Assembly (NCBI GenBank): GCA_012295275.1 | Contig: CM022670.1 | Coordinates: 13,640,001-13,704,000 of the forward strand | Direction: 5' to 3' | DNA: 64,000 bases | Source of the DNA: Chrysomallon squamiferum | Taxonomy: Eukaryota; Animalia; Mollusca | Shown here: positions 1 through 64,000 of the stretch, piece by piece | Numbering within the stretch: position 1 is the first letter of the stretch | Layout of the letters: every line of letters begins with the position of its first letter | The notes under the pieces: generated by a model | Told to the model about the DNA's origin: nothing | Database searches by the model: none | Seen by the model: only the letters and a program-made list of their open reading frames with translations | Position numbers and translations under genes: made by a program

Positions 1-545
1 TGTGCAAATAATTACCGCTTATTGCTAGCGATATTATAATCATCTCGATCTAAATAATTTGTTTATTTGTTTTTGTTTTTAGTTATGTATTTATTTTGTT
101 TGCTAAAGTAATGTCGTGCAGACTGCACCAGAGTTAATTATTAATATAATGCTTAATAAAATTTCAATGCATGTAAATTTCACACGTGCTGAAAACTCTT
201 TCGAAATTAATTATTTTTATCATTGTTGTTTGTTTTTGTTGTATTTATTTATTTTATTCTATTATTATACCCTTGTGTGTGTGTGTGTGTGTGTGTGCGT
301 GTATATATTTTTTTCAGAAGCAGGCATAGGCATCATCACAATCAAATTACACCACTGAACTGAACTAATTTAATATTAAAAGTTACATTAGCTAATTTAA
401 TATTTAATTCAGTGCATTTGTTGTATGACAGTTATGTGATGCACAGATATAGAAATACATTTTTTATTTTTTGAATTTTCAGTTTTGATGATAGAATGGG
501 TGGCAGATAATCAACTGTTATAAAGTTATCAGCAACAGTAACAAG

Positions 546-1650
546 ATGACAGATGGTAAGTATCATATATGTTTTTCTTTTCTTTCTTTTTTCTTATCAT
601 CAGGTTATTTATGCTAAAGCATCTCCAAAGTAATCTTTTAGATAATATGATTTAGAAATCTAAGCTTGAATGTAAATTTGTTTGTATTTATTCATACAGC
701 TCAAATTATATCTTTATATAATTAACAAAATATACTTAGAATTAAAATACAAATGACATCATTTGGTTTTATCATGAATGTTTGATTCTGTTTGGAGTGC
801 ATACAGAGACTGCTTCATCTTCCAAGTACACTGCAAAATCATTCAAAATTCACTATATTATAATTTTAAATATTTCTACTAATCACACAGTAGTTCATTT
901 TTTATTTTTTTTATTTATTTATTTATTTATTTTTACTTATTTATTTATTTATTTTATTTATTTATATTTTAATATTTTTGTCTTTTCATTGTTTTTTCTT
1001 TGGACAAACTACAAAAGATCCTTTTTCCTGAAAAAAAAATCCTCCAAATATGCATGCATCTGGCCACAAGCAGTGAATTCACAACATGGCTGTAACTTCT
1101 TTGAGATGAATGAGGCAAATGCCTCATACCAAAATTGATGATTTTTAATTATTTTTTATATTTTTTTTGTGTACAAAGATTTTATTTGAAAAATATAAAA
1201 TTTAAATCTCTATTCCAATAGAAACAATATCCACTGAATGAATTCATTTATATCTACGATTACCATTTGAAGTCTACCAACATCGTTGCAATGAAAGATG
1301 TAACCCATTTCAAAGATATCAGTTATTGCCTCATTTCAAAAACAGCCTAGTTACAGCCATGCATAAGATAGTGTTCTTCCATTTTATATACTGGCACAAA
1401 GTAAATCAAACATTTCATAAATTTTTAATTTTTTTCTTATTGTTTTTTTAATTTATTTTAGTTGATTTTATTATTATTATTTTTTTTAATTTTATTTTTT
1501 ATGTTTGAACTTATACATTTTTATTTTTCAGATGAAAAAAAGCAAATATGGGCAGACCTGGAAGAGGAATCATTTTTTCTTGGAGCTATTCCACTTCAGA
1601 AATTTAAAGTATAAATTTAATATGTCATTGTATTCAAATTTAATGATTTA

Positions 1651-1706
<56 letters not shown>

Positions 1707-1997
1707 GTATTTTTTTTATCCTATTCAATTTAAATTTCTGAATCTATATTTTGTATTTCACATGGTACCAGTGTCAAGTTTGAAACTGAAATATCTATTT
1801 GATTAAATAATATGTTAAAGTGTATTAATGTTCAACTTTAGCTTTTTACCTTAATTGTTATCTAACAACATGCCAGTCTGAATGTACAACTACAATAAAA
1901 TAAATGTCTGTATAAACTCAGATTGTGCTTATACATTATTCACAATGTGTTTGACATTTTGCTTTATTTTATTATCAGTAATTACTTTATTATTATA

Positions 1998-2051
<54 letters not shown>

Positions 2052-3492
2052 GCAAAACCTTGAACAAAGCAAGAAAGAAGTCAAGTATCTCAGCTTTGAT
2101 ACATGTGCACCAGGATACTGCACTGATGCTGTGCTCAAAATCTTAAGGGATGTTTATCTAGCAAAGGTATCTTTCTTTTTTAAAAATATAATTTGATGAC
2201 TATTTTGATTATTTTTTAATATTATATTGTCCATAATATAAAAAAATTATTGTTCGTTTTGTTTATTTTTTTTATTTTTATTTTTATTTTTTTTTTTTTT
2301 TTTTTTTTTATTTCTAAATTTATATTAAAAGGATGGACTTTAATATTTTATTAGCTTTGTGTATTATTATCAAATTTGTTATTGTAGATTAAAATGTATC
2401 AACATAGATTTATAAATATTATTTTTTCTTTTATTATTATTTTATAATATTAAAAAGGATTAATCCTAAAAACAGAAATAAAAAAAAATAATATGGATTT
2501 GGCAACTGATTCGACATTAGTTAAATCTTATTTTTAAAGAGTTCTTATAAAACAAAACTGATAATATAGTTTATAAAAGAATAAAGATAATTTTAAAAAC
2601 AAAACTCAAGAAGAGGCATATAAAATATTTTTTATATAAACATTTTAAAACTTTCAGATTAAGAAAAAGTCTAAGTACAAGAGTCAGCTATGTGAAATTG
2701 ATCTACGATGCTGTTCTCTTGTCTCTGATAATGGAATTGGATGGCTGGCAGAAATTATTTCATTTTCTCCAAACCTTACCACAGTAATTTATCTTTTTTA
2801 TTATTATTGCTTCTGTTGGAATAAATGATTTTGATATTTCTTGTCCACTTTTAAAAGATTAAAATATTTTAAATGATTGAATTTGTCTTTATTAAGGATT
2901 TGATAAAATTATAAATTTAAAAAAATATATATACATATAATTTTTTTTAACCTTACTTTTCAAATTGTGTCTCATTTAAACCTGAACTATCTGCTTTTCA
3001 ATTTATTGCTTTTATTTTCTAATGATGTAAAGATTTTGAAAAAAACAATTCATGCTTCCATGAAAATATTTTCTGTTTATACTTATGTCAGAAGTCCTAG
3101 AAAAATTAATTAATGATCACAAGTTTAATTTAGTTTACATTTCATTACTTATTTTAATTTCAGTAGTTATTAAGAATTATTTGTGGGATATCATTTTAAT
3201 GATACATGAGCAATGTAACCCCTATTTGCCTTAATTTCAGTTACTATTATCAATTTGCCCATTAAATTAAATTAATTTAATTTATTTATTTATTTTTACA
3301 TAAATTAGAGATTGTACGTTATATTTTGTTTCAGATAAAAATTGATGGGTGCACTAAGGTTACAGACTGTGGAGTTTCAGCCCTGAAAAGTAAAGGGTTG
3401 TGTGTTCACATCTCTGCCATGGCAACATCTGTGACCCATTTAAATCTTGGCAGTTCTACCAAAGGATGTCCTCTGTTGATTGATGAAAAAAA
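546..3492 (+). CDS. ROCO gene exons 1-5: N-terminus with cysteine-containing (AMN1/F-box-type) LRRs
   Basis: Exons 546-555, 1532-1608, 2053-2166, 2658-2783, 3335-3492 translate MTDDEKKQIWADLEEESFFLGAIPLQKFK...LCEIDLRCCSLVSDNGIGWLA...IKIDGCTKVTDCGVSAL. This matches the LxxLxLxxCxxITDxGLxxL LRR-CC consensus. Confidence 0.75.
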
Positions 3493-6010
3493 GTATTTTT
3501 TTTAATTTAATTAAATAGTATTGTTTGGAACTGCCCTTTTATACAAATAATTTTTTTTCATAAAGAAAACAAAGCACAAAAACTGAAATCATGTTGATAT
3601 TCCAGCAAAATTTATTTTTTCAACAATATTTGTGAATTATGTTTCTTTTTAAATATGAACTGAAAATGACTTGCCCTAAATAAAGATAATTTTATTTGGT
3701 ACATAACATGCATTATTTGCTCAGTTATTGTTTTATTGGATATATATATATGTATATATGTATGTATATATAATATATATGAAAAAAATTAAAACTGGAT
3801 ATGAATAACCATCAGGTGTTTACACACTAATCAATTTTATCAGAAGATAGAGTAAATTTAATAAAATAATTTGTTGAACATAACATAGTTGAAATTTCAC
3901 ACTTAATTTTCTTTCATATCTATTTTCTTGTTACATTTTTCCTTTGTTTCTTCATTTTCATTTCACATACACAACAGGTCAACAAAGTGAAGATTACTTA
4001 CAGTGTTATATATTAGTTGTACCACATGAAGACCTGAAAGACAGTTTTGCAGAATATCTGTATGGCAGGTCACTGGTACAGAGAGAATCCATACATCACA
4101 TCAGCAGTTGGACTCTTCAAAGCTGGAACATTGCACTTACTGAATTCCCACACAGCAATGTAAATAACAATTTACTTGCTTGCTTGCTTGCTTGCTTGCT
4201 AGCTTGCTTTACTTACTTAGCTACTTATTTACTTATGTACTTACTTTCTTCCTTCCTTTCTTTCTTTCTTTCTTTCTTTCTTCCTTCCTTGCTTGCTTTC
4301 TTCCTTCCTTCCTTTCTTCCTTACTTACTTACTTATTTACTTCTTTCCTTCCATCCTTACTTACTTACTTACTTACTTATTTACTTCTTTCCTTCCATCC
4401 TTACTTACTTACTTACTTACTTCTTTACTTCTTTCCTTCCTTCCTTTTCTTTCTTTCTTTCTTTCTTTCCTTTCTTCTTCCATCCTTACTTTTCTTCCAC
4501 TTATTTTATTTACTTCTTTACTTCCGTCCTTACTTACTTACTTATTTACTTTTACTTCCCATCATTCCTTACTGACTTATTTCCATCCTTACTTACTTAC
4601 TTTTACTTTTTCTTTCCGTCCTTATTTACTTTTTCTTTTACTTACTTACTTACTTACTTATTTACTTTTACTTTTACTTACTTTTTACTTACTTACTTTT
4701 AATTACTTACTTCCTGACATCCTTACTTCCTTCCTTACTTCCTTCCTTACTTACTTACTTATTTATTTATTATACAAGCATTCCCAAATGTATACAGTTC
4801 CTTTTTTATGTTGTGATTTCCTGGTTTATATATATGTGTGTGTGTTTTTAATTAAACAGTATTGTTTGGTCTTTGTGACATACCAGTACTCTGTTGAGAA
4901 TGCTTCAAGATATTTATATTTTGATCATAGTAGGATTTCACAAAATGAGCCACCAGTGTGTAAATCAGGGCATGTCAATATTTTTTTAAATTTTAGTTTA
5001 CATGTCTATATTCTTATACAAGTTTTTATTTATTTAGTATCTCTGTTTGTATCTGTTTATTGATTGTTACCTTTCATTCATAGTTAAGGTTAGAAAATAA
5101 TAATATCATCACTGATTTTTCCTAGGGAAAATATTTAAGTCTCTTTTCATTAATTATTTATTCTTTATGAAAAAGAAGATTAAAAAAAATATTAATAAAA
5201 AAATAAATAGAAAAATAACAATTTTATAAATCTGTTTTTGTCAAAACACTTAAAAACTAATATTTTTTTAGAATAAATGGTTATTACACTCAATAAAGAA
5301 ACAATAATGATTATTGTTTACTTTCAGCCTCTGTTTGAAAGTTTGGTACCCAAAAATCCAGTGCAAGTGTTGATTCCATTTGATGCCTCATTGGGTATAA
5401 AGCAAATCAGATCTCATATTTCAAAAACCATCACACGGATTCTGAGCAAGGTTGTATATTCTTTGTATATATGCTTTATTTTTGCATACAAATGCACAAA
5501 ACACAGATTAAGTACAGTTCTCTGCTATGAAACTTAAATATGTGCCAAGGAACATCTAAAATGGAACATCTGTGTAATATTAAATTATACTGTTGTCTTA
5601 ATATATTTATGTACTGTATGTATGTATATATATATATATTATATATATTTTAAATAAATCATTTATATACATAATCATTGCATATCTACCTAGTTTTTAT
5701 TTTATGTAAATATACACATTTCACTAGTATGAAAACTGAATGTATGTGAACATAAATAATTTTCATTTTATTATGAATACTTAAAATTATTTATTAGTGC
5801 TAAATGTTCCACATGCTAAATATTCTGTCTCTTTGCAGGAAACAGTTAACCCACCACACAAGAATTTTGACTTCAAGATTACAAACAGTGAGCTCTTTTT
5901 TGACACTCTTACATCAGCAAAGTGTGTTTGGAATCCAGATGGGATCCTCAGGTAAATCAAAATTGTGTCATACAAATGTACATTTATTTATTTATTTATT
6001 TATTTATTTA

Positions 6011-6065
<55 letters not shown>

Positions 6066-6101
6066 ATTTATGTATATATTTATTTATTTATTTATTTATT
6101 T

Positions 6102-6156
<55 letters not shown>

Positions 6157-8328
6157 TATCTTTATTTATTTTTTTTTTTTTGTTTGTTTGTTTGTTTGTT
6201 TGTTGATTGATTGTTAAAGGAAAACTCCAGTTAAATGCATTCAACAATGTTATATTACTTTTTTTTTGTTTCATGGGGCCTCTGAATTTTTTTTTTCCTT
6301 TCCTTTTGTCAGTATCATAGTGATTATGGAGGATTTTATTTTATTCTGTTATTTATTTTTTCTTTGTTTTCTTAATTATTACTTTTGCCCTGTGGTTATT
6401 CACAGACAGCATTCCAGCTAGGTGGGACCTAAAATTTCTGCATTCATGAAAGAAAGTTTATAACTTTTCTTTTGGTTCTGTTATTACTTCTAACATTAAA
6501 TAATTAAACAAGATATTTCAACTTTCATACATGCAAGGCTTATATTGGTCTAAATATTTCTTTATTTATTTCTGATTTATGTGTTAATTAATTTACTCAT
6601 TAGCTAAGTGCACTGTGAATGAATGACTGATTTATTTATTTATACAATTGTTTCTGTATTTTATATATTTATTTATTTATCAAATCATTTTATGAATAAA
6701 CATTAGTACTGAGTCAGTGTGTCATACAAAAATTCAGTAGGAAACTTTTATTTCATGTGTTTTTTGTTTTTTTCTACATTTCTTGAATTTCCAGGAGTTT
6801 GTCAACATCAGAAAGAGTGATAGCCTGCTATGTTTCGAGACAGCCACTGAGTCGAACAAACTGTTACTTTGAAATTGAGTGTCTTGCTCAGGAAGGCTCA
6901 GCAGAAGCAGGTGTGGTTCTGGGAATCATTCACGACAATCTGTTCTCCGACAGGTTTCCAATGGAATCAAACCAAAGGGATGGAGGAGCAGTTGAAGGGT
7001 TAGTGTGTGTCTGATCATAGACACTTTGTGATCGTAGACAGATGTTGCTGTTAAATGTTTTAGTCTCTTGGATGTTTCATACATTGGAGTATAAAAAGGA
7101 AGATATATTTTTGTAAATTAATAAAAATGAAGATATTGTTTTGAAAATTAATAAATTGAAAATATTGTTTTGTAAATTAATGAAAATGAAGATACTGTTT
7201 TTAAAGGAATGAAAAAGAAGATATTTTTTGTAAATTAATAAAAATGAAAGTACTGTTTTTAAAGTAATGAAAATGAAGAAATTGTTTTCACATTAATGGA
7301 AACGAAGATACTGTTTTTGTCCTATGCTGTTAGAACTGTTAATTTTGTTCCAGGTTTGTATTCCGAGTTGGTGATGTGGTAGGTTTTGGTATACATGGCA
7401 GCTGGGATTCTGAGTATGTGCCCTCCAGCAGCTGTTCATTCTACTACACAGTGAATGGTTCCAAGGTCTGTAGCAGCACCTGATACATAAACTTGTTACT
7501 GCCCAAAGATAAATAAAATAAAATAAAATAAAGCAAAGCAAAGCAAAGCAAAAGAAAGCAACAGTAATAAAATATAATAAATCAATAAGTCAATAATGGT
7601 AATAATAAAATATTAATCAATTAACAACACCAAATTCCATTATGTTATAATTTTCATTTAGTAAAGAAACATTTCAAAAATATTTTTATCTCAGTAAATC
7701 AAGGTACACATCAATACAGAATTAAAAATGTTTTTGGATTTCTGTTTTTAAGTAATAATAGGAATAGACTTAAATTATTTCTTTGATAGCATGGGTTTGG
7801 TTGTTGCTCTCACATTTTCTCTCTCTCTCTCTTTTTCTCTCTCTTTCTTTCTGTCCGTCTCTCTCTTGCTCTGTCTCTCTCTTTCTTTCTTTCTTCCTTC
7901 CCTTGCCTTCTTCTTTCCCTCTCCTTCTCCCTCCAGTTTACTTTTTTTCTTTCTTTGTATGAATGAGGGTGAAAGAAAATTAAGTGGCAGTCAGATACTA
8001 AATTTTTAAAATACACTGAAGTGTTTTTACTGTGCAGCGTGAAGACAAGATCTCAAAAGAAAAGCCTCACACTGGGATGTATCCAGTTGTTTCTGTTTTT
8101 GGCAAGAGCACAGGTGAAATCAGACTCAAGAATTATGCTTCACCTCCAGAGGTATGCCATTTATTAACACCGTGAACACACAAATCCTAGTACAATGTGA
8201 TTTTTCAGATTAGCTGAAAAAATTTGGTCAATGTTTTTCGTTTTGTATATTTCAATTATCTGAGATGACATGGGATTTGATTCAGTAATAACAACAACAA
8301 CAACACCAGCAACAACAGCAATAATAGT

Positions 8329-8364
<36 letters not shown>

Positions 8365-9364
8365 CCTTGGACAGATGAAATTAGCCAAACAGTGTCATTT
8401 AGTTTTTTTTTTCTTCTTCTAGGAACTGCAGAAGAAATGGGAAAATGAAAAACTTTACATTGAACCTGGCTTTTCTTACTGTATTTTGTGGGATGAAGAT
8501 GGAGTTTTGACGTAACTGGACATTATACACTTTAACAATATTGCACATTGCTGAAAACATCACTTTAACAAACATTTTCAGTGCTCAAAGCATATGTTTT
8601 TGATTTATCATATCCTGTAAAAATATTTTATCATAAAATTGATTCATTATTAATTTTTGTTATTAATATACATATATATATATATATAAGCAACACACAC
8701 ACACACACACACCTTTCTTATTCCTCCCTAACATAGCTAACTCATTTATGCATCTTTTTGCTACTGTGTTTGATATATATAATACATATGTTTTAAACAT
8801 ATAATGCATTTAAAACTCCTATCATATTCATCTTCTAATTCTTATAATATATCTTTCATAATATATTTTAAAAATTTATATAGATATATATATTTAATTT
8901 TTTATTTATACTAAAACCTTTTTTTTTTTTTTTTTTTCAAATGTGCTTTTAATATATTTTAGGTACACTGATAATTACAAAGCAGAAGGACATGTGGGAC
9001 TGTTTGTGAGTCAGCATCCAATTACAAAGGCCCATAACTCTTGTACCATTGAGATTCTGGGTTTTGGGAAGAAGAGATCCATAGCACTGGGAATTGGGCC
9101 AGAAGATTATAAAATAAACACTCGGCTAGGAGACGTCCTTTCATCAGTTGCAGTCTACGGAGATGGTCGATCGTAAGAGATTTGTCTTTCTATTAAATCA
9201 GAAACAATTGCTGGGAAATGCGTGCCATTTCTTGATACACACACCATAACCAAAATATGTATATATTCTGTCTCTGTTTCCATTGTTGATCCTGCCCTTC
9301 ACATATCTCCCCTCTCATATAGTTTCTTGCTTGCTTGCTTGCTTACTTAGTTACTTACTTACTT

Positions 9365-9417
<53 letters not shown>

Positions 9418-12251
9418 TTACTTACTTATTTACTTCTTTCCTTCGTTCCTTCCTTCCTTACTTACTTACCTACTTATTTTCCTATAGTCTTTGTATTTTT
9501 GATACTGTATAACTCAAACTGAACACACATTTAACAGGACTGCCTCGGAGAAAGCTTCTGAACCTTGGAAGGAAGGTGATTTTATAAAGGCTGTGGTGAG
9601 TGGTTTCAGCGGTGACATGATTGAAAGTGGTGAAGAGGTCACAGTGACATTCTACAGAAATGACCAAAAGGTGATCTTTATTTTCACTTATTAAGAAATC
9701 AATGAATGTTACATTTTAGTGGAAACGGATCCCTTTGTCACCAGTCCATGAGGATTTCTCATTGATCACTAGCAAAAGATATTTTACATGCACTTTCCAA
9801 CATAGATGATATCATTCTTAATGGCTTCCAAAAACATTATTCGTCAGACACAAGTTGGAATAAGAAATAACCCAATTTAATATATACAATTATTAAATTA
9901 TTGTTAATTTATTGATAATTCTTTTTTCTTCAATCTTCAGACCTCTTAATCATCATTAGTTCTGTTATGACTGCTACTACTGCAGATATGGCTGTTATGA
10001 TCAGATTCAAAACAGAAAAGAATCAGTATAAATGTTGTTTTTCAGTTAGAAGAAATGAACCTGTTATATAAAAAGACTGCTGGAATCCGTTGTGTTTTTC
10101 TGATAGCTATGCAGAGTGCAGATGAAAAAGTGAAGATATTAAATTTCAGAAGACCATATCAACCTAATGTTTGTATTTTGCTCATCTTATTTCATAATCT
10201 TCTTACTGGTGATGATATAATAGTTACCATGATATTCTAGTTTCCACATATAACATAATTATTTTTTTTTTAAATCCCTATTTTTTGAATTAGCATTTTT
10301 TTTCTTCAGGACAGTTAATTAACAGATGATATATAATTTTTTATTTTTTATTATGTTTTTTTATTTTTTTTTTGTTCTTAAGTGTTGAATCTAAAAAACA
10401 ATATTTCCTATATTTATCATTTCACTGTAACTGGTTAGTAAGCAACTATTAACATGAAAGTGTTTCTGTATTCTTATTAGTCTATCTCATGGTACATCAG
10501 TGTAGTATATGTTAGATGATATTCTTTAGTTAGCTTTATATATTTATTTACTTTACTCACACAATCCATTAAATAATTCTACTACAAATTACTTTTATTT
10601 CAGCCATTGGCTGATGACAAACTGACCATGGGAAGATGCAACTACATCAACGTCTACGACGATGGGACACTGACATATTAGTGAGTTATTTGAAATCTTT
10701 GATTGGCCAGAAGTAAATAATCTAATATATATCAGATATTCTCATTCTGAAAGAATGTTTTAAACAATGTACATAATCTGATGTCACAGGCAGTGTGTAA
10801 GACTGAACAAAAAAAAAAAAATGTATCTTTCTGATTATTTGATAAGTACTTAAATGAAGCTGAGTTTTCAATTACAGCCTGCAGTCTGTTAAAAGCTGTG
10901 GATCAGTTGTGGTCATTGTTTTGTTAATTTTTTTTTTTTTTTTTTATGGGAAAGGAATGTTAGCTTTTTTTATATATTTCTCTTCTTTTCAGTAGTGAAG
11001 ACACAAAATTAATGACTTGTTACAAACAACAGAGGAAATAAAATATACAACAACCTTTTTTTTTTCCACAGTTTCTTAAAAATGATTTGCTTTATTTGTC
11101 AGTGTATTAATAATCCTTTTCAGCAAATTCAACAAAGAAAAGCCATTTGGTTTGTACGTCTCCAAAACACCTATTTCTAAAAGTCTGCCTTACTTTGAGA
11201 TGAAAGTTTTGAAAATACACACAGATAAACATGTGGGAATTGGACTTTGTCACCGAAACTACAAGATTAATGAAATGCCAGGCTGGCTGGGAGGATCGAT
11301 TGCCTATCATGCAGACAATGGACAGTGAGTTTATCAGCTAATTTAATTAACAAATATGTTATTATTGCTTTTTTTATTATGTTGAATTAATGTTATTAAA
11401 AATTGTTTAATAATATTATTAATGTTGACAGTTATTTTTTCTTTGAAAAAATATTGATTATTATTATTAATATTGGGGTTGTTGTAGTTTTTGTTGTTAT
11501 TACAATTCTTATTCTTATTATTCTTGTTATTATTGTAATTATTGTTATTATTATTATTACTGAAAGAATGACTAGAACATAATGTTTCATTTACTAATCG
11601 GCTCTGTATCTTGTTTTTGTTTAATATTTAAAATATTAGCTAATTAACAAGTGTATTAACAAGTGTATTAATTAGCACTGTATGTATTAGTATATATATT
11701 CTTTTATACCTGATATTGTAAAATGCTTTTAAAATAATTTTTTTAGAAAAGGCTCGTAATACTACTACTATATGCAGTAGACTGGTTCACTGAAAACATG
11801 TCAAATGAACTGGATAAAGATTAGTGATTCAAAAAACAAATATATAGCTTGAATGTTGATTCTGTAGATAAGCCACTGAAAGATAATATTTAAAAAAAAT
11901 AATAATAAGAATTAAAACGAATGGAAAATAAATATAAAATTATTATTATTTTTATTGTTATTATTATTATTATTATTATTATTTATTATTATTATTTTCC
12001 TTTCAACAGGTTATACATGAATGCATCTGCTGGCTTGAAGACTTTGGAAATGGACACTGATAAACTTATATATGGTGAAGGAGATGTGGTTGGTTGTGGG
12101 GTGGAGGCAGTTTGTGTGGGAAAGAAACTGAAACCTCAGCAGACCATCAAAGTCTTCTTTACCAAAAATGGCACAAGGGTGGGTACAAAAACATTTCAAA
12201 ACATCTGTAACCATAAAAATAAAATAATTAAAAAATATAATAATAACAATC

Positions 12252-12296
<45 letters not shown>

Positions 12297-14345
12297 GTAA
12301 ATTTATGAAAACCTAAAGGCATGGAGAAAGTATATCAAATCATTGCTGAAGTGTATGATTTATTTCACAACATTTCATGTTTAATTAATTTGTCGGGACA
12401 CTTTATTATTAGCAAACCTTGGTTACGAGCAGAAAATAAGTCAGTAGAGAATACTAACTTAAATGTTTTTAGAAACCATTTATACATCAGATGTATAAAG
12501 TACAATTAATCCAAAGTTATTATAACATGGCACTTTGTCCATACAGCATATATAATTAAATTACAACAGTGATGCAGTTTTAACTATGATGCAGTCTAAA
12601 AGGTGATGAAATACGAAGAGAAACTGTTGCTGTTATATCTTTATTTTGGATTATCAAAAAAGCTGTTAATTATTCTTGTAAAAAAGAAAAAAAGAAGAAA
12701 AAGATGATGTCTGTTTAGTCATCATGTTAATGTTTGATCCTGAAATGTCCTCCAGATGCCTTTGAAATTCCTTTTTTTTTTTTTTTTTTTTTTGGAATGG
12801 GTCATTTAAAGTGAGATGAGATGTTCTTAAATATTTATCTGTTTTGATCTGTTTCAGATACATGAATATGAAATGGAATACAACATGGATGGTTTATATC
12901 CCTGTGTTTCTTTACACTATGAAACAGACAAAGTCCAGCTCTACAACTTCTCCTCTGCCTGCCATACAGTGGTTTGTCTGTTTGCACTACTAGTACCAGT
13001 ATAATTATGATTTGTCTGTTTATATTACTTCACTGTATCATTTGTCTGTTTATATTTACCTTTGTGTATCATTTGTCTGTTTACATTTACCTTTGTGTAT
13101 CATTTGTCTCTTTACATTTACCATTGTGTATCATTTGTCTGTTTACATTTACCTTTGTGTATCATTTGTCTCTTTACATTTATTTTGTGTATCATTTGTC
13201 TCTTTACATTTACCTTTGTGTATCATTTGTCTCTTTACATTTACCATTGTGTATCATTTGTCTGTTTACATTTACTATTGTGTATTATTTGTCTGTTAAC
13301 ATTTACTATTGTGTATTATTTGTCTGTTTACATTTTTCTTTGTGTATTATTTATCTGATTAGGGTATTATTTTATTTGTTTTGTTTTTTTCTACTATTTG
13401 TCTCTTAATTATATTTATCTTTGTCATATCCACACCAAAAGCTTGACATCAGTTACCTGGTTTTCTGAAAATTAAACAAACCTCCCCAGTTAGCCAGCCA
13501 TCTTTTGTCATTTAAGGAATATCAAGACATTTGGTAATTCAGACATTTGGTAACTCTTTCAGGAAAAATCAACATTAAACAATCAGTGTGTTGATAACCC
13601 AGAAGAAGAATCTCCTAGCACTGATACCCAGACTGAAGGTTGTCATTTCCTCGTTGTTGCTGTTGGCGATGGGTCGTGTGATCCAGCAGAAAAGATAGCG
13701 ATGGTGAAACAGAGCCTTGATCTGTCGAGGGATCTCGATCTAGTGGGAGATCTCGAGAAGGAAATAAAGGAATTAGAAAGGTACAGTTTGATATGGCTGT
13801 GTATGTCTTTGTCTGTGTGTGGAGATTGTTGTTGTCAGTATGATCGTAGATGATCGGAACAGTCCCTGTTTGAGACTCCATGCAAATCCAGATGTTTTTT
13901 AAAATGTATCATACAGTAAAGTATTTTTGAATTAAATTTGTTACTGCTATCGTACACTGTTACTTCTATCGCATCAGGTTTTTAATTTATTATATATATA
14001 TATATATATATCTGAGCAATAAATATATATATATAGATATAAGAAAAAACAATACAGTCAGCTTTGATAATAAAATGCAATTTGTTCTAAATGTTTATGT
14101 AGTTGTATCGATATTTGTTAGAGAAACAAGTTACATTTTACTAATAACCTACTTTTATTCAGTGTAACAGAATTATCTGTTTTTAAGATGGCATTTTTCC
14201 CCTTTTTTTTTATCTGTTCTTTCTGTTTGATTTTAAACAGTCATATTTTGGAGTTTTGTACATCTGTAATAACCATAATAACAGCAATAACTATATACTG
14301 AGACAAATAAAGATGTGTATTTTGTGTGTGATTGTGTGTGTGTGT

Positions 14346-14392
<47 letters not shown>

Positions 14393-14437
14393 CATACACA
14401 TACATAAATACATATATATTATAGAGAGAGAGAGAGA

Positions 14438-14477
<40 letters not shown>

Positions 14478-17060
14478 AACACAGACATATATATAGGTAT
14501 TTGTTAGTTTTGTTATAAATTAACAACATGTTTTACAGGAATCTGGATAGTCTGCGTGTGCAGGGACAGCAGTACTACAGCAACCTGTCGTGGAGATTAC
14601 AGTGCTTGAAACGCATCATCGCCAGTCCACACAGGCTGCATTTCTTGGCTGTCAACACAAACACAGGACAGGTAATGTCACCTTGTCAGTTATGCTCTCA
14701 AAAAGATATCAGAAATGTCAGAAAGGATTAATATTTTATACTAAATACAAAAAAGAAATTTTTATAAAAACATATAAAGAGAGGTACATAGTCTCTTCTG
14801 GCTTTTTTTTGATAAAGTTTAATTAATTTCTAAACATTCAGTTTAAATGATAGTTCAACAATTAAATATAACAAAATAAATGACATCCATGTTGGCAGTT
14901 TTTGAACTCTGTTTACATTATACTGATAATGGAATATGTTTTGCTTCATCTATGCATTATAAATTAATTTTAAAATTAATTTTTAAAAATGTTAATACTT
15001 CTTAATTAAAAATATTATCAGTCATGTTTGTTTTGTTTTTTTGCATTATTCCTCTTTTAATATTTAAATTAATTTAAAAGTTTTAATATTTGTTAATTAA
15101 AAATATTATCAGTTATGATTTATTAACATTATTCCTGTTATAATATTTAAATTATTTAAAAAATTTTAATATTTCTTAATTAAAATTATTATCAGTTATA
15201 TTGTTTTTTCATTTTAATATTTTTCTCAGTATGTTATTACAAAGAAATTAACTGAAATTTAATTATTCTTAAATTCATACTTGCCAGGGATATGATGATT
15301 TAGTGAGCACTATTGTGTTGAATCAGAAAACTGATCAGATGTCGTATCCAAAGTTCTATAAACTGGACAATACTGTTAAAGAAAAACTTGAGAAAATTGT
15401 TTCTGTTGTTCAAACACACGGAGTAATTCCCATCTCTGAGTTGGATGAGACGACAGGTGGAATCTTTGGTGAATCGTGTCACCTGTACAGCAGAGCAGTC
15501 AAGTTTTTACACAAAAAGGTATTTTTATTTTTTTTTTTTTTTTTTTTTTTTAAATAATATTTGATTTAGTTATAGAACTGTTATGTTCAGAGATGTAAAA
15601 TTTTATGAGGAGTGAAAAAGATAGTTTTATTTCATGTAAAATAATTTTATTATGTTCATTAAGTTCAAATTACTGTAGTGAACAATTGGTTTAAATAAAA
15701 GAAATCAGTATCTAGTGAAAACAATGGAGAACATTTGCTGGAAAACATACAGATGAACATCTCATACAAAAACAAAACCGGAAATTCAGGATATTAAAAA
15801 AACAAATATGTAGCAGTTACTAGTTTCTGGTTTCGATGATAAAAAGAAAATGGCTAAAGTGTTATTCTGTTTGCGTGTTGAAGGGTCAGCTTGTCTACCT
15901 GCCATCCAGGATTTCTCATCTAGCTCTGGACATGGAGTTTGTGAAGAAAAGACTGCAAATTGGAGTTGGAACTGAACCTAATGAACAGGTTGGCAAGAGA
16001 GTTCCTTGTGTAGGGGAGACAACTCGAATCTGGACTAAGGACATTATTTCTGAGCTCCTGAAAGAAAAGGTTTGTTAAAGAAATTGTGTTACTTTTTATT
16101 TATTTTAATCTTATCTTAATTAAATACATTAAAAAAAAAAAAAAAAAAAAATTTTAATATGAAAACCTGAAATCTTGTTGCTTATTTGGAATATATCCAT
16201 CATTACTCAAAAGGCTGTTTCATGTTTACAGGGTAAAAATATGCACACTGTGTTGGTTTATCTTGGAATTATGCGTTTGCCGTGTATCAGAACAAAACCT
16301 GAGGATCCTGTTTGTCTGTTTACCACACTGGATAAACTGCAGCCAACTGAAGCTAAACTGGTAAAATTTGTTTTATTTAATAACTTTTATTTATTAACAA
16401 GTAGTTTGTCTGTTTGTCTCTCTCTTCTCTCCCCATTATTAATTTATTTTTCTTTGCAAATCCTTTCTAATCATTTTAATATGCACCAGGATGAAAATTT
16501 TGCAATTTAAATTTAATTAATTTCTGAACAATTGTAAAGGAAGCCTTAAGTTTTGTAACTTAATACTTTAAATAAAGTACAAAACAAATTAAAATTAAAG
16601 TTCAAGTGGAAACAATTGTTTATTATATTTTATTGTTATTATTTCTAAACCATCATATCTATGATCAATCAAACAACATAATGAATAAATGATTATTTCT
16701 GAAGTATTTAAATTATTTCTCAGAGTGATTTCTGGGCTAATGGCAAAGAGCTGGAAAACACTGTAGTGATGTCACGCTGCTACAAGTTTGCAAATGGATT
16801 GCCACCGAGTCTGCTGTCTGCCACGATGACGTTGTGCTCTAACTTCTCACGACCAGTCTTGCTGTGTTCCAATGGAGGCGTGTTCCAGTCAGGGGCTGTG
16901 CAGACTGTCATCATTCAACACAATATTCAAAAAGGTGGGTTCTTTTTTTAATTTTAATTTTTACATTTCAGAGATTAGAGCATATTTTTTTGTTTTAAAT
17001 ATCCTTTTTTTTTTCTTTCCTAATAATAAAATAGTATCATTCATATTTCACATCTTTCTG

Positions 17061-17096
<36 letters not shown>

Positions 17097-19971
17097 TTTA
17101 TCCATTCTTATTTATTTATTTATTTGATTTAATCTTTTTACAGTCCAAAACTGTATGGACAGAAATCTTTTAAATGATAGTCAACAGAACATTTTGGTTA
17201 TTTTATAAGGTGAAGCAGTGACAATTGAATCAAAATGTTTTTGTCCCGAGAATGACAATGAAACAATTGACGAAGACACGAAATTCCATATTGAGGAGTA
17301 CACATGGCAGGCATACTGCATTTTCTGTGACATCATAGATTTCTACATCGCCAACCAGGGCCTTGTTACCATCATTGAGGAAAATGAACCACAGTGTTTT
17401 GGTCAGTATTAAATTTTTTGGTAAGAGTTGTCTTATATTATTAGATCAAACATCTCTGAACTCTAGTCCACTGTTTTGATGATAATTTTATTTTTGCCAC
17501 CTATCTTATGCAGAGAACAGTGTGCACTGAAGTAGTAATAAACCGTTTTAAGCAACAATTTTAAATCTGGATGATCTATAATTTAGTTAAATATATAATT
17601 GTTTTTCTCTCTAATTCCAAAGAGTATTAAATATCATAAATAATTGGAATATGTGTTATTGTGAGATGTATATAATGCATGTTCTATAAACCAATCACAT
17701 ATGCATCACATTATAATTTTACCAAGAATATATTTGATCTGTTAAGTCTTAAACATTAGTCTCCTAGTCCTTTTTCACAAACATATGGTTTCCATAGACT
17801 TAATCACTACCTACCATTAATATAATTACAACATGACAATTTACATTATTAATTTTTTTTAAACCTTTAAATTGTATTTTTTAAGTTGTATATTTATGTT
17901 TTCTATTTTATTCTTTCCTCTTTCTCTTTTTCTTTCTGCTATGTACTAAAATTTATCACAACAGTTTGAAATATATTCTGGTTTCAGTGAACACCTCAAT
18001 TGGTTGTTCCCACGACTGGACTTTGTCTGATCTCGAGCATCCTCAGACTGTGTGCACCATGTGTAACTTGTGCTGTGACAGCGGAATTGACTGCAAATGG
18101 AGTGGAATTATGGGACAGTATCTCCGTGAGTGTTGCTGCGGAACAAAAGTAAACGGATGTAGGCAATGCGGGATATGCAAAAGATGTGCTGATGAATTAT
18201 GGGTAAGCATCATTTAAAAAAAATATATATATCTTGTAGGGCATTCAGTGAAAGGGTGTTATTTTAATGCATATGGACAGAATAATGTACACTGAATGAA
18301 TTATCATCATAATTATTATTTTTGAAATCTGTGTGAAAAGTTCTAGATAAAATAGTAAAAAAACAACTTTGAAGTTCTTTAAAAGAGAAAATTGAAAAAA
18401 AAAAAATCTTAATGCCTGCTCAGACTGTCATAAAATTCACATTTTAACCATTTACATGTGAATGTTTTATTTTGTTTGAAAAGCAAATTCGATCATTTCT
18501 TCGACCCTGTATTGAAGTATCTCAGCCTTCTAAAACTGGCAAACACAGTGCAATTCCTATCAATGGTGTCACATCCAATGAAGTGGAGTGCATCAATCTG
18601 GACATATCAAGTATGCCTGTCTGTCTACAGAAGTAAGTAAAACTTGTTTAAAATCACATTTCATCTATCACGCATTATTGTCACCCATTAATTGTATGGT
18701 TCATTACTTTCACACCTGTTAATTGTTTGTTTTATTACTGTCAGACTGTTGTATTGTTTAACTTATTACTGTCGTTCATTAACTGTGTTGTTTATCATTG
18801 CCAGTCTCTTTAATTATACAATTTATTAACATCAGAGTATATTACATTACTGTCAGAATCTTTAACTGTTTTCTTTACGACTGTCAGACTTGATAATTGT
18901 TCAGTTTATTACTGTCAGACTCTTTAATGTTTTGTTTATTACTGTCAGATTGTTTAATTGTGTGGCTTATTATTATTATTAGATAGTAATTTTTACTGGC
19001 AGTCTTTCATTAAACTAACAATTCCTTTCAGACAAAATGACTCTTCTGGAGCAGTAATTCAAGTGTTTCCTGGGGCTGCAGTGGAGATTCCATCAGTGAC
19101 AGAAATAGAAGAATATAACAAGAAAAGAAGGTCTGTTAAATCCAAGCTGAGGTTCGATCAGGGAGACATCATCAAAATCAAACTCACTGAGATTCCAGTA
19201 AGATTATTTCACACAAATTTCAATTTAAATTCAATATCTTTTCAGTACATTTGATTACAGTGGAAATTTCACATAGTTTTTAAAGATCTCACATAGCATA
19301 ATAATTAACCAAGTTTTGTATATAAACTTTCAATTTTTTTTATTTTATAAACTATCTGTTATTATTAACTTATTTGATTCCAAAACAAAATCTTTGAGTT
19401 TCTATTTGATCATAATAGAAATTACATTAAGATAACACCGATTCCAAGTATTATTCCCATTTAAGATTAATAATTTTTATATAACAAATTGCTAGATATT
19501 TATTTCCCCATAATTATTACATCTACATGAAAACTCAGCTAATACTGAGACTTTGTTTTCTTTTTTAATAAACAAAATATTTTATAATCACAATTCCATT
19601 TGCAATCTATATTTAATATACTTTTGTTTTTCTATTGTCGTTATAATTTTATTTACAATCAAATCATTACTGCTGCAGCTATTATTACTATTAATTTTTG
19701 TATTGTTATTATTTATTAAAACAGCATTAATTTATTATTATTACTATTACTACTACTGCTAGTGCTGCTGCTGTTACTACTACTACTACTACTACTATTA
19801 CTATTATTATTACTGATTTTAATTTTGTTATTATTACTGAGTTATATTAATATTCCTACTACCACAACTATTATTATTACTGCTACAACTACTACTACTA
19901 CTCCCTGTACCACTGCTACTACTACTACCACCATTACTACTGACTTATTACAATGTTATTATTATTACTAG

Positions 19972-20018
<47 letters not shown>

Positions 20019-20275
20019 AGAGAACCGAGCAGGTGGTTGCAGATGTTGATGAAGAAGATGAGGTAGTGGAGATAAAACCTGTGTATCACACAATATTTTG
20101 CCGTGAAACAAGAATCTGGCATGACACAGGAATCCTGTGTTACGATTCAGCTTCACCATCCATTCCTGTCGGGCAATTTTGTGCAGCACAACCTTTGACC
20201 CCAGAGTGTAACAAGTTCTCAATTGGTAAAAATACTACATATACATACATATATAGATATATATATATATATATC

Positions 20276-20312
<37 letters not shown>

Positions 20313-23300
20313 GTATAGAGATATATATATTTATTTTAAAAAACAAACATTTAACTTGTATTTAAATTAAAAAAATAATAATAATTTTTTTTATAAAAGT
20401 TGTATGAACTGTTAAAGTTTTTGGTTTTATTTTTAATATACATTTCAATGGACATTTTTTTAGTTACATGTAATGAACAAGGAGGAAATTATTATTTCTT
20501 TCACAGTATTAAATATTTTAATATTTTTGTGGTTTTTACTTTTTATAAACATTGATATGTTTGATTATTTTTGTTTATTTTTTTCTTCTTTTTTTTAAAC
20601 ATTGATATGTTTGATTGATTTTTTTTTTTGATTTTTTTTTTAAATTATGATTATGATGTATTGGTAAATGTGAATTTTAAAACAACATTCAGTATAATGG
20701 TAAACATCTCTTTCACTGTTCATATGAAATATTAGAAAATGTGCATTTTCAAAAATAATTGTAACTATTTATTATTATTATTTACATATTTTATATATTA
20801 AAATATTGAAAAAAGAAGAATGATTTATGATGTATTAATAAATATCTTTATGTTGTCAAATAAAATTTTTGGGGGAATAAATCTGAAAATATTCGGTTAC
20901 TTCCTTACAATTTCATTCCATAATCAACTTACTAAATATTTTACTTACTTCAGAAATCATAGAACCAGGAGAACTGAGAACCATTTCTATTGGCTTGTGT
21001 CACAAACGTTACCTTGCCAACCAGCAGCCTGGCTGGGCATCTTCATCCATTGGTTTCCATGCAGATGATGGAGGGTAACTAAAAGTTTTTTTTGAAATAT
21101 GTTTTGTTAAGATATTAATGACAAATACTTATAAGTTTATTCAATTTAGAAAGAGAACAATAGTTATATTTATTATCTTGTCTACCAAGAATGATCCAAA
21201 CAGTATAAAACTGTAGAATAATGCTTTACATAAGTATGCAAAGGATATGCAAGGCTATGCACACACACTAACACACACATGCACAGATAAACACATAAAT
21301 GCCCCAAAACAACATGATGCATACATGCAATAACACATATATTTGTTTACCAGTACATAATAATATGAAAATATAAATGTGTTTACAGTAAATTCACCTG
21401 ATTTGAAATTCACCATTCTGTTTTAAAATGTTCTAGTAACAAGAGATATCTATGTGTCTTAACTAATTTTTCTTGTATTATTTAAAAGTATTTTTGTTGC
21501 CTCTGGTTGGCCACTTCACAAAGTTGGAGAAGTTTTTACTGGTGACAAGATGACGTGTCAGTTGGATGTGGACAGAAGTAAAGTTATATTTTACCACAAT
21601 GACAAACAGGTACATCTTCATTAAAGTGTTCTTGAATATTATCTGTTATTAAATTGTTTTATTTGAGAACAGAAGTAAAGTTATATTTTATCACAATGAC
21701 AAACAAGTACATCTTCATTAAAATGTTCTTGAATATTATCTGTTATTAAATTATTTTATTTGAGGACAGAAGTAAGGTTATATTTTATCACAATGACAAA
21801 CAGGTACATCTTCATCAAAATGTTCTTGAGTATTATCTGTTTATCCCTTTTTTTTGGAGGACAGAAGTAAAGTTATGTTTTATCACAATGACAAACAGGT
21901 ACATCTTCATTAAAATGTTCTTGAGTATTATCTGTTATTAAATTATCATTTATGTTGGGTTTTAAAAAAAAAAAAAAATATTATTTATTCGAACAATTAA
22001 ATTTGACAATGCAATTTTATTTTTTAAAAATACAAAACAATTACAGGTATATGAGAGTAACAAGTTACGTATGACTGCAATGTATCCAATTGTTGGTCTG
22101 CACTCTGAAGGCGAAGTTGTACGTTTGCTGGACAAAGAACCATGGCTGCCTCCCCAAAAAGGAGATGTGAGATACTTATTTTTAATCATTCCAGTTTATA
22201 TTTTGAATAAAATCAAGGCATGAACATTTACAAATTTAACCTCCAGTCTTTGTAAATTATTCGTGAAGCAATGGTTGGAATAGGAAAATAACTATCTTAG
22301 ATGTATAATTGTTTTTAAATGTTTTTGCACAAAGCAGAAAAGAACATGTTTAAAATCAGTGAAGAACAAAGCATTAGTCAATTGGATCATGTTTGTATTT
22401 CATTTGGAATAATATTTCTCACTAATAAAAGGAAATCTAATAAAGGTTGTGGCTATTTCTTTCTCACACACATTTGTTTTGTTGTGCTTTTTTTAGTGAA
22501 CAGTGCTGTCTTTTTTTTCCAGTTACCACCATTACCTGCTGCATTTGACTGTAAGAAATATGGAAACTTATGGATCAGGTAGGTAGAGTGATATGATTTA
22601 ATTCCGATTCTTGTAAAATTATTTCATTTAATAACTTTTTTTTATGATTTCAAGTATTATGATAAAAATATTTTATGAGTTTGATGTTAAAAGAAAATAA
22701 CAACAACAACAAAAAACACTCCCTATTTGTTTTTAATATATCATAGTTTTCAATATTACATTGAACATGTAATAATTTCCTAAGACATAACTTATATTAT
22801 ATTTATGAAATCAAATAACAAACAATGACCTTTGGTACAAAATAGTAAAGGATCTTGCATGTCAGATGAACAAAATAATTAAAAATAAATTCACTTTTAA
22901 ATGGTTATTATTTTAATCTATTCACTTTTTAAATGATTATAATTTTATTTATTTATTTATTTATTTATTATGATTAAGAAAATGTCTGTTATTACCATGT
23001 CGCTTTTTTGGGGGGGTTTTGTTGGGGTTTTTTTCTTTTATTATTATTAATTTTTTTTAATGTTTTTTTTCCAAACTTTTATTATTAATTTTTTCAAAAT
23101 ATAAAATTTTAAAATTTACAGTCCAGGCCACACTTTACACCTGTTGAGCAGAGCTGCACTTCATGGCTGGCTTTTACTTCACAATCCAAGTAAAGACCTC
23201 ATTGGATTCATGGTGTGTGTGACCATCAGCTTAATTTTCTCTTCTTTTTTTAATTTGCCATGATTATATTTCAGCCTCACTCTCCCTAACTCTTTAATGT

Positions 23301-26300
23301 TACTGTTTTACTACTTACTTATCAAAGTGTCTTTTTTTTCTGTCAGTCTGTCTTTCTCAATCTCTGTCTTTTTAATAATTATATACATTCTAATGTTTGA
23401 TATCTCTGAAGATTTTAAAGCTGTAATACAAAATGGGTGACTCATGGTTACTGGTAAATATCTCTAAATAAGATTTAAAAGCATATTAAATTGTTACGGT
23501 TTATTTTTATTATTATTATTATTTTTATTATCATTGTCATCATCATCATCATCATTATTATTTAAACTTAAAGTACAGGTGCATTAGGTTTAACTCGCAC
23601 ATAATAATGTAATCATTTCTGATACACATTCGTAGATGTTAAAATATCATTAGCAAACCATTTATTAATTTATTTATTCATTCATTTGTACAGATAACTG
23701 CAAACAGTGGAAAGACAGCATTAGAAAGCTGGAGCTACACAGGGTATCTGGAACCACACAAATCTCGGTGTATTCGTTTAAAACACAAAGAAACACGTGA
23801 GTGGGGTTTTATATTTATTTTTCTGTGTTGAGTAACTAAGCTTTTGAGGCTGTTCAAGCCTCTGGATCATAATTTATTAGGACAGGTACCGATAAAAGGT
23901 ACCTTCATGAAAGAATGTTGCAGCAATATAAAGCATAATTTTAAAATCATTCTTAAGAGCTATTAATACATGCTTTATTTTCTGCCTGGTTTATGGATTA
24001 AAACTTCTATGGAAAATATTAATGAGGTTGTATTTGAAAACTTATATCAGAAATATATCAAAATGTCAGTTTAAAATAAATGGACCAGTGTGTTTTAATA
24101 GGGAATTATGATAATAACACTGGAAGTGCCTCGTGTCTTTGCAGCAAGCACTTTAAATATTTTGTGGTTTAACTTGGAGTTTGGAAAAAAGTATACAGAA
24201 GAAGAAATCCAGATATTTCGTTCTCATCTCAACTCAGAAAGATTACATTCCCACAGGTAAATGTTATTTTGTTCTTACCTGTTATTTAAATCATTTCATT
24301 CCATGACTTAATTTATTTCATTAAACATATTGGTTTCCTTTGCTTATGTTGTTTTTAATTGCCTCACTTTCTGTTAGTCTTTTGTTTTGTTTGGGGTTTT
24401 TTAGCTGAAAGTTTAATAACTGGAATTTTAGTTTTTGTGATAAATTTAAGATAGTTAATTTATCATTTTCTCATTTTCAACACATTATTCGAATATTTTT
24501 TATTTTTTAATTATATGTATTATATGTATGTCCTAAGAATAGGAATTATTGTCAAAACTGCACAGTACCACAAAGGGTTGGCTTAATGCGACAAAATGAA
24601 ATGATACTAAAATATAATAATTAGTAAAAAAATAAGAAGAACAATACCACTGATGATAATGATAATAACAAGTAGTTACTAAACTAAGATTTAATAGCAT
24701 ATTAAAGTTCAGTTATAATATGTTGTGAACAGAAAGTTATATACATTTCAGTTTGCAGATAAACATTATCTTTGAACTGTTTCTGTTAATAATAATAATA
24801 ATAATAATAACAAAAATAAAAACAAAAATGAAAAACAACAATAATAATGATGATGATGATGTTAATAATGATAATAATGATAAAAATAAGACTGAATAAA
24901 CATGCACATTTCAGTTTGAAGGTAACAATTACAGCAGAACAGCTGCAGAGTGCCACACCCCTTCGCATTGTTGTTGACGGTGATAAACCAGATGATAAGG
25001 TTTGTATGTGGAATTTTAAAAAATTTCTTAAACTTTCTTATCTTTAGATATACAAATAGTTTCCATAAAATCATTGAGAATGATTACACTTTTTATAGTT
25101 ATTTTTGGCAATTTTCTTTTTTCAACTGAATGATAAATTTTTGTTTTTCTCCAGTATTCAAGAAGTAAATAAATGGTAAAAATAAATAAATAAATAATTT
25201 TAAAAAAAAGAAGAAAAAAAAGAATCTGAAATAGGTGCTAAAATGCTTATCTTTTACTGGCAGTTTTTAATTTCTAAATTCAATAATTTTGTTACAAGTC
25301 ATCATAAAACAATGAGACCTGTATTATTTAAATAATTATATAACTATTATTATTTTTTTTTATATATAGATGTTTTGTATCAAATTTTAATAAGAAATCA
25401 GATATGATATTACACAAATAAAACTGATGCATGGATAAATGTTTAATGTCATTCCAGTTCATGTTTATATCAATGTATATCATGGATTTATTGTTGAAAT
25501 CATTTTGCACTTTCAGGATTTTTACATACTGGAAATTCTCAAGAATGGTGGTTGTGTTGAGAAATACTGGCTGGGTGGTGGAGCCTATCACTGCCTGATA
25601 CCTGATACCTTGTCAGAGGATCCATCAAAAGATATCTATCTGAGATATCCAAAATCACCTGTAAGTTATAAGAGATATCTATCCAAAATCACCTGTAAGT
25701 TATAAAACCATATTTATATACATATTTGTATAGTAAGTGAAAACAGATATTTATGATAATAATAATGATGCAGTTTTACTTTTGCCTTCAGTGTGTATGA
25801 CAGATGCTTATACATGTCAGTATGAGGATTTTGTATGTGTGTTTTTCTCTCTGTGTCTGTAGAAGAATGAATGGATGTAATAACAACAAACTGTAATAAC
25901 TGAAAGGTCTTTTCAAGAAGTATTTTTTGTTAATGTCTTGCAGACGTTTGATCAACCCAACATGTTTCAGAAAGGAATGCGGATGGTTGCACAACTATAT
26001 GAGTGAGTATTACCATACAATAAACAAGTCAGCTTATGTTATTACCATACAATAAACAAGTCAACTTATGTTATTACCGTACAATAAACAAGTCAGCTTA
26101 TGTTATTACCGTACAATAAACAAGCCAGCTTATGTTATTACCGTACAATAAACAAGTCAGCTTGTTATTACTGTACAATAAACAAGTCAGCTTATGTTAT
26201 TACCGCACAATAAACAAGTCAGCTTATGTTATTACCGTACAATAAACAAGTCAACTTATGTTATTACCGTACAATAAACAAGTCAGCTTATGTTATTACC

Positions 26301-26441
26301 GTATAATAAACAAGTCAGCTTATGTTATTATCGTACAATAAACAAGCCAGCTTATGTTATTACCATACAATAAACAAGCCAGCTTATGTTATTACCGTAT
26401 AATATATATATATATATATATATACTTAAATGTATATGTGT

Positions 26442-26494
<53 letters not shown>

Positions 26495-28612
26495 TAATTA
26501 TCTTAATATATCTTTTGTTTTGCTAGGAATGTCTATGCAGAGTGTATGATTGTGTCTGTATCTGAAGACAACCAGACACTGGCACTTGAATACTCACCAA
26601 AGGATTGTGACGAAAATGATGTCATGCAGGTCAGAACAGATTCAGAAGTCATCCAGTTAAAAGAGGTTCCCTTGGAAGCCTTAGAAGATGTCAAAGAGAA
26701 AATGGGACAGCTGAAATCACAGGTTAGTAGTTGTGCAGATGATACATATTTTATTTGTACTATAGTGGCTGTTGCAGACAATCAGTTAATGATGATTATG
26801 TGTTGCAACTGCCATAATTTATTTAAAAGTATTTTTGATAACACAGAAACACAATAATCATTTTTTAAAAATATTTGATAAAAATATGGTTTAATCTTTG
26901 ATTCAGATAAAAAAAAGCCTACACACACACACTCACACACATACATATACACAAACTCATACACATACACACCATTCACACCATTCACACACTACAAAAA
27001 AAATATTAAAAATAAATCGATACAGTGTCATTAAATAAATGTTAATGTGTGTATACATATATATATATTGAAATAACTGGAAATTAAATGTAAGTATTAA
27101 AATATATTTACACTGATTATTACTACTGTTGTATTGACAATCACTTCAGAGTAAGAAAGAAGACAAGAAGAGTGGGAAAATTGTTAAAGATGAACGTGGG
27201 GATGATGTGGAAGAACCAAAGGAAGAGAAAGCAGAAGATACAGTAGACAGTGCACCTCCAGAGGAAGGGGCAGAAGAGGATGGAGAGAAGGCAGGAGGAT
27301 CTAGCTTCACAAGCTGGGGTAAAGAAAGCAGACATGACAGGAAGAGAAAGGCAAAGGAAGTTGAAGAGAAAAGAAAAATGAAAGCTGACATTGAAGTGCT
27401 TGGTTATGAAACACGAGGTATGAGAAAGTGTAGATATTTTTTTGTCAGTGAAATTGGTGACCATAAATATTTAAACTGATTTTTTGAGTTTCAAAATATT
27501 GTGTAAATCATTGATCATTTATTTCTGAGTTATGATGATCTGCTGAATCAAACTGTCTGGTTTGAAAACACAGTTCTGAAATCTCCAGTCCTCTTATTAA
27601 TGTTTTATTATGCATGTTCAAGTTTGGGTGGTAATACATTTTTTTCTGATAGAGATTACAATTAAAAGCATGTGTTACTTCTTATTTATAATGACAATTC
27701 ATGTAGCTTCAGCAGTGGATGTCCTGTCTCATATCATTATATAAAAACTATATGTTTGACACATTAAAAATGAAACTATTGATGTATCATTAAAAATTTA
27801 ACTCTTTTGGTAAAAAGTCCTTTCTAATAACTGGTGATTTTTAGGAAATATTATGCCATTAATCAACTTTTTTTTTTAATGGAGTATGGTTCTAAAAGCA
27901 TTTTATAATTTATTTTAGGATCCTTGATTTAAACTGAAACAAACCTGATTTTAAATACTCATCAGTTGTAAAAATACTAATAAATTGATGTTAGTATGAA
28001 TTGAAAACATGGCTGATAATTTATTTCTTTTTTCACAGGTAATATTTCTGCAGAAAAGAGAGCATACCTCTTTCCACCACTACACCTACTTACTGAGGTA
28101 TTCATTACAATTTGAATTTGTTGTCTGTAGTAGAATCTAACACAACTAATCTGTACTCACTGTATATAAATACAAGACTCATTCTACCTCATATCTCTAC
28201 CATTGATGTGTATGTGTGTGTGCTATAACATATTATACACTTTCTCCACTAATTTTAGGCTAAATTCTGAACCTGAATGTGTCACAAAAATCTAATTTAT
28301 TTAATTACTATATTTTCACATTAGTCTGCTCAATTTGCCATCATTGCTCTGGATCCTAACTGGAAGGAAAATTCCCTGATTTCACAGGCCAAGTGTCAGA
28401 GCATACCGACCAGGGTCACAGGTACAAATCAGTTTTTTACTTGTTAATCAGCATTCTCACTACTGAACTGGTAATAACAGATTTTAGCATTTAGTATGTG
28501 GTGTTTAGAAAGTTCAAAACAAACCAGTTTTGTACATTTATAAATGAAACAAACATGTAATAGCCACTAGTAATTAATAAATTGTTAAGACTATTCATTT
28601 TAATATTTATTT

Positions 28613-28661
<49 letters not shown>

Positions 28662-29948
28662 AATAGAAGTGAAATGTTTTTATACTTTATTCTAACTAAT
28701 GAAAATCTTATAATTTTAATTAGAAAAATAATACAGGTTGTAATAATTACATGTCTTGATGAAGTAATTTATTAAGATTTTTCCTTTTTTATTTGATCAT
28801 AAACAACAAGTTTATCTTTACATTGACATCATAAGTTATTATATTACATAACATTACATCACAATTATTTAATAGGACCTTTAATGCTCAAATATAGTGA
28901 ATTCTTATTAAAATAACATTCATTCAGACATTTTTATATGTTTACATAAATGTTTGTTTATTCAGTTCAGGAGTATCAGATAATGGAGTGCTCGCGTAAC
29001 CTTCCCATGTGGGTTCAGGGTTCAGGAAAGGATGGAAAGATTGACCAAGCTTTTGCATTCCTGCCTCAGAGCCTCGACAGAACCAGTCTGTGTCACCCAT
29101 CTGTGTCAGACATGTTTGAAAACATTGACGTTCACAGACTCTGCTTTCTTGTTGGTTCGTGTCCATTATTTGGCTCTCCCAGTTTTTGTGTCATTGCTTA
29201 TTATTTTAATCTTTTATTATCTTGATTAATTTCAGATATATTAATTTTGTGTTCTTGTTTTGTAAATCGTTGTGATTTAAATCTTGCTGCTATATAATTT
29301 TCAAATATAGTTTTCAAATCTGATGTCCATACTATTTTATGATGCATAACACACATACCCATACACAGGCACACACATATACTTTTTTTTTTTTCTGGTG
29401 GCTTACTTCTAACTAACATCAACAATAATTTTCAAAAAGGAAAGAAAGAAATAAGAATAAATAATTATTTTCTTTACTTCTTGTTCTTTGTGTGTGTGTG
29501 TATCTGTGTGTGTGTTTGTGTATATGTGTGTGTGCTTCTATGATACATGTGAGTAATTTTGAGTAACATCTGTCTTAGACTCAGAACATGGGATTTTTTC
29601 ATTTATTTGTGGGTTTATAAATTATCTCTTACAGATCAGGTTTTTTTTGCTCTTGATCTGGAGGAGCTGCTGGACATACCCATTCACTTTGTGAACATCC
29701 CACCTATCACACCCAAACCTCCACTCAAAGCCAGCCTAATGTATGCAAATATATTCTCTGGCTGGACCTACACCACACTCATTGCCACAAAGGTAATTTA
29801 TTTATTTAATTCTTTTATTTATTTATTTATTTATTTATTACTTATTTATTTATATACTTAGTTAATTAGTTAGTTACTTTGTAACATACTTAGTTATTTA
29901 CTTTACTTTTTTATTTTATTTTAATTATATACTAATTAATTAATTAGT

Positions 29949-29995
<47 letters not shown>

Positions 29996-32900
29996 TTTTA
30001 TAACTATATATATTTTTTTTTTTTTGTTCTCTTATTATTTATTAATTTAAATGCAAACTCTAGCTTAAAGCATTTTGAAATTTTTTGGAACCAATATATT
30101 CATAACAATTTGTGTGTGGTTTTTTTCTTAACAGTATATGTCATATTTTTTATTTACTTGTTTATTTTATTTTTTTAAATATTTTTTAAAAATATTTTTT
30201 TGATGTTATGTCAGAATTACAAATATTTATTTTCATATTTTATCTTAGTTGTTGCTGCCACTGTGTGATAAAGTTTTTCCAGGTGGTCGGCCTGACTTTT
30301 CTAGAGAACAGGTGAGACAATACAAGATTTGTGTTATTTCTAAACAGACAGGTGTACTGTGAGACACTGTTTGACAATAGGTGCAGTAAAGCTAAACTTG
30401 AGTACTTTAAATTTTAAAAACTGTATCTTATAAAATTATCACAGTTTGTAATATTATGATACAGTAAAAATCTTACTACAGTCAGAAATAAGTTTATTAT
30501 ATTAATGGCAAACTTTGCTAGTCTCTATTAAAAAGTTCTGTTAAAGTCAAACGTTGTAACTGATAAATCAGGAATTTTTCTAATGATTATTAAATACCTG
30601 AAGAAGAATGGTTTTGCTAAAAAAAGAAAAAAAAAAAAAGGATCAATCTTGTTTCTGATTTATTTATTTATTATTTGTCAATTTATTTATTTATTTATTT
30701 ATTTCACAAACAGCTAGAAGTGATGATGTACCAGTTGTTGCAGATTTACACTGCACAGTGCCACATCATCGCTGAGCAGTACGGCAGTCTGCAGAATCAA
30801 CACATGTACAACTCGGGCACAGCCAAGATCAACAGTGCCATCAGCTATGACGACGTGAATGTCAAGACCACGGTGGATGTTGAAGATTCGTCCTACCTGC
30901 TGAAAAGAAAATTCCGCAACCACTGCCTGTGTAAAACACACCTGTGGACGCTGGAGAAAACCAGCATGTCTGACGAGGTGAGTGTGGACCTGACCATGAG
31001 CTGCTTCACGCCCTACGAAGAGACTGTCAACTGCTTCGCTCGAGACCTCTACACAGTCAAGTCCCTGCCTCCAGACCTGTTTGAGAAATTTTCAAATCTG
31101 CAGTACTTCTCCCTTGACGTCTGTGAGGCCATGAAGAGACTTCCCGAAGGAATATCCGGATGCAGACGTCTGTCCACCATTTCCCTCTGCAACATCGCCC
31201 TCACGTCGACTGCCTCCCGACATTTTTGTGACTCCTCAGCTGGAAAACCTCACCTGTTCCAACCTCATGGTCAAGACATTGCCTGGTCAGTGGCCTGTGT
31301 CCAGCAAACTGACCAGACTGGTGTTATCAGGTTTGCAGTTGGAAGCAGTTCCCAAGGAAATCTGCAAGTTGCAGGAGTTGCACTATTTGGATCTCAGTTT
31401 CAATCCACTGACTGATCTGCCCATTGAGTTTGGAGAACTAAAGAAGCTGAAGAGTCTTTCGCTCTGTGGTAATAATTTTCTTTTATCTACTATATCTTTA
31501 GTAATGTCTTGTGTTTGTATAGCATATATTCTAATAACTATTTTGTTTTGTATATTTTTAAGCTTTTTTCTGTTTTTCTTTTTTTTTTTTTTTTTTTTAG
31601 GTACATTAATAATATTTTTGTGCAGTAAATATATAAAATAACTGAGAAAAACAGTTTTGTGCACAATATATTCATGGCAATAAATTACTCATGATGTATA
31701 TGTGTTAATGATCTTTTGTGCAAGAATGACAAAATCTAGATATTTAATTTTTGAGATTTTGGGGGTATTTTCATGAAAACAATGAATGTGTTTGTAAGAA
31801 AACATATCAAGAATTTATCAAAAAAAATTCTCAAATAAAGTGGAATTTTTTTATCATTTTAAATTGTCAATTATATTATAAGTTTAAACATAGATAATTT
31901 TACTTGAATATTTAATTAATTATTTTCCCATCAATTCCAACGTAATTAAGTAACTAAAATTGTATGGAAACATAATAGGTGTCTGAAATAATATTGTGAC
32001 TGTTTGTTTCAGGAATGCCTTGGATTTCAATGGACCATAACAAAACCATCACCTTTGACATTTACACAGACTGGTTCAATGACAGACCATACATACAAAA
32101 CTTTTTGTCAAAAGAGGTAATGTGAATACCTACAAACCTTTTTCATATTTTCCTTAATTATTTGTATTTATTTTCTACATGTGGTGAAAAGAGAATAATA
32201 GAAATAACATTTAAAAAAAAAAAATAAAATGAATAAATATAATTTTGTACTTTATTCATAAATAGATTTGATATTTTAATATTCAGTTAAATAACAAAAC
32301 AGCAGGAAGAAAGTGTTTATTTTGTTTGTGTCTAAAACTGAATGATGTTTTATATCTTATCAGAAAATCATGCAGATGTATTCAGAATGTGATGTCAGCA
32401 AAAATGGAATGCTTGATGTAGAAGATATTGCAAGGTTAAATCTCAGACTGTTCTGGGAAATTCCAAGAATTGGATCCAAAAACCTGAGTGAGTAGCATTC
32501 TGCTGATGATAAATGTTGCTTGTTTTTTTTTGTTTTTTTTTTTTCAATCTAATTATTTTATTCAATAAGAAGAATTCAATTGATTAAACTCACTAACATT
32601 TATGATTATGTCAAATATTATTTGTTTGGCACCAAGTACTTACTAAAATTAATTTTTATTTTTATTTTCTATAATTTTAATTTTTTTTATTATTATTATT
32701 ATTTATTAGTTTTTATAGCCTTAACAAAAATCTTATTATGCATTTTCCAGATGATGAAGAATATGGTGGTATTCCGCCTGCGATATTTCTGCTTACCTCC
32801 CTTGAAGAGCTCTTTCTTGACCACCAGGCTATTGTTGCTGTTCCTGCCTACATGTGTCGTCTGCTCAACTTGAGGGTTCTCAGTCTGACAAATAACCCTT

Positions 32901-35900
32901 TGTTGGAAAGTTTGCCTGGTTCCTTAGGACATTTACCAAATATAAGAAGTAAATGCAACAGTTTAATCCGATTTGATAAAATTAAAATTGTTTTTAAAAT
33001 TTGTAACCTGTATTGAGACCTGGCCATATATTTTATAGTTATAAATATTTCATATATAGATGGCAATATTGTAAATTATCATCAGTAAAAAAAAGTTTAA
33101 AGAAAATATGTTGACACAGAGAAAAAAAAAGAAAATATCTAACAATATAATTTTGAGTTGGCAGTGTTTATTTATATTTGTAACAACAAAATGTATTTAA
33201 TTGTATAAAAAAAAAAAGCTCTAGGTTTCTTCACTGTATAAAGTGCACATGCAGCTCCAGTTTTAAAGGATAATAACACAGAAGGCTGATAAGAAGATTT
33301 AAAAAAAATATTATTAGAAACTGTGTTCTGAAGTACATGAGTTCATGAGAAAATGTTTTATAGTAAAGTTATTAGACATTTTTGTTTTTGTGTTAAAATA
33401 ATAATTTATTTTCAGACATGTTTTGTTAAAAGAAATTCCTCACTGTTGTGTTTTTCAGGCATTGATCTGATGAGCTGCCCGTCTCTGTGCACTCCGCCTA
33501 ACGAGGTGGTGAGTCGAGGGTTCGAGTCTGTCAAGGCCTATCTCAAACGTCTGGCAGGAGGATTTGCCGTGTGTCGCAGAACAAAACTCATGTTTGTTGG
33601 TCTTGGAGGAGCAGGGAAAACAAGGTACAATTCTGGCATCATTTTCACATTTTAATAAAATAATAATAAAAATATAAAAAGGAGATAAAAAATAAATAAT
33701 AATAATAAAGTAATTCATATTATTTTATAGGTTATCCATGGTTTGGTAGGGCACTATCTGTCTATTTTAAAAATTTGTAATTTCTAGTCTTCTGAAAGCT
33801 CTAATGAGTCCTAAAAGAGGACAGATGGGACAAAGGGAGAAGCAATCACTGATGGAATTATTATCCAGCCATGGACAATCAAAAATAGTGATGGTCTGGA
33901 GGTCACCTACAATACCTGGGACTTTGCTGGTCAAACCCTGTACTACAACACACATCAGGTTGGTATAAACATTCACCAACAACTGAATCACACTTTCTGA
34001 TTGTATTACATCAAGTCAGAAGAATGTTCACCAAGTTCCTATTTGATTGTTTTTAGTGATCATCCTCTGATTTATTCATATTTATACTCATCCTCTGAGT
34101 TCTGATTTGTTCATATTAATACTCATCCTCTGAGTTCTGTCAACATTTTGTATTTGTTGATGTCAGATTTAGGATTAAAATCAAGCAGGAATCCACTAGA
34201 CTCTATATTTGAAATTGCCACACTTACCTGCTTGATTTGATAAGCCAAGGGAGAGAACCCTAAAGCTAAGTCAGCAGCACATTTTCATTAGAACTCTTTA
34301 TCTTATCAGACACTGTTTGTTATTATAATATTTTTGGGGATTAACTAAATTTGTTAATTATATTAAATAAACTTATGCAGATGACAACATATTTGTAAAT
34401 TATTTGTATTTCAGTTCTTTCTCTCAAAGAGAGCCATCTATCTCTTACTGTGGTCAACCAGACAAGGATTTGAACATGCTGGACTTGACTTCTGGCTTAG
34501 TTCTGTGGCCTGTCACGCCCCCCACACTCCCATTTTTGTAGTTGGCACTCACTGTGATCAGGTAGAATCTTTTTTTTATTATATATGTGAAATATTAACG
34601 ATATTCCACTGATACACTGATACACTCATCATTTAAAATGACTTGTTTGAGGACTAGTTTAGCTCGAATATTGAAATAATTTTATGTATGTAAAAATTAT
34701 TTTATCTCTATATATTATTATGTAAATGTCTCTTTATGTCAGTTTTATTATGTGTTACAATTCATTTTTTTTTTTTTTTTTCTATTTTATTAATAATGTA
34801 TCTGTCAAATTAAATTTTATTTAGTTAATAACATCTTGTAATGCTAATGGTATTGTTATATAATAAAAATGATTTTCTTATGTACAGGCAGCAGATTAGA
34901 ATGATTTAGTGAATGGTTTCCAAAAATGTTAATTGTTTTATTTACTTGCTTTTTTATTTCTAGGTTCTGCCTTCAGACATTCTTTGTGTTATTAAAGATC
35001 TGAATCAAATAAAATGTTTTTATATATAACTATATAATTAATAAAATATAACTTTTTTAATAATATAATTATTATACAGGTACCTAAAGCTGATATTCCT
35101 CAACACCAGCTTAAAGAACGCTACCCACAGATTGTTGGTTTTCATTTTATCAGTTCTGTGCAAGGAAAGGTATGTACAAATTTTATTCTGTTTCTAGAAT
35201 GTTGCAACTGAATGAAATTTATAAACCCTGTCTCTAAAACTCCATTACTAGATGTGTTATTAAAGAAACTGAAATGGTAACAAGTTATTCAAATCCACAA
35301 AGGTGATATATATGTACACCTATTAAACTGTTTGCAACAGGAAAATACGTTGTCTCAAATAGAACCCACCTGACACATACTCAGCCACAGTCTTCCACTC
35401 TGAAATGTTAAATGAAATTAAAACAACCAACTCCATTTCTAGATATGTGGATTTATAATGTGTTTTGGAACATTAATGAGACCTGTGTGATATTATAACT
35501 ACAGGGGATAGCTGAACTGGAGCAGAAAATGCTGGAAGTGACTCTGGCCCAGAAAAATATGGGGGAGAAAATTCCTCAAGTTTGGTTGAGTCTGGAAGAG
35601 AAAATATTAACGTAAGTCGCTGTTCATTAGACATTGATATGTTATTTATTTCTTCAGCAACCAATACACATATATCTGATATGACTATCAGAAAAATGAT
35701 AAAACATCTTTACCAACACCAACACCAACACCACCCAAAACCCCCCAAAAATAAAACATTATTTTTTCAGGCTATATTAAATGCATTGTTATTTTTGAAA
35801 TAATTAATAATATCTAAGGTGGTGAAAGTATGTAGTCTAAATAATCTTACCAAACAAAGAGTATTTGTGTTTTTGTTTTTATTTGAAGTATTTGATTGTT

Positions 35901-37154
35901 TTTATTAATATTTTCCCACAGAGCCCGTAGACAGAAAAGTATTTTAGAGTGGGGAGACATCAAAGCCTATGGAATGGATGTTGGAATCTATGATGAGAAA
36001 GATGTAATGAAGACAGTCTCCTGTGTTACATATCTTTATTCCAATAATTCCATAATATAAAGCTGACATTTAAGGAATTTAAATATTTTTGTTAAATTAA
36101 TTTGGTTAAACTGCTACACTGAGTCATTGAATAGTTGTAATTAAATAAGTTTACTTATTTCGTTACATGAAACGAACCTCTCAAACTGATCTAGTAAGTG
36201 TACTATAGTATTTGTATTTTAAAACCAAACTGAAGCCTTTAAGCTTTAGGAACATACAAAACTTAACTTCACATGCAGTTCAGATCCATCACCTAGATTT
36301 TAAGTTTTTTTTTTTTTTTAATATTTATTATTATTTTAATTCATTTATATTAGTACTTTTAACAATGTTTGACCCATGATCAAAATATTATTTAATTCCA
36401 TAATTTGATTGTTATAATAGTTTTTTGTCCTTAGTGTTTTATTTTAGTTACAGTAATAATTTTAACAGTGAATGGCCCATTTTCAAAAAAATGTTTAAAT
36501 GTTCTGACATGAGGATTTCTATTTGTTATCTAATCCATGATTCACAATAGTCTATATTCTGTCAAATGACAAATCAAACTTGGATTCACTAATCTGACAC
36601 TAAAATTTCTGTGGTGCTCTGAAAACCAGGATGTAATCCATTTTCTTAAAAAAAAACTTTTGAGAATTACTTTATGATGCATTTCTGTTTTAGATAAGGG
36701 AGGCAATCCAGTTCCTGCATGAACTTGGGACAGTACAGTATTTTGACAACGACTTCCTTCGTGATCACGTCGTCATCAATCCACAGTGGATTGTCAACGT
36801 CATGTCATGTGTGGTGTCAGTGAAAAACTCACCAATCCAGGTAAAAAAATTAATTTTGTTTTGTTTGTAATTTGTTTAATTTATTTCAGGCTTGTGAATT
36901 TGAAAATTACAGAAAATAATTGTAGGTTTTGAAATCAACATAAAATATCAAAAGCAAAGAAATAATAAACAAATTAATGCACACACACACACACACATTT
37001 TTGTTTTAATAATAATATATATATACACACACACCTACATCACATATATATATACACATATACATATACACACATACATATACATACATACATACATATA
37101 TATAAATATATATACACAAATACATACATATATATATATACATACATACATACA

Positions 37155-37190
<36 letters not shown>

Positions 37191-38563
37191 CATACACACA
37201 CACATATACATTAACATTTATTTATTTATTTATTTATTTAATACAGCTAAATACTTCTACCTCTGATACACCAGACATCCTGCTTTAAATAATATGGAAT
37301 AAAAATTAATTTAAATTTTTTTTTTTTTTTTTTATTTAAAATATCTGATTCATAATGTTGCATTTCAGGACAAAAATGGTCGCTTTGAACACGTAGACAT
37401 CCCAGTTGTGTGGAAGAACTACCCTGTGTCTCTGCACAACTGGTTGTTACAGCTGACTGAGGAGTTTGATTTGACATTTCCCATACCCAGTGAACCTGTC
37501 AACATAGTGCCATGCCTTCTTCCTCACGAGGTTCCAAAAAATGTTAGTTTGGTTAATATTGCCATGTTTTTATATATTCCTGTTTTTATAGATTTTAGCA
37601 TTTATTTTTAAGCAGGTGGGTTTATTGATTTAATTTTTTTTGGATAAAATCATAGGTTAATAAAATAATGATTAAATTAACATTATAATCATCGTCATCA
37701 TCAATATTATTATGCTTTCAGATGTAATCATTCTAAAAAGAAATTATAATGTCCATTGTTTGACACTGAAAATTCATCCTTTCTTTAATTAACTCTGCCA
37801 TTGTTAAAAAAGGATTTTAACATTACAGTTTCATCTCTGCTTTAATACTGGTGCTACACATTTTGGAATTAACTTTAAATTTTTGAAGTTTTGATTTCTA
37901 TATTTTTTTATTTTTTTTTATTTTTTGTCAGCTTGAATGGCCATCCATAGAGGGACTTGAAGGAATTCGTGAGACAAAGATTGTCTATAAATTTACCTAC
38001 CTGCCTGCTGGACTGTTCAATCGAGCACAGGTGAAAATATTTTTTGGTAAAATTATATGTAATTTTAATTATTTTCAATGATCAAGCTGATGAAGAATTG
38101 TTATTAAAATATTGTTTAATGATTTCCACCTCCCTGAAGAAAAAAATACCATGACAGTTTTTTTATTATATGAATAGTTTGGTCTGATGATTAATTAACT
38201 TTATTTTTTATACAAAGGTAAAAAAAATAATAATAATAAAATAAATAAAACAAATGTAAATTTTTTTTTTTAAATTATTATTTTAAAATAAAACTTTAAA
38301 TTATGATCAATTATAATAAGATTTTTTTTCTTCTGTTTGAATAGTGATTTTTTTTTCATGTAAAAAGAATCAAATAATTTATTTTGATTACTTTGTTAAT
38401 GTATCAGTTTAAATTATTTTATGTTTAGTGTTGAGAATTTAATCCTCAAATAACATTTTTTATGCTAAAAAAATGAAAAAATAAAAACAAAACCATTTTT
38501 TTTTTTTTTGTCTGTCATAAAAAATAAAAAATGGTAATAAGAATACTTTTAAGAGTTAAGTTT

Positions 38564-38607
<44 letters not shown>

Positions 38608-39246
38608 TCAAATTTCTATTTTTAAAAAAAAAGTAATATTCATTATGAAAAGATAATCAAATATTTTATGCATATTAAATTAATTTTGTCTATTAATAAT
38701 GTAATTATCCTTTTAATTATTATTATTAAATTAATGGCTCAGTTTAATTCATGTTGCAGGTCAGGTTATTCCAGTTTTCAAGTAGTACACTGATATGGAA
38801 AAGAGGTTCACTTCTACAGAAAAACAATCATCTTGCACTTATTGAGCAGTCTGGGTGAATATTTACTTTCATACTATCTCTTTCAACTACCACATCATTG
38901 TCAGCGATTGTGTGTGTGTTATTGACGTTTGTTTGTGTATGTGTGTCTGTGTGTGTGAGTGTGTGTGTTGTGTCTGTTGTGGGTGTGTATGAGTGTGTGT
39001 ATGATGTGTGTATGTATGATGAGTTTGTGTGTATAAATATGTGTACGTGTATGTGTGTGTATGTGTATGTGTGTTGTGTATGTTATGTCTTATGTGTGTG
39101 TGTGTGTGTGTGTGTATGATGTGTGTCTGTTGTGGGTGTGTATGAGTGTGTGTATGATGTGTGTATGTATGATGAGTTTGTGTGTATAAATATGTGTATG
39201 TGTGTGTATGTATGTGTATGTGTATGTGTGTTGTGTATGTTATGTC

Positions 39247-39305
<59 letters not shown>

Positions 39306-42300
39306 TGTGTGTGTGTTTGTTTGTTTGTCTTCCTGTCAGGGTATGTGCATGTTATGTGATTAATGTTATAATCTTCATCTGAAAACTATTCCAGAACTTA
39401 CAAATGTTTTTCATCCATTGGATAGTAAGGAAAGTTACTGAAAAATGTTCTGGCTTTAAAAGAAAATGAATGTTCAAATGGTATTATTTGCAGCCCTAAA
39501 AAAAAGTAAATTTGAGAATAATTTAACATTTCAATTTCAGAGATTCTGAACTGATAGTTAAAGTTCAAGGTCCTCGACCTGAAAATGTCATCTTCCTGGT
39601 TCATGAAATATTTGAAAGTTTGATTGAGGAATCATTTCATGGTGTGGTGTACCATTTCCTGGTGCCCTGTCCTGACTGTGTCCTCAATGAGGTTTGTGTC
39701 ACTATCCAGACTCCAGTGTACTTGACATTCCTTAAATAATCTGAAGACAAGCTGATGCTTGAAAACCATAAAATGTCTTTAAATTAATTTTAAAAATTAT
39801 CTAGAACATCCTACAACTAAAATAATTAAACTAATCTTAAAATGTTAATTATGTTATTCTGATTATATAAATCTGAAACAAAATCTTTTTTAATTTCCGA
39901 GATACAGTCAGATGTCATAAAACTTGCAAAATCATTTAATAATTATCCTCAGTTTAAAATCATTTTTTCTTTGAATTATCCCTGAACTGTATTATGGAAT
40001 TTATTCCTGAAGTATCCTAGAAAATGATGTTAATTTACTTATCATCTATCCTGAAAATTAACTGTAATTTACACTTGGAATATCTGTTAATGACATGATA
40101 ATTTAATTGTGGAGGATCAAAGAAAATGATGGTAACTTGTACAAGAAATGTTTTGGAAAATAATGATAATTTCTACTAGAATATTCTGAAAAAAATCATC
40201 TGCACATAATTCTGATATTATTATTATTATTATTATTATTATTTGACTCTCAGGGGACTCTGGAACCCAGCTTGTTTGAGTCAGAGCTTATCAGCCATGC
40301 TAAAGACTGCAAGGCTCCCTTTCTTCAGTGTCGTAAATACTTCCACACAGTATCAATGGGACAGCTTCAAGGTTTGTTTTAAAACTGCTCTTTATGGTTT
40401 CTCACTTAAAAAAATACTTAAAGTAAAATAATATTATAATTAAGTTTAAGAAAGCCCACAAAAAACAATGCCCACAAAAAACAGTGCCCCCAAAAATCCC
40501 CAGACAACCTGTTAGAGAAAGGATATAAATTTAATTCTTCTGTGTTTAAGGAAATACATTTTAATCATTTATTGTACTGCATAAATGCTGACACACAGAT
40601 ATAAATAATGGCCATTTTAAATATGCAACATCAACCACAATATTCTCTGACCAGAGATTAAATGTTAAGTCAACTGACTGAAAATTAAAATGTGCTAGGA
40701 CATACTTGACAATCACAAGCTAGTACTAGATCTAATTTTGGTTTGTGGAAGACCATTACATCCTCTCTTTTCTCTAACCAGGAAACTGAATATCTGGATT
40801 ATGCATCAAAAAGATTTGTGCTTAAATCATCAGAATATACAGATGTTTTAAATGGTTGATAGTTCAATCAAGTTTTATAGTTCCATCAACTTCTGTCCTA
40901 AACTGTTCACCATCCTGTCATCCTGTTACATCACAATGAATAGGGCTGGTTTAGCTTTGTTATTTTGTAGTCACAATGAAAAACAACAATCAATGTGGCT
41001 GATATTTTATTACCAGTCCAGGCTGATATTATTTCCTTATGAAACTCTGATGGTTCTGAAACCTTTACTCACAATAAATTAACAGATGCATCATATTCAA
41101 GTAGTATTTCTTAAATTATGGTATATTTTGTTTTTAAGCAGAGCTCATATACACCATTACCTGTTTCATGTTACGTTATTATTGTGGTTGTTATGGTTAT
41201 TGCTATGGTTGGGTTGTGGTTGTTATTAACATCATGGTTGTTGTGGTTGTAGTCATTATTGTTGTTGTTGTTAATGTCAATTCACGTTTTCCAGATTCTG
41301 TACCTGACGTCAGTGACTTTGACACACAGCTTCACAGTCGAATCATTGCTCTGCAGCAGCTGAATGACGACAGAATGACTGATGTTGCCATACTGTACAG
41401 TGCCTTGGACCTCCCCCACTCCAACAAAGACAATAAAAGCATCAATCCAATCTGGATTAAAAATGATCTTGAGAAGGAGAAATTTTCTGTGTGAGATAAA
41501 ATATTTGATTTATTATTTTATTTTATTTTATTTTATTTTAGATTGTTTTATTTTATTTTATTTTATTCTATTCTATTCTATTCTATTCTATTTTATTCTA
41601 TATTATTTTATTTTATTTTATTTTATTTTATTCTATTCTATTCTATTTTTTTATTTTATTCTATTTTATTTTATTTTATTTTATTTTATTTTATTTTATT
41701 ATTTTTTTTAATACTCAGTAAAATATTGTGTATATAAATAAATATATTATTTTATTATTATTATGTTTTGTTTTATTATTTTATTTTCAAAATATAGTAT
41801 AATAATTTTCCATATTTAATTCAGTTATCTTAAAGATATCAAGTATAATGAAATCAATGGAAAAGCTTTTTACAAATGTTTAGGTTTTATGCTATCCATA
41901 GAGCATAATTATATCATCCTAGTACATGCTGTCTGTCTCTGAGATAAATAATGTAGAAGATATTTTATTGTTAGAAGGCTTTAACTTCATTTATTTCATG
42001 CCTTGTCATCAGTAACAAAATAAATAAATAATTTTTTTTTTATATTGTTAGACATTCATTTATTCATTTCATATAATATTGTGAACCTTATTTTAGATAT
42101 CTTTCTTATTTTTCAGTTGGTTTTGTGATGATATGGAGAAGGTGTCTACCGAAAATTTGGTTTGGGGCATCAAGAATTCAAAGGTAAACAGTCCTAACTA
42201 TTTTTATTTATTTACAAACATCTGATTTTATGAGATAAGTTTGATTTCTGTGCTTAGCTTAAAGGCTATTTTAAGTTTTTTAAGTATCTGATAAAACTTT

Positions 42301-42609
42301 GATTAGTTGAATATAGTTGTCTAGAATATCTAGGGGCATGTTATTTTAAATACATGTACATATAATATGTCATTTATGTGTATTTTGCACAAACATATAT
42401 ATACAAGTCAGTCTGTTTATGTGTACATTATGAATGTGTGGCTATATTTGTCATCCATGTGTACCTGTGTGTCTGTGTAATCAGTATTAATGTGTGCATA
42501 TGTTTGTATATACACATGCACACACATGTATGTATATATACACATACACACACATACATACATAAATACATGCAACATATATATATGTGTGTGTGTGTCT
42601 CTGTGTGTG

Positions 42610-42688
<79 letters not shown>

Positions 42689-43007
42689 ACATTTATTTAT
42701 TTATTTATATATTTTTAGGTTGTTGTTGCGCTGCTGTCTGACAACTTTGAGGGTGACAAGGAGAAGTGTGCAGATATGTTGTGGTATGCTATGGACGGTT
42801 TGAAAAAGCCCTATGTGATCACAGTGATAACAGAAAGCCTTGCATGGCAGGACACCGACCTTGGTATGAAGATCGGAAAACAGGAAGTAAGGAAAATAGC
42901 TATTAATTATTGTTAACAAATACATTGTTTACAGTAATGAAAATGTTTTTGTATGTTTTTATTTAGATTACTTTTATAATGTTTTAATTTAAATACTTAT
43001 TTATTGT

Positions 43008-43041
<34 letters not shown>

Positions 43042-43815
43042 CTTATAAATTAGGCAGTCATTTAAACAATTTTTAGTACCCATTATATGTTCTTTTTAAA
43101 CAGGGTGGAATCTTTTAGAACTGTTTTGGGTTGGAACAAAAGTTCACAGAGTTTTTAAGTGAAATCTAAAGACAATATTTAGATATTTTTACATACATTT
43201 TATTCACTGACATATCTGCCATTTTATTAACATTTCAGAACATGTGTATGTATCATTCACATTTGGAGCAAAATCACATGTCCAAGCACCAGTTGTTGAA
43301 AAACACTACTAATGTATTGTAGCCAACTATTATGGAATGCACATTACTTCTGACTGTATATTTATTGAATTAAATACTTGCTGTGGATTAGACAAAATGT
43401 TAAATAAACCATACTCCATTAACATAAATTTCCATTGCAGTTGATGGTCATGATAAAAAATGAGTCTCGCTACAAAGACAAAGTGAAGGATCTTTTTGAT
43501 ATTGTCAGAGACAGACTTACTGAACTAAATAAAAAGGTGTGTAATCCCTTACTTTTTATTGCATCTCCTGTGTAATACAAACGGTTTTACACTGACTGAT
43601 ATATCACGTAATTACCCAGTCATGTAATGTCAGATTGTAACATACGAATGAATGTGATTTGACAATGCCTTGAAACAATTTATTATTACTAGTATTACTT
43701 ATATGATTCTTGTATAATGTACAGATTTTTTATGATATGGGGATCCCAATGATTTGTATAATATCATTTAATAAAATGGATTCTTTATATATATATACAC
43801 ATACACATTCATACA

Positions 43816-43859
<44 letters not shown>

Positions 43860-44904
43860 TATATAATATATAGATAGATACATAGATAAATAGATAGATA
43901 TATTGTTGAAAAAGAAAGCACTTACTGTGGACTCTGAAGAAAGGGAAATATCCTGAAGAGAAAACTCAGAAGGACTGATCTTGCAGTCTTTCATATTTGT
44001 AACATTTATAATCACAACAGTAAACCAATATGAATACAAAATACTAAATAACAAAAACCCCAAAAACAAATTTTAATAATCATAATAATTTGTGTATTTT
44101 CTTATTTTCACGATGACAGGAAACCAAGGACACTCCGACATGCTTTGTCAGTTACTCCTGGTCAAACTCCAAAGACGCAGTCGAGAAAGGAACAAAACCT
44201 AAAGAAGGTTCAGTTGGATGGGGCGATCCTCGTGTGATAAAGAAACACCTTGAAGACAGCGGTTTTTCTACGTGGATTGACTACGAGAAAACAACCGGTG
44301 GAGTAAGTAAACATGACAGTTATTTACATTCTTTCACATCACAAACATGTTTATTCTACGTTTAGTTACGCATATATAATGCAGATTTGTTACGTTCATT
44401 GGAATTAATTTTCAGTCGAGAAGTCTTGTATGATGACTGATTTTGTTCACGTTTAATATTTTTATTGCTATTATTATTATTATTGTTTATATTATTGTTA
44501 TTTTTATTAGTAGTAGTTGTGATGGTGGTAGTAGTAGTGGTAGCAGTAGTATTGTGTGCATTGCATGGTTACATATGTTTTCATTATAATATTTTATTAA
44601 TGATGTGTAAGATTTGTACTTGATGAATATTGGAATAAAAGATGAATTGACAAACAATATTCAGAGTCCAACCCATGTGTATCTATTAGTATATACATAT
44701 AATTTATTACTCACTGACACACAAATCTGGAACAAAAATAATGATGATGATGATGATGATATAATAATAGCAATGATAATAATAAAATATATTTTTTGTA
44801 GGGAGGTGGTTTGTTTCAAAGATTGGCAAGTGCAATTCGACATACTAAAGTTTTTATTGCTTGTGTTTCAAATGAGGTGAGGGTTTTTTCTCTGTATTTT
44901 CTTT

Positions 44905-44940
<36 letters not shown>

Positions 44941-47900
44941 TTCTTTTGATTATGTAAACATATACACCTGTTTGTCAAAATATATGTGCCTCTGTTTTTC
45001 TGCGTTTTTTCATTCACTCACATTTGTTCATACACACTTATTTGCACATGGATACCTGATATATACACATTCCATCCTAAATATAAACAAACACTAAGAG
45101 AAATATAAACACAACTCTTTTTTCTTTACTACATTTAATGTGTGTACAGTAGCACTATCAAAATCCACTCAACTCAATTTTGATGCCGCTGCATAAGTGT
45201 ATATATTATTTCATTATTTTTGATAATATTTGAAAGAATTGATTTTTTTTTTTCTTGTTGTAGTATGCTGAGTCAGAAAACTGCATGATGGAACTGAGGT
45301 TTGCGGTTCTTAACATTGACTTACCCATCATTCTGTGTGTTGTTGGCACCAACAGAGGCTGGGATACATCTGAGGTAAATGTAAACCAAAACAAACAAAC
45401 AGCAGAGTATAATCCAGTTTATCATAATCATAATAAACAAATTAAAAATGTAAAATATATTTCAATGCAATAGTTTATTTATCATCATTTTCAACATTTC
45501 TCATCATCAGAAATAAATGTAAATTAAAAACATTTACATTATCATCATTATCAAAAAAACCCACACCAAAACCCTTGTCATTTTTGGATTTTCAACATCA
45601 TTCCCAGATGTTGGTTGAGTAATTAATTGCTTGTTTGTTTTTTCATCTCTTCAAACTGACAGATTGGCATTCTGAGTCAGAGATCAAAAGCAGCAAGGGT
45701 GTATTTTCAGAAGGAGAATCCTGAAGCTTTCAACACTCTGATAGATTTTGTGAAGCAAGCAATCACATCAAGAAACCAGAAAGCAGTGTCCAAGAAAAAG
45801 ATAGCCAAATTAGAGAAGTCGGAGCTAAAGAAGAAACAAGCTGCTAAGATGACCAACATTTCATTTCAGGTGATTGTCAATTGTTACTTAGATATTCTGT
45901 GCTTTTGTGTTGAAAAGATTGTTGCTAAATTGAGATTGTTCAGAAGATGGTAAATGAGTTTAGTGAAATCACTATAGTAAAAACTATTAATTTTATGATC
46001 AATATGAAAAATCTTTTTGTTAAAATTATAATAAAATGGTTTTTTGATGACAGTAATAAAAGGTGTTGTTACCAATTAAGATAGTAAATGGGATTGAAGG
46101 AGATTACACCATCAGATTTAAATCCATTTAAAACTTTATTCTTTCATGATAAATAAGTTGTATCTTCTTTAAAACTGATAACCAGTATTTGACTGTATTA
46201 TCAATTTAATATGACAAATTTTGACCTCCTAGATTTTGTCATGGATATATACACAATCTATTAAAGCCAACAAATATGTATTATCAATTTTAAACAAAAA
46301 AACAAGCAGATGACATTTTGCTTCACAAAAGCACATTTATAAACAAAATGCTGGATATTCTTGGAGAAAATAATTTACTTTAAAAAGTACCCCACCTACA
46401 CATATGAACTTAAAATGCATTATATTTTTTTTTTCTTGTATCACAGGAGGAATATGAGCTGATCCAGAGGAAGTTTATGCGTCATATTATCTCCTTTACC
46501 AGCCTCTCTGACTCGAGTCCCATGCCTCGGTTAATTGTTTTAGACTTTGACGTGAAAACTGAAACGTGTCTGAGACACAATCATCCAGCCAGGGACAGTC
46601 ACAGCCTGAGACCAACTTCACGTAAGTTGATTTGAGAAACAAGAAAATGTTCAGTGTACTTTATCAGACAGGAGCAAAATTACATAAATATTCTTTTTGT
46701 TTTTTAATGCTATCAGGTTATTGTTATATTTGCTTTGGGTTAAAGAATATATATATATCTTGGTTTTAATAAAATACATATATATATTTATATATTATCA
46801 ATTCAATTTAAAAAAAAAATACATTTATATTTTTTTTTTTTTAATGCTATCATTATTGATTTTGCAATTAAAGAATAAATATCTTTATATATATATAGAA
46901 TTATTCATTTATTATTTACAAAAAATTTAAAAATATTTTGGAATTATTCATTATAGTTTCAAAACAATTCATAGTTTCATACATTCATTTCAAAATAAAA
47001 ATGCAGTTAGAATTTTTTTAATTAATTATTATTATTTAAAAAAATTATGATTAAATTTATTTGCAGTTGGAAGAACAAATCTGAATATAACATCTAGTAA
47101 GTAGTTGTTGAATAGATTTAGACATCTTATTTCCAAATTTCAGTAATACAACTTCATCAGTGGGATTTTTTTATTTTCAACATTATTCCTTATGGTTTTT
47201 CCTGAAAAATATATTTTGGTTTACAAGCAGAATTAATGTCTTCTGGTTATAGCTAGCTAATTTTTCATTCATAACTAAGTTGTAGTTTAATAATAGTTTA
47301 CTTAACTGAAATGCAATGGATCACAGGTTCAGTCTTACTTAGCATATATATTCCTTGTATTTCATTTTGTTTCATTGAAATTCTTAATAAAAATTTGTGG
47401 AAAGTGCTTTCCTGTTTCTGGGAGTGTGCACATAAAATATACTTTGAAGCTAATCATAAGAATAACTGACAGTGGTAGTAACAGTTTTCCTCTCATTTCA
47501 TTATTATTAAGATATGAAAGTCATACATGTAACATCTAAATGATCTTTAATGTTATTAACTAAATCTTTGTTTATTCAGTTTATAACTGTAAAGTTAAAT
47601 AAAATAATACTTTTAAAATGTTGATCTTATTGCTGTTTCTTAATCATATTTTAATGACTATAATAATAAAATAATAATAATAACAATAATAACAAAACTA
47701 ATAATTAATAATAATAATAATAATTCAAATTTCTATTTAAAAAAATAAAATTAATATTCATATTAGAAAAATACTGTGAAAAGATCATCAAGAATTATGC
47801 ATATTATTTCTTTTTTGTCTGTTAATAATGTAATTATCCTTTCAGATCTGAAATTGAAGTCAAAATTATCTTCTGTGTCTAGAGGATCTTCTACTTTTGA

Positions 47901-48618
47901 TGGTAAGATGAGGTTGCTTTTCTAAGCAAAAATAAGTTTTCTGTTTTTCTGCCTCTGGTCCATAATTATTTTCTCAGAGGTGATAGGCCACAGCATCTGT
48001 CTTGTCTTTTATGTCATTTGTAAAATATTTAAACCAAAACCCATTAATTTGCTTTTGTCAGAGGCACTTAGGGGGGTTTTGTTTTTGTTTATGTAAAAGG
48101 TGTATATAATATTATATAACACAGCCCTTGTTGCTAGCTGAACAGAAAAGCCAGGAAAAGTAATTCAGCAGCTTTCACTTTTCTCACACTATCATTATGT
48201 ATAAAATATATTTTTGACACTTAATAGCAAATAGTATCAACATGTGTTGAGATATCAATAAATATTCTTACTTTCATTTGGCTGGAAATATCTTGTTTTC
48301 TTAACACATGAAGAAATGTATATATATATATTTTTTAAATCATATTATTTATTAACAAGCAAAAAGAGGTGAAAAATAATTTTTAAAATGAATTAATATG
48401 CACATGATAACTATATTATAAAATATCAAATTGTGTAATGTTTTTGTTTATTTGAACAGAGCTGTCTGAAGCGTCATCACCAACTTCTGTACCCATGCGC
48501 GGTATTCGACCCAAAGCGCTTACAAGATCTAGAGATAAAATGGAGGTCAGAGTTCATTGTAACCAAATTAATGCTGTACATTAAAATGAACATAACATAT
48601 TCATATGGTTTGTTATAA

Positions 48619-48655
<37 letters not shown>

Positions 48656-49150
48656 GCAGATGCCCAGATGTTTTATATGAAAATATTGCAGATTGCCCCA
48701 GGATTCTGTATTTTATAACACATGTCTAAAGTATTATTTCAGAAATTCTAGTGGGTAAACTGATATCCAAAAAAACATTTATTTATTTATTTATTTATTT
48801 ATTTGTTTGTTTGTTTGTTTACTGATGTCTAATTTTAGGGATATTATTATTATTTTTTTTTTAAAAAACCCAGATTTTTTAACCAAAGATACAAAATACT
48901 AGAATTTCTGATCTTTTCTTATTAAAAAATTGTAATAATAATATTAATTTATTGCAGCCTTTTATTTTGGATGACGAGAGTGAGAACTGGGAACTGGAAA
49001 ACTTTTGCATTAAGATTCTATGTGAACATGAAGAGGTGAGAGAAAATATTGCTATCCAGAAATTTAAAGTGTATGCTGGTACATACAAATGATGTAAATT
49101 GAAATGTATATCTATTAAACTAATTGATTGATTTGTTTCTTTTACATGCA

Positions 49151-49189
<39 letters not shown>

Positions 49190-51485
49190 TTTTGCATATT
49201 AACTACAAATTGGTCTTTGCTGTCAGTAAAATGTTACAATAAAACAGCAGGATAAATTATGAGGACAGACAGCTGCTGAGTTTTCACTAGTTTTATGATG
49301 TCATTTTGAAACTGAAAAAAAAAATGCTTCACATGGACTACAAGTATGATAGTCTTGCAATGACCTTCTGAAACTGTTTGTTTGTTTTGAGTGTTTGTGT
49401 GGGATTTTTCATTAGGTAGAAGTTAATTGTAAACATTTCCAGATATATAAATCCACTTCTTGTCAAAAGACATTTGGTGCTAACTGATAGATCATGTTGT
49501 ATTACGATTTTAACACATTTCTGTTTATTTTAGGGATGGCACGAAAGCAAGAAGTCATACCCATTTAGAAAGGGTGATGACTTTTTTGATACAATGAGAA
49601 AACTTGCACCCTACTTGTTCCGGCTGTACTGTATTTTGAAGCAGAGTTCAGTTCAGCTGAACTGTTTTGTTGGTGAAAGAGGCAGGAAGTTTCATGAGTG
49701 GATTGATAAGGTATGCATCAACCTGGTACAGTATGCAACAAAACTATGTCTAATTTCATGTGTATAAACTGAGAAAAGTAAAACTAGATATACTTTAAAA
49801 AAATAATAATCAACAATTCAGTTTTAATGTTTGTTAGGTTTCAGATGTAATTCTGATTATAATAATGTTATGTGAGAAGAAATCTTTTGCTTTGTTTCAT
49901 AGGTTAATGTTTTTTATTAGCATCACAACATATTTTGTGTGCAAGATTGTTAGTTAGGTACGTTAATAAGCCAGCTGAGCAGAATCATCTGTAACAAGAG
50001 ATGTGTCTAGCTATGTTTGGCAAAATGTAGTTTTGAAAATTCCTTGTCACAAAAGAACAGCACCTAGTGTGTTGTATGGTGTGCTGCCTTTTTAATACTA
50101 TATTACAAAATTCTATTAAATCTTTATATTGGCAAGGACATGTTCACTCAGGTTCATACAATGTAAATGTATAATGCACTTTCGACAAAATAAAATGAAA
50201 GTAGGACTATTTCATGGTAAATGAATGCATTCAGAAAACAATAATTTATAACAACAGGAATCTCAACACATCGATTTCCTGGAATCATTCAAAGCTATTA
50301 GAGAAATTCTTGCTGATGATAATGAAGCTGCTGATTTTCTAGGACAACTCTGCAGGTTAGTTTTTAATTTTTTGTGTTGCTGAAACTTGAGGTTTATTTA
50401 AATACACAGCATCTCAGGAGCAGAACAACATTTGATGGACTACGGAAATTATACTTAGAATGGATCATCAGTGCATTCTGATCATTCCTCTAAGATGAAA
50501 GAATCTGGAATAACTTTAATGATAATAAATTATAAGTAATTAATTTTGACTTAAGCTTTAAGATAACACTGGGTACATTTTTGCAAGTAGAAGAGGTGAA
50601 AAAAAGTTGTTATAAATCTAAAGAATAAAGTGTTTAATGTTTTACACCAGGTATTTAATCTGGTTTGATACACGATGAGGTGTCACTAATTTCAGATGTC
50701 GTCTACCCAGTGGAAAGGTCTACTGGTTATGTGAGGAGCATCAGTCTGGTCCTAGAATCACCAGACTGAGTCCAGATACAGGCACCAGTAAGAATCAACA
50801 TAGAGTTATCTTCCCTGAAGACACTGCCATGAAAGAAATGTTGGAGAAGTCCGATATCTTTAAGAAACGAAAGTTAGAAAAGTCAAAATCAGTAATCAAA
50901 CTTCCTCCAGCAAGTAATGGTGAGCGAACTATGTAATAATTTTTTTTTTCTGATTTCTTTAATTTTATTTTTCACATTCAAATTCAGTATTAATTAATAA
51001 ACATTTGGTTTTATAATAAACTTTATTATCAACATGTTTTTCCCTTGATACTGATAGCTGTTATGTGTGAATCCTATAGCTTTTGTACGCTGAAATTTGA
51101 GAGGGTTTATTATTTAGTTCTACTGTATGTAATAGTTAAGTGATCTTTCATATTGACTTTATCACAGATGTGAAAGTACATCCAGGTCATCTAGTTATTT
51201 TTGTTGTTGACACTACACTGGTGATGGTAGTGTAAATGTTACTATTATTATTTTTTTTTTTTTTTTTGTTAATTTAAGCTGATGTCATTACAAGCCTACC
51301 AAGAAAGATTTCTGTGAAGAATGAGGATAAAACAAGACAAAGTGCTTTGAATCTGCTGATGCTGGCTTCAAGTGAGTCAAGAAAGATTTGTTTTTCAGAA
51401 TAACAGTAAATTTATTTCTTTGTTTATTCATTTATTTATTTACTTATAAACATTTAAACAAACTTATTTATAATTTCGATTTAGA

Positions 51486-51525
<40 letters not shown>

Positions 51526-51859
51526 TTTTTATTTATTTTTTCACAGCTTCAAACCTGACTCACACAAGTCTGGTAAACTGACAAAGACTCATCCAACGAC
51601 TGGATCCAGAAAACTGTCCACGTTTGACAGTGTTAAAAACCCCACACAGAAGACTGTGGCCTTCTCCGTCGCAGATTCTGAAATCATTGGTGACACTCTT
51701 CCTGCCAGAACAAGTGACTCTGCCTCAGACAATTTGGCATCACTCAGAAACCCCCAGCAGCAGCTGCGTGCAGCTGCAAATGTGGCTGCAATAACAGCAG
51801 CAGCAGCAGCAGCAACAACTGCTCAAAAGTCAGGGAGCAAAACTTGTGAAATTCAGTAG
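546..51859 (+). CDS. Giant multi-exon double-ROCO gene (LRR-pseudoRoc[3xSPRY]-COR-CysRich-SPRY-MSP-Tudor-like-LRR/EF-Roc-COR-TIR-TIR-Cterm-CaaX), about 81 coding exons, about 3,900 aa
   Basis: Manual splicing of GT-AG exons gives a phase-consistent chain from ATG 546 (in-frame TAG upstream at 492-494) to TAG 51857-51859. All introns are under about 1.2 kb and there is no intergenic gap. Exceptions: frameshifts at about 31209 and about 33813, and phase mismatches at 3492/3978 and 51371/51547. Modules are listed separately below. Confidence 0.8.
3978..5450 (+). CDS. ROCO gene exons 6-7: N-terminal half of a degenerate (pseudo) Roc domain
   Basis: Exons 3978 (or 3988)-4159 and 5328-5450 give CYILVVPHEDLKDSFAEYL (aligns to KLMFVGxxxxGKTSLLKAL), WNIALTEFP (aligns to YNTWDFAG) and PVQVLIPFD...SKTITRILSK (beta4-alpha3). 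GTPase motifs are degenerate. Confidence 0.55.
4170..4770. repeat. Compound (TTAC/TTCC/TTTC/TTGC)n microsatellite block in an intron
   Basis: Visible tetranucleotide arrays; they generate the spurious L/T/Y/F/S ORFs 3944-5063. Confidence 0.9.
5839..12971 (+). CDS. ROCO gene exons 8-19: three tandem SPRYD3/RanBPM-type SPRY domains
   Basis: Exons 5839-5951, 6795-6998, 7354-7465, 8038-8151, 8423-8511, 8963-9172, 9538-9670, 10046-10168, 10604-10680, 11124-11324, 12010-12178, 12858-12971. SPRY1: YVSRQPLSRTNCYFEIE...GDVVGFGI...YYTVNG...MYPVVSV. SPRY2: VGLFVSQHPI...IALGIG...FYRND. SPRY3: YFEMKVL...VGIGLC...MPGWLGGSIAYHADNG...GDVVGCGV...VFFTKNG...LYPCVSL. Confidence 0.85.
7090..7320. repeat. About 29-bp degenerate tandem minisatellite
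   Basis: Repeated unit approximately AAAATGAAGATATTGTTTTGTAAATTAAT. Confidence 0.75.
13005..13350. repeat. About 30-bp tandem minisatellite
   Basis: Unit approximately TGTGTATCATTTGTCTGTTTACATTTACCT, about 11 copies; source of ORFs 12974-13408. Confidence 0.9.
13563..17401 (+). CDS. ROCO gene exons 20-26: C-terminal half of pseudo-Roc plus first (divergent) COR domain
   Basis: Exons 13563-13780, 14539-14671, 15288-15518, 15884-16069, 16232-16360, 16724-16934, 17210-17401. Motifs: CHFLVVAVGD (G4-like), HFLAVNTNTGQGYDDLVSTI (G5-like), AVKFLHKKGQLVYL...LALDMEFV (COR-A, compare AIQFLHELGTVQYF...VVINPQWI in module 2) and FW...RCYKFANGLPPSLL (COR-B). Confidence 0.7.
17988..19197 (+). CDS. ROCO gene exons 27-29: Cys-rich motif and linker
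   Basis: Exons 17988-18202, 18484-18632, 19032-19197. Exon 27 encodes CSHDW...VCTMCNLCCDSGIDCKWSGIMGQYLRECCCGTKVNGCRQCGICKRCADELW. Confidence 0.8.
18670..19010. repeat. Degenerate, about 30-bp tandem repeat
   Basis: Recurring TTATTACTGTCAGACT...TTAATTGT units. Confidence 0.65.
20021..22166 (+). CDS. ROCO gene exons 30-33: fourth SPRY domain (SPRYD3-like)
   Basis: Exons 20021-20225, 20954-21074, 21489-21609, 22047-22166: VGQFCAAQPL...ISIGLCHKRY...QPGWASSSIGFHADDG...GDKMTC...VIFYHND...MYPIVGLHSEGEVVRLL. Confidence 0.85.
21571..21945 (+). repeat. About 97-bp tandem repeat (4 copies) containing the exon 3' end and splice donor
   Basis: GACAGAAGTAAAGTTATATTTTAYCACAATGACAAACARGTACATCTTCAT... starting at 21571, 21668, 21765 and 21860. 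Confidence 0.92.
22523..24999 (+). CDS. ROCO gene exons 34-38: MSP (major sperm protein/VAP)-like Ig-fold domain
   Basis: Exons 22523-22578, 23122-23212, 23694-23796, 24145-24256, 24915-24999: LWISPGHTLHL...WLLLHNPSKDLIGFMITAN...YTGYLEPHKSRCIRL...HSLKVTI. Resembles the MSP consensus LxIxPxxxLxF...LxLxNPSxxxVAFKVKT...GxIxPxxSxxIxV. Confidence 0.6.
25517..30311 (+). CDS. ROCO gene exons 39-47: Tudor/MBT-like segment, charged linker and unassigned globular region
   Basis: Exons 25517-25660, 25944-26002, 26527-26722, 27150-27417, 28039-28097, 28325-28421, 28966-29154, 29635-29791, 30249-30311. All are open and phase-compatible. They include FQKGMRMVAQLYENVYAECMIVSVSEDNQTLALEY...VRTDSEVIQL and an E/K-rich linker. 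Confidence 0.7.
26008..26400. repeat. 32-bp tandem minisatellite (about 12 copies)
   Basis: Unit TATTACCGTACAATAAACAAGTCAGCTTATGT; starts immediately after the donor at 26003. Confidence 0.93.
30714..33624 (+). CDS. ROCO gene exons 48-52: LRR array with inserted EF-hand, ending at the Roc P-loop
   Basis: Exons 30714-31468 (+1 frameshift at about 31209), 32013-32116, 32364-32487, 32751-32948, 33459-33624. LRRs include LQELHYLDLSFNPLTDLPIEFGEL and LNLRVLSLTNNPLLESLPGSLGHL. The ROCO cap is CPSLCTPPNEVVSRGFESVKAYL, followed by KLMFVGLGGAGKT. Confidence 0.9.
33459..40371 (+). CDS. ROCO gene exons 52-63: intact Roc GTPase and COR domain
   Basis: Exons 33459-33624, 33788-33958 (-1 frameshift at about 33813), 34415-34561, 35080-35169, 35505-35611, 35922-36003, 36694-36840, 37369-37542, 37932-38030, 38760-38854, 39541-39691, 40254-40371. 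G1 GLGGAGKTS, G2 ITDGI, G3 WDFAGQTLYYNTHQFFLS, G4 VVGTHCD, G5 FISSVQGKGIAEL. COR motifs FLHELG, INPQWI, VPCLLP, YLPAGLFNR, IWKRG, VPCPDC. Confidence 0.92.
38905..39325. repeat. (GT)n-rich block with internal duplication of about 155 bp
   Basis: GTGTCTGTTGTGGGTGTGTATGAGTGTGTGTATGATG...TATAAATATGTG occurs at about 38970 and about 39123. Confidence 0.8.
41295..45869 (+). CDS. ROCO gene exons 64-71: two tandem TIR (TIR_2-like) domains
   Basis: TIR1 from exons 41295-41490, 42117-42183, 42719-42886, 43441-43536: DVAILYS...KNDLEKEKFSVWF...GIKNSKVVVALLSDNF. TIR2 from exons 44120-44302, 44802-44876, 45264-45374, 45663-45869: CFVSYSW...KHLEDSGFSTWID...LFQRLASAIRHTKVFIACVSNEYAESENCMMELRFA. Confidence 0.88.
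41510..41710. repeat. (TTTTA/TTCTA)n pentanucleotide microsatellite
   Basis: Directly visible. Confidence 0.9.
46447..51859 (+). CDS. ROCO gene exons 72-81: Cys/His C-terminal domain, low-complexity tail, CaaX-like end
   Basis: Exons 46447-46621, 47067-47096, 47846-47902, 48460-48545, 48958-49035, 49534-49710, 50258-50355, 50696-50919, 51279-51371, 51547-51859: MPRLIVLD...FCIKILCEHEEGWH...LAPYL...LCRCRLPSGKVYWLCEEH...SGSKTCEIQ*. Confidence 0.75.
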
Positions 51860-51940
51860 AAGGGTGGGTGGAGAGCAAAGAAACAAACTTGAGCAGGCAG
51901 CAAGTGAGAAATTCAGCAGAGGAAAATGAAAATAATACAA

Positions 51941-51946
51941 AATAAA
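51941..51946 (+). promoter_or_regulatory. Candidate polyadenylation signal of the ROCO gene
   Basis: AATAAA about 80 nt after the stop, followed by T/GT-rich sequence. Such hexamers are common in this AT-rich DNA. Confidence 0.3.
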
Positions 51947-52928
51947 TTTTGTAATTTTATTGCCTGATACATATTTTATTGTTTTGTACTGTTTCAAACA
52001 GGTGTGTGTTAAAAACTGTAATAGACACTTTATGTTTTAAAGCATGTTTCAAAGCATATTTTAAAATATATTTATTGATACATGTATGTGTTAAAAATAT
52101 ATTAATTTTATTGATAAATATGTGATATATGTTAAAAATTTTAATTGATATTTTATGCTTTAAAGTGAATTTTAAAATATGTTCACTGAATCATTGTTCA
52201 TTACTTAAGCAAAGGTCTCCAAATTGCAATCCACAGCCTAAGTTCAACTGATCTTTCATCAGTATATTAAAGTAAAATTTAAACATAATTTTATTTATGA
52301 AAAGAATAATTTCCATCCTTCTTACTTCATTTACCAGGACCAATGTGTTCAGTAGAAAAGTAAAGCTTTAATTTTTTTTGTAAAAATCCTACCTCCTGAC
52401 ATTTATCCAAGTGGCACAAAAAAAAAAATTAAATTTGTTATTTTTTTTCAAAAATCATCACCAAAATCACATATTTGAAAAGGCACCATTTATTAAAATT
52501 TATATGTCAACCCTGTTTACACCTGTGATACGTCTTTGCCTTGAATATAAATGCAATATCTTTGAAGAGAACTTGTTATTATTATTCTAAATGTTAGACG
52601 TGTCATTTTACCTCAGTGATAGGTAATGTTTTATCAATACTCTACTGTTTTCACAAATTTTATCTTCATAAGTAATGCACAAATTTTGAGATTTTTTGAA
52701 ACACTGTTTTATGCAGTTATTTTTCTAAACTCTGAATTTTATATTTGTGGTATTAATTATGTTGATATATATTTCATGTATGGGAAAGGTCATGTTAAAT
52801 ATAGTATTCAGTGTTAATATTTTTTATATAACTTTTTTCAAATTATTTATATTAACTAAACTGTGATATTATTATACTGACATTCACCAGAGTATATATC
52901 TACATCTATATATATATATATAACGTAT

Positions 52929-52977
<49 letters not shown>

Positions 52978-55683
52978 TGTGTGTGTGTTAATTATGTTTT
53001 GATATTTTTACATTAATCTGCAATAGCTCAGTTTATAAATAATATATTGCAACAGCTCAGCTGTTTTGTTTTGTTTTCCATTTCATTCTGTGATATCTGG
53101 TGATACAGAAAAACATCTGCTGCTTTGGAGGAAAATCAGAGTAATATGTGAAATGCAAACTTGGATTGCTGACTATTGTAATTTTTTTGCATTTGACTTA
53201 TAAGGTATCAGTTATGCCATTCTAAAAGTTGCTTAATAAATAGAGGCTTCAGAAATCTCATATAATATCCAAAATATATTATTATTTTTGGTACATTTTG
53301 TTTTTCAAACCATATATGTTTTATTATTATTATACTCAGGATTATTACCTACATATTTTATATCAGATTTTAATGGTTTTTGTTGTTGTTGTTGTTGTCA
53401 TTTTTCTTTGATATTGCATACTAATTTGTATTTGATTATTTGGGAACCTTTATTAGTGGATAAATGCCATATACATAGTAATTTTGGCATTAGTCATTAA
53501 AAACATCTTTTAAAATTTGTTTTAGATATTTTTATATTTATGATTTAACTTAAGTTTCCAAAATAACTGGAATACCTTTAATTATTATTGTGAAATTGAT
53601 TTTCTTGAAAAGTTAAATAAAAATTATATTAATTATAATATATTGCTCTTAAATACTCCACTGATTAATTAAGCCTCTTTTGCCCAACCAGAATCCCAAA
53701 CAGTATTTTAAAACTCTGTTTTTAATTTTATATTGTCTGTTACCATTTTGCAGGCTGCTACCATTATCAACTACATTTCCCTTTTTTTCCTGTTTAATGT
53801 CTGGAATATGATGATAATTAACATTTGGAATTTCTGGAAAATTATTATGAGAAAATAATTTTGGCAGCAGTTCAGCATTGAACTTTGATATAGTGTAATA
53901 TCAATTTTTGGATATGTGATTATTCAAAATATTTTTTAAATATATATAATTGTGGAAATGTTTCATGTTTAAATTATGAGTAAATTAAATACTGTAATTT
54001 AAATAGTTAATTCTATTTATTAGTTTTAGGAGAATTATATTTTTATTATTTTAATTTGCTAGAAATATATATATATTTTATATTTTTTATATTTTTTTTT
54101 TTGGTCTATTATATTTATTTTGCATTTTATATCAAAATTGCTTCATTTTGACTATACTGGAATGTGAATTTGTTTTATTTAGTATTATGATTATTTTATT
54201 TTGTATCGGAATTGATTCATTTTCAGTATATTGTATTTTGTATAGTAATATTTTTTTATTTTTTTATTTTTTTGCTATAATGTATTGTTATTTCATTTTA
54301 CTGTTTTATGTATTAGTATTTTGTTTGTGTGTTCTTTTCTGTTGACTATTTCAAAACTACAAACATTTATATTTAATATCTATTTTAATTTTACATGTTT
54401 TTATGCACATCAATGTTCATTAAGTCCAAAATTTACAATTCATATATTTTTATTATAATAATGTGTCTTTGTATATATTTCCATATTTATGCACAAGTAC
54501 AATTCTTTGTTAAAAAATTACAGAGTAATAAAGTTTTTTGTTACTAATCCTTATAGTAACATTTTTATTTTTTTACCTCATTCTAAATACTTGTTAACTG
54601 AATACTGAGCACTTACATATATATTGTGTATTTTAGTAGCATGAAAAATATTTACATAGCTCCAAATATCAGCAGTTCTTTTCTATGTTTAATTACATTT
54701 TTAATTCTGATCTTTTTAATTGTATCTTAACACTATTGTCTTTTATGCAATAGCTTCATTATAACAGATTAATAATGCCCTCTCATTGTCATTCATTTGT
54801 AAATAGTTAGTTTTAACTATGATCTATTATTTGTAGGTGATAATTTTGATATCCTTTATAGAAAACAGATTTTGTTTTATTTGCCCCAAGATGTTTGTAA
54901 TAGCTACCATGCTGGTCTCATGAAGTGATGAACTGCACTTCAATGAAGACTTATTCTTCTGGTCTGATACTGCTGAAAGATCAAATATTGGCAGTTAATA
55001 ACACACCACTCTTATAATCTTCTGAATGGAAACATTTTTTTTATTACAGTGTAATGTCTACTTATCACACACTTTTATAATAACATTTACAACAATATTT
55101 TTAACTGGTTTTAAGGTTTAAGGATCCATAATGTAAGATCTAAATTAATTTTTTCTTTAATGTACTGGGGTGTGACATTTTATGTAATTACTGTAAGGTA
55201 ACAAGTATGTATAAACCAAACAAACAACATTTGGTTGATGAAGTAGTTTCATTTTGTTTGGTGTTTATTTGGTCATAACATTGTGAGAAACCCTTTGCAC
55301 TCGTATAAAAAGGTATGTTAATAAATTGTTATTAATTAGGTCAGTTTTCATGGATTTTTATATTATTTGATGATTTTGTCAGTAAACCTATGTGACTGGT
55401 TGATGTGACTTTGTTTTCTATTTTATATATAAATTTACTATTCTAGTATATGTAATATTTTTAATAAAACAAAATTTAATTAAAAAATATAAATGTTACG
55501 GTATTTCAGTTTCCCATAAATAATAATAATAACAAAAAATGCATGATTCGTATTTTATTCAAGCCTAAATTTATTTATCTATTGTTTTTGTCTTCTTTTT
55601 TTTTTTTTTTTTTCAAAAGTGGAATAATCCTGTCCTGTACATTCAAGACTATCTTTGAAATTATTCTTCCCTAGTAAACTATA

Positions 55684-55871
55684 AAGTTTTAACAGATGGA
55701 CGTTCTGTATTATTACGTTATAAGAATACGTTATTTTGACGCAGCTGAAACCAAACGTACTTTTAACGTAATTACATGAAGTTTTAACAGATGGACGTTC
55801 TGTATTATTACGTTATAAGAATACGTTATTTTGACGCAGCTGAAACCAAACGAACTTTTAACGTAATTACA
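55684..55871. repeat. 95-bp direct tandem duplication in the intergenic region
   Basis: AAGTTTTAACAGATGGACGTTCTG...TTTTAACGTAATTACA at 55684 and 55779, near-identical. Confidence 0.92.
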
Positions 55872-56252
55872 GGACGTACACGGGTTATGAACCTTCAGAA
55901 TAACCAGTCTACTTCCATAATGTGTAATCTTATTATAAATTCTAATTATTTCTGACTGATACGAACCAATGGCACATCAAGATACTGAGCGTTTTCCATC
56001 TATTGTTCTATGTTTAAGACGCGTTTCTTTACTGTTTTTTTATACACACATACATACACGCACACACAAATTTACACACACATAGAGGCGCGTTCGCTCA
56101 CTTTCGTTCTCTCTTTTATAAATAGTGTGGTTTTAGAATGATTGTCTGCAAAAGTAATTACCTTTGTCATAAAAGCCCCATCAAACAAGCCTCTTGTTTT
56201 GGAATCATTACTGTCATTTAGTGTCTGAATTTATAAAGATCAGGAAAATTCA

Positions 56253-56367
56253 TCACGTGATCAGAAATACATCCGTGCCACCAGTTATAAGACGAGACAT
56301 TTATATTATATATAACTATTTATTTAATTAATAAATCACATTATTTCACGTGACTTGACCTATAAAT
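56253..56367 (+). promoter_or_regulatory. Candidate promoter elements upstream of HLTF (two TCACGTGA E-boxes, TATAAA)
   Basis: TCACGTGA at 56253-56260 and 56346-56353 and TATAAA at 56361, in a region with visibly more CpG than the surrounding introns. Confidence 0.3.
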
Positions 56368-57619
56368 GGTTATCACTCATTAAGAAACGGCAACTTGTTC
56401 GTCAGAAATAAACTTCGACAGTAATTTTCGCTCCTGCTAATCAAGTAGATGGAAATGTGTTGTGAAGGAAATTACGAGCAACGAAGGTGTATTATGAGAC
56501 TTACCTTGAACATAAATGAAGCAATACAAGTGGCATTAATAATTATTTCATTTATTTAGTATTATTATATACTATTTTTAGCTCCAAATGTTAATAAATA
56601 TTGATATATATATATATACTGTGTATACTGTGTATGTGTGTTCAAGAAAGCTGATGTTAATTATTCTGATCGCTGTATTGCTAATTAAGCCAGGTTGAGT
56701 TTGACTATGACATTGACTTGTTTTTAGCTGACATTTCTGTTTTTTCAAATGAATAATTGCATGTGTTGTAATAAAACCTTTCATATGAGTGAAAAAAAAA
56801 GAAGGGTCATTATTAAGGAGATCAATAGAAAATAGCTTTTTGATGAGGACCTGATAGATTGGCACATCTGAAAGTTGTCAGATGTTAACATCAGATAGTC
56901 GCATGTGGAAACTGGATAATCCTCAAAAACTTGATAATACCCTTGAGAAATACAAATTCAGATACACCTAGGTTTATAAACATACTGCACTGTTAGAATA
57001 TGCTGGTGAAACGAACAGCATCTTGCCCTGAAGATGAATTCAGTCATTTGACACCTCTACCTAGACGGCACACTCAGTCGTAACATTTCGATGTACGGGT
57101 CATTTCAGTCTGAACAAAATGCTGTTTGCATTATTCAAATCGGATTAAAATTATGGATTTTATTGCATTTTAAAATACTGAGAGAAAAAGCATGGCCAAT
57201 TTTTTTAATTTCTGAAGAGCCATTTTTGGTGAGCTGCAAAATCAGACCTCAACATGGGATGAATTTGAAAAAAAAAAGCAGTGTGTGTACGTTAAATACT
57301 TCATATCTATGTATTTTGAAGGTTTTTAATTGTAAAATTGTGAAATATATGAGCTGCCAAAATCAGCATTTTCTCATCTGCGGCAATAACGTTGTTTGTA
57401 AGTTCTCCTAAATGTACTATTTACTAAAACATAAACGAATATATAATCAGTTTTACAATCAGTTTTGTTCATAGTCAGTATGTCATTTGGTGTTCCTAAT
57501 GTTCCTGCCCCAAACCCAAAATACTGAATAATTATGTAAAAATTAGTGATGGTAATAGCACTAGAAGTGGATATAAAGAGATCTGAACGTAAACATAAAA
57601 AAAAAAAAAAATAAAATAA

Positions 57620-57656
<37 letters not shown>

Positions 57657-58216
57657 GTAATAAGAGAAAACTGAAATATATCACTGTTGTGAATGCCATT
57701 GTTTTAATCATACATATGTTTAGTTTGGCAAAATATCACGACAATTTATAGTTAAAATGTTTTTTCTTTGTGCGTTTCAGCGCTGCCATTCACCACGGTT
57801 GTCTTATTATATATTTTTTACGATTACGTAAGAATGACCTTTCAACCTGTAAAGCTGAGCCTCGTTGTCGGGGTATTTTTCCGGGTTTATAAAAATTCAA
57901 ATAGTTTCGAGGAAGACCTGAAAAAAAGAAGATTTCGTTAATAATAGCGAAATGGTACTGTTTTTTACAAGTTAATCTCTGTCGTTGAGTTCATATTTAA
58001 CGTTATTTTAGATAGTATTACGAAATAATTCTTAAAGAAATAATAATTTTTTATTTTTTTTTATTTTAAAGTTACAGGTCAAATATTTAAGAATCTACTT
58101 TCACTTTCAATTTCATGAATTTTTATTTAGTTTTTATACTTGTCACTTTAAAATTCGCAATCTGCGATCTTATTCATACTTCAGTAAATAAAGCAGCAAC
58201 AACAAAATGTTGTATT

Positions 58217-58250
<34 letters not shown>

Positions 58251-58359
58251 AAAAGCGAAATGTTTTACAGGTAGTCAGATACAAACAGAAAGTTATTTTA
58301 CTTTAAGTTAATATATGTTATTAGTATACATAGAACTTAATTTATATTTGATTTTTGTT

Positions 58360-58538
58360 TTGAATTAATAATAATAGTGGTAGTAGTAGTAGTACTAATA
58401 ATAGTAGTAGTATTAATAATAATAATAATAATAATAGTAGTACTAGTAAGTAGTAGTAGTAGTAGTAGTAACGGTAATAGTGGTAGTAGTAGTAGTAGTA
58501 GTAGTAATAATGATAGTAGTAGTAGTAATAATAATAGT

Positions 58539-58573
<35 letters not shown>

Positions 58574-58575
58574 TT
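58360..58575. repeat. (AAT)n/(AGT)n trinucleotide microsatellite
   Basis: Directly visible; source of the poly-V/I/S/N ORFs. Confidence 0.9.
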
Positions 58576-58711
58576 ATATTTTATTTATTATACTGTATTT
58601 TGTTTGTAATTTTTAAAGTATTTATCTTCTTTTGTTATATTCCAAGTGTTTATGTATGTCTGAGTGGATGTGTGTGTATGTATGTAATGTGTGTATACAT
58701 ACATACATACA

Positions 58712-58742
<31 letters not shown>

Positions 58743-58794
58743 TTATTTATATGTATACATGTATACATGTATCTATTACTTTTTTATTTCACAG

Positions 58795-61700
58795 TTGAAA
58801 AAAGAAGAGTGAAATGCTCTGACATTGTTAATGAAAATGAGGAAAAAAGTGAATTAGTGAAAATGCAATCTAACGATGGAAAACCATGGAAACCTTATCT
58901 TAGTAAAAATGATGTTGAGTGGCTGGCTGAGCTCAGCCAAGCACAAAGTACATCAACAGTGGCGGAGATGCTGGACGATGGGGAAACACTGTTGTGTACA
59001 CTTTACAGTGAGATTGCTGGAATGCTGTATTTTAATGGCAAAGTAAGATAAAATGTTTTAAATTATTTAATTATTTATTGAATTTATTTATTTCTACACG
59101 ATTTATTTATATATGAAAGTATAATTGTATCTGTTATTTAGAAAAATTATACAGAAATAAACCAGTGGTAATGCTGGTAAATGTATTTATTTATTTACAA
59201 ATCGTAGTTTTACTTGTTACTGAACACCAGCCTTTGCTGATCATAAAATATAACAAAATGACAAGTATGCATCAAGGTCACTTTCACACACACACACACG
59301 CGCGCGCGGTCTGTGTGTTTAAGGGTGTTTAGTATCATACTTTATTATTGGCAAAGAATCATTAAGAGATAAAAAAAAATTAGATTCATACAGTTTAAAA
59401 CAGAGAAATAATTCAGATTCAGTTTACAGTTTAAATCAGAGAGATAATTCAGATTAAATTTGTTGATTAAACAAGATAAATCATTTGTGTTTGAATTTGT
59501 AGGTTGGTCACCTTGAAAAAGTAAATCTTCTAAGAGAACCCTGCAACTGTTTTGATCCCAATGCCATCATGGTGCTAAATAAAGATAGAATAAAAATGGG
59601 ATATATTGAGAAAACGAAGGCCAAGCCACTGGCTGGAATCATAGACCATCAGTTGGCTAGAATTGAAGCGTACGTAGAGTATGATAATATTTCCAGGCTG
59701 GATTTATTACTGCAAGATCTTAACAGACAGAAACTTTACTTTATTTATTTTAGGATTCCATTATTACTAATATAATTGTTTTGTTATTAATATTTGTAAC
59801 TGCTATAGCATTCATTTTGAGAAATTTAAGTGGACAATAAATATGGAAAAATTGTGGGATGTACTTAGAGAAGTATGACCTTTTTTATTTTAGGATTCCA
59901 TTGTTATTATTAATATTTGTAACTGCTATAGCATAATGGTAATTCATTTTGAGAAATTTAAATCTGAAAAAAAGAAAAAAAAGAAAGATAAAACTAATGT
60001 TTTAGTAAATTTATTATAGAATATGCTTTATGGAATTTCTGTATGTTTTTATTCTTTAAAACAGAAAAGGCCAGGTAGGAGACAGAGGTAGTCCTTATTA
60101 TCAAGTGTTGTAGTGAATTAGAATGTTTTACAAAAGTGTTGCACTTATCTTGTAAAGTTACTTGTCCTACAGCAAAATGTTCAGCCCTAAAAAATTAAAA
60201 GAGTTGTTTTGAGTAAAAATCAATGTATCTTACAGTGCATGACTGAAAACAAGGTTCATTAAGTCTAGGCAAATGTAAGACAACAACGACAACAAATAAA
60301 AAGAAAAAGAACACTGATAAAACTGTATGTAATAAATGGTTAGTTGCTCTGTTTTAATAATCATTTGGTTTAATTAACATACATAAATTATGAGAAGACA
60401 GTCAGATCACAATGTGAGCAGTGCTGGATCACAGCCAGTGAAATAACACAGCCCTCAGAATATAAGTATGTGTCTATTTTCAAAACTGTAGTCCTATAAA
60501 CAGTTAATTGAATCTATCTATTTATCTATCTATCTGTATCCACACACATCAGAACTGTTTTCATCAGAACTGTATTTTCATTTTTCAGTGTAGTTCAACA
60601 AGACGTTTTTACATTTGGGGTTAATCTAGAAATCTGGTGCAAGCAAAAAAACTGTCAATGTGTTTCATTTATTCTTCAAGATCTCTCATTTACAACAAAT
60701 AATGTATCAAAAGAGGTCTGTGTTTAATATATCTCTTTGTAAAGAATACACATAATAATAATATTAATAAGTAGAAGTAGAAAAATGGTAATGATGATGA
60801 TGATGATAATGCTAATAAAAGGAATAATAATAATTATAATAATAATAATAATGTTGATGATTATATAATAATAAAAACAGTCTCTCATATTTAATTTATG
60901 CAAAAATCATAATTGCATACTTGTACATAAATCAAATTTAATTTCCAGATACAGGTATAATTTCTTTTATTCATCTATTCAGGTGGACAGATTATTTGAA
61001 TCTTTACCTGAGGGTGACAAAACATCAATGGCAGAGGCAGCACCAGTCAGTATTGACTAAATTTTGTTTTACTTCATATTTAAACAATTGTTTCTTATAT
61101 ATTTTTTCTAAATATCAATATTAATTTTTAATTACTAATTAATTATATGTAAATACATTCTGACAAGTACGTATCATATTTTGGATGTGTGTGTGTGTGT
61201 GCATGCTTGTGTGTGTGTCACTTTTACCCTCACTTTGTACTTTTTTATTTGATCTTCAACTATATGTGTATATACATAGCTATAAATTAATAAAAATATG
61301 TTGAATGTCTTTAAATAAAAAAAATGTTCTTTGTCGTTTGTTCTTACACTTCCTATAATATAAATACTTTATTCATTCTTCCAAGTGATTAATTTGAAAT
61401 CTAATCTATTCTTTGCTAATAATAAAGGCTGACAATATCATGGCTTACTCAAGTAAATACTGAACTGATTACTGTTTTTCCTTGTTGTCCAGAAATAAAT
61501 AAAATAATTACAGAATTTCAAGATATATATATATATATATTTAAAATTTTGAAATTCAGTTTTTACTTTTCATTTGCTGTTACATGAATCCATGGCCAAA
61601 AATTTAGGTTTCATTCCTATCAAATTCTTCCATTTGTGAAGTTATTTCAGTTGTTAAAATGGCATCTAAAGTTTTCCATAATGGTGAAAGACACCAAGAC

Positions 61701-63930
61701 TAAATTTTACCCCATCATTTTGGTTACAAGATTTTGAAAGTATTGTGTTTATTTTGCAGGCTGTGAAAACAGCACTGTATCCTCATCAGAAACAAGCTTT
61801 GCACTGGATGATATCACGTGAAAATGATAACATCCTGCCACCATTTTGGGAAGAACAGATGAATGGGACTTACTACAACACAATGGATAAATCAACAGTC
61901 AAAAAAAGGCCCAAAAGCATCAAAGGAGGTAGATTAAAATATTCCTTAGTTAGTGCCCCCATAGATATATATGCATTTTAACAAGAAACAAAACAATCAC
62001 TCTGAAGAACACAAAATATATGGACATTATTTATTAGCACCATTACATAAACTGGTTACTTTAAATAAAGAGTGTAAAGTAAGAATATTGGATTCAATTT
62101 TAGGTCTTCTAGCTGATGACATGGGTTTAGGCAAGACAGTGACAATGATTACCTTGATTCTGACAAACTCTGCTGACAAAAAACCACTGGTGGAACTAAA
62201 CTCAAACTGTCAAATGCTGCCAGTTCAAATAAAAGAAGAAGTAAGTACAGAAGATTATTCCACATTAATTTGGAACCCAGTACTGGGGAGCCTGGGGACT
62301 GATAAGCCATTTTTAAGATATTGGCCATTTTGCCCAAACCTTGTTAGCTGTTGACTGAAAAACTGTTGATACTTAAGAAGGCATACTGTTCTTGATTACA
62401 ATATAGAGTCTGATAGGTTGTTTTCAACAATATCGTTGTGGGAGACACTTATGTAATTGGACTTCATATTCCCCATTGTCATCTTTTGGTTGTGAAATTA
62501 TACCTGTCTAGTGAACATTGCTCTTCATTAGCTCTGCTGAGAAGAGATCTCTGTCTGTCTTCCATTCTTTATTTCTATGCATTTTTTTTATATACCTGAT
62601 ACAGCACTCTGGTCTATCCAGAAGAACAGTACTACCAGTAATTAATTATCTATCAAATAACATTGATTTTATAGCTTTATATTCCTCGGAAATGCAGTGG
62701 GATCCAATGAGCCACCTACCCATGGGACCCCTTAAAAAATGGCTAATTTGTCCCCAAAACTACTTATTTTAGCCCAGTGTACCATATGTGTGATCGATTA
62801 AAACTGCATTTAAAAAATAACTAATAAAAAAATCAAACCTTTACAGGATCTATGAAATATGTATTATCACCTCAAAATTAAATTGTAATCAAAACACAAA
62901 ACAGTTACTCAAGATAATCAAAACCTACTTTTTGACTGATGTGTTCATGGATTGCTGCAAAGCTCTCTGAACAATATCGGGTGAGGGCGATATCTTATAG
63001 TAGCTGGATTGATGGTGGATATATGTCACTATCATTTTGCAATCAGAAGTTCATGGGGTGGCTCAAAGGTCCCTATAGCTCACAGGTCCCCAGTTTCCCT
63101 ACATAACAAAGGGAAATAGAAACAATAACATTTCCAAAAGAAATATTTGTTTTCTTTACTGCTGAACAGAAAAACTGCTAGCAAGTTCACAGAATTATTT
63201 TGCAGATAATTGGTTATAATGATAAAATTAAATGTACGTCTAGGATTTTAATCATTATGTGATGTAAACTCGCTTTTCTGAGTTGAGAGAAGTTTTTTAA
63301 AAAATGTGACAAGTTAACAGAGTATTGTACACTGCCCAGGAAGGATCATATACTGATACTGGCTGATGATAAATAATTTGTTTTCGTTAATGATAAATCC
63401 GGGGATATTTTAATCTCTACCTAACCATACAAAAGTGATTAAATATTCACTGGTAATTTGTTATTAAGAAAACTGTAAACTGTGATACAATATATCTCCT
63501 TTTGTTAACCTTATATAAATAAAACAGAAACAATGATGAGAATAAATAAATTTAGTTACCTTTACTAATAATAAAGTATCTTACATAGAAATAAAAAAAG
63601 TTTTACAGACAATTAGAAAAAGAACCACTAAAAGTCATTTATTCATTTTGTTTTGTATCTTATTTGTAAAGAAAATATCATCAGTCTATTGTTAGCACTC
63701 TGCTGTTCTTCTGTCTGTGTTAAGATGATATCATAAATCATTTTACAGTCAGTGTAAACATTACTTAATTTATTTTCAATTTAATTTTCAGAATCTTTTG
63801 GGTTTTGCTGAATATGGTGGTAACATGAAAATGGTTAATAATTTATCAGATGTTGACCCACATCCCTCAACAAGCAAGACACATGAAGATTGTGAAGTAA
63901 TTGTAATATCAGATTCTGATGAAGAAGAAG
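58795..63930 (+). CDS. HLTF: Helicase-like transcription factor (HLTF/SMARCA3, Rad5 family), 5' part: HIRAN domain plus SNF2 ATPase motif I; continues beyond the window
   Basis: Exons 58795-59042, 59503-59669, 60589-60715, 60983-61045, 61760-61928, 62104-62240, 63792-63930. HIRAN: IAGMLYFNG...VNLLREPCNCFDPNAIMV...MGYIEK. Then VDRLFESL, TALYPHQKQALHWMISREN...LPPFWE...YYNT and GGLLADDMGLGKTVTMITLILTN, all characteristic of HLTF. The start codon is uncertain (ATG|gt at 57952-57954, or ATG at about 58863). Confidence 0.9.
62281..63101. mobile_element. Possible degenerate non-autonomous DNA transposon (MITE-like) in an HLTF intron
   Basis: Left end GGGAGCCTGGGGACTGATAAGCCA versus reverse complement of the right end GGGAAACTGGGGACCTGTGAGCTA (imperfect TIR), with TA next to both ends. 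The interior is less AT-rich than the flanking introns and has no transposase ORF. Confidence 0.4.
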
Positions 63931-64000
63931 GTGGGTAGAATTTAGTTTTTTAGTAAAGTAAATGTTAAGTTAGAAATTAAAATTCAGTAATGTTATAAGT

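Follow-up and report, generated by a model that had tools for sequence, protein, structure and literature searches.

The closest described systems are the ROCO proteins LRRK1, LRRK2 and Chlorobium tepidum Roco (CtRoco), whose structures (PDB 8e05, 7lht, 6hlu and 3dpu) share the order and fold LRR-Roc-COR-A-COR-B. Roc-COR modules undergo COR-mediated dimerisation and cycle between monomer and dimer in a nucleotide-dependent manner (PMC6337361). In bacteria, the LRR-Roc-COR-TIR arrangement has been predicted to be a counter-invader layout (Kaur et al. 2021, PMC8195603). Among animals, the Aplysia loci LOC101848126 and LOC101845043 have been reported as 'TLRs with ROCO domains' (Kron 2022, PMC9334734). 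In a Trichoplax member, a 'Ras-like domain N-terminally of ROC' was described as novel and intriguing, proposed to be an active output and treated as placozoan (Civiero 2014, PMC4104024).

We analysed a window of 64,000 nucleotides of Chrysomallon squamiferum DNA, in which a locus on the forward strand (546-51859, the strand of all features below) has 79 coding exons and a predicted protein of 3,859 aa. All 78 introns of the final model are GT-AG, and tblastn searches of 28 orthologues against the raw window matched 69 of the 79 exons. The original prediction of a phase-consistent chain of about 81 exons holds for the layout; two candidate exons were dropped and the phase is broken at two or three places. 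Neither dropped candidate (3606-3698 or 4860-4955) is matched in any of the 11 orthologues shown, and the former, which offers a G1-like KIILFG, would need two frame breaks. With an acceptor at 24145, there is no need for a 5-nt micro-exon or a frame break at 23796/24102.

The two or three frame breaks, of one base each, are what a decaying pseudogene in C. squamiferum might show. One is an extra base at 31208, within the second LRR block; another, in the second Roc, is a base missing near 33816, where the chain passes from G1 to G2; the third, a gap in phase at 3492/3978, could also be closed by a weak alternative acceptor. The extra base at 31208 is missing from a depth-37 contig of an independent run (X5), so that the breaks are probably assembly errors; the other two both sit at A-runs. 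RNA runs X1-X3 yielded short fragments from exon 30714-31468, at depth 3-4 and none of them over 31208, too thin to inform on expression or splicing. Decay is further contradicted by the absence of in-frame stops across 3,859 codons and by the 78% identity of the back Roc-COR with that of Haliotis, making a pseudogene highly unlikely.

We also considered two adjacent genes with a boundary near 22-23 kb or 27-31 kb. The Physella (P0004) and Nucella (P0026) models, which start at or after the MSP domain described below, would fit such a split. However, P0004 crosses 27-31 kb colinearly at 49%, and the exon chain is open at both proposed split points, with 16 exons from 22047 to 31208 reading through 765 aa without a stop. 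Moreover, in 19 of 109 large relatives a single chain covers the front unit as well as the back Roc-COR; among them is a 3,800-aa relative (P0017) from a 14,147-nt Logan contig. Because these 19 proteins hold both halves together, the sequence evidence identifies the locus as one gene, as originally proposed, and a pair of genes is extremely improbable.

The front unit opens with LRR block 1 (1532-3492), whose cysteine-containing repeats are common to the family. It continues into a pseudo-Roc in two parts, the first running from beta1 to alpha3 without G1, G2 or G3 (3978-5450) and the second comprising beta5, a helical insert with a conserved Gln, beta6 and alpha5 (13563-15330). A degenerate COR-A and COR-B complete the unit (15288-17401; E 1.4e-7 and 1.3e-8, each matching its own counterpart only). 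Single-exon Pfam scans missed this entire unit, Pfam reported just one Roc/COR stretch per protein in the mollusc orthologues, and a back-unit profile detected it in just 5 of 105 cases at E<1e-3; its detection required a reverse search and profile-profile comparison. Of 105 back Roc-COR segments, the front-unit profile matched 98, and of 105 reversed ones it matched none; hhalign aligned the two units at 98.4% (E 4.3e-15), every subdomain pairing solely with its counterpart. An AlphaFold model of the front unit, built for the Lineus orthologue rather than the window protein (pLDDT 80, pTM 0.83), retrieved only LRRK1, LRRK2 and Roco entries in its top 30 Foldseek ranks (best E 3e-13) and superposed on LRRK2 with Z 17.5 and rmsd 4.3 over 418 aligned residues. 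On this modelling and profile evidence, the front half has a genuine LRR-Roc-COR fold, as originally predicted, in tandem with a second unit recognised by Pfam.

At the places of G1, G3 and G4, the window pseudo-Roc reads VVPHEDLKDS, TEFPHS and VAVGD, in line with the predicted loss of GTPase motifs. Only one of 88 front units, that of Trichoplax, keeps G1 at beta1, together with G4 at beta5; in the bilaterians examined, the unit is degenerate. Since 63 of the 76 other family members nevertheless have the unit, the fold appears to have been retained without catalysis. Later in the pseudo-Roc, a G1-like string occurs in 4 of 75 sequences and a G3-like DFxGQ string in 9 of 75, neither of them in the window copy; because of these strings, some front units may bind nucleotide residually. 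An alternative alignment, with G1 and G3 in the later half of the pseudo-Roc, is disfavoured by the motif positions in Trichoplax and by the superposition of model residues 163-369 on whole small GTPases. Mean identity among orthologues is 24-35% for the dead COR versus 65-70% for the live one.

The front unit carries additional domains, as cargo. SPRY1-3 interrupt the pseudo-Roc after alpha3 and before beta5 (5839-12971), and are missing in the Mytilus and nemertean orthologues, while SPRY4 (20021-22166) is a copy in common with nemerteans and matches 2yyo with Z 24.5. The profiles of the four copies, all anticipated by the original prediction, match one another, with no matches on the reversed model, and Pfam agrees. 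Ahead of SPRY4 lies a Cys-rich motif (17988-18510), probably Zn-binding, with 54% mean identity, the top conservation in the front half; the motif is real and conserved, but the likeness to MYCBP2 once proposed for it found no match in Pfam or PDB. An MSP-fold domain follows (22523-24999), for which the Haliotis orthologue matches the MOSPD2 MSP with Z 15.7 and rmsd 2.5 over 125 aligned residues and VAP-A with Z 12.4, bearing out the MSP-like assignment. The putative Tudor/MBT-like beta-barrel (25944-26722) is weak: hhalign gives 74% with a family MBT (E 2.7e-5) over 27 columns only, Pfam has no match in the region, and the MBT profile matches 31 family proteins, none in the SPRY group. An acidic linker then leads to a conserved domain of unknown fold (27150-30311), matched in 39 of 80 non-orthogroup members. 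Within this dead unit or behind it, paralogues carry differing cargo, namely SPRY/MSP, MBT, PLAT, C2, SH3/Tudor or a Rac-like GTPase, which supports the notion of a dead module loaded with borrowed domains.

The back unit starts with LRR block 2 (30714-33560), into which an EF-hand-like loop is inserted (exon 32364-32487). Its Roc (33560-35611) is intact once the missing base is bridged, with G1 GLGGAGKTS, G2 TDG, G3 WDFAGQ, G4 GTHCD and G5 SS, as predicted, and passes directly into COR-A and COR-B (35505-40371) according to Pfam, per exon and on orthologues. Across the family, G2 is kept in 105 of 105 rows, G3 in 104 and G4 in 97; the rows were chosen by G1, making its own count circular. An Arg after beta4 is found in 104 of 105 live Rocs, with no equivalent residue in the dead one. 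The two predicted C-terminal TIRs are recovered by Pfam (TIR_2, two stretches in six of seven relatives scanned).

TIR NADases require a catalytic Glu. TIR1 (41295-43536) lacks it, the column holding L, M, I or H in 40, 29, 18 and 2 of 100 rows, whereas TIR2 (44120-45869) keeps it (SENCMMELRF) in 100 of 100 rows, the position being taken from the CxxE pattern rather than from structure. Animal non-TLR TIRs produce cADPR in a Glu-dependent manner, a figure legend on active TIRs names Roc and COR among their domains, and the Glu is no guarantee of activity, as in TLR2, IL-1R9 and IL-1R10 (bioRxiv 10.64898/2026.04.20.719644). Behind the TIRs lies a conserved domain of unknown function (46447-50919), matched in 73 of 80 non-orthogroup members. 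The chain ends in a CaaX-like motif, CEIQ followed by the stop (51845-51859), of the kind that leads to prenylation; a Cys at -4 is present in 87 of 108 family proteins. The CaaX end, the EF-hand-like loop and the Glu-less TIR1 were absent from the original prediction.

The 63 family members with a front unit range from Trichoplax to amphioxus, and by sequence comparison the twin layout characterises the family as a whole and is old, a point that the original prediction had missed. In a FastTree phylogeny of 65 of the 105 rows, the SPRY orthologue is conserved, has few copies and broadly follows the species tree, in contrast to fast-expanding, diversifying NLR sensors. Automatic labels on family proteins include 'LRRK1', 'MFHAS1' and 'serine/threonine kinase', yet none of the scanned ones yielded a kinase domain. 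The front unit is overlooked by automatic annotation.

Compared with LRRK1, LRRK2 and CtRoco, the snail chain shares the domain order and fold in both units and G1-G5 in the second, but it joins two units, the first motif-less and with SPRYs inside a Roc, and has TIR-TIR in place of the kinase, plus the CaaX end. The Trichoplax protein TRIADDRAFT_57945 (P0091) belongs to the same family, and Pfam finds two Roc and two COR-B stretches in it; the passages of PMC4104024 devoted to it do not name the extra domain a second Roc-COR. Aplysia LOC101848126 (P0088) is a paralogue bearing part of the front unit. The two Aplysia proteins and the actiniarian Novel Gene 1 (PMC5094078), the last likened here by its domain list, combine an LRR-Roc-COR-TIR back half and an MBT or EF-hand; the relevant parts of PMC9334734 and PMC5094078 give domain lists only and mention no second Roc-COR, Glu-less TIR or CaaX. 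A search by locus ID returned only two papers, both cited here. The claim of an undescribed architecture therefore stands for the full double-unit layout, of which we found no description in the literature searched, but not for the catalogued back half or the Trichoplax extra GTPase. What is new is the front Roc-COR unit across the family, the restriction of the Glu to TIR2 and the CaaX end.

The layout is not that of a Toll-like receptor, in which extracellular LRRs are followed by a membrane helix and then a TIR, as the LRRs here run straight into the GTPase in the order LRR-Roc-COR-TIR. In plant paired NLRs with integrated domains, a degenerate NTPase copy with variable domains stands beside an intact executor. 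The likeness is one of logic only: the snail protein has another NTPase class, is a single chain and is a slow-evolving orthologue. Pfam scans of 14 relatives found no NACHT or NB-ARC ATPase, suggesting that it is not an NLR (STAND) receptor, though it may work like one. Prokaryotic AP-GTPase-COR counter-invader proteins share its LRR sensor, Roc-COR switch and C-terminal effector (PMC8195603).

We tentatively favour, at slightly less than even confidence, a prenyl-anchored GTP switch. CaaX prenylation would anchor the protein to a membrane, and the dead unit, with its SPRYs and other binding domains, would hold the live Roc-COR-TIR in check, presumably through contact in cis between the two Roc-COR units. 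Ligand binding, putatively by the SPRYs and as an immune trigger, would release the live unit, whose TIR2, a predicted NADase, would then cleave NAD+. Several observations sit less easily with this proposal. The contrast in COR conservation is as compatible with a loose scaffold as with a tight interface in cis, and the units are about 1,350 residues apart. The SPRY orthologue is low-copy and tracks the species tree, unlike diversifying NLR sensors; CaaX and MSP are equally consistent with membrane traffic; the Glu alone does not ensure TIR activity; and some pseudo-Rocs hold G1-like or DFxGQ strings.

The weak conservation of the dead COR would also suit a rigid platform whose displayed binding domains serve to localise the protein or to capture substrates, in which case the live Roc-COR would dimerise with a second molecule without touching the dead COR. 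The Arg confined to the live Roc would fit such live-live dimers if it corresponds to the arginine finger of CtRoco (PMC4721548), a putative equivalence. Yet the full geometry, LRR-Roc-COR-A-COR-B, has persisted from placozoans through to chordates, beyond the need of a passive linker, and we consider this reading possible but the less probable one. More doubtful still is an LRRK2-like scaffold in membrane traffic or organelle stress, with TIR2 giving a cADPR/Ca2+ or NAD+ signal instead of serving an immune receptor. The CaaX end, MSP fold, EF-hand-like loop and conserved, low-copy orthologue across molluscs agree with it, whereas the counter-invader layout predicted in bacteria (PMC8195603) and the exchange of cargo domains among paralogues do not.

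The gated switch may extend to the whole family, although we hold this broader idea with distinctly less confidence: an ancient receptor class, spanning placozoans to amphioxus, whose tandem-duplicated ROCO has a front pseudo-GTPase that would mimic the dimer partner in cis, gather lineage-specific sensors and gate a membrane-anchored TIR NADase. If so, the family would be to ROCOs what sensor-executor pairs are to NLRs, and would supply a naturally locked Roc-COR heterodimer in which to study activation of the LRRK2 type. The control of ROCO output by the Roc-COR dimer is still debated for LRRK2 (PMC6337361), and with one live and one dead Roc-COR per chain the role of the partner unit becomes directly testable. 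In animals, the family is also a candidate case of TIR NAD+ signalling gated by a GTPase, a mode that has until now been predicted mostly in bacteria.

The double LRR-Roc-COR architecture is real, and the locus at 546..51859 (+) is one single gene, as had been predicted. A profile search with the exon at 30714 retrieved 10 proteins, including Physella XP_059158979.1, which is colinear with the window protein (49%), starting at the MSP domain and continuing through the tail, and therefore spans 27-33 kb. The search for longer forms returned 12 proteins among 1,123 candidates, of which ten are mollusc orthologues (3,709-4,167 aa), one comes from Owenia and one is an unrelated protein with LRRs. 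One orthologue comes from a Logan contig whose size (14,147 nt) points to a probable spliced transcript. In a third search, 108 of 5,024 candidates passed at E<=1e-60. The start of the front unit, the front COR and the back Roc-COR occurred in a single chain in 19 of 109 large proteins examined, many of the others being truncated models or distant paralogues. In a FastTree phylogeny of 65 back Roc-COR segments, the window protein fell within a 13-row gastropod group (SH 99), nested in a 30-row mollusc clade (SH 100) that adjoins nemertean and Owenia proteins.

The window is AT-rich animal DNA, and the gene model was assembled manually, aided by a short script that chains exons, then corrected against orthologues. 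The final model encodes 3,859 aa in 79 exons, with no internal stops, and tblastn of 28 orthologues against the raw window supported 69 of the 79 exons; the other 10 are short or poorly conserved ones and both ends. The original prediction of a phase-consistent chain of about 81 exons thus held for the long exon chain (78/78 introns GT-AG) but not for full phase, given three remaining one-base problems at 3492/3978, 31208 and about 33816. Assembly error is the likeliest cause of all three: at 31208, a depth-37 contig of another sequencing run with the same organism code (X5) does not have the extra base, and the other two are located at A-runs, with a weak alternative acceptor as another possible closure of the 3492/3978 gap. 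A possible extra exon ahead of the last one (51297-51373, ADVITSLPRKISVKNEDK...) was excluded because a phase gap results. The sole very long exon, 30714-31468 (755 nt), has 50% G+C, whereas the window as a whole has about 28%. In the intron after exon 21489-21609, the exon's 3' end and donor site recur as degenerate tandem copies (region 21489-21930), and a 31-nt tandem repeat lies downstream of exon 25944-26002 (region 26000-26400). The beginning of the next gene lies within 58782-64000 (+); matches to HIRAN (E 2.6e-8) and to an SNF2 motif (E 1e-5) mark its product as an HLTF/RAD5-like helicase.

Pfam does not recognise the front unit in molluscs. A front-unit profile, made with the SPRY insert taken out, matched 98 of 105 back Roc-COR segments (E<0.01), a set leaving out four proteins without a findable G1, and 0/105 reversed ones. 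Profile–profile comparison of 88 front with 105 back units gave 97.8-98.7% (E 7e-13 to 4e-16), against 0.1% for a reversed template, and pseudo-Roc (E 1.2e-4), COR-A (1.4e-7) and COR-B (1.3e-8) each matched their own counterpart only. The AlphaFold model of the front 747 residues of the Lineus orthologue (pTM 0.83, pLDDT 80) had only LRRK1, LRRK2 and bacterial or archaeal Roco proteins in the top 30 Foldseek ranks. It aligned with LRRK2 over 418 residues (rmsd 4.3, Z 17.5), and its residues 163-369 aligned with KRAS over 150 (rmsd 2.9, Z 14.3). The front unit is a Roc-COR, the fold originally proposed for it, with its structure modelled on this orthologue.

The loss of GTPase motifs from the first unit and their retention in the second were likewise confirmed. 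The window front Roc has VVPHEDLKDS, TEFPHS and VAVGD in place of G1, G3 and G4, and G1 at beta1 is kept in 1 of 88 front units, that of Trichoplax (GNRGVGKST, with GTHAE at G4), whose protein scores two stretches each for Roc and COR-B in Pfam. The back Roc retains G2 in 105/105, G3 in 104/105 and G4 in 97/105 rows, and identity among orthologues is 70% for the back Roc versus 29-35% for the pseudo-Roc. A helical insert in the pseudo-Roc (window 14539-14671 and relatives) carries Gln in 76/88 rows, often within DFxGQ, resembling G3/switch II of the live Roc (D[FY]xGQ in 9/75 rows). In the W-x-x-R-x-G motif of the live Roc (34415-34561), the Arg after beta4 is invariant (104/105 rows) and is missing from LRRK1 and the dead Roc; it is a candidate arginine finger that may correspond to CtRoco Arg543 (PMC4721548).

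This unusual architecture is family-wide. The front-unit profile matched 63 of 76 proteins outside the orthogroup (reversed, 0), from Trichoplax, rotifers, annelids, Lingula, Ptychodera and Branchiostoma; of the 13 misses, six had no match at all, all among shorter models. Among the 108 proteins, in a search bounded by length and score, no name belongs to a cnidarian, arthropod, echinoderm or vertebrate. Cargo domains vary between paralogues: SPRY is present in the window protein, MBT occurs in 31 family proteins and none of the SPRY group, PLAT and C2 are present in some paralogues (precomputed Pfam), and the Trichoplax member carries SH3/Tudor. The four SPRYs and MSP-like domain first noticed in the window were recovered; the SPRYs match one another, and the MSP fold was confirmed on the Haliotis orthologue. 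SPRY1-3 are inserted in the pseudo-Roc between alpha3 and beta5, and of the four, SPRY4 alone is present in the full-length orthologues of Mytilus and nemerteans. Regions 27380-30311 and 46447-50919 are conserved in 39/80 and 73/80 paralogues, respectively, with no Pfam match. The Owenia protein P0022 has an extra intact Rac-like GTPase at residues 1-190 (Pfam Ras, E 2e-52) and therefore three G domains; its start, MARTKQTARAS, we take to resemble the histone H3 tail, and it could be a fused gene model.

The openly accessible literature searched yielded no description of tandem LRR-Roc-COR, and the double-ROCO layout has apparently gone unrecognised as such so far. Civiero 2014 (PMC4104024) drew attention to a Ras-like domain that precedes ROC in TRIADDRAFT_57945, and the back-half architecture is listed by Kron 2022 (PMC9334734) and van der Burg 2016 (PMC5094078). 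Mollusc, rotifer and lancelet TIRs produce cADPR (bioRxiv 10.64898/2026.04.20.719644), and the Fig. 3 legend of that preprint names Roc and COR.

At the effector end, the TIR2 Glu is present in 100/100 rows, TIR1 has a hydrophobic residue at this position, and Cys occupies position -4 in 87 of 108 proteins. An EF-hand-like loop splits LRR block 2 (Pfam score below cut-off). The dead unit may instead be a passive platform, with the live Roc-COR forming ordinary live-live dimers, which we consider somewhat less likely than the reading below but a serious competitor, and so is a non-immune role in trafficking, to which we give a lower probability. Building on the folds, motifs and spread observed here, we tentatively favour a switch held at the membrane by prenylation, in which we infer that the dead unit would pair with or restrain the live Roc-COR. 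Binding of a putative ligand by the cargo domains would be the trigger that frees the live Roc-COR, and TIR2 would then cluster and cleave NAD+.

Follow-up and report, generated by a model that had tools for sequence, protein, structure and literature searches.

Results

Gene structure of the locus

Within the window (the whole stretch of 64,000 nucleotides that was analysed and in which all positions are given) a gene model of 22 exons was found on the forward strand between 3978 and 18202. All exons had GT-AG boundaries and matched phases, and together they encoded 1162 aa without a stop codon. By sequence comparison this is a mollusc-type multi-exon gene, with three SPRY domains directly upstream of a motif-less but recognisable Roc tail and a COR. 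Exon 1 starts at 3978 and exon 17 ends at 15518, the limits between which a first-pass annotation had proposed a Roc GTPase split by three SPRY domains; all five motifs that it had placed there were found again in the sequence. When three further upstream exons were added, 25 successive exons with GT-AG sites formed a single open frame of 1261 aa. These upstream exons resemble what we take to be Cys-containing (RNI/FBXL-type) LRR units with the pattern LxxLxLxxCxxhTDxGhxxL, and a Pfam search with the three of them gave nothing. A ciliate genetic code was also considered and was dropped, the exon structure having become clear. The 39 open frames on the minus strand of positions 1-20000 gave two chance-level Pfam matches below cut-off, and a Rfam search of 1-20000 gave no match.

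Features of the SPRY-containing gene and of its neighbour in the window (residue numbers refer to the 1162-aa model).
Feature	Position	Strand	Residues (aa)	Content	Basis
Three upstream exons	2053-2166, 2658-2783, 3335-3389	+		In frame into exon 1	GT-AG boundaries, phases, open frame
Exon 1	3978..4159	+	1-60	N-flank; proposed G1 ILVVPHEDLKDSFAEYL and G3 ALTEFP
Exon 2	5328..5453	+	61-102	N-flank; VLIPFD, then amphipathic helix; phase-0 intron at start of SPRY block
SPRY1, exons 3-6	5839..8151	+	103-285	Phases 0-2, 2-2, 2-0, 0-0
SPRY2, exons 7-10	8423..10168	+	286-470	Phase pattern of SPRY1	Exon 10 donor GTTTGT, predicted
SPRY3, exons 11-14	10604..12971	+	471-657	Phase pattern of SPRY1	Exon 14 donor GTTTGT at 12971, fixed by RNA
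Exon 15	13563..13780	+	658-729	Acidic Ser/Thr/Pro linker, strand CHFLVVAVGD, start of long helical stretch
Exon 16	14539..14671	+	730-774	Rest of 66-aa stretch between putative G4 and G5, strand LHFLAVNTNTGQ (G5); phase-0 intron at end
Exon 17	15288..15518	+	775-851	Roc alpha5 and first part of COR-A up to FLHKK motif
Exons 18-21	15884..17401	+	852-1090	COR-like region (rest of COR-A, COR-B)	blastp and Smith-Waterman vs Haliotis roco11
Exon 22	17988..18202	+	1091-1162	Cys-rich module after COR	Sequence
LRR-Roc-COR-TIR gene, or downstream part of same gene	28325..51856	+		Canonical ROCO	Pfam on exons, orthologues, tblastn

The Cys-rich module of exon 22 is probably zinc-binding; it had no match in Pfam or in the PDB. 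A fourth SPRY is located after the COR.

The canonical ROCO unit lies 13 kb downstream and has intact GLGGAGKT (GxxxxGKT), DFAGQ and THCD motifs. Its Roc and COR exons were recognised by Pfam in the same window, and its gastropod, Haliotis and Lingula orthologues carry precomputed Roc, COR-A, COR-B and TIR domains. The relatives in the PDB were Roco and LRRK2 (E 1e-43 to 1e-38). In the tblastn map no orthologue extended upstream of 28325; the downstream end was read by eye from the open frame, the last orthologue match stopping at 50909. The canonical Roc gene is without an intron at the proposed SPRY insertion point.

The SPRY triplet

The SPRY block comprises 555 aa (aa 103-657), in which three mutually homologous SPRY-like domains are placed between an N-flank of 102 aa and the C-flank. 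Pairwise Smith-Waterman comparison of SPRY1-3 resulted in z values of 19.5, 19.8 and 6.0, the score being reached by 0/500 shuffles each time; the first two values tie SPRY1 and SPRY2 to SPRY3. Exon-level Pfam searches detected the SPRY domain (PF00622) in SPRY3 only and below the gathering cut-off, at 11086-11325 (E 4.3e-4, 20.8 bits vs a cut-off of 26.3) and in exon 12011-12220 (E 0.045), because introns cut each SPRY domain in four. The same four-exon cassette with phase-0 ends is present three times. The block is bordered by linkers of 20-26 aa and by phase-0 introns, the pattern expected of an inserted cassette.

Expression and relatives

RNA cover of the region was thin, with 9% of sampled words found. 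A single contig (X6; length 187 nt, depth 3.2) came from one of the two RNA runs; the other run, X7, gave none on 13530-13810, a result that does not speak against expression. The contig fits 13562-13605 and has 143 loose letters, of which the final 30 correspond to the end of exon 14. The SPRY3 exon 14 was accordingly spliced in frame to the C-flank exon 15, which placed the exon 14 donor.

Relatives were very rare: of 1.8 billion representatives two were related, both of them genomic fragments. In another organism exon 17 was 64% identical and had identical boundaries; in a third it was 37% identical. A protein-wide search with exon 17 gave 3 matches, all of them fragments or repeats, with one member per cluster. 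With exon 17 as query, and likewise with the 171-aa exon 30738-31250, no longer protein was found in the ranges of 148-2000 aa and 301-2000 aa, and of 341 pattern matches in JGI metagenome loci 0 were confirmed. A PDB profile search with exon 17 and its relatives found nothing relevant (best E 0.61), and an AlphaFold2 model of the protein P0003 from a 3-row alignment was unusable (pLDDT 46.9).

The thin RNA cover could point to a decaying or mis-modelled locus, in which the flanks would be left over from a copy of the neighbouring ROCO gene that has died, or the exons would be modelled wrongly, and the protein would not be made. Compared with its orthologues, the canonical gene itself is disrupted in frame at two places, one near 31207 and one in the A-run 33813-33816, and an annotated full-length relative was not found in the protein searches, both in line with decay. 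We consider this explanation improbable, as the 25 exons hold one uninterrupted frame and the RNA contig has the correct splicing of exon 14 to 15, while the conservation of exon 17 in two other organisms speaks for a coding sequence under selection.

Homology of the C-flank to Roc and COR

As judged from alignment, the C-flank from HFLAVNTNTGQGYDDL onward has its homologous counterpart in bona fide ROCO proteins, namely in the last part of Roc (G5 strand and alpha5), in COR-A and in the beginning of COR-B. In blastp, aa 759-1020 matched residues 586-834 of Haliotis roco11 (P0014) with an E of 1.9e-5 and 22.7% identity over 273 columns, and the Smith-Waterman score of this pair had a z of 12.5 (0/300 shuffles). 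For the Lingula protein (P0016) the blastp E was 0.004 and the Smith-Waterman z 6.8 (0/300 shuffles). Local scores were significant with these 2 of the 4 orthologues, those of P0013 and P0005 being matched by 15/300 and 129/300 shuffles, and the start of COR-B was significant with 1 of 5. When the C-flank was aligned semi-globally to the C-terminal part of Roc, z was 2.1-7.6 in all four orthologues, and swapped controls gave -1.1 to 0.7. A RocCOR HMM matched aa 768-856 (E 0.0036), a score reached by 1/1000 shuffles, and the colinear alignment HF..G.G..L..L.QK..P....GI....A..FLH..G recurred with P0006, P0013, P0014 and P0016.

Intron positions agreed as well. The intron 14672-15287 interrupts G5 between LAVNTNTGQ and GYDDL, and the canonical gene has an intron between SSVQGK and GIAEL in the aligned place, both in phase 0. 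The intron between HSN and PLFES in this gene and that between THQ and FFLS in the canonical Roc gene are also both of phase 0 and at most one residue apart. The protein P0003 is without the G5 intron and reads through the site.

Pfam, including COR-A and COR-B, matched none of the 10 flank and COR-like exons, even at E<=10, and hhalign of the flanks with a RocCOR alignment gave probabilities of 0.2-3.9%, the profile (Neff 1.9) being too shallow. Passage of a G5 strand and alpha5 into COR-A, a ROCO feature, was found through the RocCOR HMM and the common intron; the COR directly C-terminal of the G-domain position, a second such feature, was found in the pairwise tests, with support uneven among orthologues. 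The proposal that a Roc-like G5 leads straight into COR was borne out by blastp, shuffles and the colinear alignments with orthologues. In the literature consulted, Roc and COR are described as not occurring separately; the COR therefore predicts a Roc or a Roc remnant upstream.

The N-flank and the putative G4 strand

In the proposed mapping, G1 falls on ILVVPHEDLKDSFAEYL (4010-4060), G3 on ALTEFP (4133-4150), a further element on VLIPFD (5367-5384) and G4 on CHFLVVAVGD (13641-13670). Under this mapping the loss of the G1 glycines, of DxxG and of the Roc-type THxD could be seen directly: GxxxxGK[ST], DxxG and [NT]KxD/THxD are absent and the corresponding positions read VPHEDLKD, TEFPH and AVGD. 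We consider it likely that the protein is related to the LRRK2-type (ROCO) proteins but blind to nucleotides, and that it would display SPRY binding modules.

The assignment of the N-flank and CHFLVVAVGD as Roc elements agreed with their order and spacing and with one moderately confident AlphaFold2 model of exon 1, but no alignment of the N-flank to Roc and no search with it gave a signal above shuffles. The best single-sequence model of exon 1 (pLDDT 74.1) consists of a strand at 8-15, a helix at 23-29 and strands at 40-46 and 49-56, the strand-helix-strand-strand order expected of beta1-alpha1-beta2-beta3; the remaining four models were poor (pLDDT 44-51). In Foldseek nothing passed E <= 0.001 with the best model (best E 0.23), and there was no GTPase among about 45 matches listed; exon 1 had no match in Pfam or the PDB and no usable one in the ESM atlas. 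In the HMM test the real score of the N-flank was equalled by 502/1000 shuffles. Semi-global alignment to Roc resulted in z of -0.6 to -1.6, and global alignment at 24 settings in z of 0.5-1.2, with 49-116/400 shuffles reaching the score. The SPRY-deleted join of both flanks had z of 0.4-3.0 against Roc (3-131/400 shuffles). A TIR-like N-flank, considered by eye, was dropped, the fit being limited to the first strand-helix.

CHFLVVAVGD was assigned to G4 purely by its position; it fits G5 no less well than G4, and in hhalign and Smith-Waterman comparisons, with non-significant scores, it landed on G5 and not on G4 of true Roc. With the insert removed, the putative G3-G4 distance counted on the sequences is 48+9 = 57 residues vs 58 in canonical Roc. 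The stretch between the putative G4 and G5 looks helical by eye, and a PDB search with exon 15 gave chance-level matches only.

A truncated Roc is a possible explanation, which we regard as tentative: only G5 and alpha5 would remain before COR, the N-flank would be the end of the LRR together with a linker or a helical, ARM-like piece of small size, and the SPRY domains would stand in place of the larger part of the G domain rather than within it. The absence of a Roc signal for the N-flank in any test agrees with this. By eye, ILVVPHEDLKDSFAEYL, which lies 28 residues after the preceding LRR-like unit, fits the CC-type LRR register of 28 aa of the upstream LxxhxhxxCxxhTDxGhxxL units, with hydrophobic positions and the Asp kept; when scored against the three units, however, it was unremarkable (rank 112/1143). 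The sole database signal of exon 2 was the ARM region of ZNFX1 at 236-266 (9eve_A 27-57 and 9q9z_A 236-266; E 0.013 and 0.22), with 14/31 residues identical in an ungapped alignment, but this was a single borderline match among 8 PDB queries. The ARM domain of ZNFX1 is given as residues 141-321 in the available part of the source (PMC13710534). CHFLVVAVGD, resembling G5, could be a local duplication and not beta5. On the other hand, a stable G-like domain is impossible from two strands alone, and the non-SPRY residues from the LRR to G5 (about 95 + 105 aa) correspond to the size of Roc plus one insert. They contain four hydrophobic runs of 5-6 residues, with an amphipathic helix after each run, and a hairpin, in the order of a G domain; in the best exon 1 model the hairpin follows the first strand-helix, which is not LRR-like.

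The reading that we prefer, at roughly even chances, is that of a module of ROCO origin, where COR can be recognised, as can the final strand and helix of Roc, while the GTP motifs are gone and a triplicated SPRY lies upstream, likely inside a remnant of the G domain (alpha3-beta5). Of the original claim that about 550 aa of SPRY sit inside the G domain at alpha3-beta5, the placement of the SPRY domains between two flanks and the Roc tail in the C-flank stood, but the N-flank and G4 strand as parts of Roc were without statistical support.

Discussion

The defining feature of ROCO proteins such as LRRK2, DAPK1 and MFHAS1 is a functional Roc GTPase linked to COR. If the module reported here is derived from them, the 102-aa N-flank would supply beta1-alpha1-beta2-beta3-alpha2-beta4-alpha3 and exon 15 would supply beta5, and the SPRY cassette may have entered a phase-0 intron by exon shuffling. 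The protein would then serve as a fixed scaffold, with no binding or hydrolysis of GTP; dimerisation would come from COR, and ligands would be recognised by the three SPRY domains on their linkers of 20-26 aa. A role in innate immunity is plausible by analogy with SPRY/B30.2 sensors, and the adjacent LRR-Roc-COR-TIR unit might be the signalling partner. A more far-reaching version we think unlikely: a Roc turned pseudo-GTPase that still folds and that hosts, via exon shuffling, a 12-exon cassette of three SPRY domains in its alpha3-beta5 loop, forming a nucleotide-independent, COR-dimerised "sensor" paired with the adjacent LRR-Roc-COR-TIR "executor", an animal ROCO counterpart of the paired plant NLRs.

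A natural COR-bearing protein without the GTP motifs of Roc would reveal what COR is capable of outside the GTPase cycle, which matters for how the regulation of LRRK2 is modelled. SPRY would also join the sensor domains of ROCO-type candidate immune receptors in invertebrates and, if the fold holds, the protein would be the second case after DDX1 of a SPRY inserted in a P-loop-type fold. The significance is limited by rarity, two fragmentary relatives having been found, and by the putative nature of the Ras-like fold.

Comparison with known systems

For comparison we used the canonical neighbour, Bulinus Btru_024553, Aplysia LOC106011403, Haliotis "roco11", Lingula "pats1", LRRK2, MFHAS1/MASL1 and plant Tornado1. 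In common with these ROCO proteins the gene has an N-terminal LRR and a domain with a G5-like strand and alpha5 at its end, followed colinearly by COR-A and COR-B, and with its canonical neighbour it shares the phase-0 intron inside G5. An RI-like LRR ahead of Roc-COR is likewise found in Tornado1 (PMC4104024, available part). Unlike the ROCO proteins, it is missing GxxxxGK[ST], DxxG and THxD, has no Pfam match to Roc or COR, carries 555 aa of SPRY between the putative alpha3 and beta5, and has a Cys-rich module and a fourth SPRY downstream of COR. The putative G4-G5 spacing, counted on the sequences, is 66 aa here vs 19 in the canonical gene.

SPRY-like domains are linked with an NTPase-type switch or with an effector in the immunity of eukaryotes, as in TRIM proteins and NACHT-SPRY NLRs (PMC8195603). 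The partners of SPRY/B30.2 immune sensors are RING, HECT, NACHT and Death-like domains, and a combination of SPRY with Roc-COR is not described in the available part of that source.

PseudoGTPase domains, such as the middle domains of p190RhoGAP and the N-terminal domain of AAGAB, are motif-less, G-like interaction scaffolds according to the available parts of PMC5593906 and PMC12490416. Our gene would resemble them in having a G-domain-like module without nucleotide-binding motifs, known here from sequence alone, whereas those of p190RhoGAP and AAGAB, none of them a Roc, were established by crystal structures and binding assays.

In the DEAD-box helicase DDX1 the RecA-like core holds an inserted SPRY, presumed to be a protein-interaction platform (PMC4555926, available part). 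Both proteins would carry SPRY within an alpha/beta fold of the P-loop NTPase type. In DDX1, an active helicase, a single SPRY lies between motifs I and Ia, whereas the protein described here has three, with the nucleotide motifs lost and a putative host fold.

Gene model and transcript support

The DNA of the window is AT-rich, with a GC content of about 0.28. Whether read with the bacterial, the standard or the ciliate code, the open frames were short, and many coding-looking pieces followed each other in a long series on the forward strand. We concluded that the DNA is eukaryotic and intron-rich. An exon model built on GT-AG sites and phase matching gave 22 exons, which join to a stop-free product of 1162 aa (the degenerate module); three LRR-like exons upstream join in frame, extending it to 1261 aa and 25 exons. 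The five motifs of the first-pass annotation were all found where it had placed them, and its limits coincide with exon ends: exon 1 opens at 3978 and exon 17 closes at 15518.

In RNA run X6 one contig fitted positions 13562-13605 and ran on upstream for another 143 letters, the final ones matching the end of exon 14. The contig thus spans the end of exon 14 and the start of exon 15, which proves that the third SPRY domain is joined in frame to the following C-flank and that exon 14 uses the donor at 12971 (GTTTGT). Two DNA runs fully covered the stretch around exon 15. The non-consensus donor GTTTGT, RNA-confirmed for exon 14, was also predicted for exon 10. Mini- and microsatellites abound in the introns of this gene, among them long tandem arrays rich in TC, AC and T.

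That the locus is dead or mis-modelled is unlikely, because the 25-exon frame stays open, the RNA contig is spliced, and another organism has exon 17 conserved at 64% and bounded identically. In a set of 1.84 billion representatives, exon 17 had a close relative of 96 aa (64%) and a distant one of 121 aa (37%); judged by their ends, both seem to be genomic open frames with read-through. One of them, P0001, sits on a 162-kb contig. A third match was a repeat protein.

Features of the window (forward-strand positions)
Feature	Positions	Strand	Remarks
Upstream LRR-like exons	2053-3389		n=3
Degenerate module, exons 1-22	3978-18202	+	
Exon 2	5328-5453	+	
Predicted donor, exon 10	10169-10174		GTTTGT
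RNA-confirmed donor, exon 14	12969-12976		GTTTGT
Intron satellite stretches	4160-4800, 6000-6220, 9250-9500, 12970-13400, 14290-14500		
Cys-rich exon	17988-18202	+	after COR-like region
Fourth SPRY-like domain	20015-22180	+	
Canonical LRR-Roc-COR-TIR gene	28325-51856	+	strand of the degenerate module; intact GLGGAGKT, DFAGQ, THCD
Ser/Thr-rich open frame	51485-51856	+	ends ...CEIQ, then stop; CaaX-like ending (by eye)
Helicase-like exons	61688-62351	+	...LYPHQKQALHWM... and ...LADDMGLGKT...; look like SNF2/HLTF-type gene (by eye)

The SPRY block

Three mutually homologous SPRY-like domains make up residues 103-657 (555 aa), with pairwise z of 19.5, 19.8 and 6.0 (0/500 shuffles each). The Pfam SPRY model matched two exons of the third domain (E 4.3e-4 and 0.045); both matches stayed under the gathering score, since introns cut every domain into four exons. 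In each SPRY the four exons show the phase series 0-2, 2-2, 2-0, 0-0, with introns at matching aligned places. The block is thus a 4-exon unit triplicated in tandem, and the three copies together make a 12-exon cassette that has phase-0 ends and a phase-0 intron on either side; such a cassette would be the expected outcome if exon shuffling had placed it in a phase-0 intron. A linker of 20 aa precedes the block and an acidic Ser/Thr/Pro linker of 26 aa follows it, which would fit a domain insertion whose ends have to return to the host fold. Three SPRY domains, together about 550 aa, ahead of the C-flank had been proposed at first pass, and the length, the mutual homology and the RNA-backed junction of SPRY3 bear this out. 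The fourth SPRY-like domain, which lies past the COR-like region, has an exon structure, read from open frames, unlike that of the triplicated cassette.

The neighbouring canonical ROCO gene

Pfam on single exons of the canonical gene detected Roc (E 4.8e-4 and 9e-5), COR-A (2e-11 and 2.2e-8) and COR-B (3.8e-9). Its orthologues in the gastropods Bulinus, Aplysia, Candidula and Haliotis, and in Lingula, carry Roc, COR-A, COR-B and TIR and closely match Roco and LRRK2 structures in the PDB (E 1e-43 to 1e-38). Given this set of orthologues, the DNA comes most probably from a mollusc. None of six orthologues, two of them models marked partial, matched the window upstream of 28325; the canonical gene and the degenerate module may or may not be one transcription unit. 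Two frame disruptions relative to the orthologues, an additional base at ~31207 (ACGTCG-A-CTGCCT) and an A-run shorter by one base at 33813-33816, are either assembly errors or signs of a decaying gene. Residues 962-1427 and 1537-1866 of P0005, a Bulinus truncatus model of 1871 aa, map to the same TIR-region exons, thus this model holds its C-terminal part twice.

The C-flank and COR

With a threshold as lax as E <= 10, Pfam still matched none of the 10 flank or COR-like exons, and a profile of exon 17 plus its relatives found nothing in the PDB. The spliced product aligned colinearly with orthologues of the neighbouring ROCO, from 'HFLAVNTNTGQGYDDL' through 'L.QK....P' and 'GI....A..FLH..G' to 'YKFA.LP..L' of COR-B. 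By blastp it matched Haliotis roco11 (E 1.9e-5, 22.7% identity, 273 columns) and Lingula (E 0.004), with Smith-Waterman z of 12.5 and 6.8 (0/300 shuffles each); the other two of four orthologues were non-significant, their scores being reached by 15/300 and 129/300 shuffles. In semi-global alignment the C-flank scored z 2.1-7.6 against the C-part of Roc in 4/4 orthologues (swapped controls -1.1 to 0.7). A RocCOR HMM matched aa 768-856 (E 0.0036; reached by 1/1000 shuffles), and COR-B on its own was significant with one of five orthologues. The intron NTGQ/GYDDL lies at the exact aligned place of SSVQGK/GIAEL in the canonical gene, in the same phase 0 (slashes mark introns). We concluded that the G5 strand, alpha5 and COR do descend from a ROCO protein, though with strong divergence. 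The passage of the C-flank from 'G5' into COR, part of the first-pass annotation, is thereby upheld.

The exon after the COR-like region holds about 17 Cys in 71 aa (hand count) and found no match in Pfam or PDB.

The N-flank and 'G4'

The first-pass annotation had mapped a Roc domain split by the SPRY block onto the N-flank (exons 1-2, aa 1-102) and the C-flank, with CHFLVVAVGD as 'G4'. No test backed Roc ancestry of the N-flank and 'G4'. The score of the N-flank against a Roc HMM was reached by 502/1000 shuffles; its z against Roc was -0.6 to -1.6 in semi-global and 0.5-1.2 in global alignment (two matrices, three gap settings, four orthologues). The SPRY-deleted join gave z 0.4-3.0 and hhalign of the flanks against Roc gave probabilities under 4%, while PDB and atlas searches with exon 1 were empty. 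CHFLVVAVGD tended to align with G5 instead of G4. In the main rival explanation, which we regard as possible though somewhat doubtful, nothing of Roc but its tail is left, and the G domain has been replaced by the SPRYs, not split by them.

Several points speak for the split-Roc mapping. Four runs of consecutive hydrophobic residues, with an amphipathic helix after each, and a hairpin come in the Roc order, and the putative G3-G4 spacing is 57 residues without the insert vs 58 in canonical Roc (hand count). HSN/PLFES and THQ/FFLS are both phase-0 introns, at most 1 residue apart, and according to a published statement COR does not occur unless Roc is present (PMC4104024). The best AlphaFold2 model of exon 1 (pLDDT 74) also belongs here, with a strand at 8-15, a helix at 23-29 and strands at 40-46 and 49-56; the remaining four models scored 44-51. 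Foldseek with this model returned nothing at E <= 0.001 (best 0.23), and no GTPase was among the matches listed.

Two other readings concern parts of the N-flank. 'G1' could be a further unit of the upstream CC-type LRR, as it lies 28 residues past the preceding unit and fits the pattern by eye, but when 1143 windows were scored against the three upstream units it came only at rank 112, and Pfam detected no LRR in the three upstream exons. Exon 2 could be a ZNFX1-ARM-like piece, with 14/31 residues identical, ungapped, to human ZNFX1 residues 236-266 within the ARM domain (E 0.013). This was a single borderline result among 8 PDB queries.

A putative ROCO scaffold and known systems

Our reading of the locus as a ROCO-type module, in which a G domain turned pseudo-GTPase would host the SPRY cassette, is the most likely one, at about even chances. 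Such a module may act as a nucleotide-independent scaffold, in which COR would be the dimerisation device and the SPRYs the recognition modules; the adjacent ROCO, which carries a TIR, could plausibly be its partner in signalling. Literature searches on ROCO/COR with SPRY and on pseudoGTPase with Roc turned up no account of such a protein, and the SPRY partners named in passages of PMC8195603 are RING, HECT, NACHT and Death-like only. The known precedent for a SPRY within a P-loop-type fold is DDX1 (PMC4555926).

Follow-up and report, generated by a model that had tools for sequence, protein, structure and literature searches.

SARM1 activity requires self-association, and the TIRs of plant resistosomes assemble into asymmetric pairs in which one active site is engaged per pair; RPS4/RRS1 combines one active TIR with one restraining TIR. 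In bacteria, the available text of Kaur et al. 2021 (PMC8195603) describes proteins of the order LRR - AP-GTPase (Roc) - COR - effector, in which TIR is one of at least 24 effector domains, the TIR-bearing forms being predicted counter-invader immune sensors, and a TPR-ROCO-TIR protein is described from red algae (PMC11378527). The Aplysia californica immunome includes the LRR-ROC-COR-TIR proteins LOC101848126 (MBT) and LOC101845043 (EF-hand), filed with TLRs and MyD88-like adaptors and, as far as the available part of that account goes, apparently with one TIR per ROCO protein (PMC9334734).

Within the window, i.e. the whole 64,000-nt stretch of Chrysomallon squamiferum DNA analysed here, eight GT-AG exons (T1–T8; 41295–45869, + strand) encode two homologous TIR domains. 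A sequence-only reading had proposed that the first (TIR1) lacks and the second (TIR2) keeps the catalytic glutamate, which the spliced translation and a 33-member alignment confirmed. This dead-plus-live TIR pair forms the output module of a ROCO gene that is transcribed and spliced, exceeds 3000 codons and has the domain order SPRY - LRR - EF-hand-like - Roc - COR-A - COR-B - TIR1 - TIR2 - C-terminal domain. The pair lies immediately 3′ of the LRR-Roc-COR-A-COR-B exons in one reading frame, which runs on from COR-B into TIR1 through a codon split between 40371 and 41295 (by splice phase, the final single base of exon 40254–40371 plus 41295–41296). Pfam recognised Roc, COR-A and COR-B in exon ORFs upstream of the TIRs, and the Roc motifs (P-loop GLGGAGKT, DFAGQ and THCD) are intact. 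By tblastn, window positions 11–51 kb are colinear with P0009, a scallop protein of 3222 aa, at 65–89% identity over the Roc exons. The ORF at 30621–31412 (+) reads as LRR; Pfam returned no match on this ORF alone, nor on the SPRY-like exons 8994–9164 and 20956–21111 alone. The earlier proposal of a GTPase-gated TIR NADase, with a pseudo-TIR as putative scaffold or inhibitor, fits this architecture, the pair following an intact Roc-COR in frame. The accompanying idea that the TIR pairing mirrors two Roc domains is not supported: the window's + strand holds a single GxxxxGK[ST] motif, at 33599, all 15 of the 15 long relatives scanned with Pfam show one Roc stretch apiece, and self-BLAST of three relatives revealed no second Roc copy.

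Table 1. Features of the ROCO gene in the window (positions count from the first base of the window).
Feature	Position	Strand	Content or basis
N-terminal part of ROCO gene	8994..21111 (approximate borders)	+	colinear by tblastn with P0009 and P0080
Three SPRY-like exons	about 8994-9164, 11110-11322, 20956-21111	+	Pfam SPRY E 4.3e-4 on 11086-11325
LRR exon(s)	30699..31470 (approximate borders)	+	tblastn, P0009 residues 1512-1771
EF-hand-like exon, between LRR and Roc	32346..32492	+	Pfam EF-hand_7 E 0.0047, below the Pfam curated cut-off; colinear with P0009 1806-1846
Three Roc GTPase exons	33461..34570	+	Pfam Roc E 2.9e-4 and 1.4e-4 on exon ORFs
Roc exon with GLGGAGKT	about 33461-33622	+	sole P-loop on + strand
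Roc exon with DFAGQ	about 33815-33958	+	motif read
Roc exon with THCD	about 34412-34570	+	motif read
COR-A and COR-B exons	36694..40371	+	Pfam COR-A E 2.6e-11; COR-B E 1.4e-5, 5.4e-9; tblastn
COR exon borders	36694-36867, 37366-37548, 37929-38057, 38748-38855, 39527-39736, 40254-40371	+	
Exon T1	41295-41490	+	linker helix (conserved), followed by TIR1 strand A (DVAILYS), helix A, strand B
Exon T2	42117-42183	+	TIR1 BB region and helix B; ungapped against relatives
Exon T3	42719-42886	+	TIR1 strand C, helix C (KEKCADML), strand D; Met codon ATG 42776-42778
Exon T4	43441-43536	+	TIR1 end and helix linking TIR1 to TIR2
Exon T5	44120-44302	+	TIR2 strand A (CFVSYSWSNS), family-specific insertion ending GWGDPR, helix A, strand B (TWID), BB loop start
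Exon T6	44802-44876	+	TIR2 BB loop (GGGLF), helix B, strand C (VFIACVS)
Exon T7	45264-45374	+	TIR2 helix C (YAESENCMMELRFA), strand D; Glu codon GAA 45291-45293
Exon T8	45663-45869	+	TIR2 strand E, helix E (to about 45767), then Lys-rich linker
C-terminal extension after TIR pair	46447..50867	+	tblastn; P0059 model
Exon T9	46447-46622	+	conserved EEYELIQRKF helix; RNA loose end at 45870
Further C-terminal exons	near 48883-49035, 49534-49716, 50691-50867	+	tblastn

Judged by described domain order, the Aplysia proteins very likely belong to the same family: the LRR-Roc-COR-TIR order is shared, an EF-hand-like exon occurs in the window gene and MBT in relatives. The available part of that description (PMC9334734) mentions neither a cryptic first TIR nor the Glu pattern. 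The bacterial proteins, likened by described architecture, carry their TIR in the output position, as the ROCO gene does; a tandem dead-plus-live TIR is absent from the available descriptions of bacterial and algal ROCO-TIRs (PMC8195603, PMC11378527). The plant resistosomes RPP1 and ROQ1 and the RPS4/RRS1 TIR pair (PDB 7crc, 7dfv, 4c6t) share the logic of sensor repeats, NTP switch and TIR effector, and their TIR fold matches the relatives' model. However, plant TIR-NLRs have a STAND ATPase and N-terminal TIRs, whereas the ROCO protein has a Ras-like GTPase with COR and C-terminal TIRs, two unlike ones in one chain. Unlike SARM1, it has no ARM or SAM domain, its switch being the Roc-COR GTPase, and it carries a tandem dead TIR. 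With other animal ROCO proteins (MFHAS1, LRRK1/2, DAPK1) the family has the Roc-COR-A-COR-B core in common, its profile matching the LRRK2 COR (E 1.3e-13), but its output domain is a TIR pair, where those have a kinase or none, and its N-termini are SPRY or MBT. A conserved dead-plus-live TIR pair, from molluscs to amphioxus, appears to be undescribed.

Borders of T1–T8 were read directly from the sequence (GT..AG) and the spliced translation was made by script; it is from this translation that the window's TIR domains were assigned to the family. RNA-library contigs contained the joints 44302>44802 (T5/T6; one run) and 45374>45663 (T7/T8; two runs), and two loose contig ends, at 44118 and 45870, match T4 at its end and the exon at 46447 at its start, respectively. 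For the joint between T6 and T7 and for those in TIR1, the basis is ungapped alignment to relatives. The span 41295..45374 first given for the pair stops short of the end of TIR2, at ~45767 in T8, and the first ~27 residues of T1 form the conserved linker helix and not TIR.

In the spliced translation, TIR1 reads DVAILYS...FEGDKEKCADML and TIR2 CFVSYSWSN...YAESENCMMELRFA. A two-sequence BLASTP search with composition statistics off aligned them with 31 of 132 residues identical (E 2e-11) and CADML opposite CMMEL, while hhalign of the two profiles gave a probability of 99.8% (E 2.5e-28, 121 columns). The TIR2 family HMM matches both domains in the window protein, placing TIR1 at residues 49–169, as well as in tandem relatives. 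When the window's exons were scanned singly, Pfam reported no TIR, and TIR1 falls below its detection (E 0.064), making it a cryptic pseudo-TIR. In the AlphaFold model of the relative P0103, residues 61–199 matched the TIRs of Hydra TRR-2 (Z 16.2, rmsd 2.7, 121 aligned) and SARM1 (Z 14.5, rmsd 2.7, 125 aligned), and residues 210–370 those of TRR-2 (Z 16.3, rmsd 2.1, 120 aligned) and SPARTA (Z 16.3, rmsd 2.3, 133 aligned). Both halves of the modelled relative thus have a TIR fold, with Z of 14–16 to solved TIRs (14–15 for SARM1; PDB 6o0q, 9mw2), and the earlier assignment of both domains as TIR holds.

The TIR2 glutamate (...SENCMMEL..., the Glu of CMMEL) is encoded by GAA exactly where the sequence-only reading had placed it, and opposite it TIR1 (...KEKCADML...) has Met. 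Across 33 aligned family members, i.e. the window and 32 relatives from molluscs, an annelid, a nemertean and amphioxus, Glu is present in 33 of 33 TIR2 and 0 of 33 TIR1 copies, the latter having L (12), I (7), M (6), A (5), V (2) or F (1) instead; the conservation among orthologues on which the earlier reading had staked its claim is therefore complete. This contrast points to selection on Glu in one copy only. TIR2 can be aligned with SARM1 over F-I/V-S-Y (strand A) and D-x-E-K (BB loop start), and both have Glu on helix C; sequence likeness alone is not significant (exon T5 against SARM1 TIR, aligned over FISY and the BB loop start FIDVEK, E 0.2), and TIR2 has a ~20-residue insertion after strand A. 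This conserved, family-specific insertion (N-S-x-x-A...G...G-x-x-D-P-R) adjoins the strand. The family Glu aligns with that of the S-x-W-C-x-x-E-L motif in Cat1, TLR6 and TLR1, but four residues before it, where these carry Trp, TIR2 has Asn (25 of 33). SARM1 (W638, E642) and plant and bacterial TIRs likewise have Trp at that distance, and TIR2 has Asn at the W638 place. The TIR2 pocket would hence be unlike that of proven NADases.

As TLR1 and TLR6 are classed as adaptors, Glu alone is no proof of catalysis. Both TIRs might be non-enzymatic adaptors, the ROCO protein, in the manner of vertebrate TLRs, nucleating TIR-TIR signalling assemblies that take in MyD88-like or SARM-like proteins, and the invariant Glu being structural or partner-binding; we consider this possible, though rather unlikely. 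In line with such a role, structure matches were tied between enzymatic (SARM1, SPARTA, RUN1) and adaptor TIRs (MyD88, IL-1RAcP, TRR-2), with MyD88, IL-1RAcPb, TIRAP and Hydra TRR-2 equalling SARM1 in strength, and TIR2 lacks the Trp of the W-x-x-x-E motif. The available part of the Aplysia account likewise reads its LRR-ROC-COR-TIR proteins as TLR-/MyD88-like, in a possible 'GTPase TLR signalling cascade' (PMC9334734). According to the accessible text of a preprint (10.64898/2026.04.20.719644), Glu is essential in every catalytic TIR tested. In E. coli, the same preprint reports, a product came from just 12 of the 61 animal TIRs that bear the Glu and not from the other 49. Against an adaptor role stand the retention of Glu in every TIR2 and its loss from every TIR1 from molluscs to amphioxus, and the finding in that preprint that even some Glu-bearing TLR TIRs make cADPR; the architectures of cADPR-making eukaryotic (animal, protist) TIRs include Roc, COR and LRR (its Figure 3 legend).

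TIR2 could also be an enzyme other than a plain NAD+ hydrolase, producing a second messenger (cADPR, 2′cADPR, 3′cADPR) or using another substrate, with the product read by the conserved C-terminal domain of the ROCO protein or by a separate protein. Although most active animal TIRs made cADPR without NAD+ depletion, as far as the preprint's available text reports (10.64898/2026.04.20.719644), and the altered pocket (Asn for Trp plus the insertion) is compatible with such chemistry, we deem this improbable. The P0059 model places a confident alpha/beta domain C-terminal of TIR2 in relatives; no recognisable ligand-binding family was found in that domain, which speaks against a built-in reader.

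A search with exon T5 retrieved 170 proteins at E ≤ 0.001. Among 15 long relatives scanned with Pfam, Roc, COR-A and COR-B occurred in all and TIR_2 followed ~200 residues after COR-B in 14. In a quick tree, a branch with SH-aLRT 97 has all 33 TIR1 copies on the same side, so the duplication is old and, by this tree, the dead copy arose once, long ago. As aligned, TIR1 is devoid of the Glu and of most other TIR2-invariant residues. That it is a mere decayed duplicate, spacing COR-B from TIR2 with no specific TIR2 contact, is nevertheless very doubtful: although it evolves far faster than TIR2 (mean pairwise identity 26% vs 46%, near the linker's 19%), retains the TIR2 residue in half or more of its copies at only 6 of the 26 columns ≥90% conserved in TIR2, and the relatives' models, with low pTM (0.41 for P0103, 0.45 for P0059), give no sign of a fixed TIR1-TIR2 arrangement, it is present in all 32 relatives covering the region, in four phyla, stays a folded TIR by model (pLDDT 85–94 in P0103), shows positions conserved within TIR1 itself (S, K, W, P) and arose once.

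We predict an immune-type sensor role for the protein, whose likely NAD+-cleaving domain would have a built-in inactive partner. More specifically, we see about an even chance that TIR2 is an NAD+-cleaving or -cyclising domain gated by Roc-COR and TIR1 its non-catalytic structural partner, a mechanism modelled on SARM1, plant TNLs, bacterial TIR enzymes and Roco GTPases. Ligands would be sensed by SPRY and LRR; the nucleotide state of Roc-COR would alter self-association via COR-B, and the switch likely gathers copies, upon which TIR2 would cleave or cyclise NAD+. Dimerisation would unite four TIRs, two of them dead and two live, matching in number the TIRs that form asymmetric pairs in plant resistosomes. 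TIR1 may supply a second face completing the TIR2 pocket, or cover that pocket at rest. ADPR or a cyclic isomer of it would be formed, with an effect either as a signal or through NAD+ loss. As expected of sensors, N-terminal domains differ between paralogues: among the 15 long relatives, 3 have SPRY, 5 have MBT and 1 has PLAT. The name MFHAS1, under which the source lists one amphioxus member, is an automatic label.

Alignment of the window's two tandem TIR domains with 32 relatives covering both (picked from 152 fetched proteins by one BLAST segment spanning the pair, with three near-identical amphioxus isoforms dropped) revealed the helix-C glutamate (Glu) in TIR2 of 33/33 members vs. 0/33 in the corresponding column of TIR1, which is occupied by Leu (12), Ile (7), Met (6), Ala (5), Val (2) or Phe (1). 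In the window itself, the TIR2 Glu codon is GAA at 45291–45293, the E of CMMEL and exactly where the sequence-only reading had placed it, and TIR1 has Met at this position (codon 42776–42778). The proposal of a TIR without the Glu followed by one with it (referred to as dead and live, respectively) was thus borne out, as was the conservation of the TIR2 Glu in orthologues, on which that reading had made its case depend. The helix-C Glu has been described as indispensable in every catalytic TIR tested (preprint 10.64898/2026.04.20.719644); TIR2 bears this residue and TIR1 lacks it.

At 26 columns, TIR2 is conserved in at least 90% of members, and the same residue occurs in at least half of the TIR1 copies at only six of these. 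Mean pairwise identity amounted to 46% for TIR2, 26% for TIR1 and 19% for the linker. A quick maximum-likelihood tree of 73 domains placed every one of the 33 TIR1 copies on one side of a branch (SH-aLRT 97), and the Glu was therefore lost once, before these lineages split. Non-ROCO relatives with two TIR2-type domains carry the Glu in both (P0071, P0125, P0143 and the ctenophore protein P0145), or Gln and Glu in two of the proteins listed, among which are also P0096 and P0120. The dead-plus-live pattern is thus particular to the ROCO lineage.

That the first domain is a TIR at all follows from profile and fold comparisons. Within the window, TIR1 and TIR2 share 31 of 132 residues (E 2e-11), and their profiles, built from the 33 sequences, match with an hhalign probability of 99.8% (E 2.5e-28, 121 columns). 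A TIR2 family HMM likewise matched the two halves, both in the spliced protein of the window and in relatives with the tandem. The AlphaFold2 model of one relative, P0103 (503 residues, 24-row alignment, mean pLDDT 74, pTM 0.41), comprises two beta-alpha domains with pLDDT mostly 80–94. Its TIR1 (residues 61–199) superposed by VIA-align on Hydra TRR-2 (Z 16.2, rmsd 2.7, 121 aligned) and SARM1 (Z 14.5, rmsd 2.7, 125 aligned), and its TIR2 (210–370) on TRR-2 (Z 16.3, rmsd 2.1, 120 aligned) and the SPARTA TIR (Z 16.3, rmsd 2.3, 133 aligned). TIR2 of a second modelled relative, P0059 (pTM 0.45), matched TRR-2 at Z 15.7 and SARM1 at Z 15.3. As these structure matches were made on relatives, to which the window is 37% (P0103) and 46% (P0059) identical over the aligned parts, the flavodoxin-like five-strand alpha/beta fold of a TIR is a predicted one, seen in models of P0103 and P0059. 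The tandem TIR pair proposed from the sequence is accordingly upheld by profile matches in window and relatives alike, and by the fold of the relatives' models. Against the PDB, the COR region dominated the matches of the family profile, with weak TIR matches to Cat1 (E 3.7e-7, TIR2) and TLR5 (E 0.0059, TIR1 part).

In relatives, Pfam registers only half of the pair. Taken alone, TIR1 of the relative P0141 scored below the Pfam threshold (E 0.064, 14.2 bits), which accounts for the lone TIR in database entries. Pfam TIR_2 was found in 14 of 15 long relatives (45–94 bits vs. a cut-off of 28), beginning ~200 residues past COR-B, and this apparent gap is TIR1. Single window exons of both TIRs had no Pfam match at E <= 1 or E <= 0.1; because the pieces are too short, these blanks are not evidence against a TIR.

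The window is AT-rich (G+C about 28%), with many microsatellites and short open frames, and it is intron-bearing DNA of animal type rather than a prokaryotic locus. Scripted joining of eight exons (T1–T8) yielded an open stretch of 366 residues, in which T1–T4 code for a linker helix and one TIR-like domain, marked by DVAILYS and KEKCADML, and T5–T8 for the second, marked by CFVSYSWSNS and SENCMMELRFA. The sequence-only reading had the pair run from 41295 to 45374; 41295 is indeed the start of T1, but TIR2 extends one exon further, into T8.

Exons of the TIR pair and further features of the window
Feature	Position	Strand	Evidence
SPRY-like exon, N-terminal	8994–9164	+	
SPRY-like exon, N-terminal	11110–11322	+	
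SPRY-like exon, N-terminal	20956–21111	+	
EF-hand-like exon	32346–32492	+	Pfam EF-hand_7 E 0.0047, below cut-off
Exon T1 (linker helix, TIR1)	41295–41490	+	GT..AG borders read from sequence
Exon T2 (TIR1)	42117–42183	+	GT..AG borders read from sequence
Exon T3 (TIR1)	42719–42886	+	GT..AG borders read from sequence
Exon T4 (TIR1)	43441–43536	+	GT..AG borders read from sequence
Exon T5 (TIR2)	44120–44302	+	GT..AG borders read from sequence
Exon T6 (TIR2)	44802–44876	+	GT..AG borders read from sequence
Exon T7 (TIR2)	45264–45374	+	GT..AG borders read from sequence
Exon T8 (TIR2)	45663–45869	+	GT..AG borders read from sequence
Extension after TIR2	46447–50867	+	
HLTF-like gene	58617–64000	+	
HIRAN domain exon of HLTF-like gene	59503–59772	+	E 2.1e-10
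SNF2 helicase exon of HLTF-like gene	61965–62351	+	E 6.8e-7

RNA contigs from two libraries of the same organism, compared over window positions 44100–45900, attest the existence of the spliced form rather than its level: the joint 44302>44802 was seen in contigs of one run and 45374>45663 in contigs of two, and loose contig ends coincide with where T4 stops and where the exon following T8 starts (46447). The joints within TIR1 and that between T6 and T7 are based on ungapped alignment to relatives. With open, conserved exons whose splicing shows in RNA contigs, a pseudogene or artefact was rejected. In the Glu exon, one RNA contig (run X6) has T instead of C at 45326 and 45329, which neither the unlabelled run nor the second RNA run shows; this difference is probably allelic.

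Upstream plus-strand open frames place the pair in a ROCO gene. Pfam identified Roc in two exons (E 1.4e-4 and 2.9e-4, each exon alone below cut-off), COR-A (E 2.6e-11, 44.1 bits vs. a cut-off of 35.3), COR-B (E 1.4e-5 and 5.4e-9, 36.5 bits vs. 27), an EF-hand-like exon and SPRY. The Roc exons carry the G1, G3 and G4 motifs (GLGGAGKT, DFAGQ and THCD), Roc, COR-A and COR-B follow one another in one chain, as defines a ROCO protein, and the region is colinear with relatives passing all three Pfam models. The last COR-B exon ends at 40371 with one base left over, and T1 supplies the other two bases of that codon; the TIR pair therefore directly continues Roc-COR. The scallop protein P0009 (Ylistrum balloti, 3222 residues, 'uncharacterized') runs colinear with ~11–50.9 kb of the window, and the gene occupies at least 39 kb of the window, with at least four exons beyond TIR2. 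The sequence-only reading had likened the TIR pairing to two Roc domains. This parallel is not supported: the plus strand has one P-loop and each relative one Roc, and neither Pfam on relatives nor their self-comparison revealed a second Roc domain or an internal repeat. The EF-hand-like exon, situated between those for LRR and Roc, hints at calcium input; an EF-hand has been reported on an Aplysia ROCO-TIR protein (PMC9334734).

With exon T5 as query, exhaustive phmmer searching retrieved 170 proteins at E <= 0.001 from a set that lacks the window's own protein (best match 71% over exon T5); a word-index homologue search with the same exon returned no match among proteins of 110–2000 residues. 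Members occur in bivalves (Ylistrum, Pecten, Argopecten, Sinanodonta), gastropods (Haliotis, Physella, Bulinus, Elysia), the annelid Dimorphilus, the nemertean Tubulanus and amphioxus, and are labelled uncharacterized or bear automatically assigned names, MFHAS1 and protein kinase among them. All 15 long relatives scanned possess Roc, COR-A and COR-B by Pfam. Their N-termini vary (SPRY in three, MBT in five, PLAT in one), as if the sensor end had been swapped between paralogues. Three Sinanodonta woodiana members (P0139, P0154 and P0155, one 90% cluster) have consecutive locus tags on one contig (ACJMK2_032637 to _032639), suggestive of a tandem cluster of family genes in this freshwater mussel.

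Across four phyla, sensor-like N-terminal parts (SPRY, LRR) are thus joined in one chain to an intact Roc-COR switch and to a dead, then a live TIR. By analogy with other members of the ROCO group, whatever follows COR would be the output; as happens in SARM1, in plant TNLs and in TIRs of bacteria, the Glu-bearing TIR2 may process NAD+ only once TIRs are brought together. Dimerisation through COR would unite four TIRs, two live ones among them, with TIR1 as a fixed partner face that might complete or mask the TIR2 pocket. Taken whole, this predicted, analogy-based reading of GTPase-switched NAD+ processing by TIR2 with a dead TIR1 partner has, in our estimate, about an even chance of being right. 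In its favour, beside the Glu itself, 12 of 61 Glu-bearing animal TIRs gave cADPR-type products in E. coli, and Roc, COR and LRR figure among the architectures of cADPR producers in the Figure 3 legend of the same study (preprint 10.64898/2026.04.20.719644); the bacterial LRR-Roc-COR proteins with a TIR effector, as predicted immune sensors (PMC8195603), lend further support. A bolder version, unlikely in its entirety, would see here an ancient bilaterian class of immune receptors in which Roc-COR stands in for the STAND ATPase of plants or animals, SPRY/LRR sensing of a ligand leads through COR to a dimer with exactly four TIRs (two dead, two live), each pseudo-TIR completes the active site of a live TIR and a cADPR-type messenger is made, as an animal counterpart of the plant TNL resistosome whose asymmetric TIR pair is built into one chain.

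Both TIRs could instead act solely as adaptors. A Trp four residues before the Glu may be a requirement of all TIR enzymes; TIR2 has Asn here in 25 of 33 members and Trp in none, and at the sequence level the missing Trp speaks against an enzyme. The TIR2-type profile aligns this Asn with the Trp of Cat1, TLR1 and TLR6, and the family Glu with the E of their S-x-W-C-x-x-E-L motif (Cat1, CWDEL, E 9.6e-8; TLR1/6, CHYEL); that TLR1 and TLR6 also carry the Glu likewise counts against an enzymatic TIR2. So does the silence of most Glu-bearing animal TIRs in the only broad assay, in which 12 of 61 gave cADPR-type products in E. coli (preprint 10.64898/2026.04.20.719644). Fold matches of the relatives' models to solved TIRs do not tell enzymes from adaptors. 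Set against the Glu kept throughout TIR2, we judge the adaptor-only prediction unlikely. A TIR2 that makes a messenger or acts on another substrate appears improbable, and TIR1 as a mere spacer highly improbable.

TIR enzymes hold a central place in the NAD+ signalling of bacteria, plants and neurons (SARM1). For animals, it is a current question whether immune TIRs beyond SARM1 act enzymatically (preprint 10.64898/2026.04.20.719644), and here the family offers a natural experiment: sister TIRs in one chain, the Glu kept for hundreds of millions of years in one vs. lost once, early, in the other, and both coupled to a GTPase switch that nucleotides can lock. If active, TIR2 would establish an animal sensor–switch–TIR receptor comparable to plant TNLs and make it possible to test whether a dead TIR can provide the second face that a TIR active site requires. 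It would also be a case of domain libraries missing a whole TIR, and surveys of invertebrate immunomes would then undercount TIRs.

As an architecture, ROCO-TIR is known. Bacterial LRR-Roc-COR proteins with a TIR effector are predicted immune sensors, the ROCO-TIR layout being listed there as well (PMC8195603), and it is also listed for a red alga (PMC11378527). In Aplysia, LRR-ROC-COR-TIR with MBT or EF-hand was noted in silico and grouped with TLRs and MyD88-like adaptors (PMC9334734); for the window protein, we infer that the cytosolic GTPase core between LRR and TIR speaks against the layout of a TLR, with its extracellular LRR ectodomain, single transmembrane helix and cytoplasmic TIR. 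In a Dictyostelium protein, diverged TIRs in tandem that Pfam overlooks have been described (preprint 10.64898/2026.04.30.722052), and the words ROC, COR and Roco are absent from a TIR survey (PMC7075850). The literature searched yielded no account of animal proteins in which a conserved dead-plus-live TIR pair follows Roc-COR, and the pair appears to be undescribed; Gerdol et al. 2017, on bivalve ecTIR-DC families, may bear on it.

The extension after TIR2 (residues 259–590 in P0059) opens with a long conserved helix bearing the motif E-E-Y-E-L-x-Q-R-K-F. Past this helix, the P0059 model predicts a disordered stretch and then an alpha/beta domain of ~180 residues (pLDDT >90), for which neither a Pfam family nor a usable ESM-Atlas match was found; the match lists of both PDB searches with this model were taken up by TIR2. 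The next gene downstream is HLTF-like, with HIRAN and SNF2 helicase exons.
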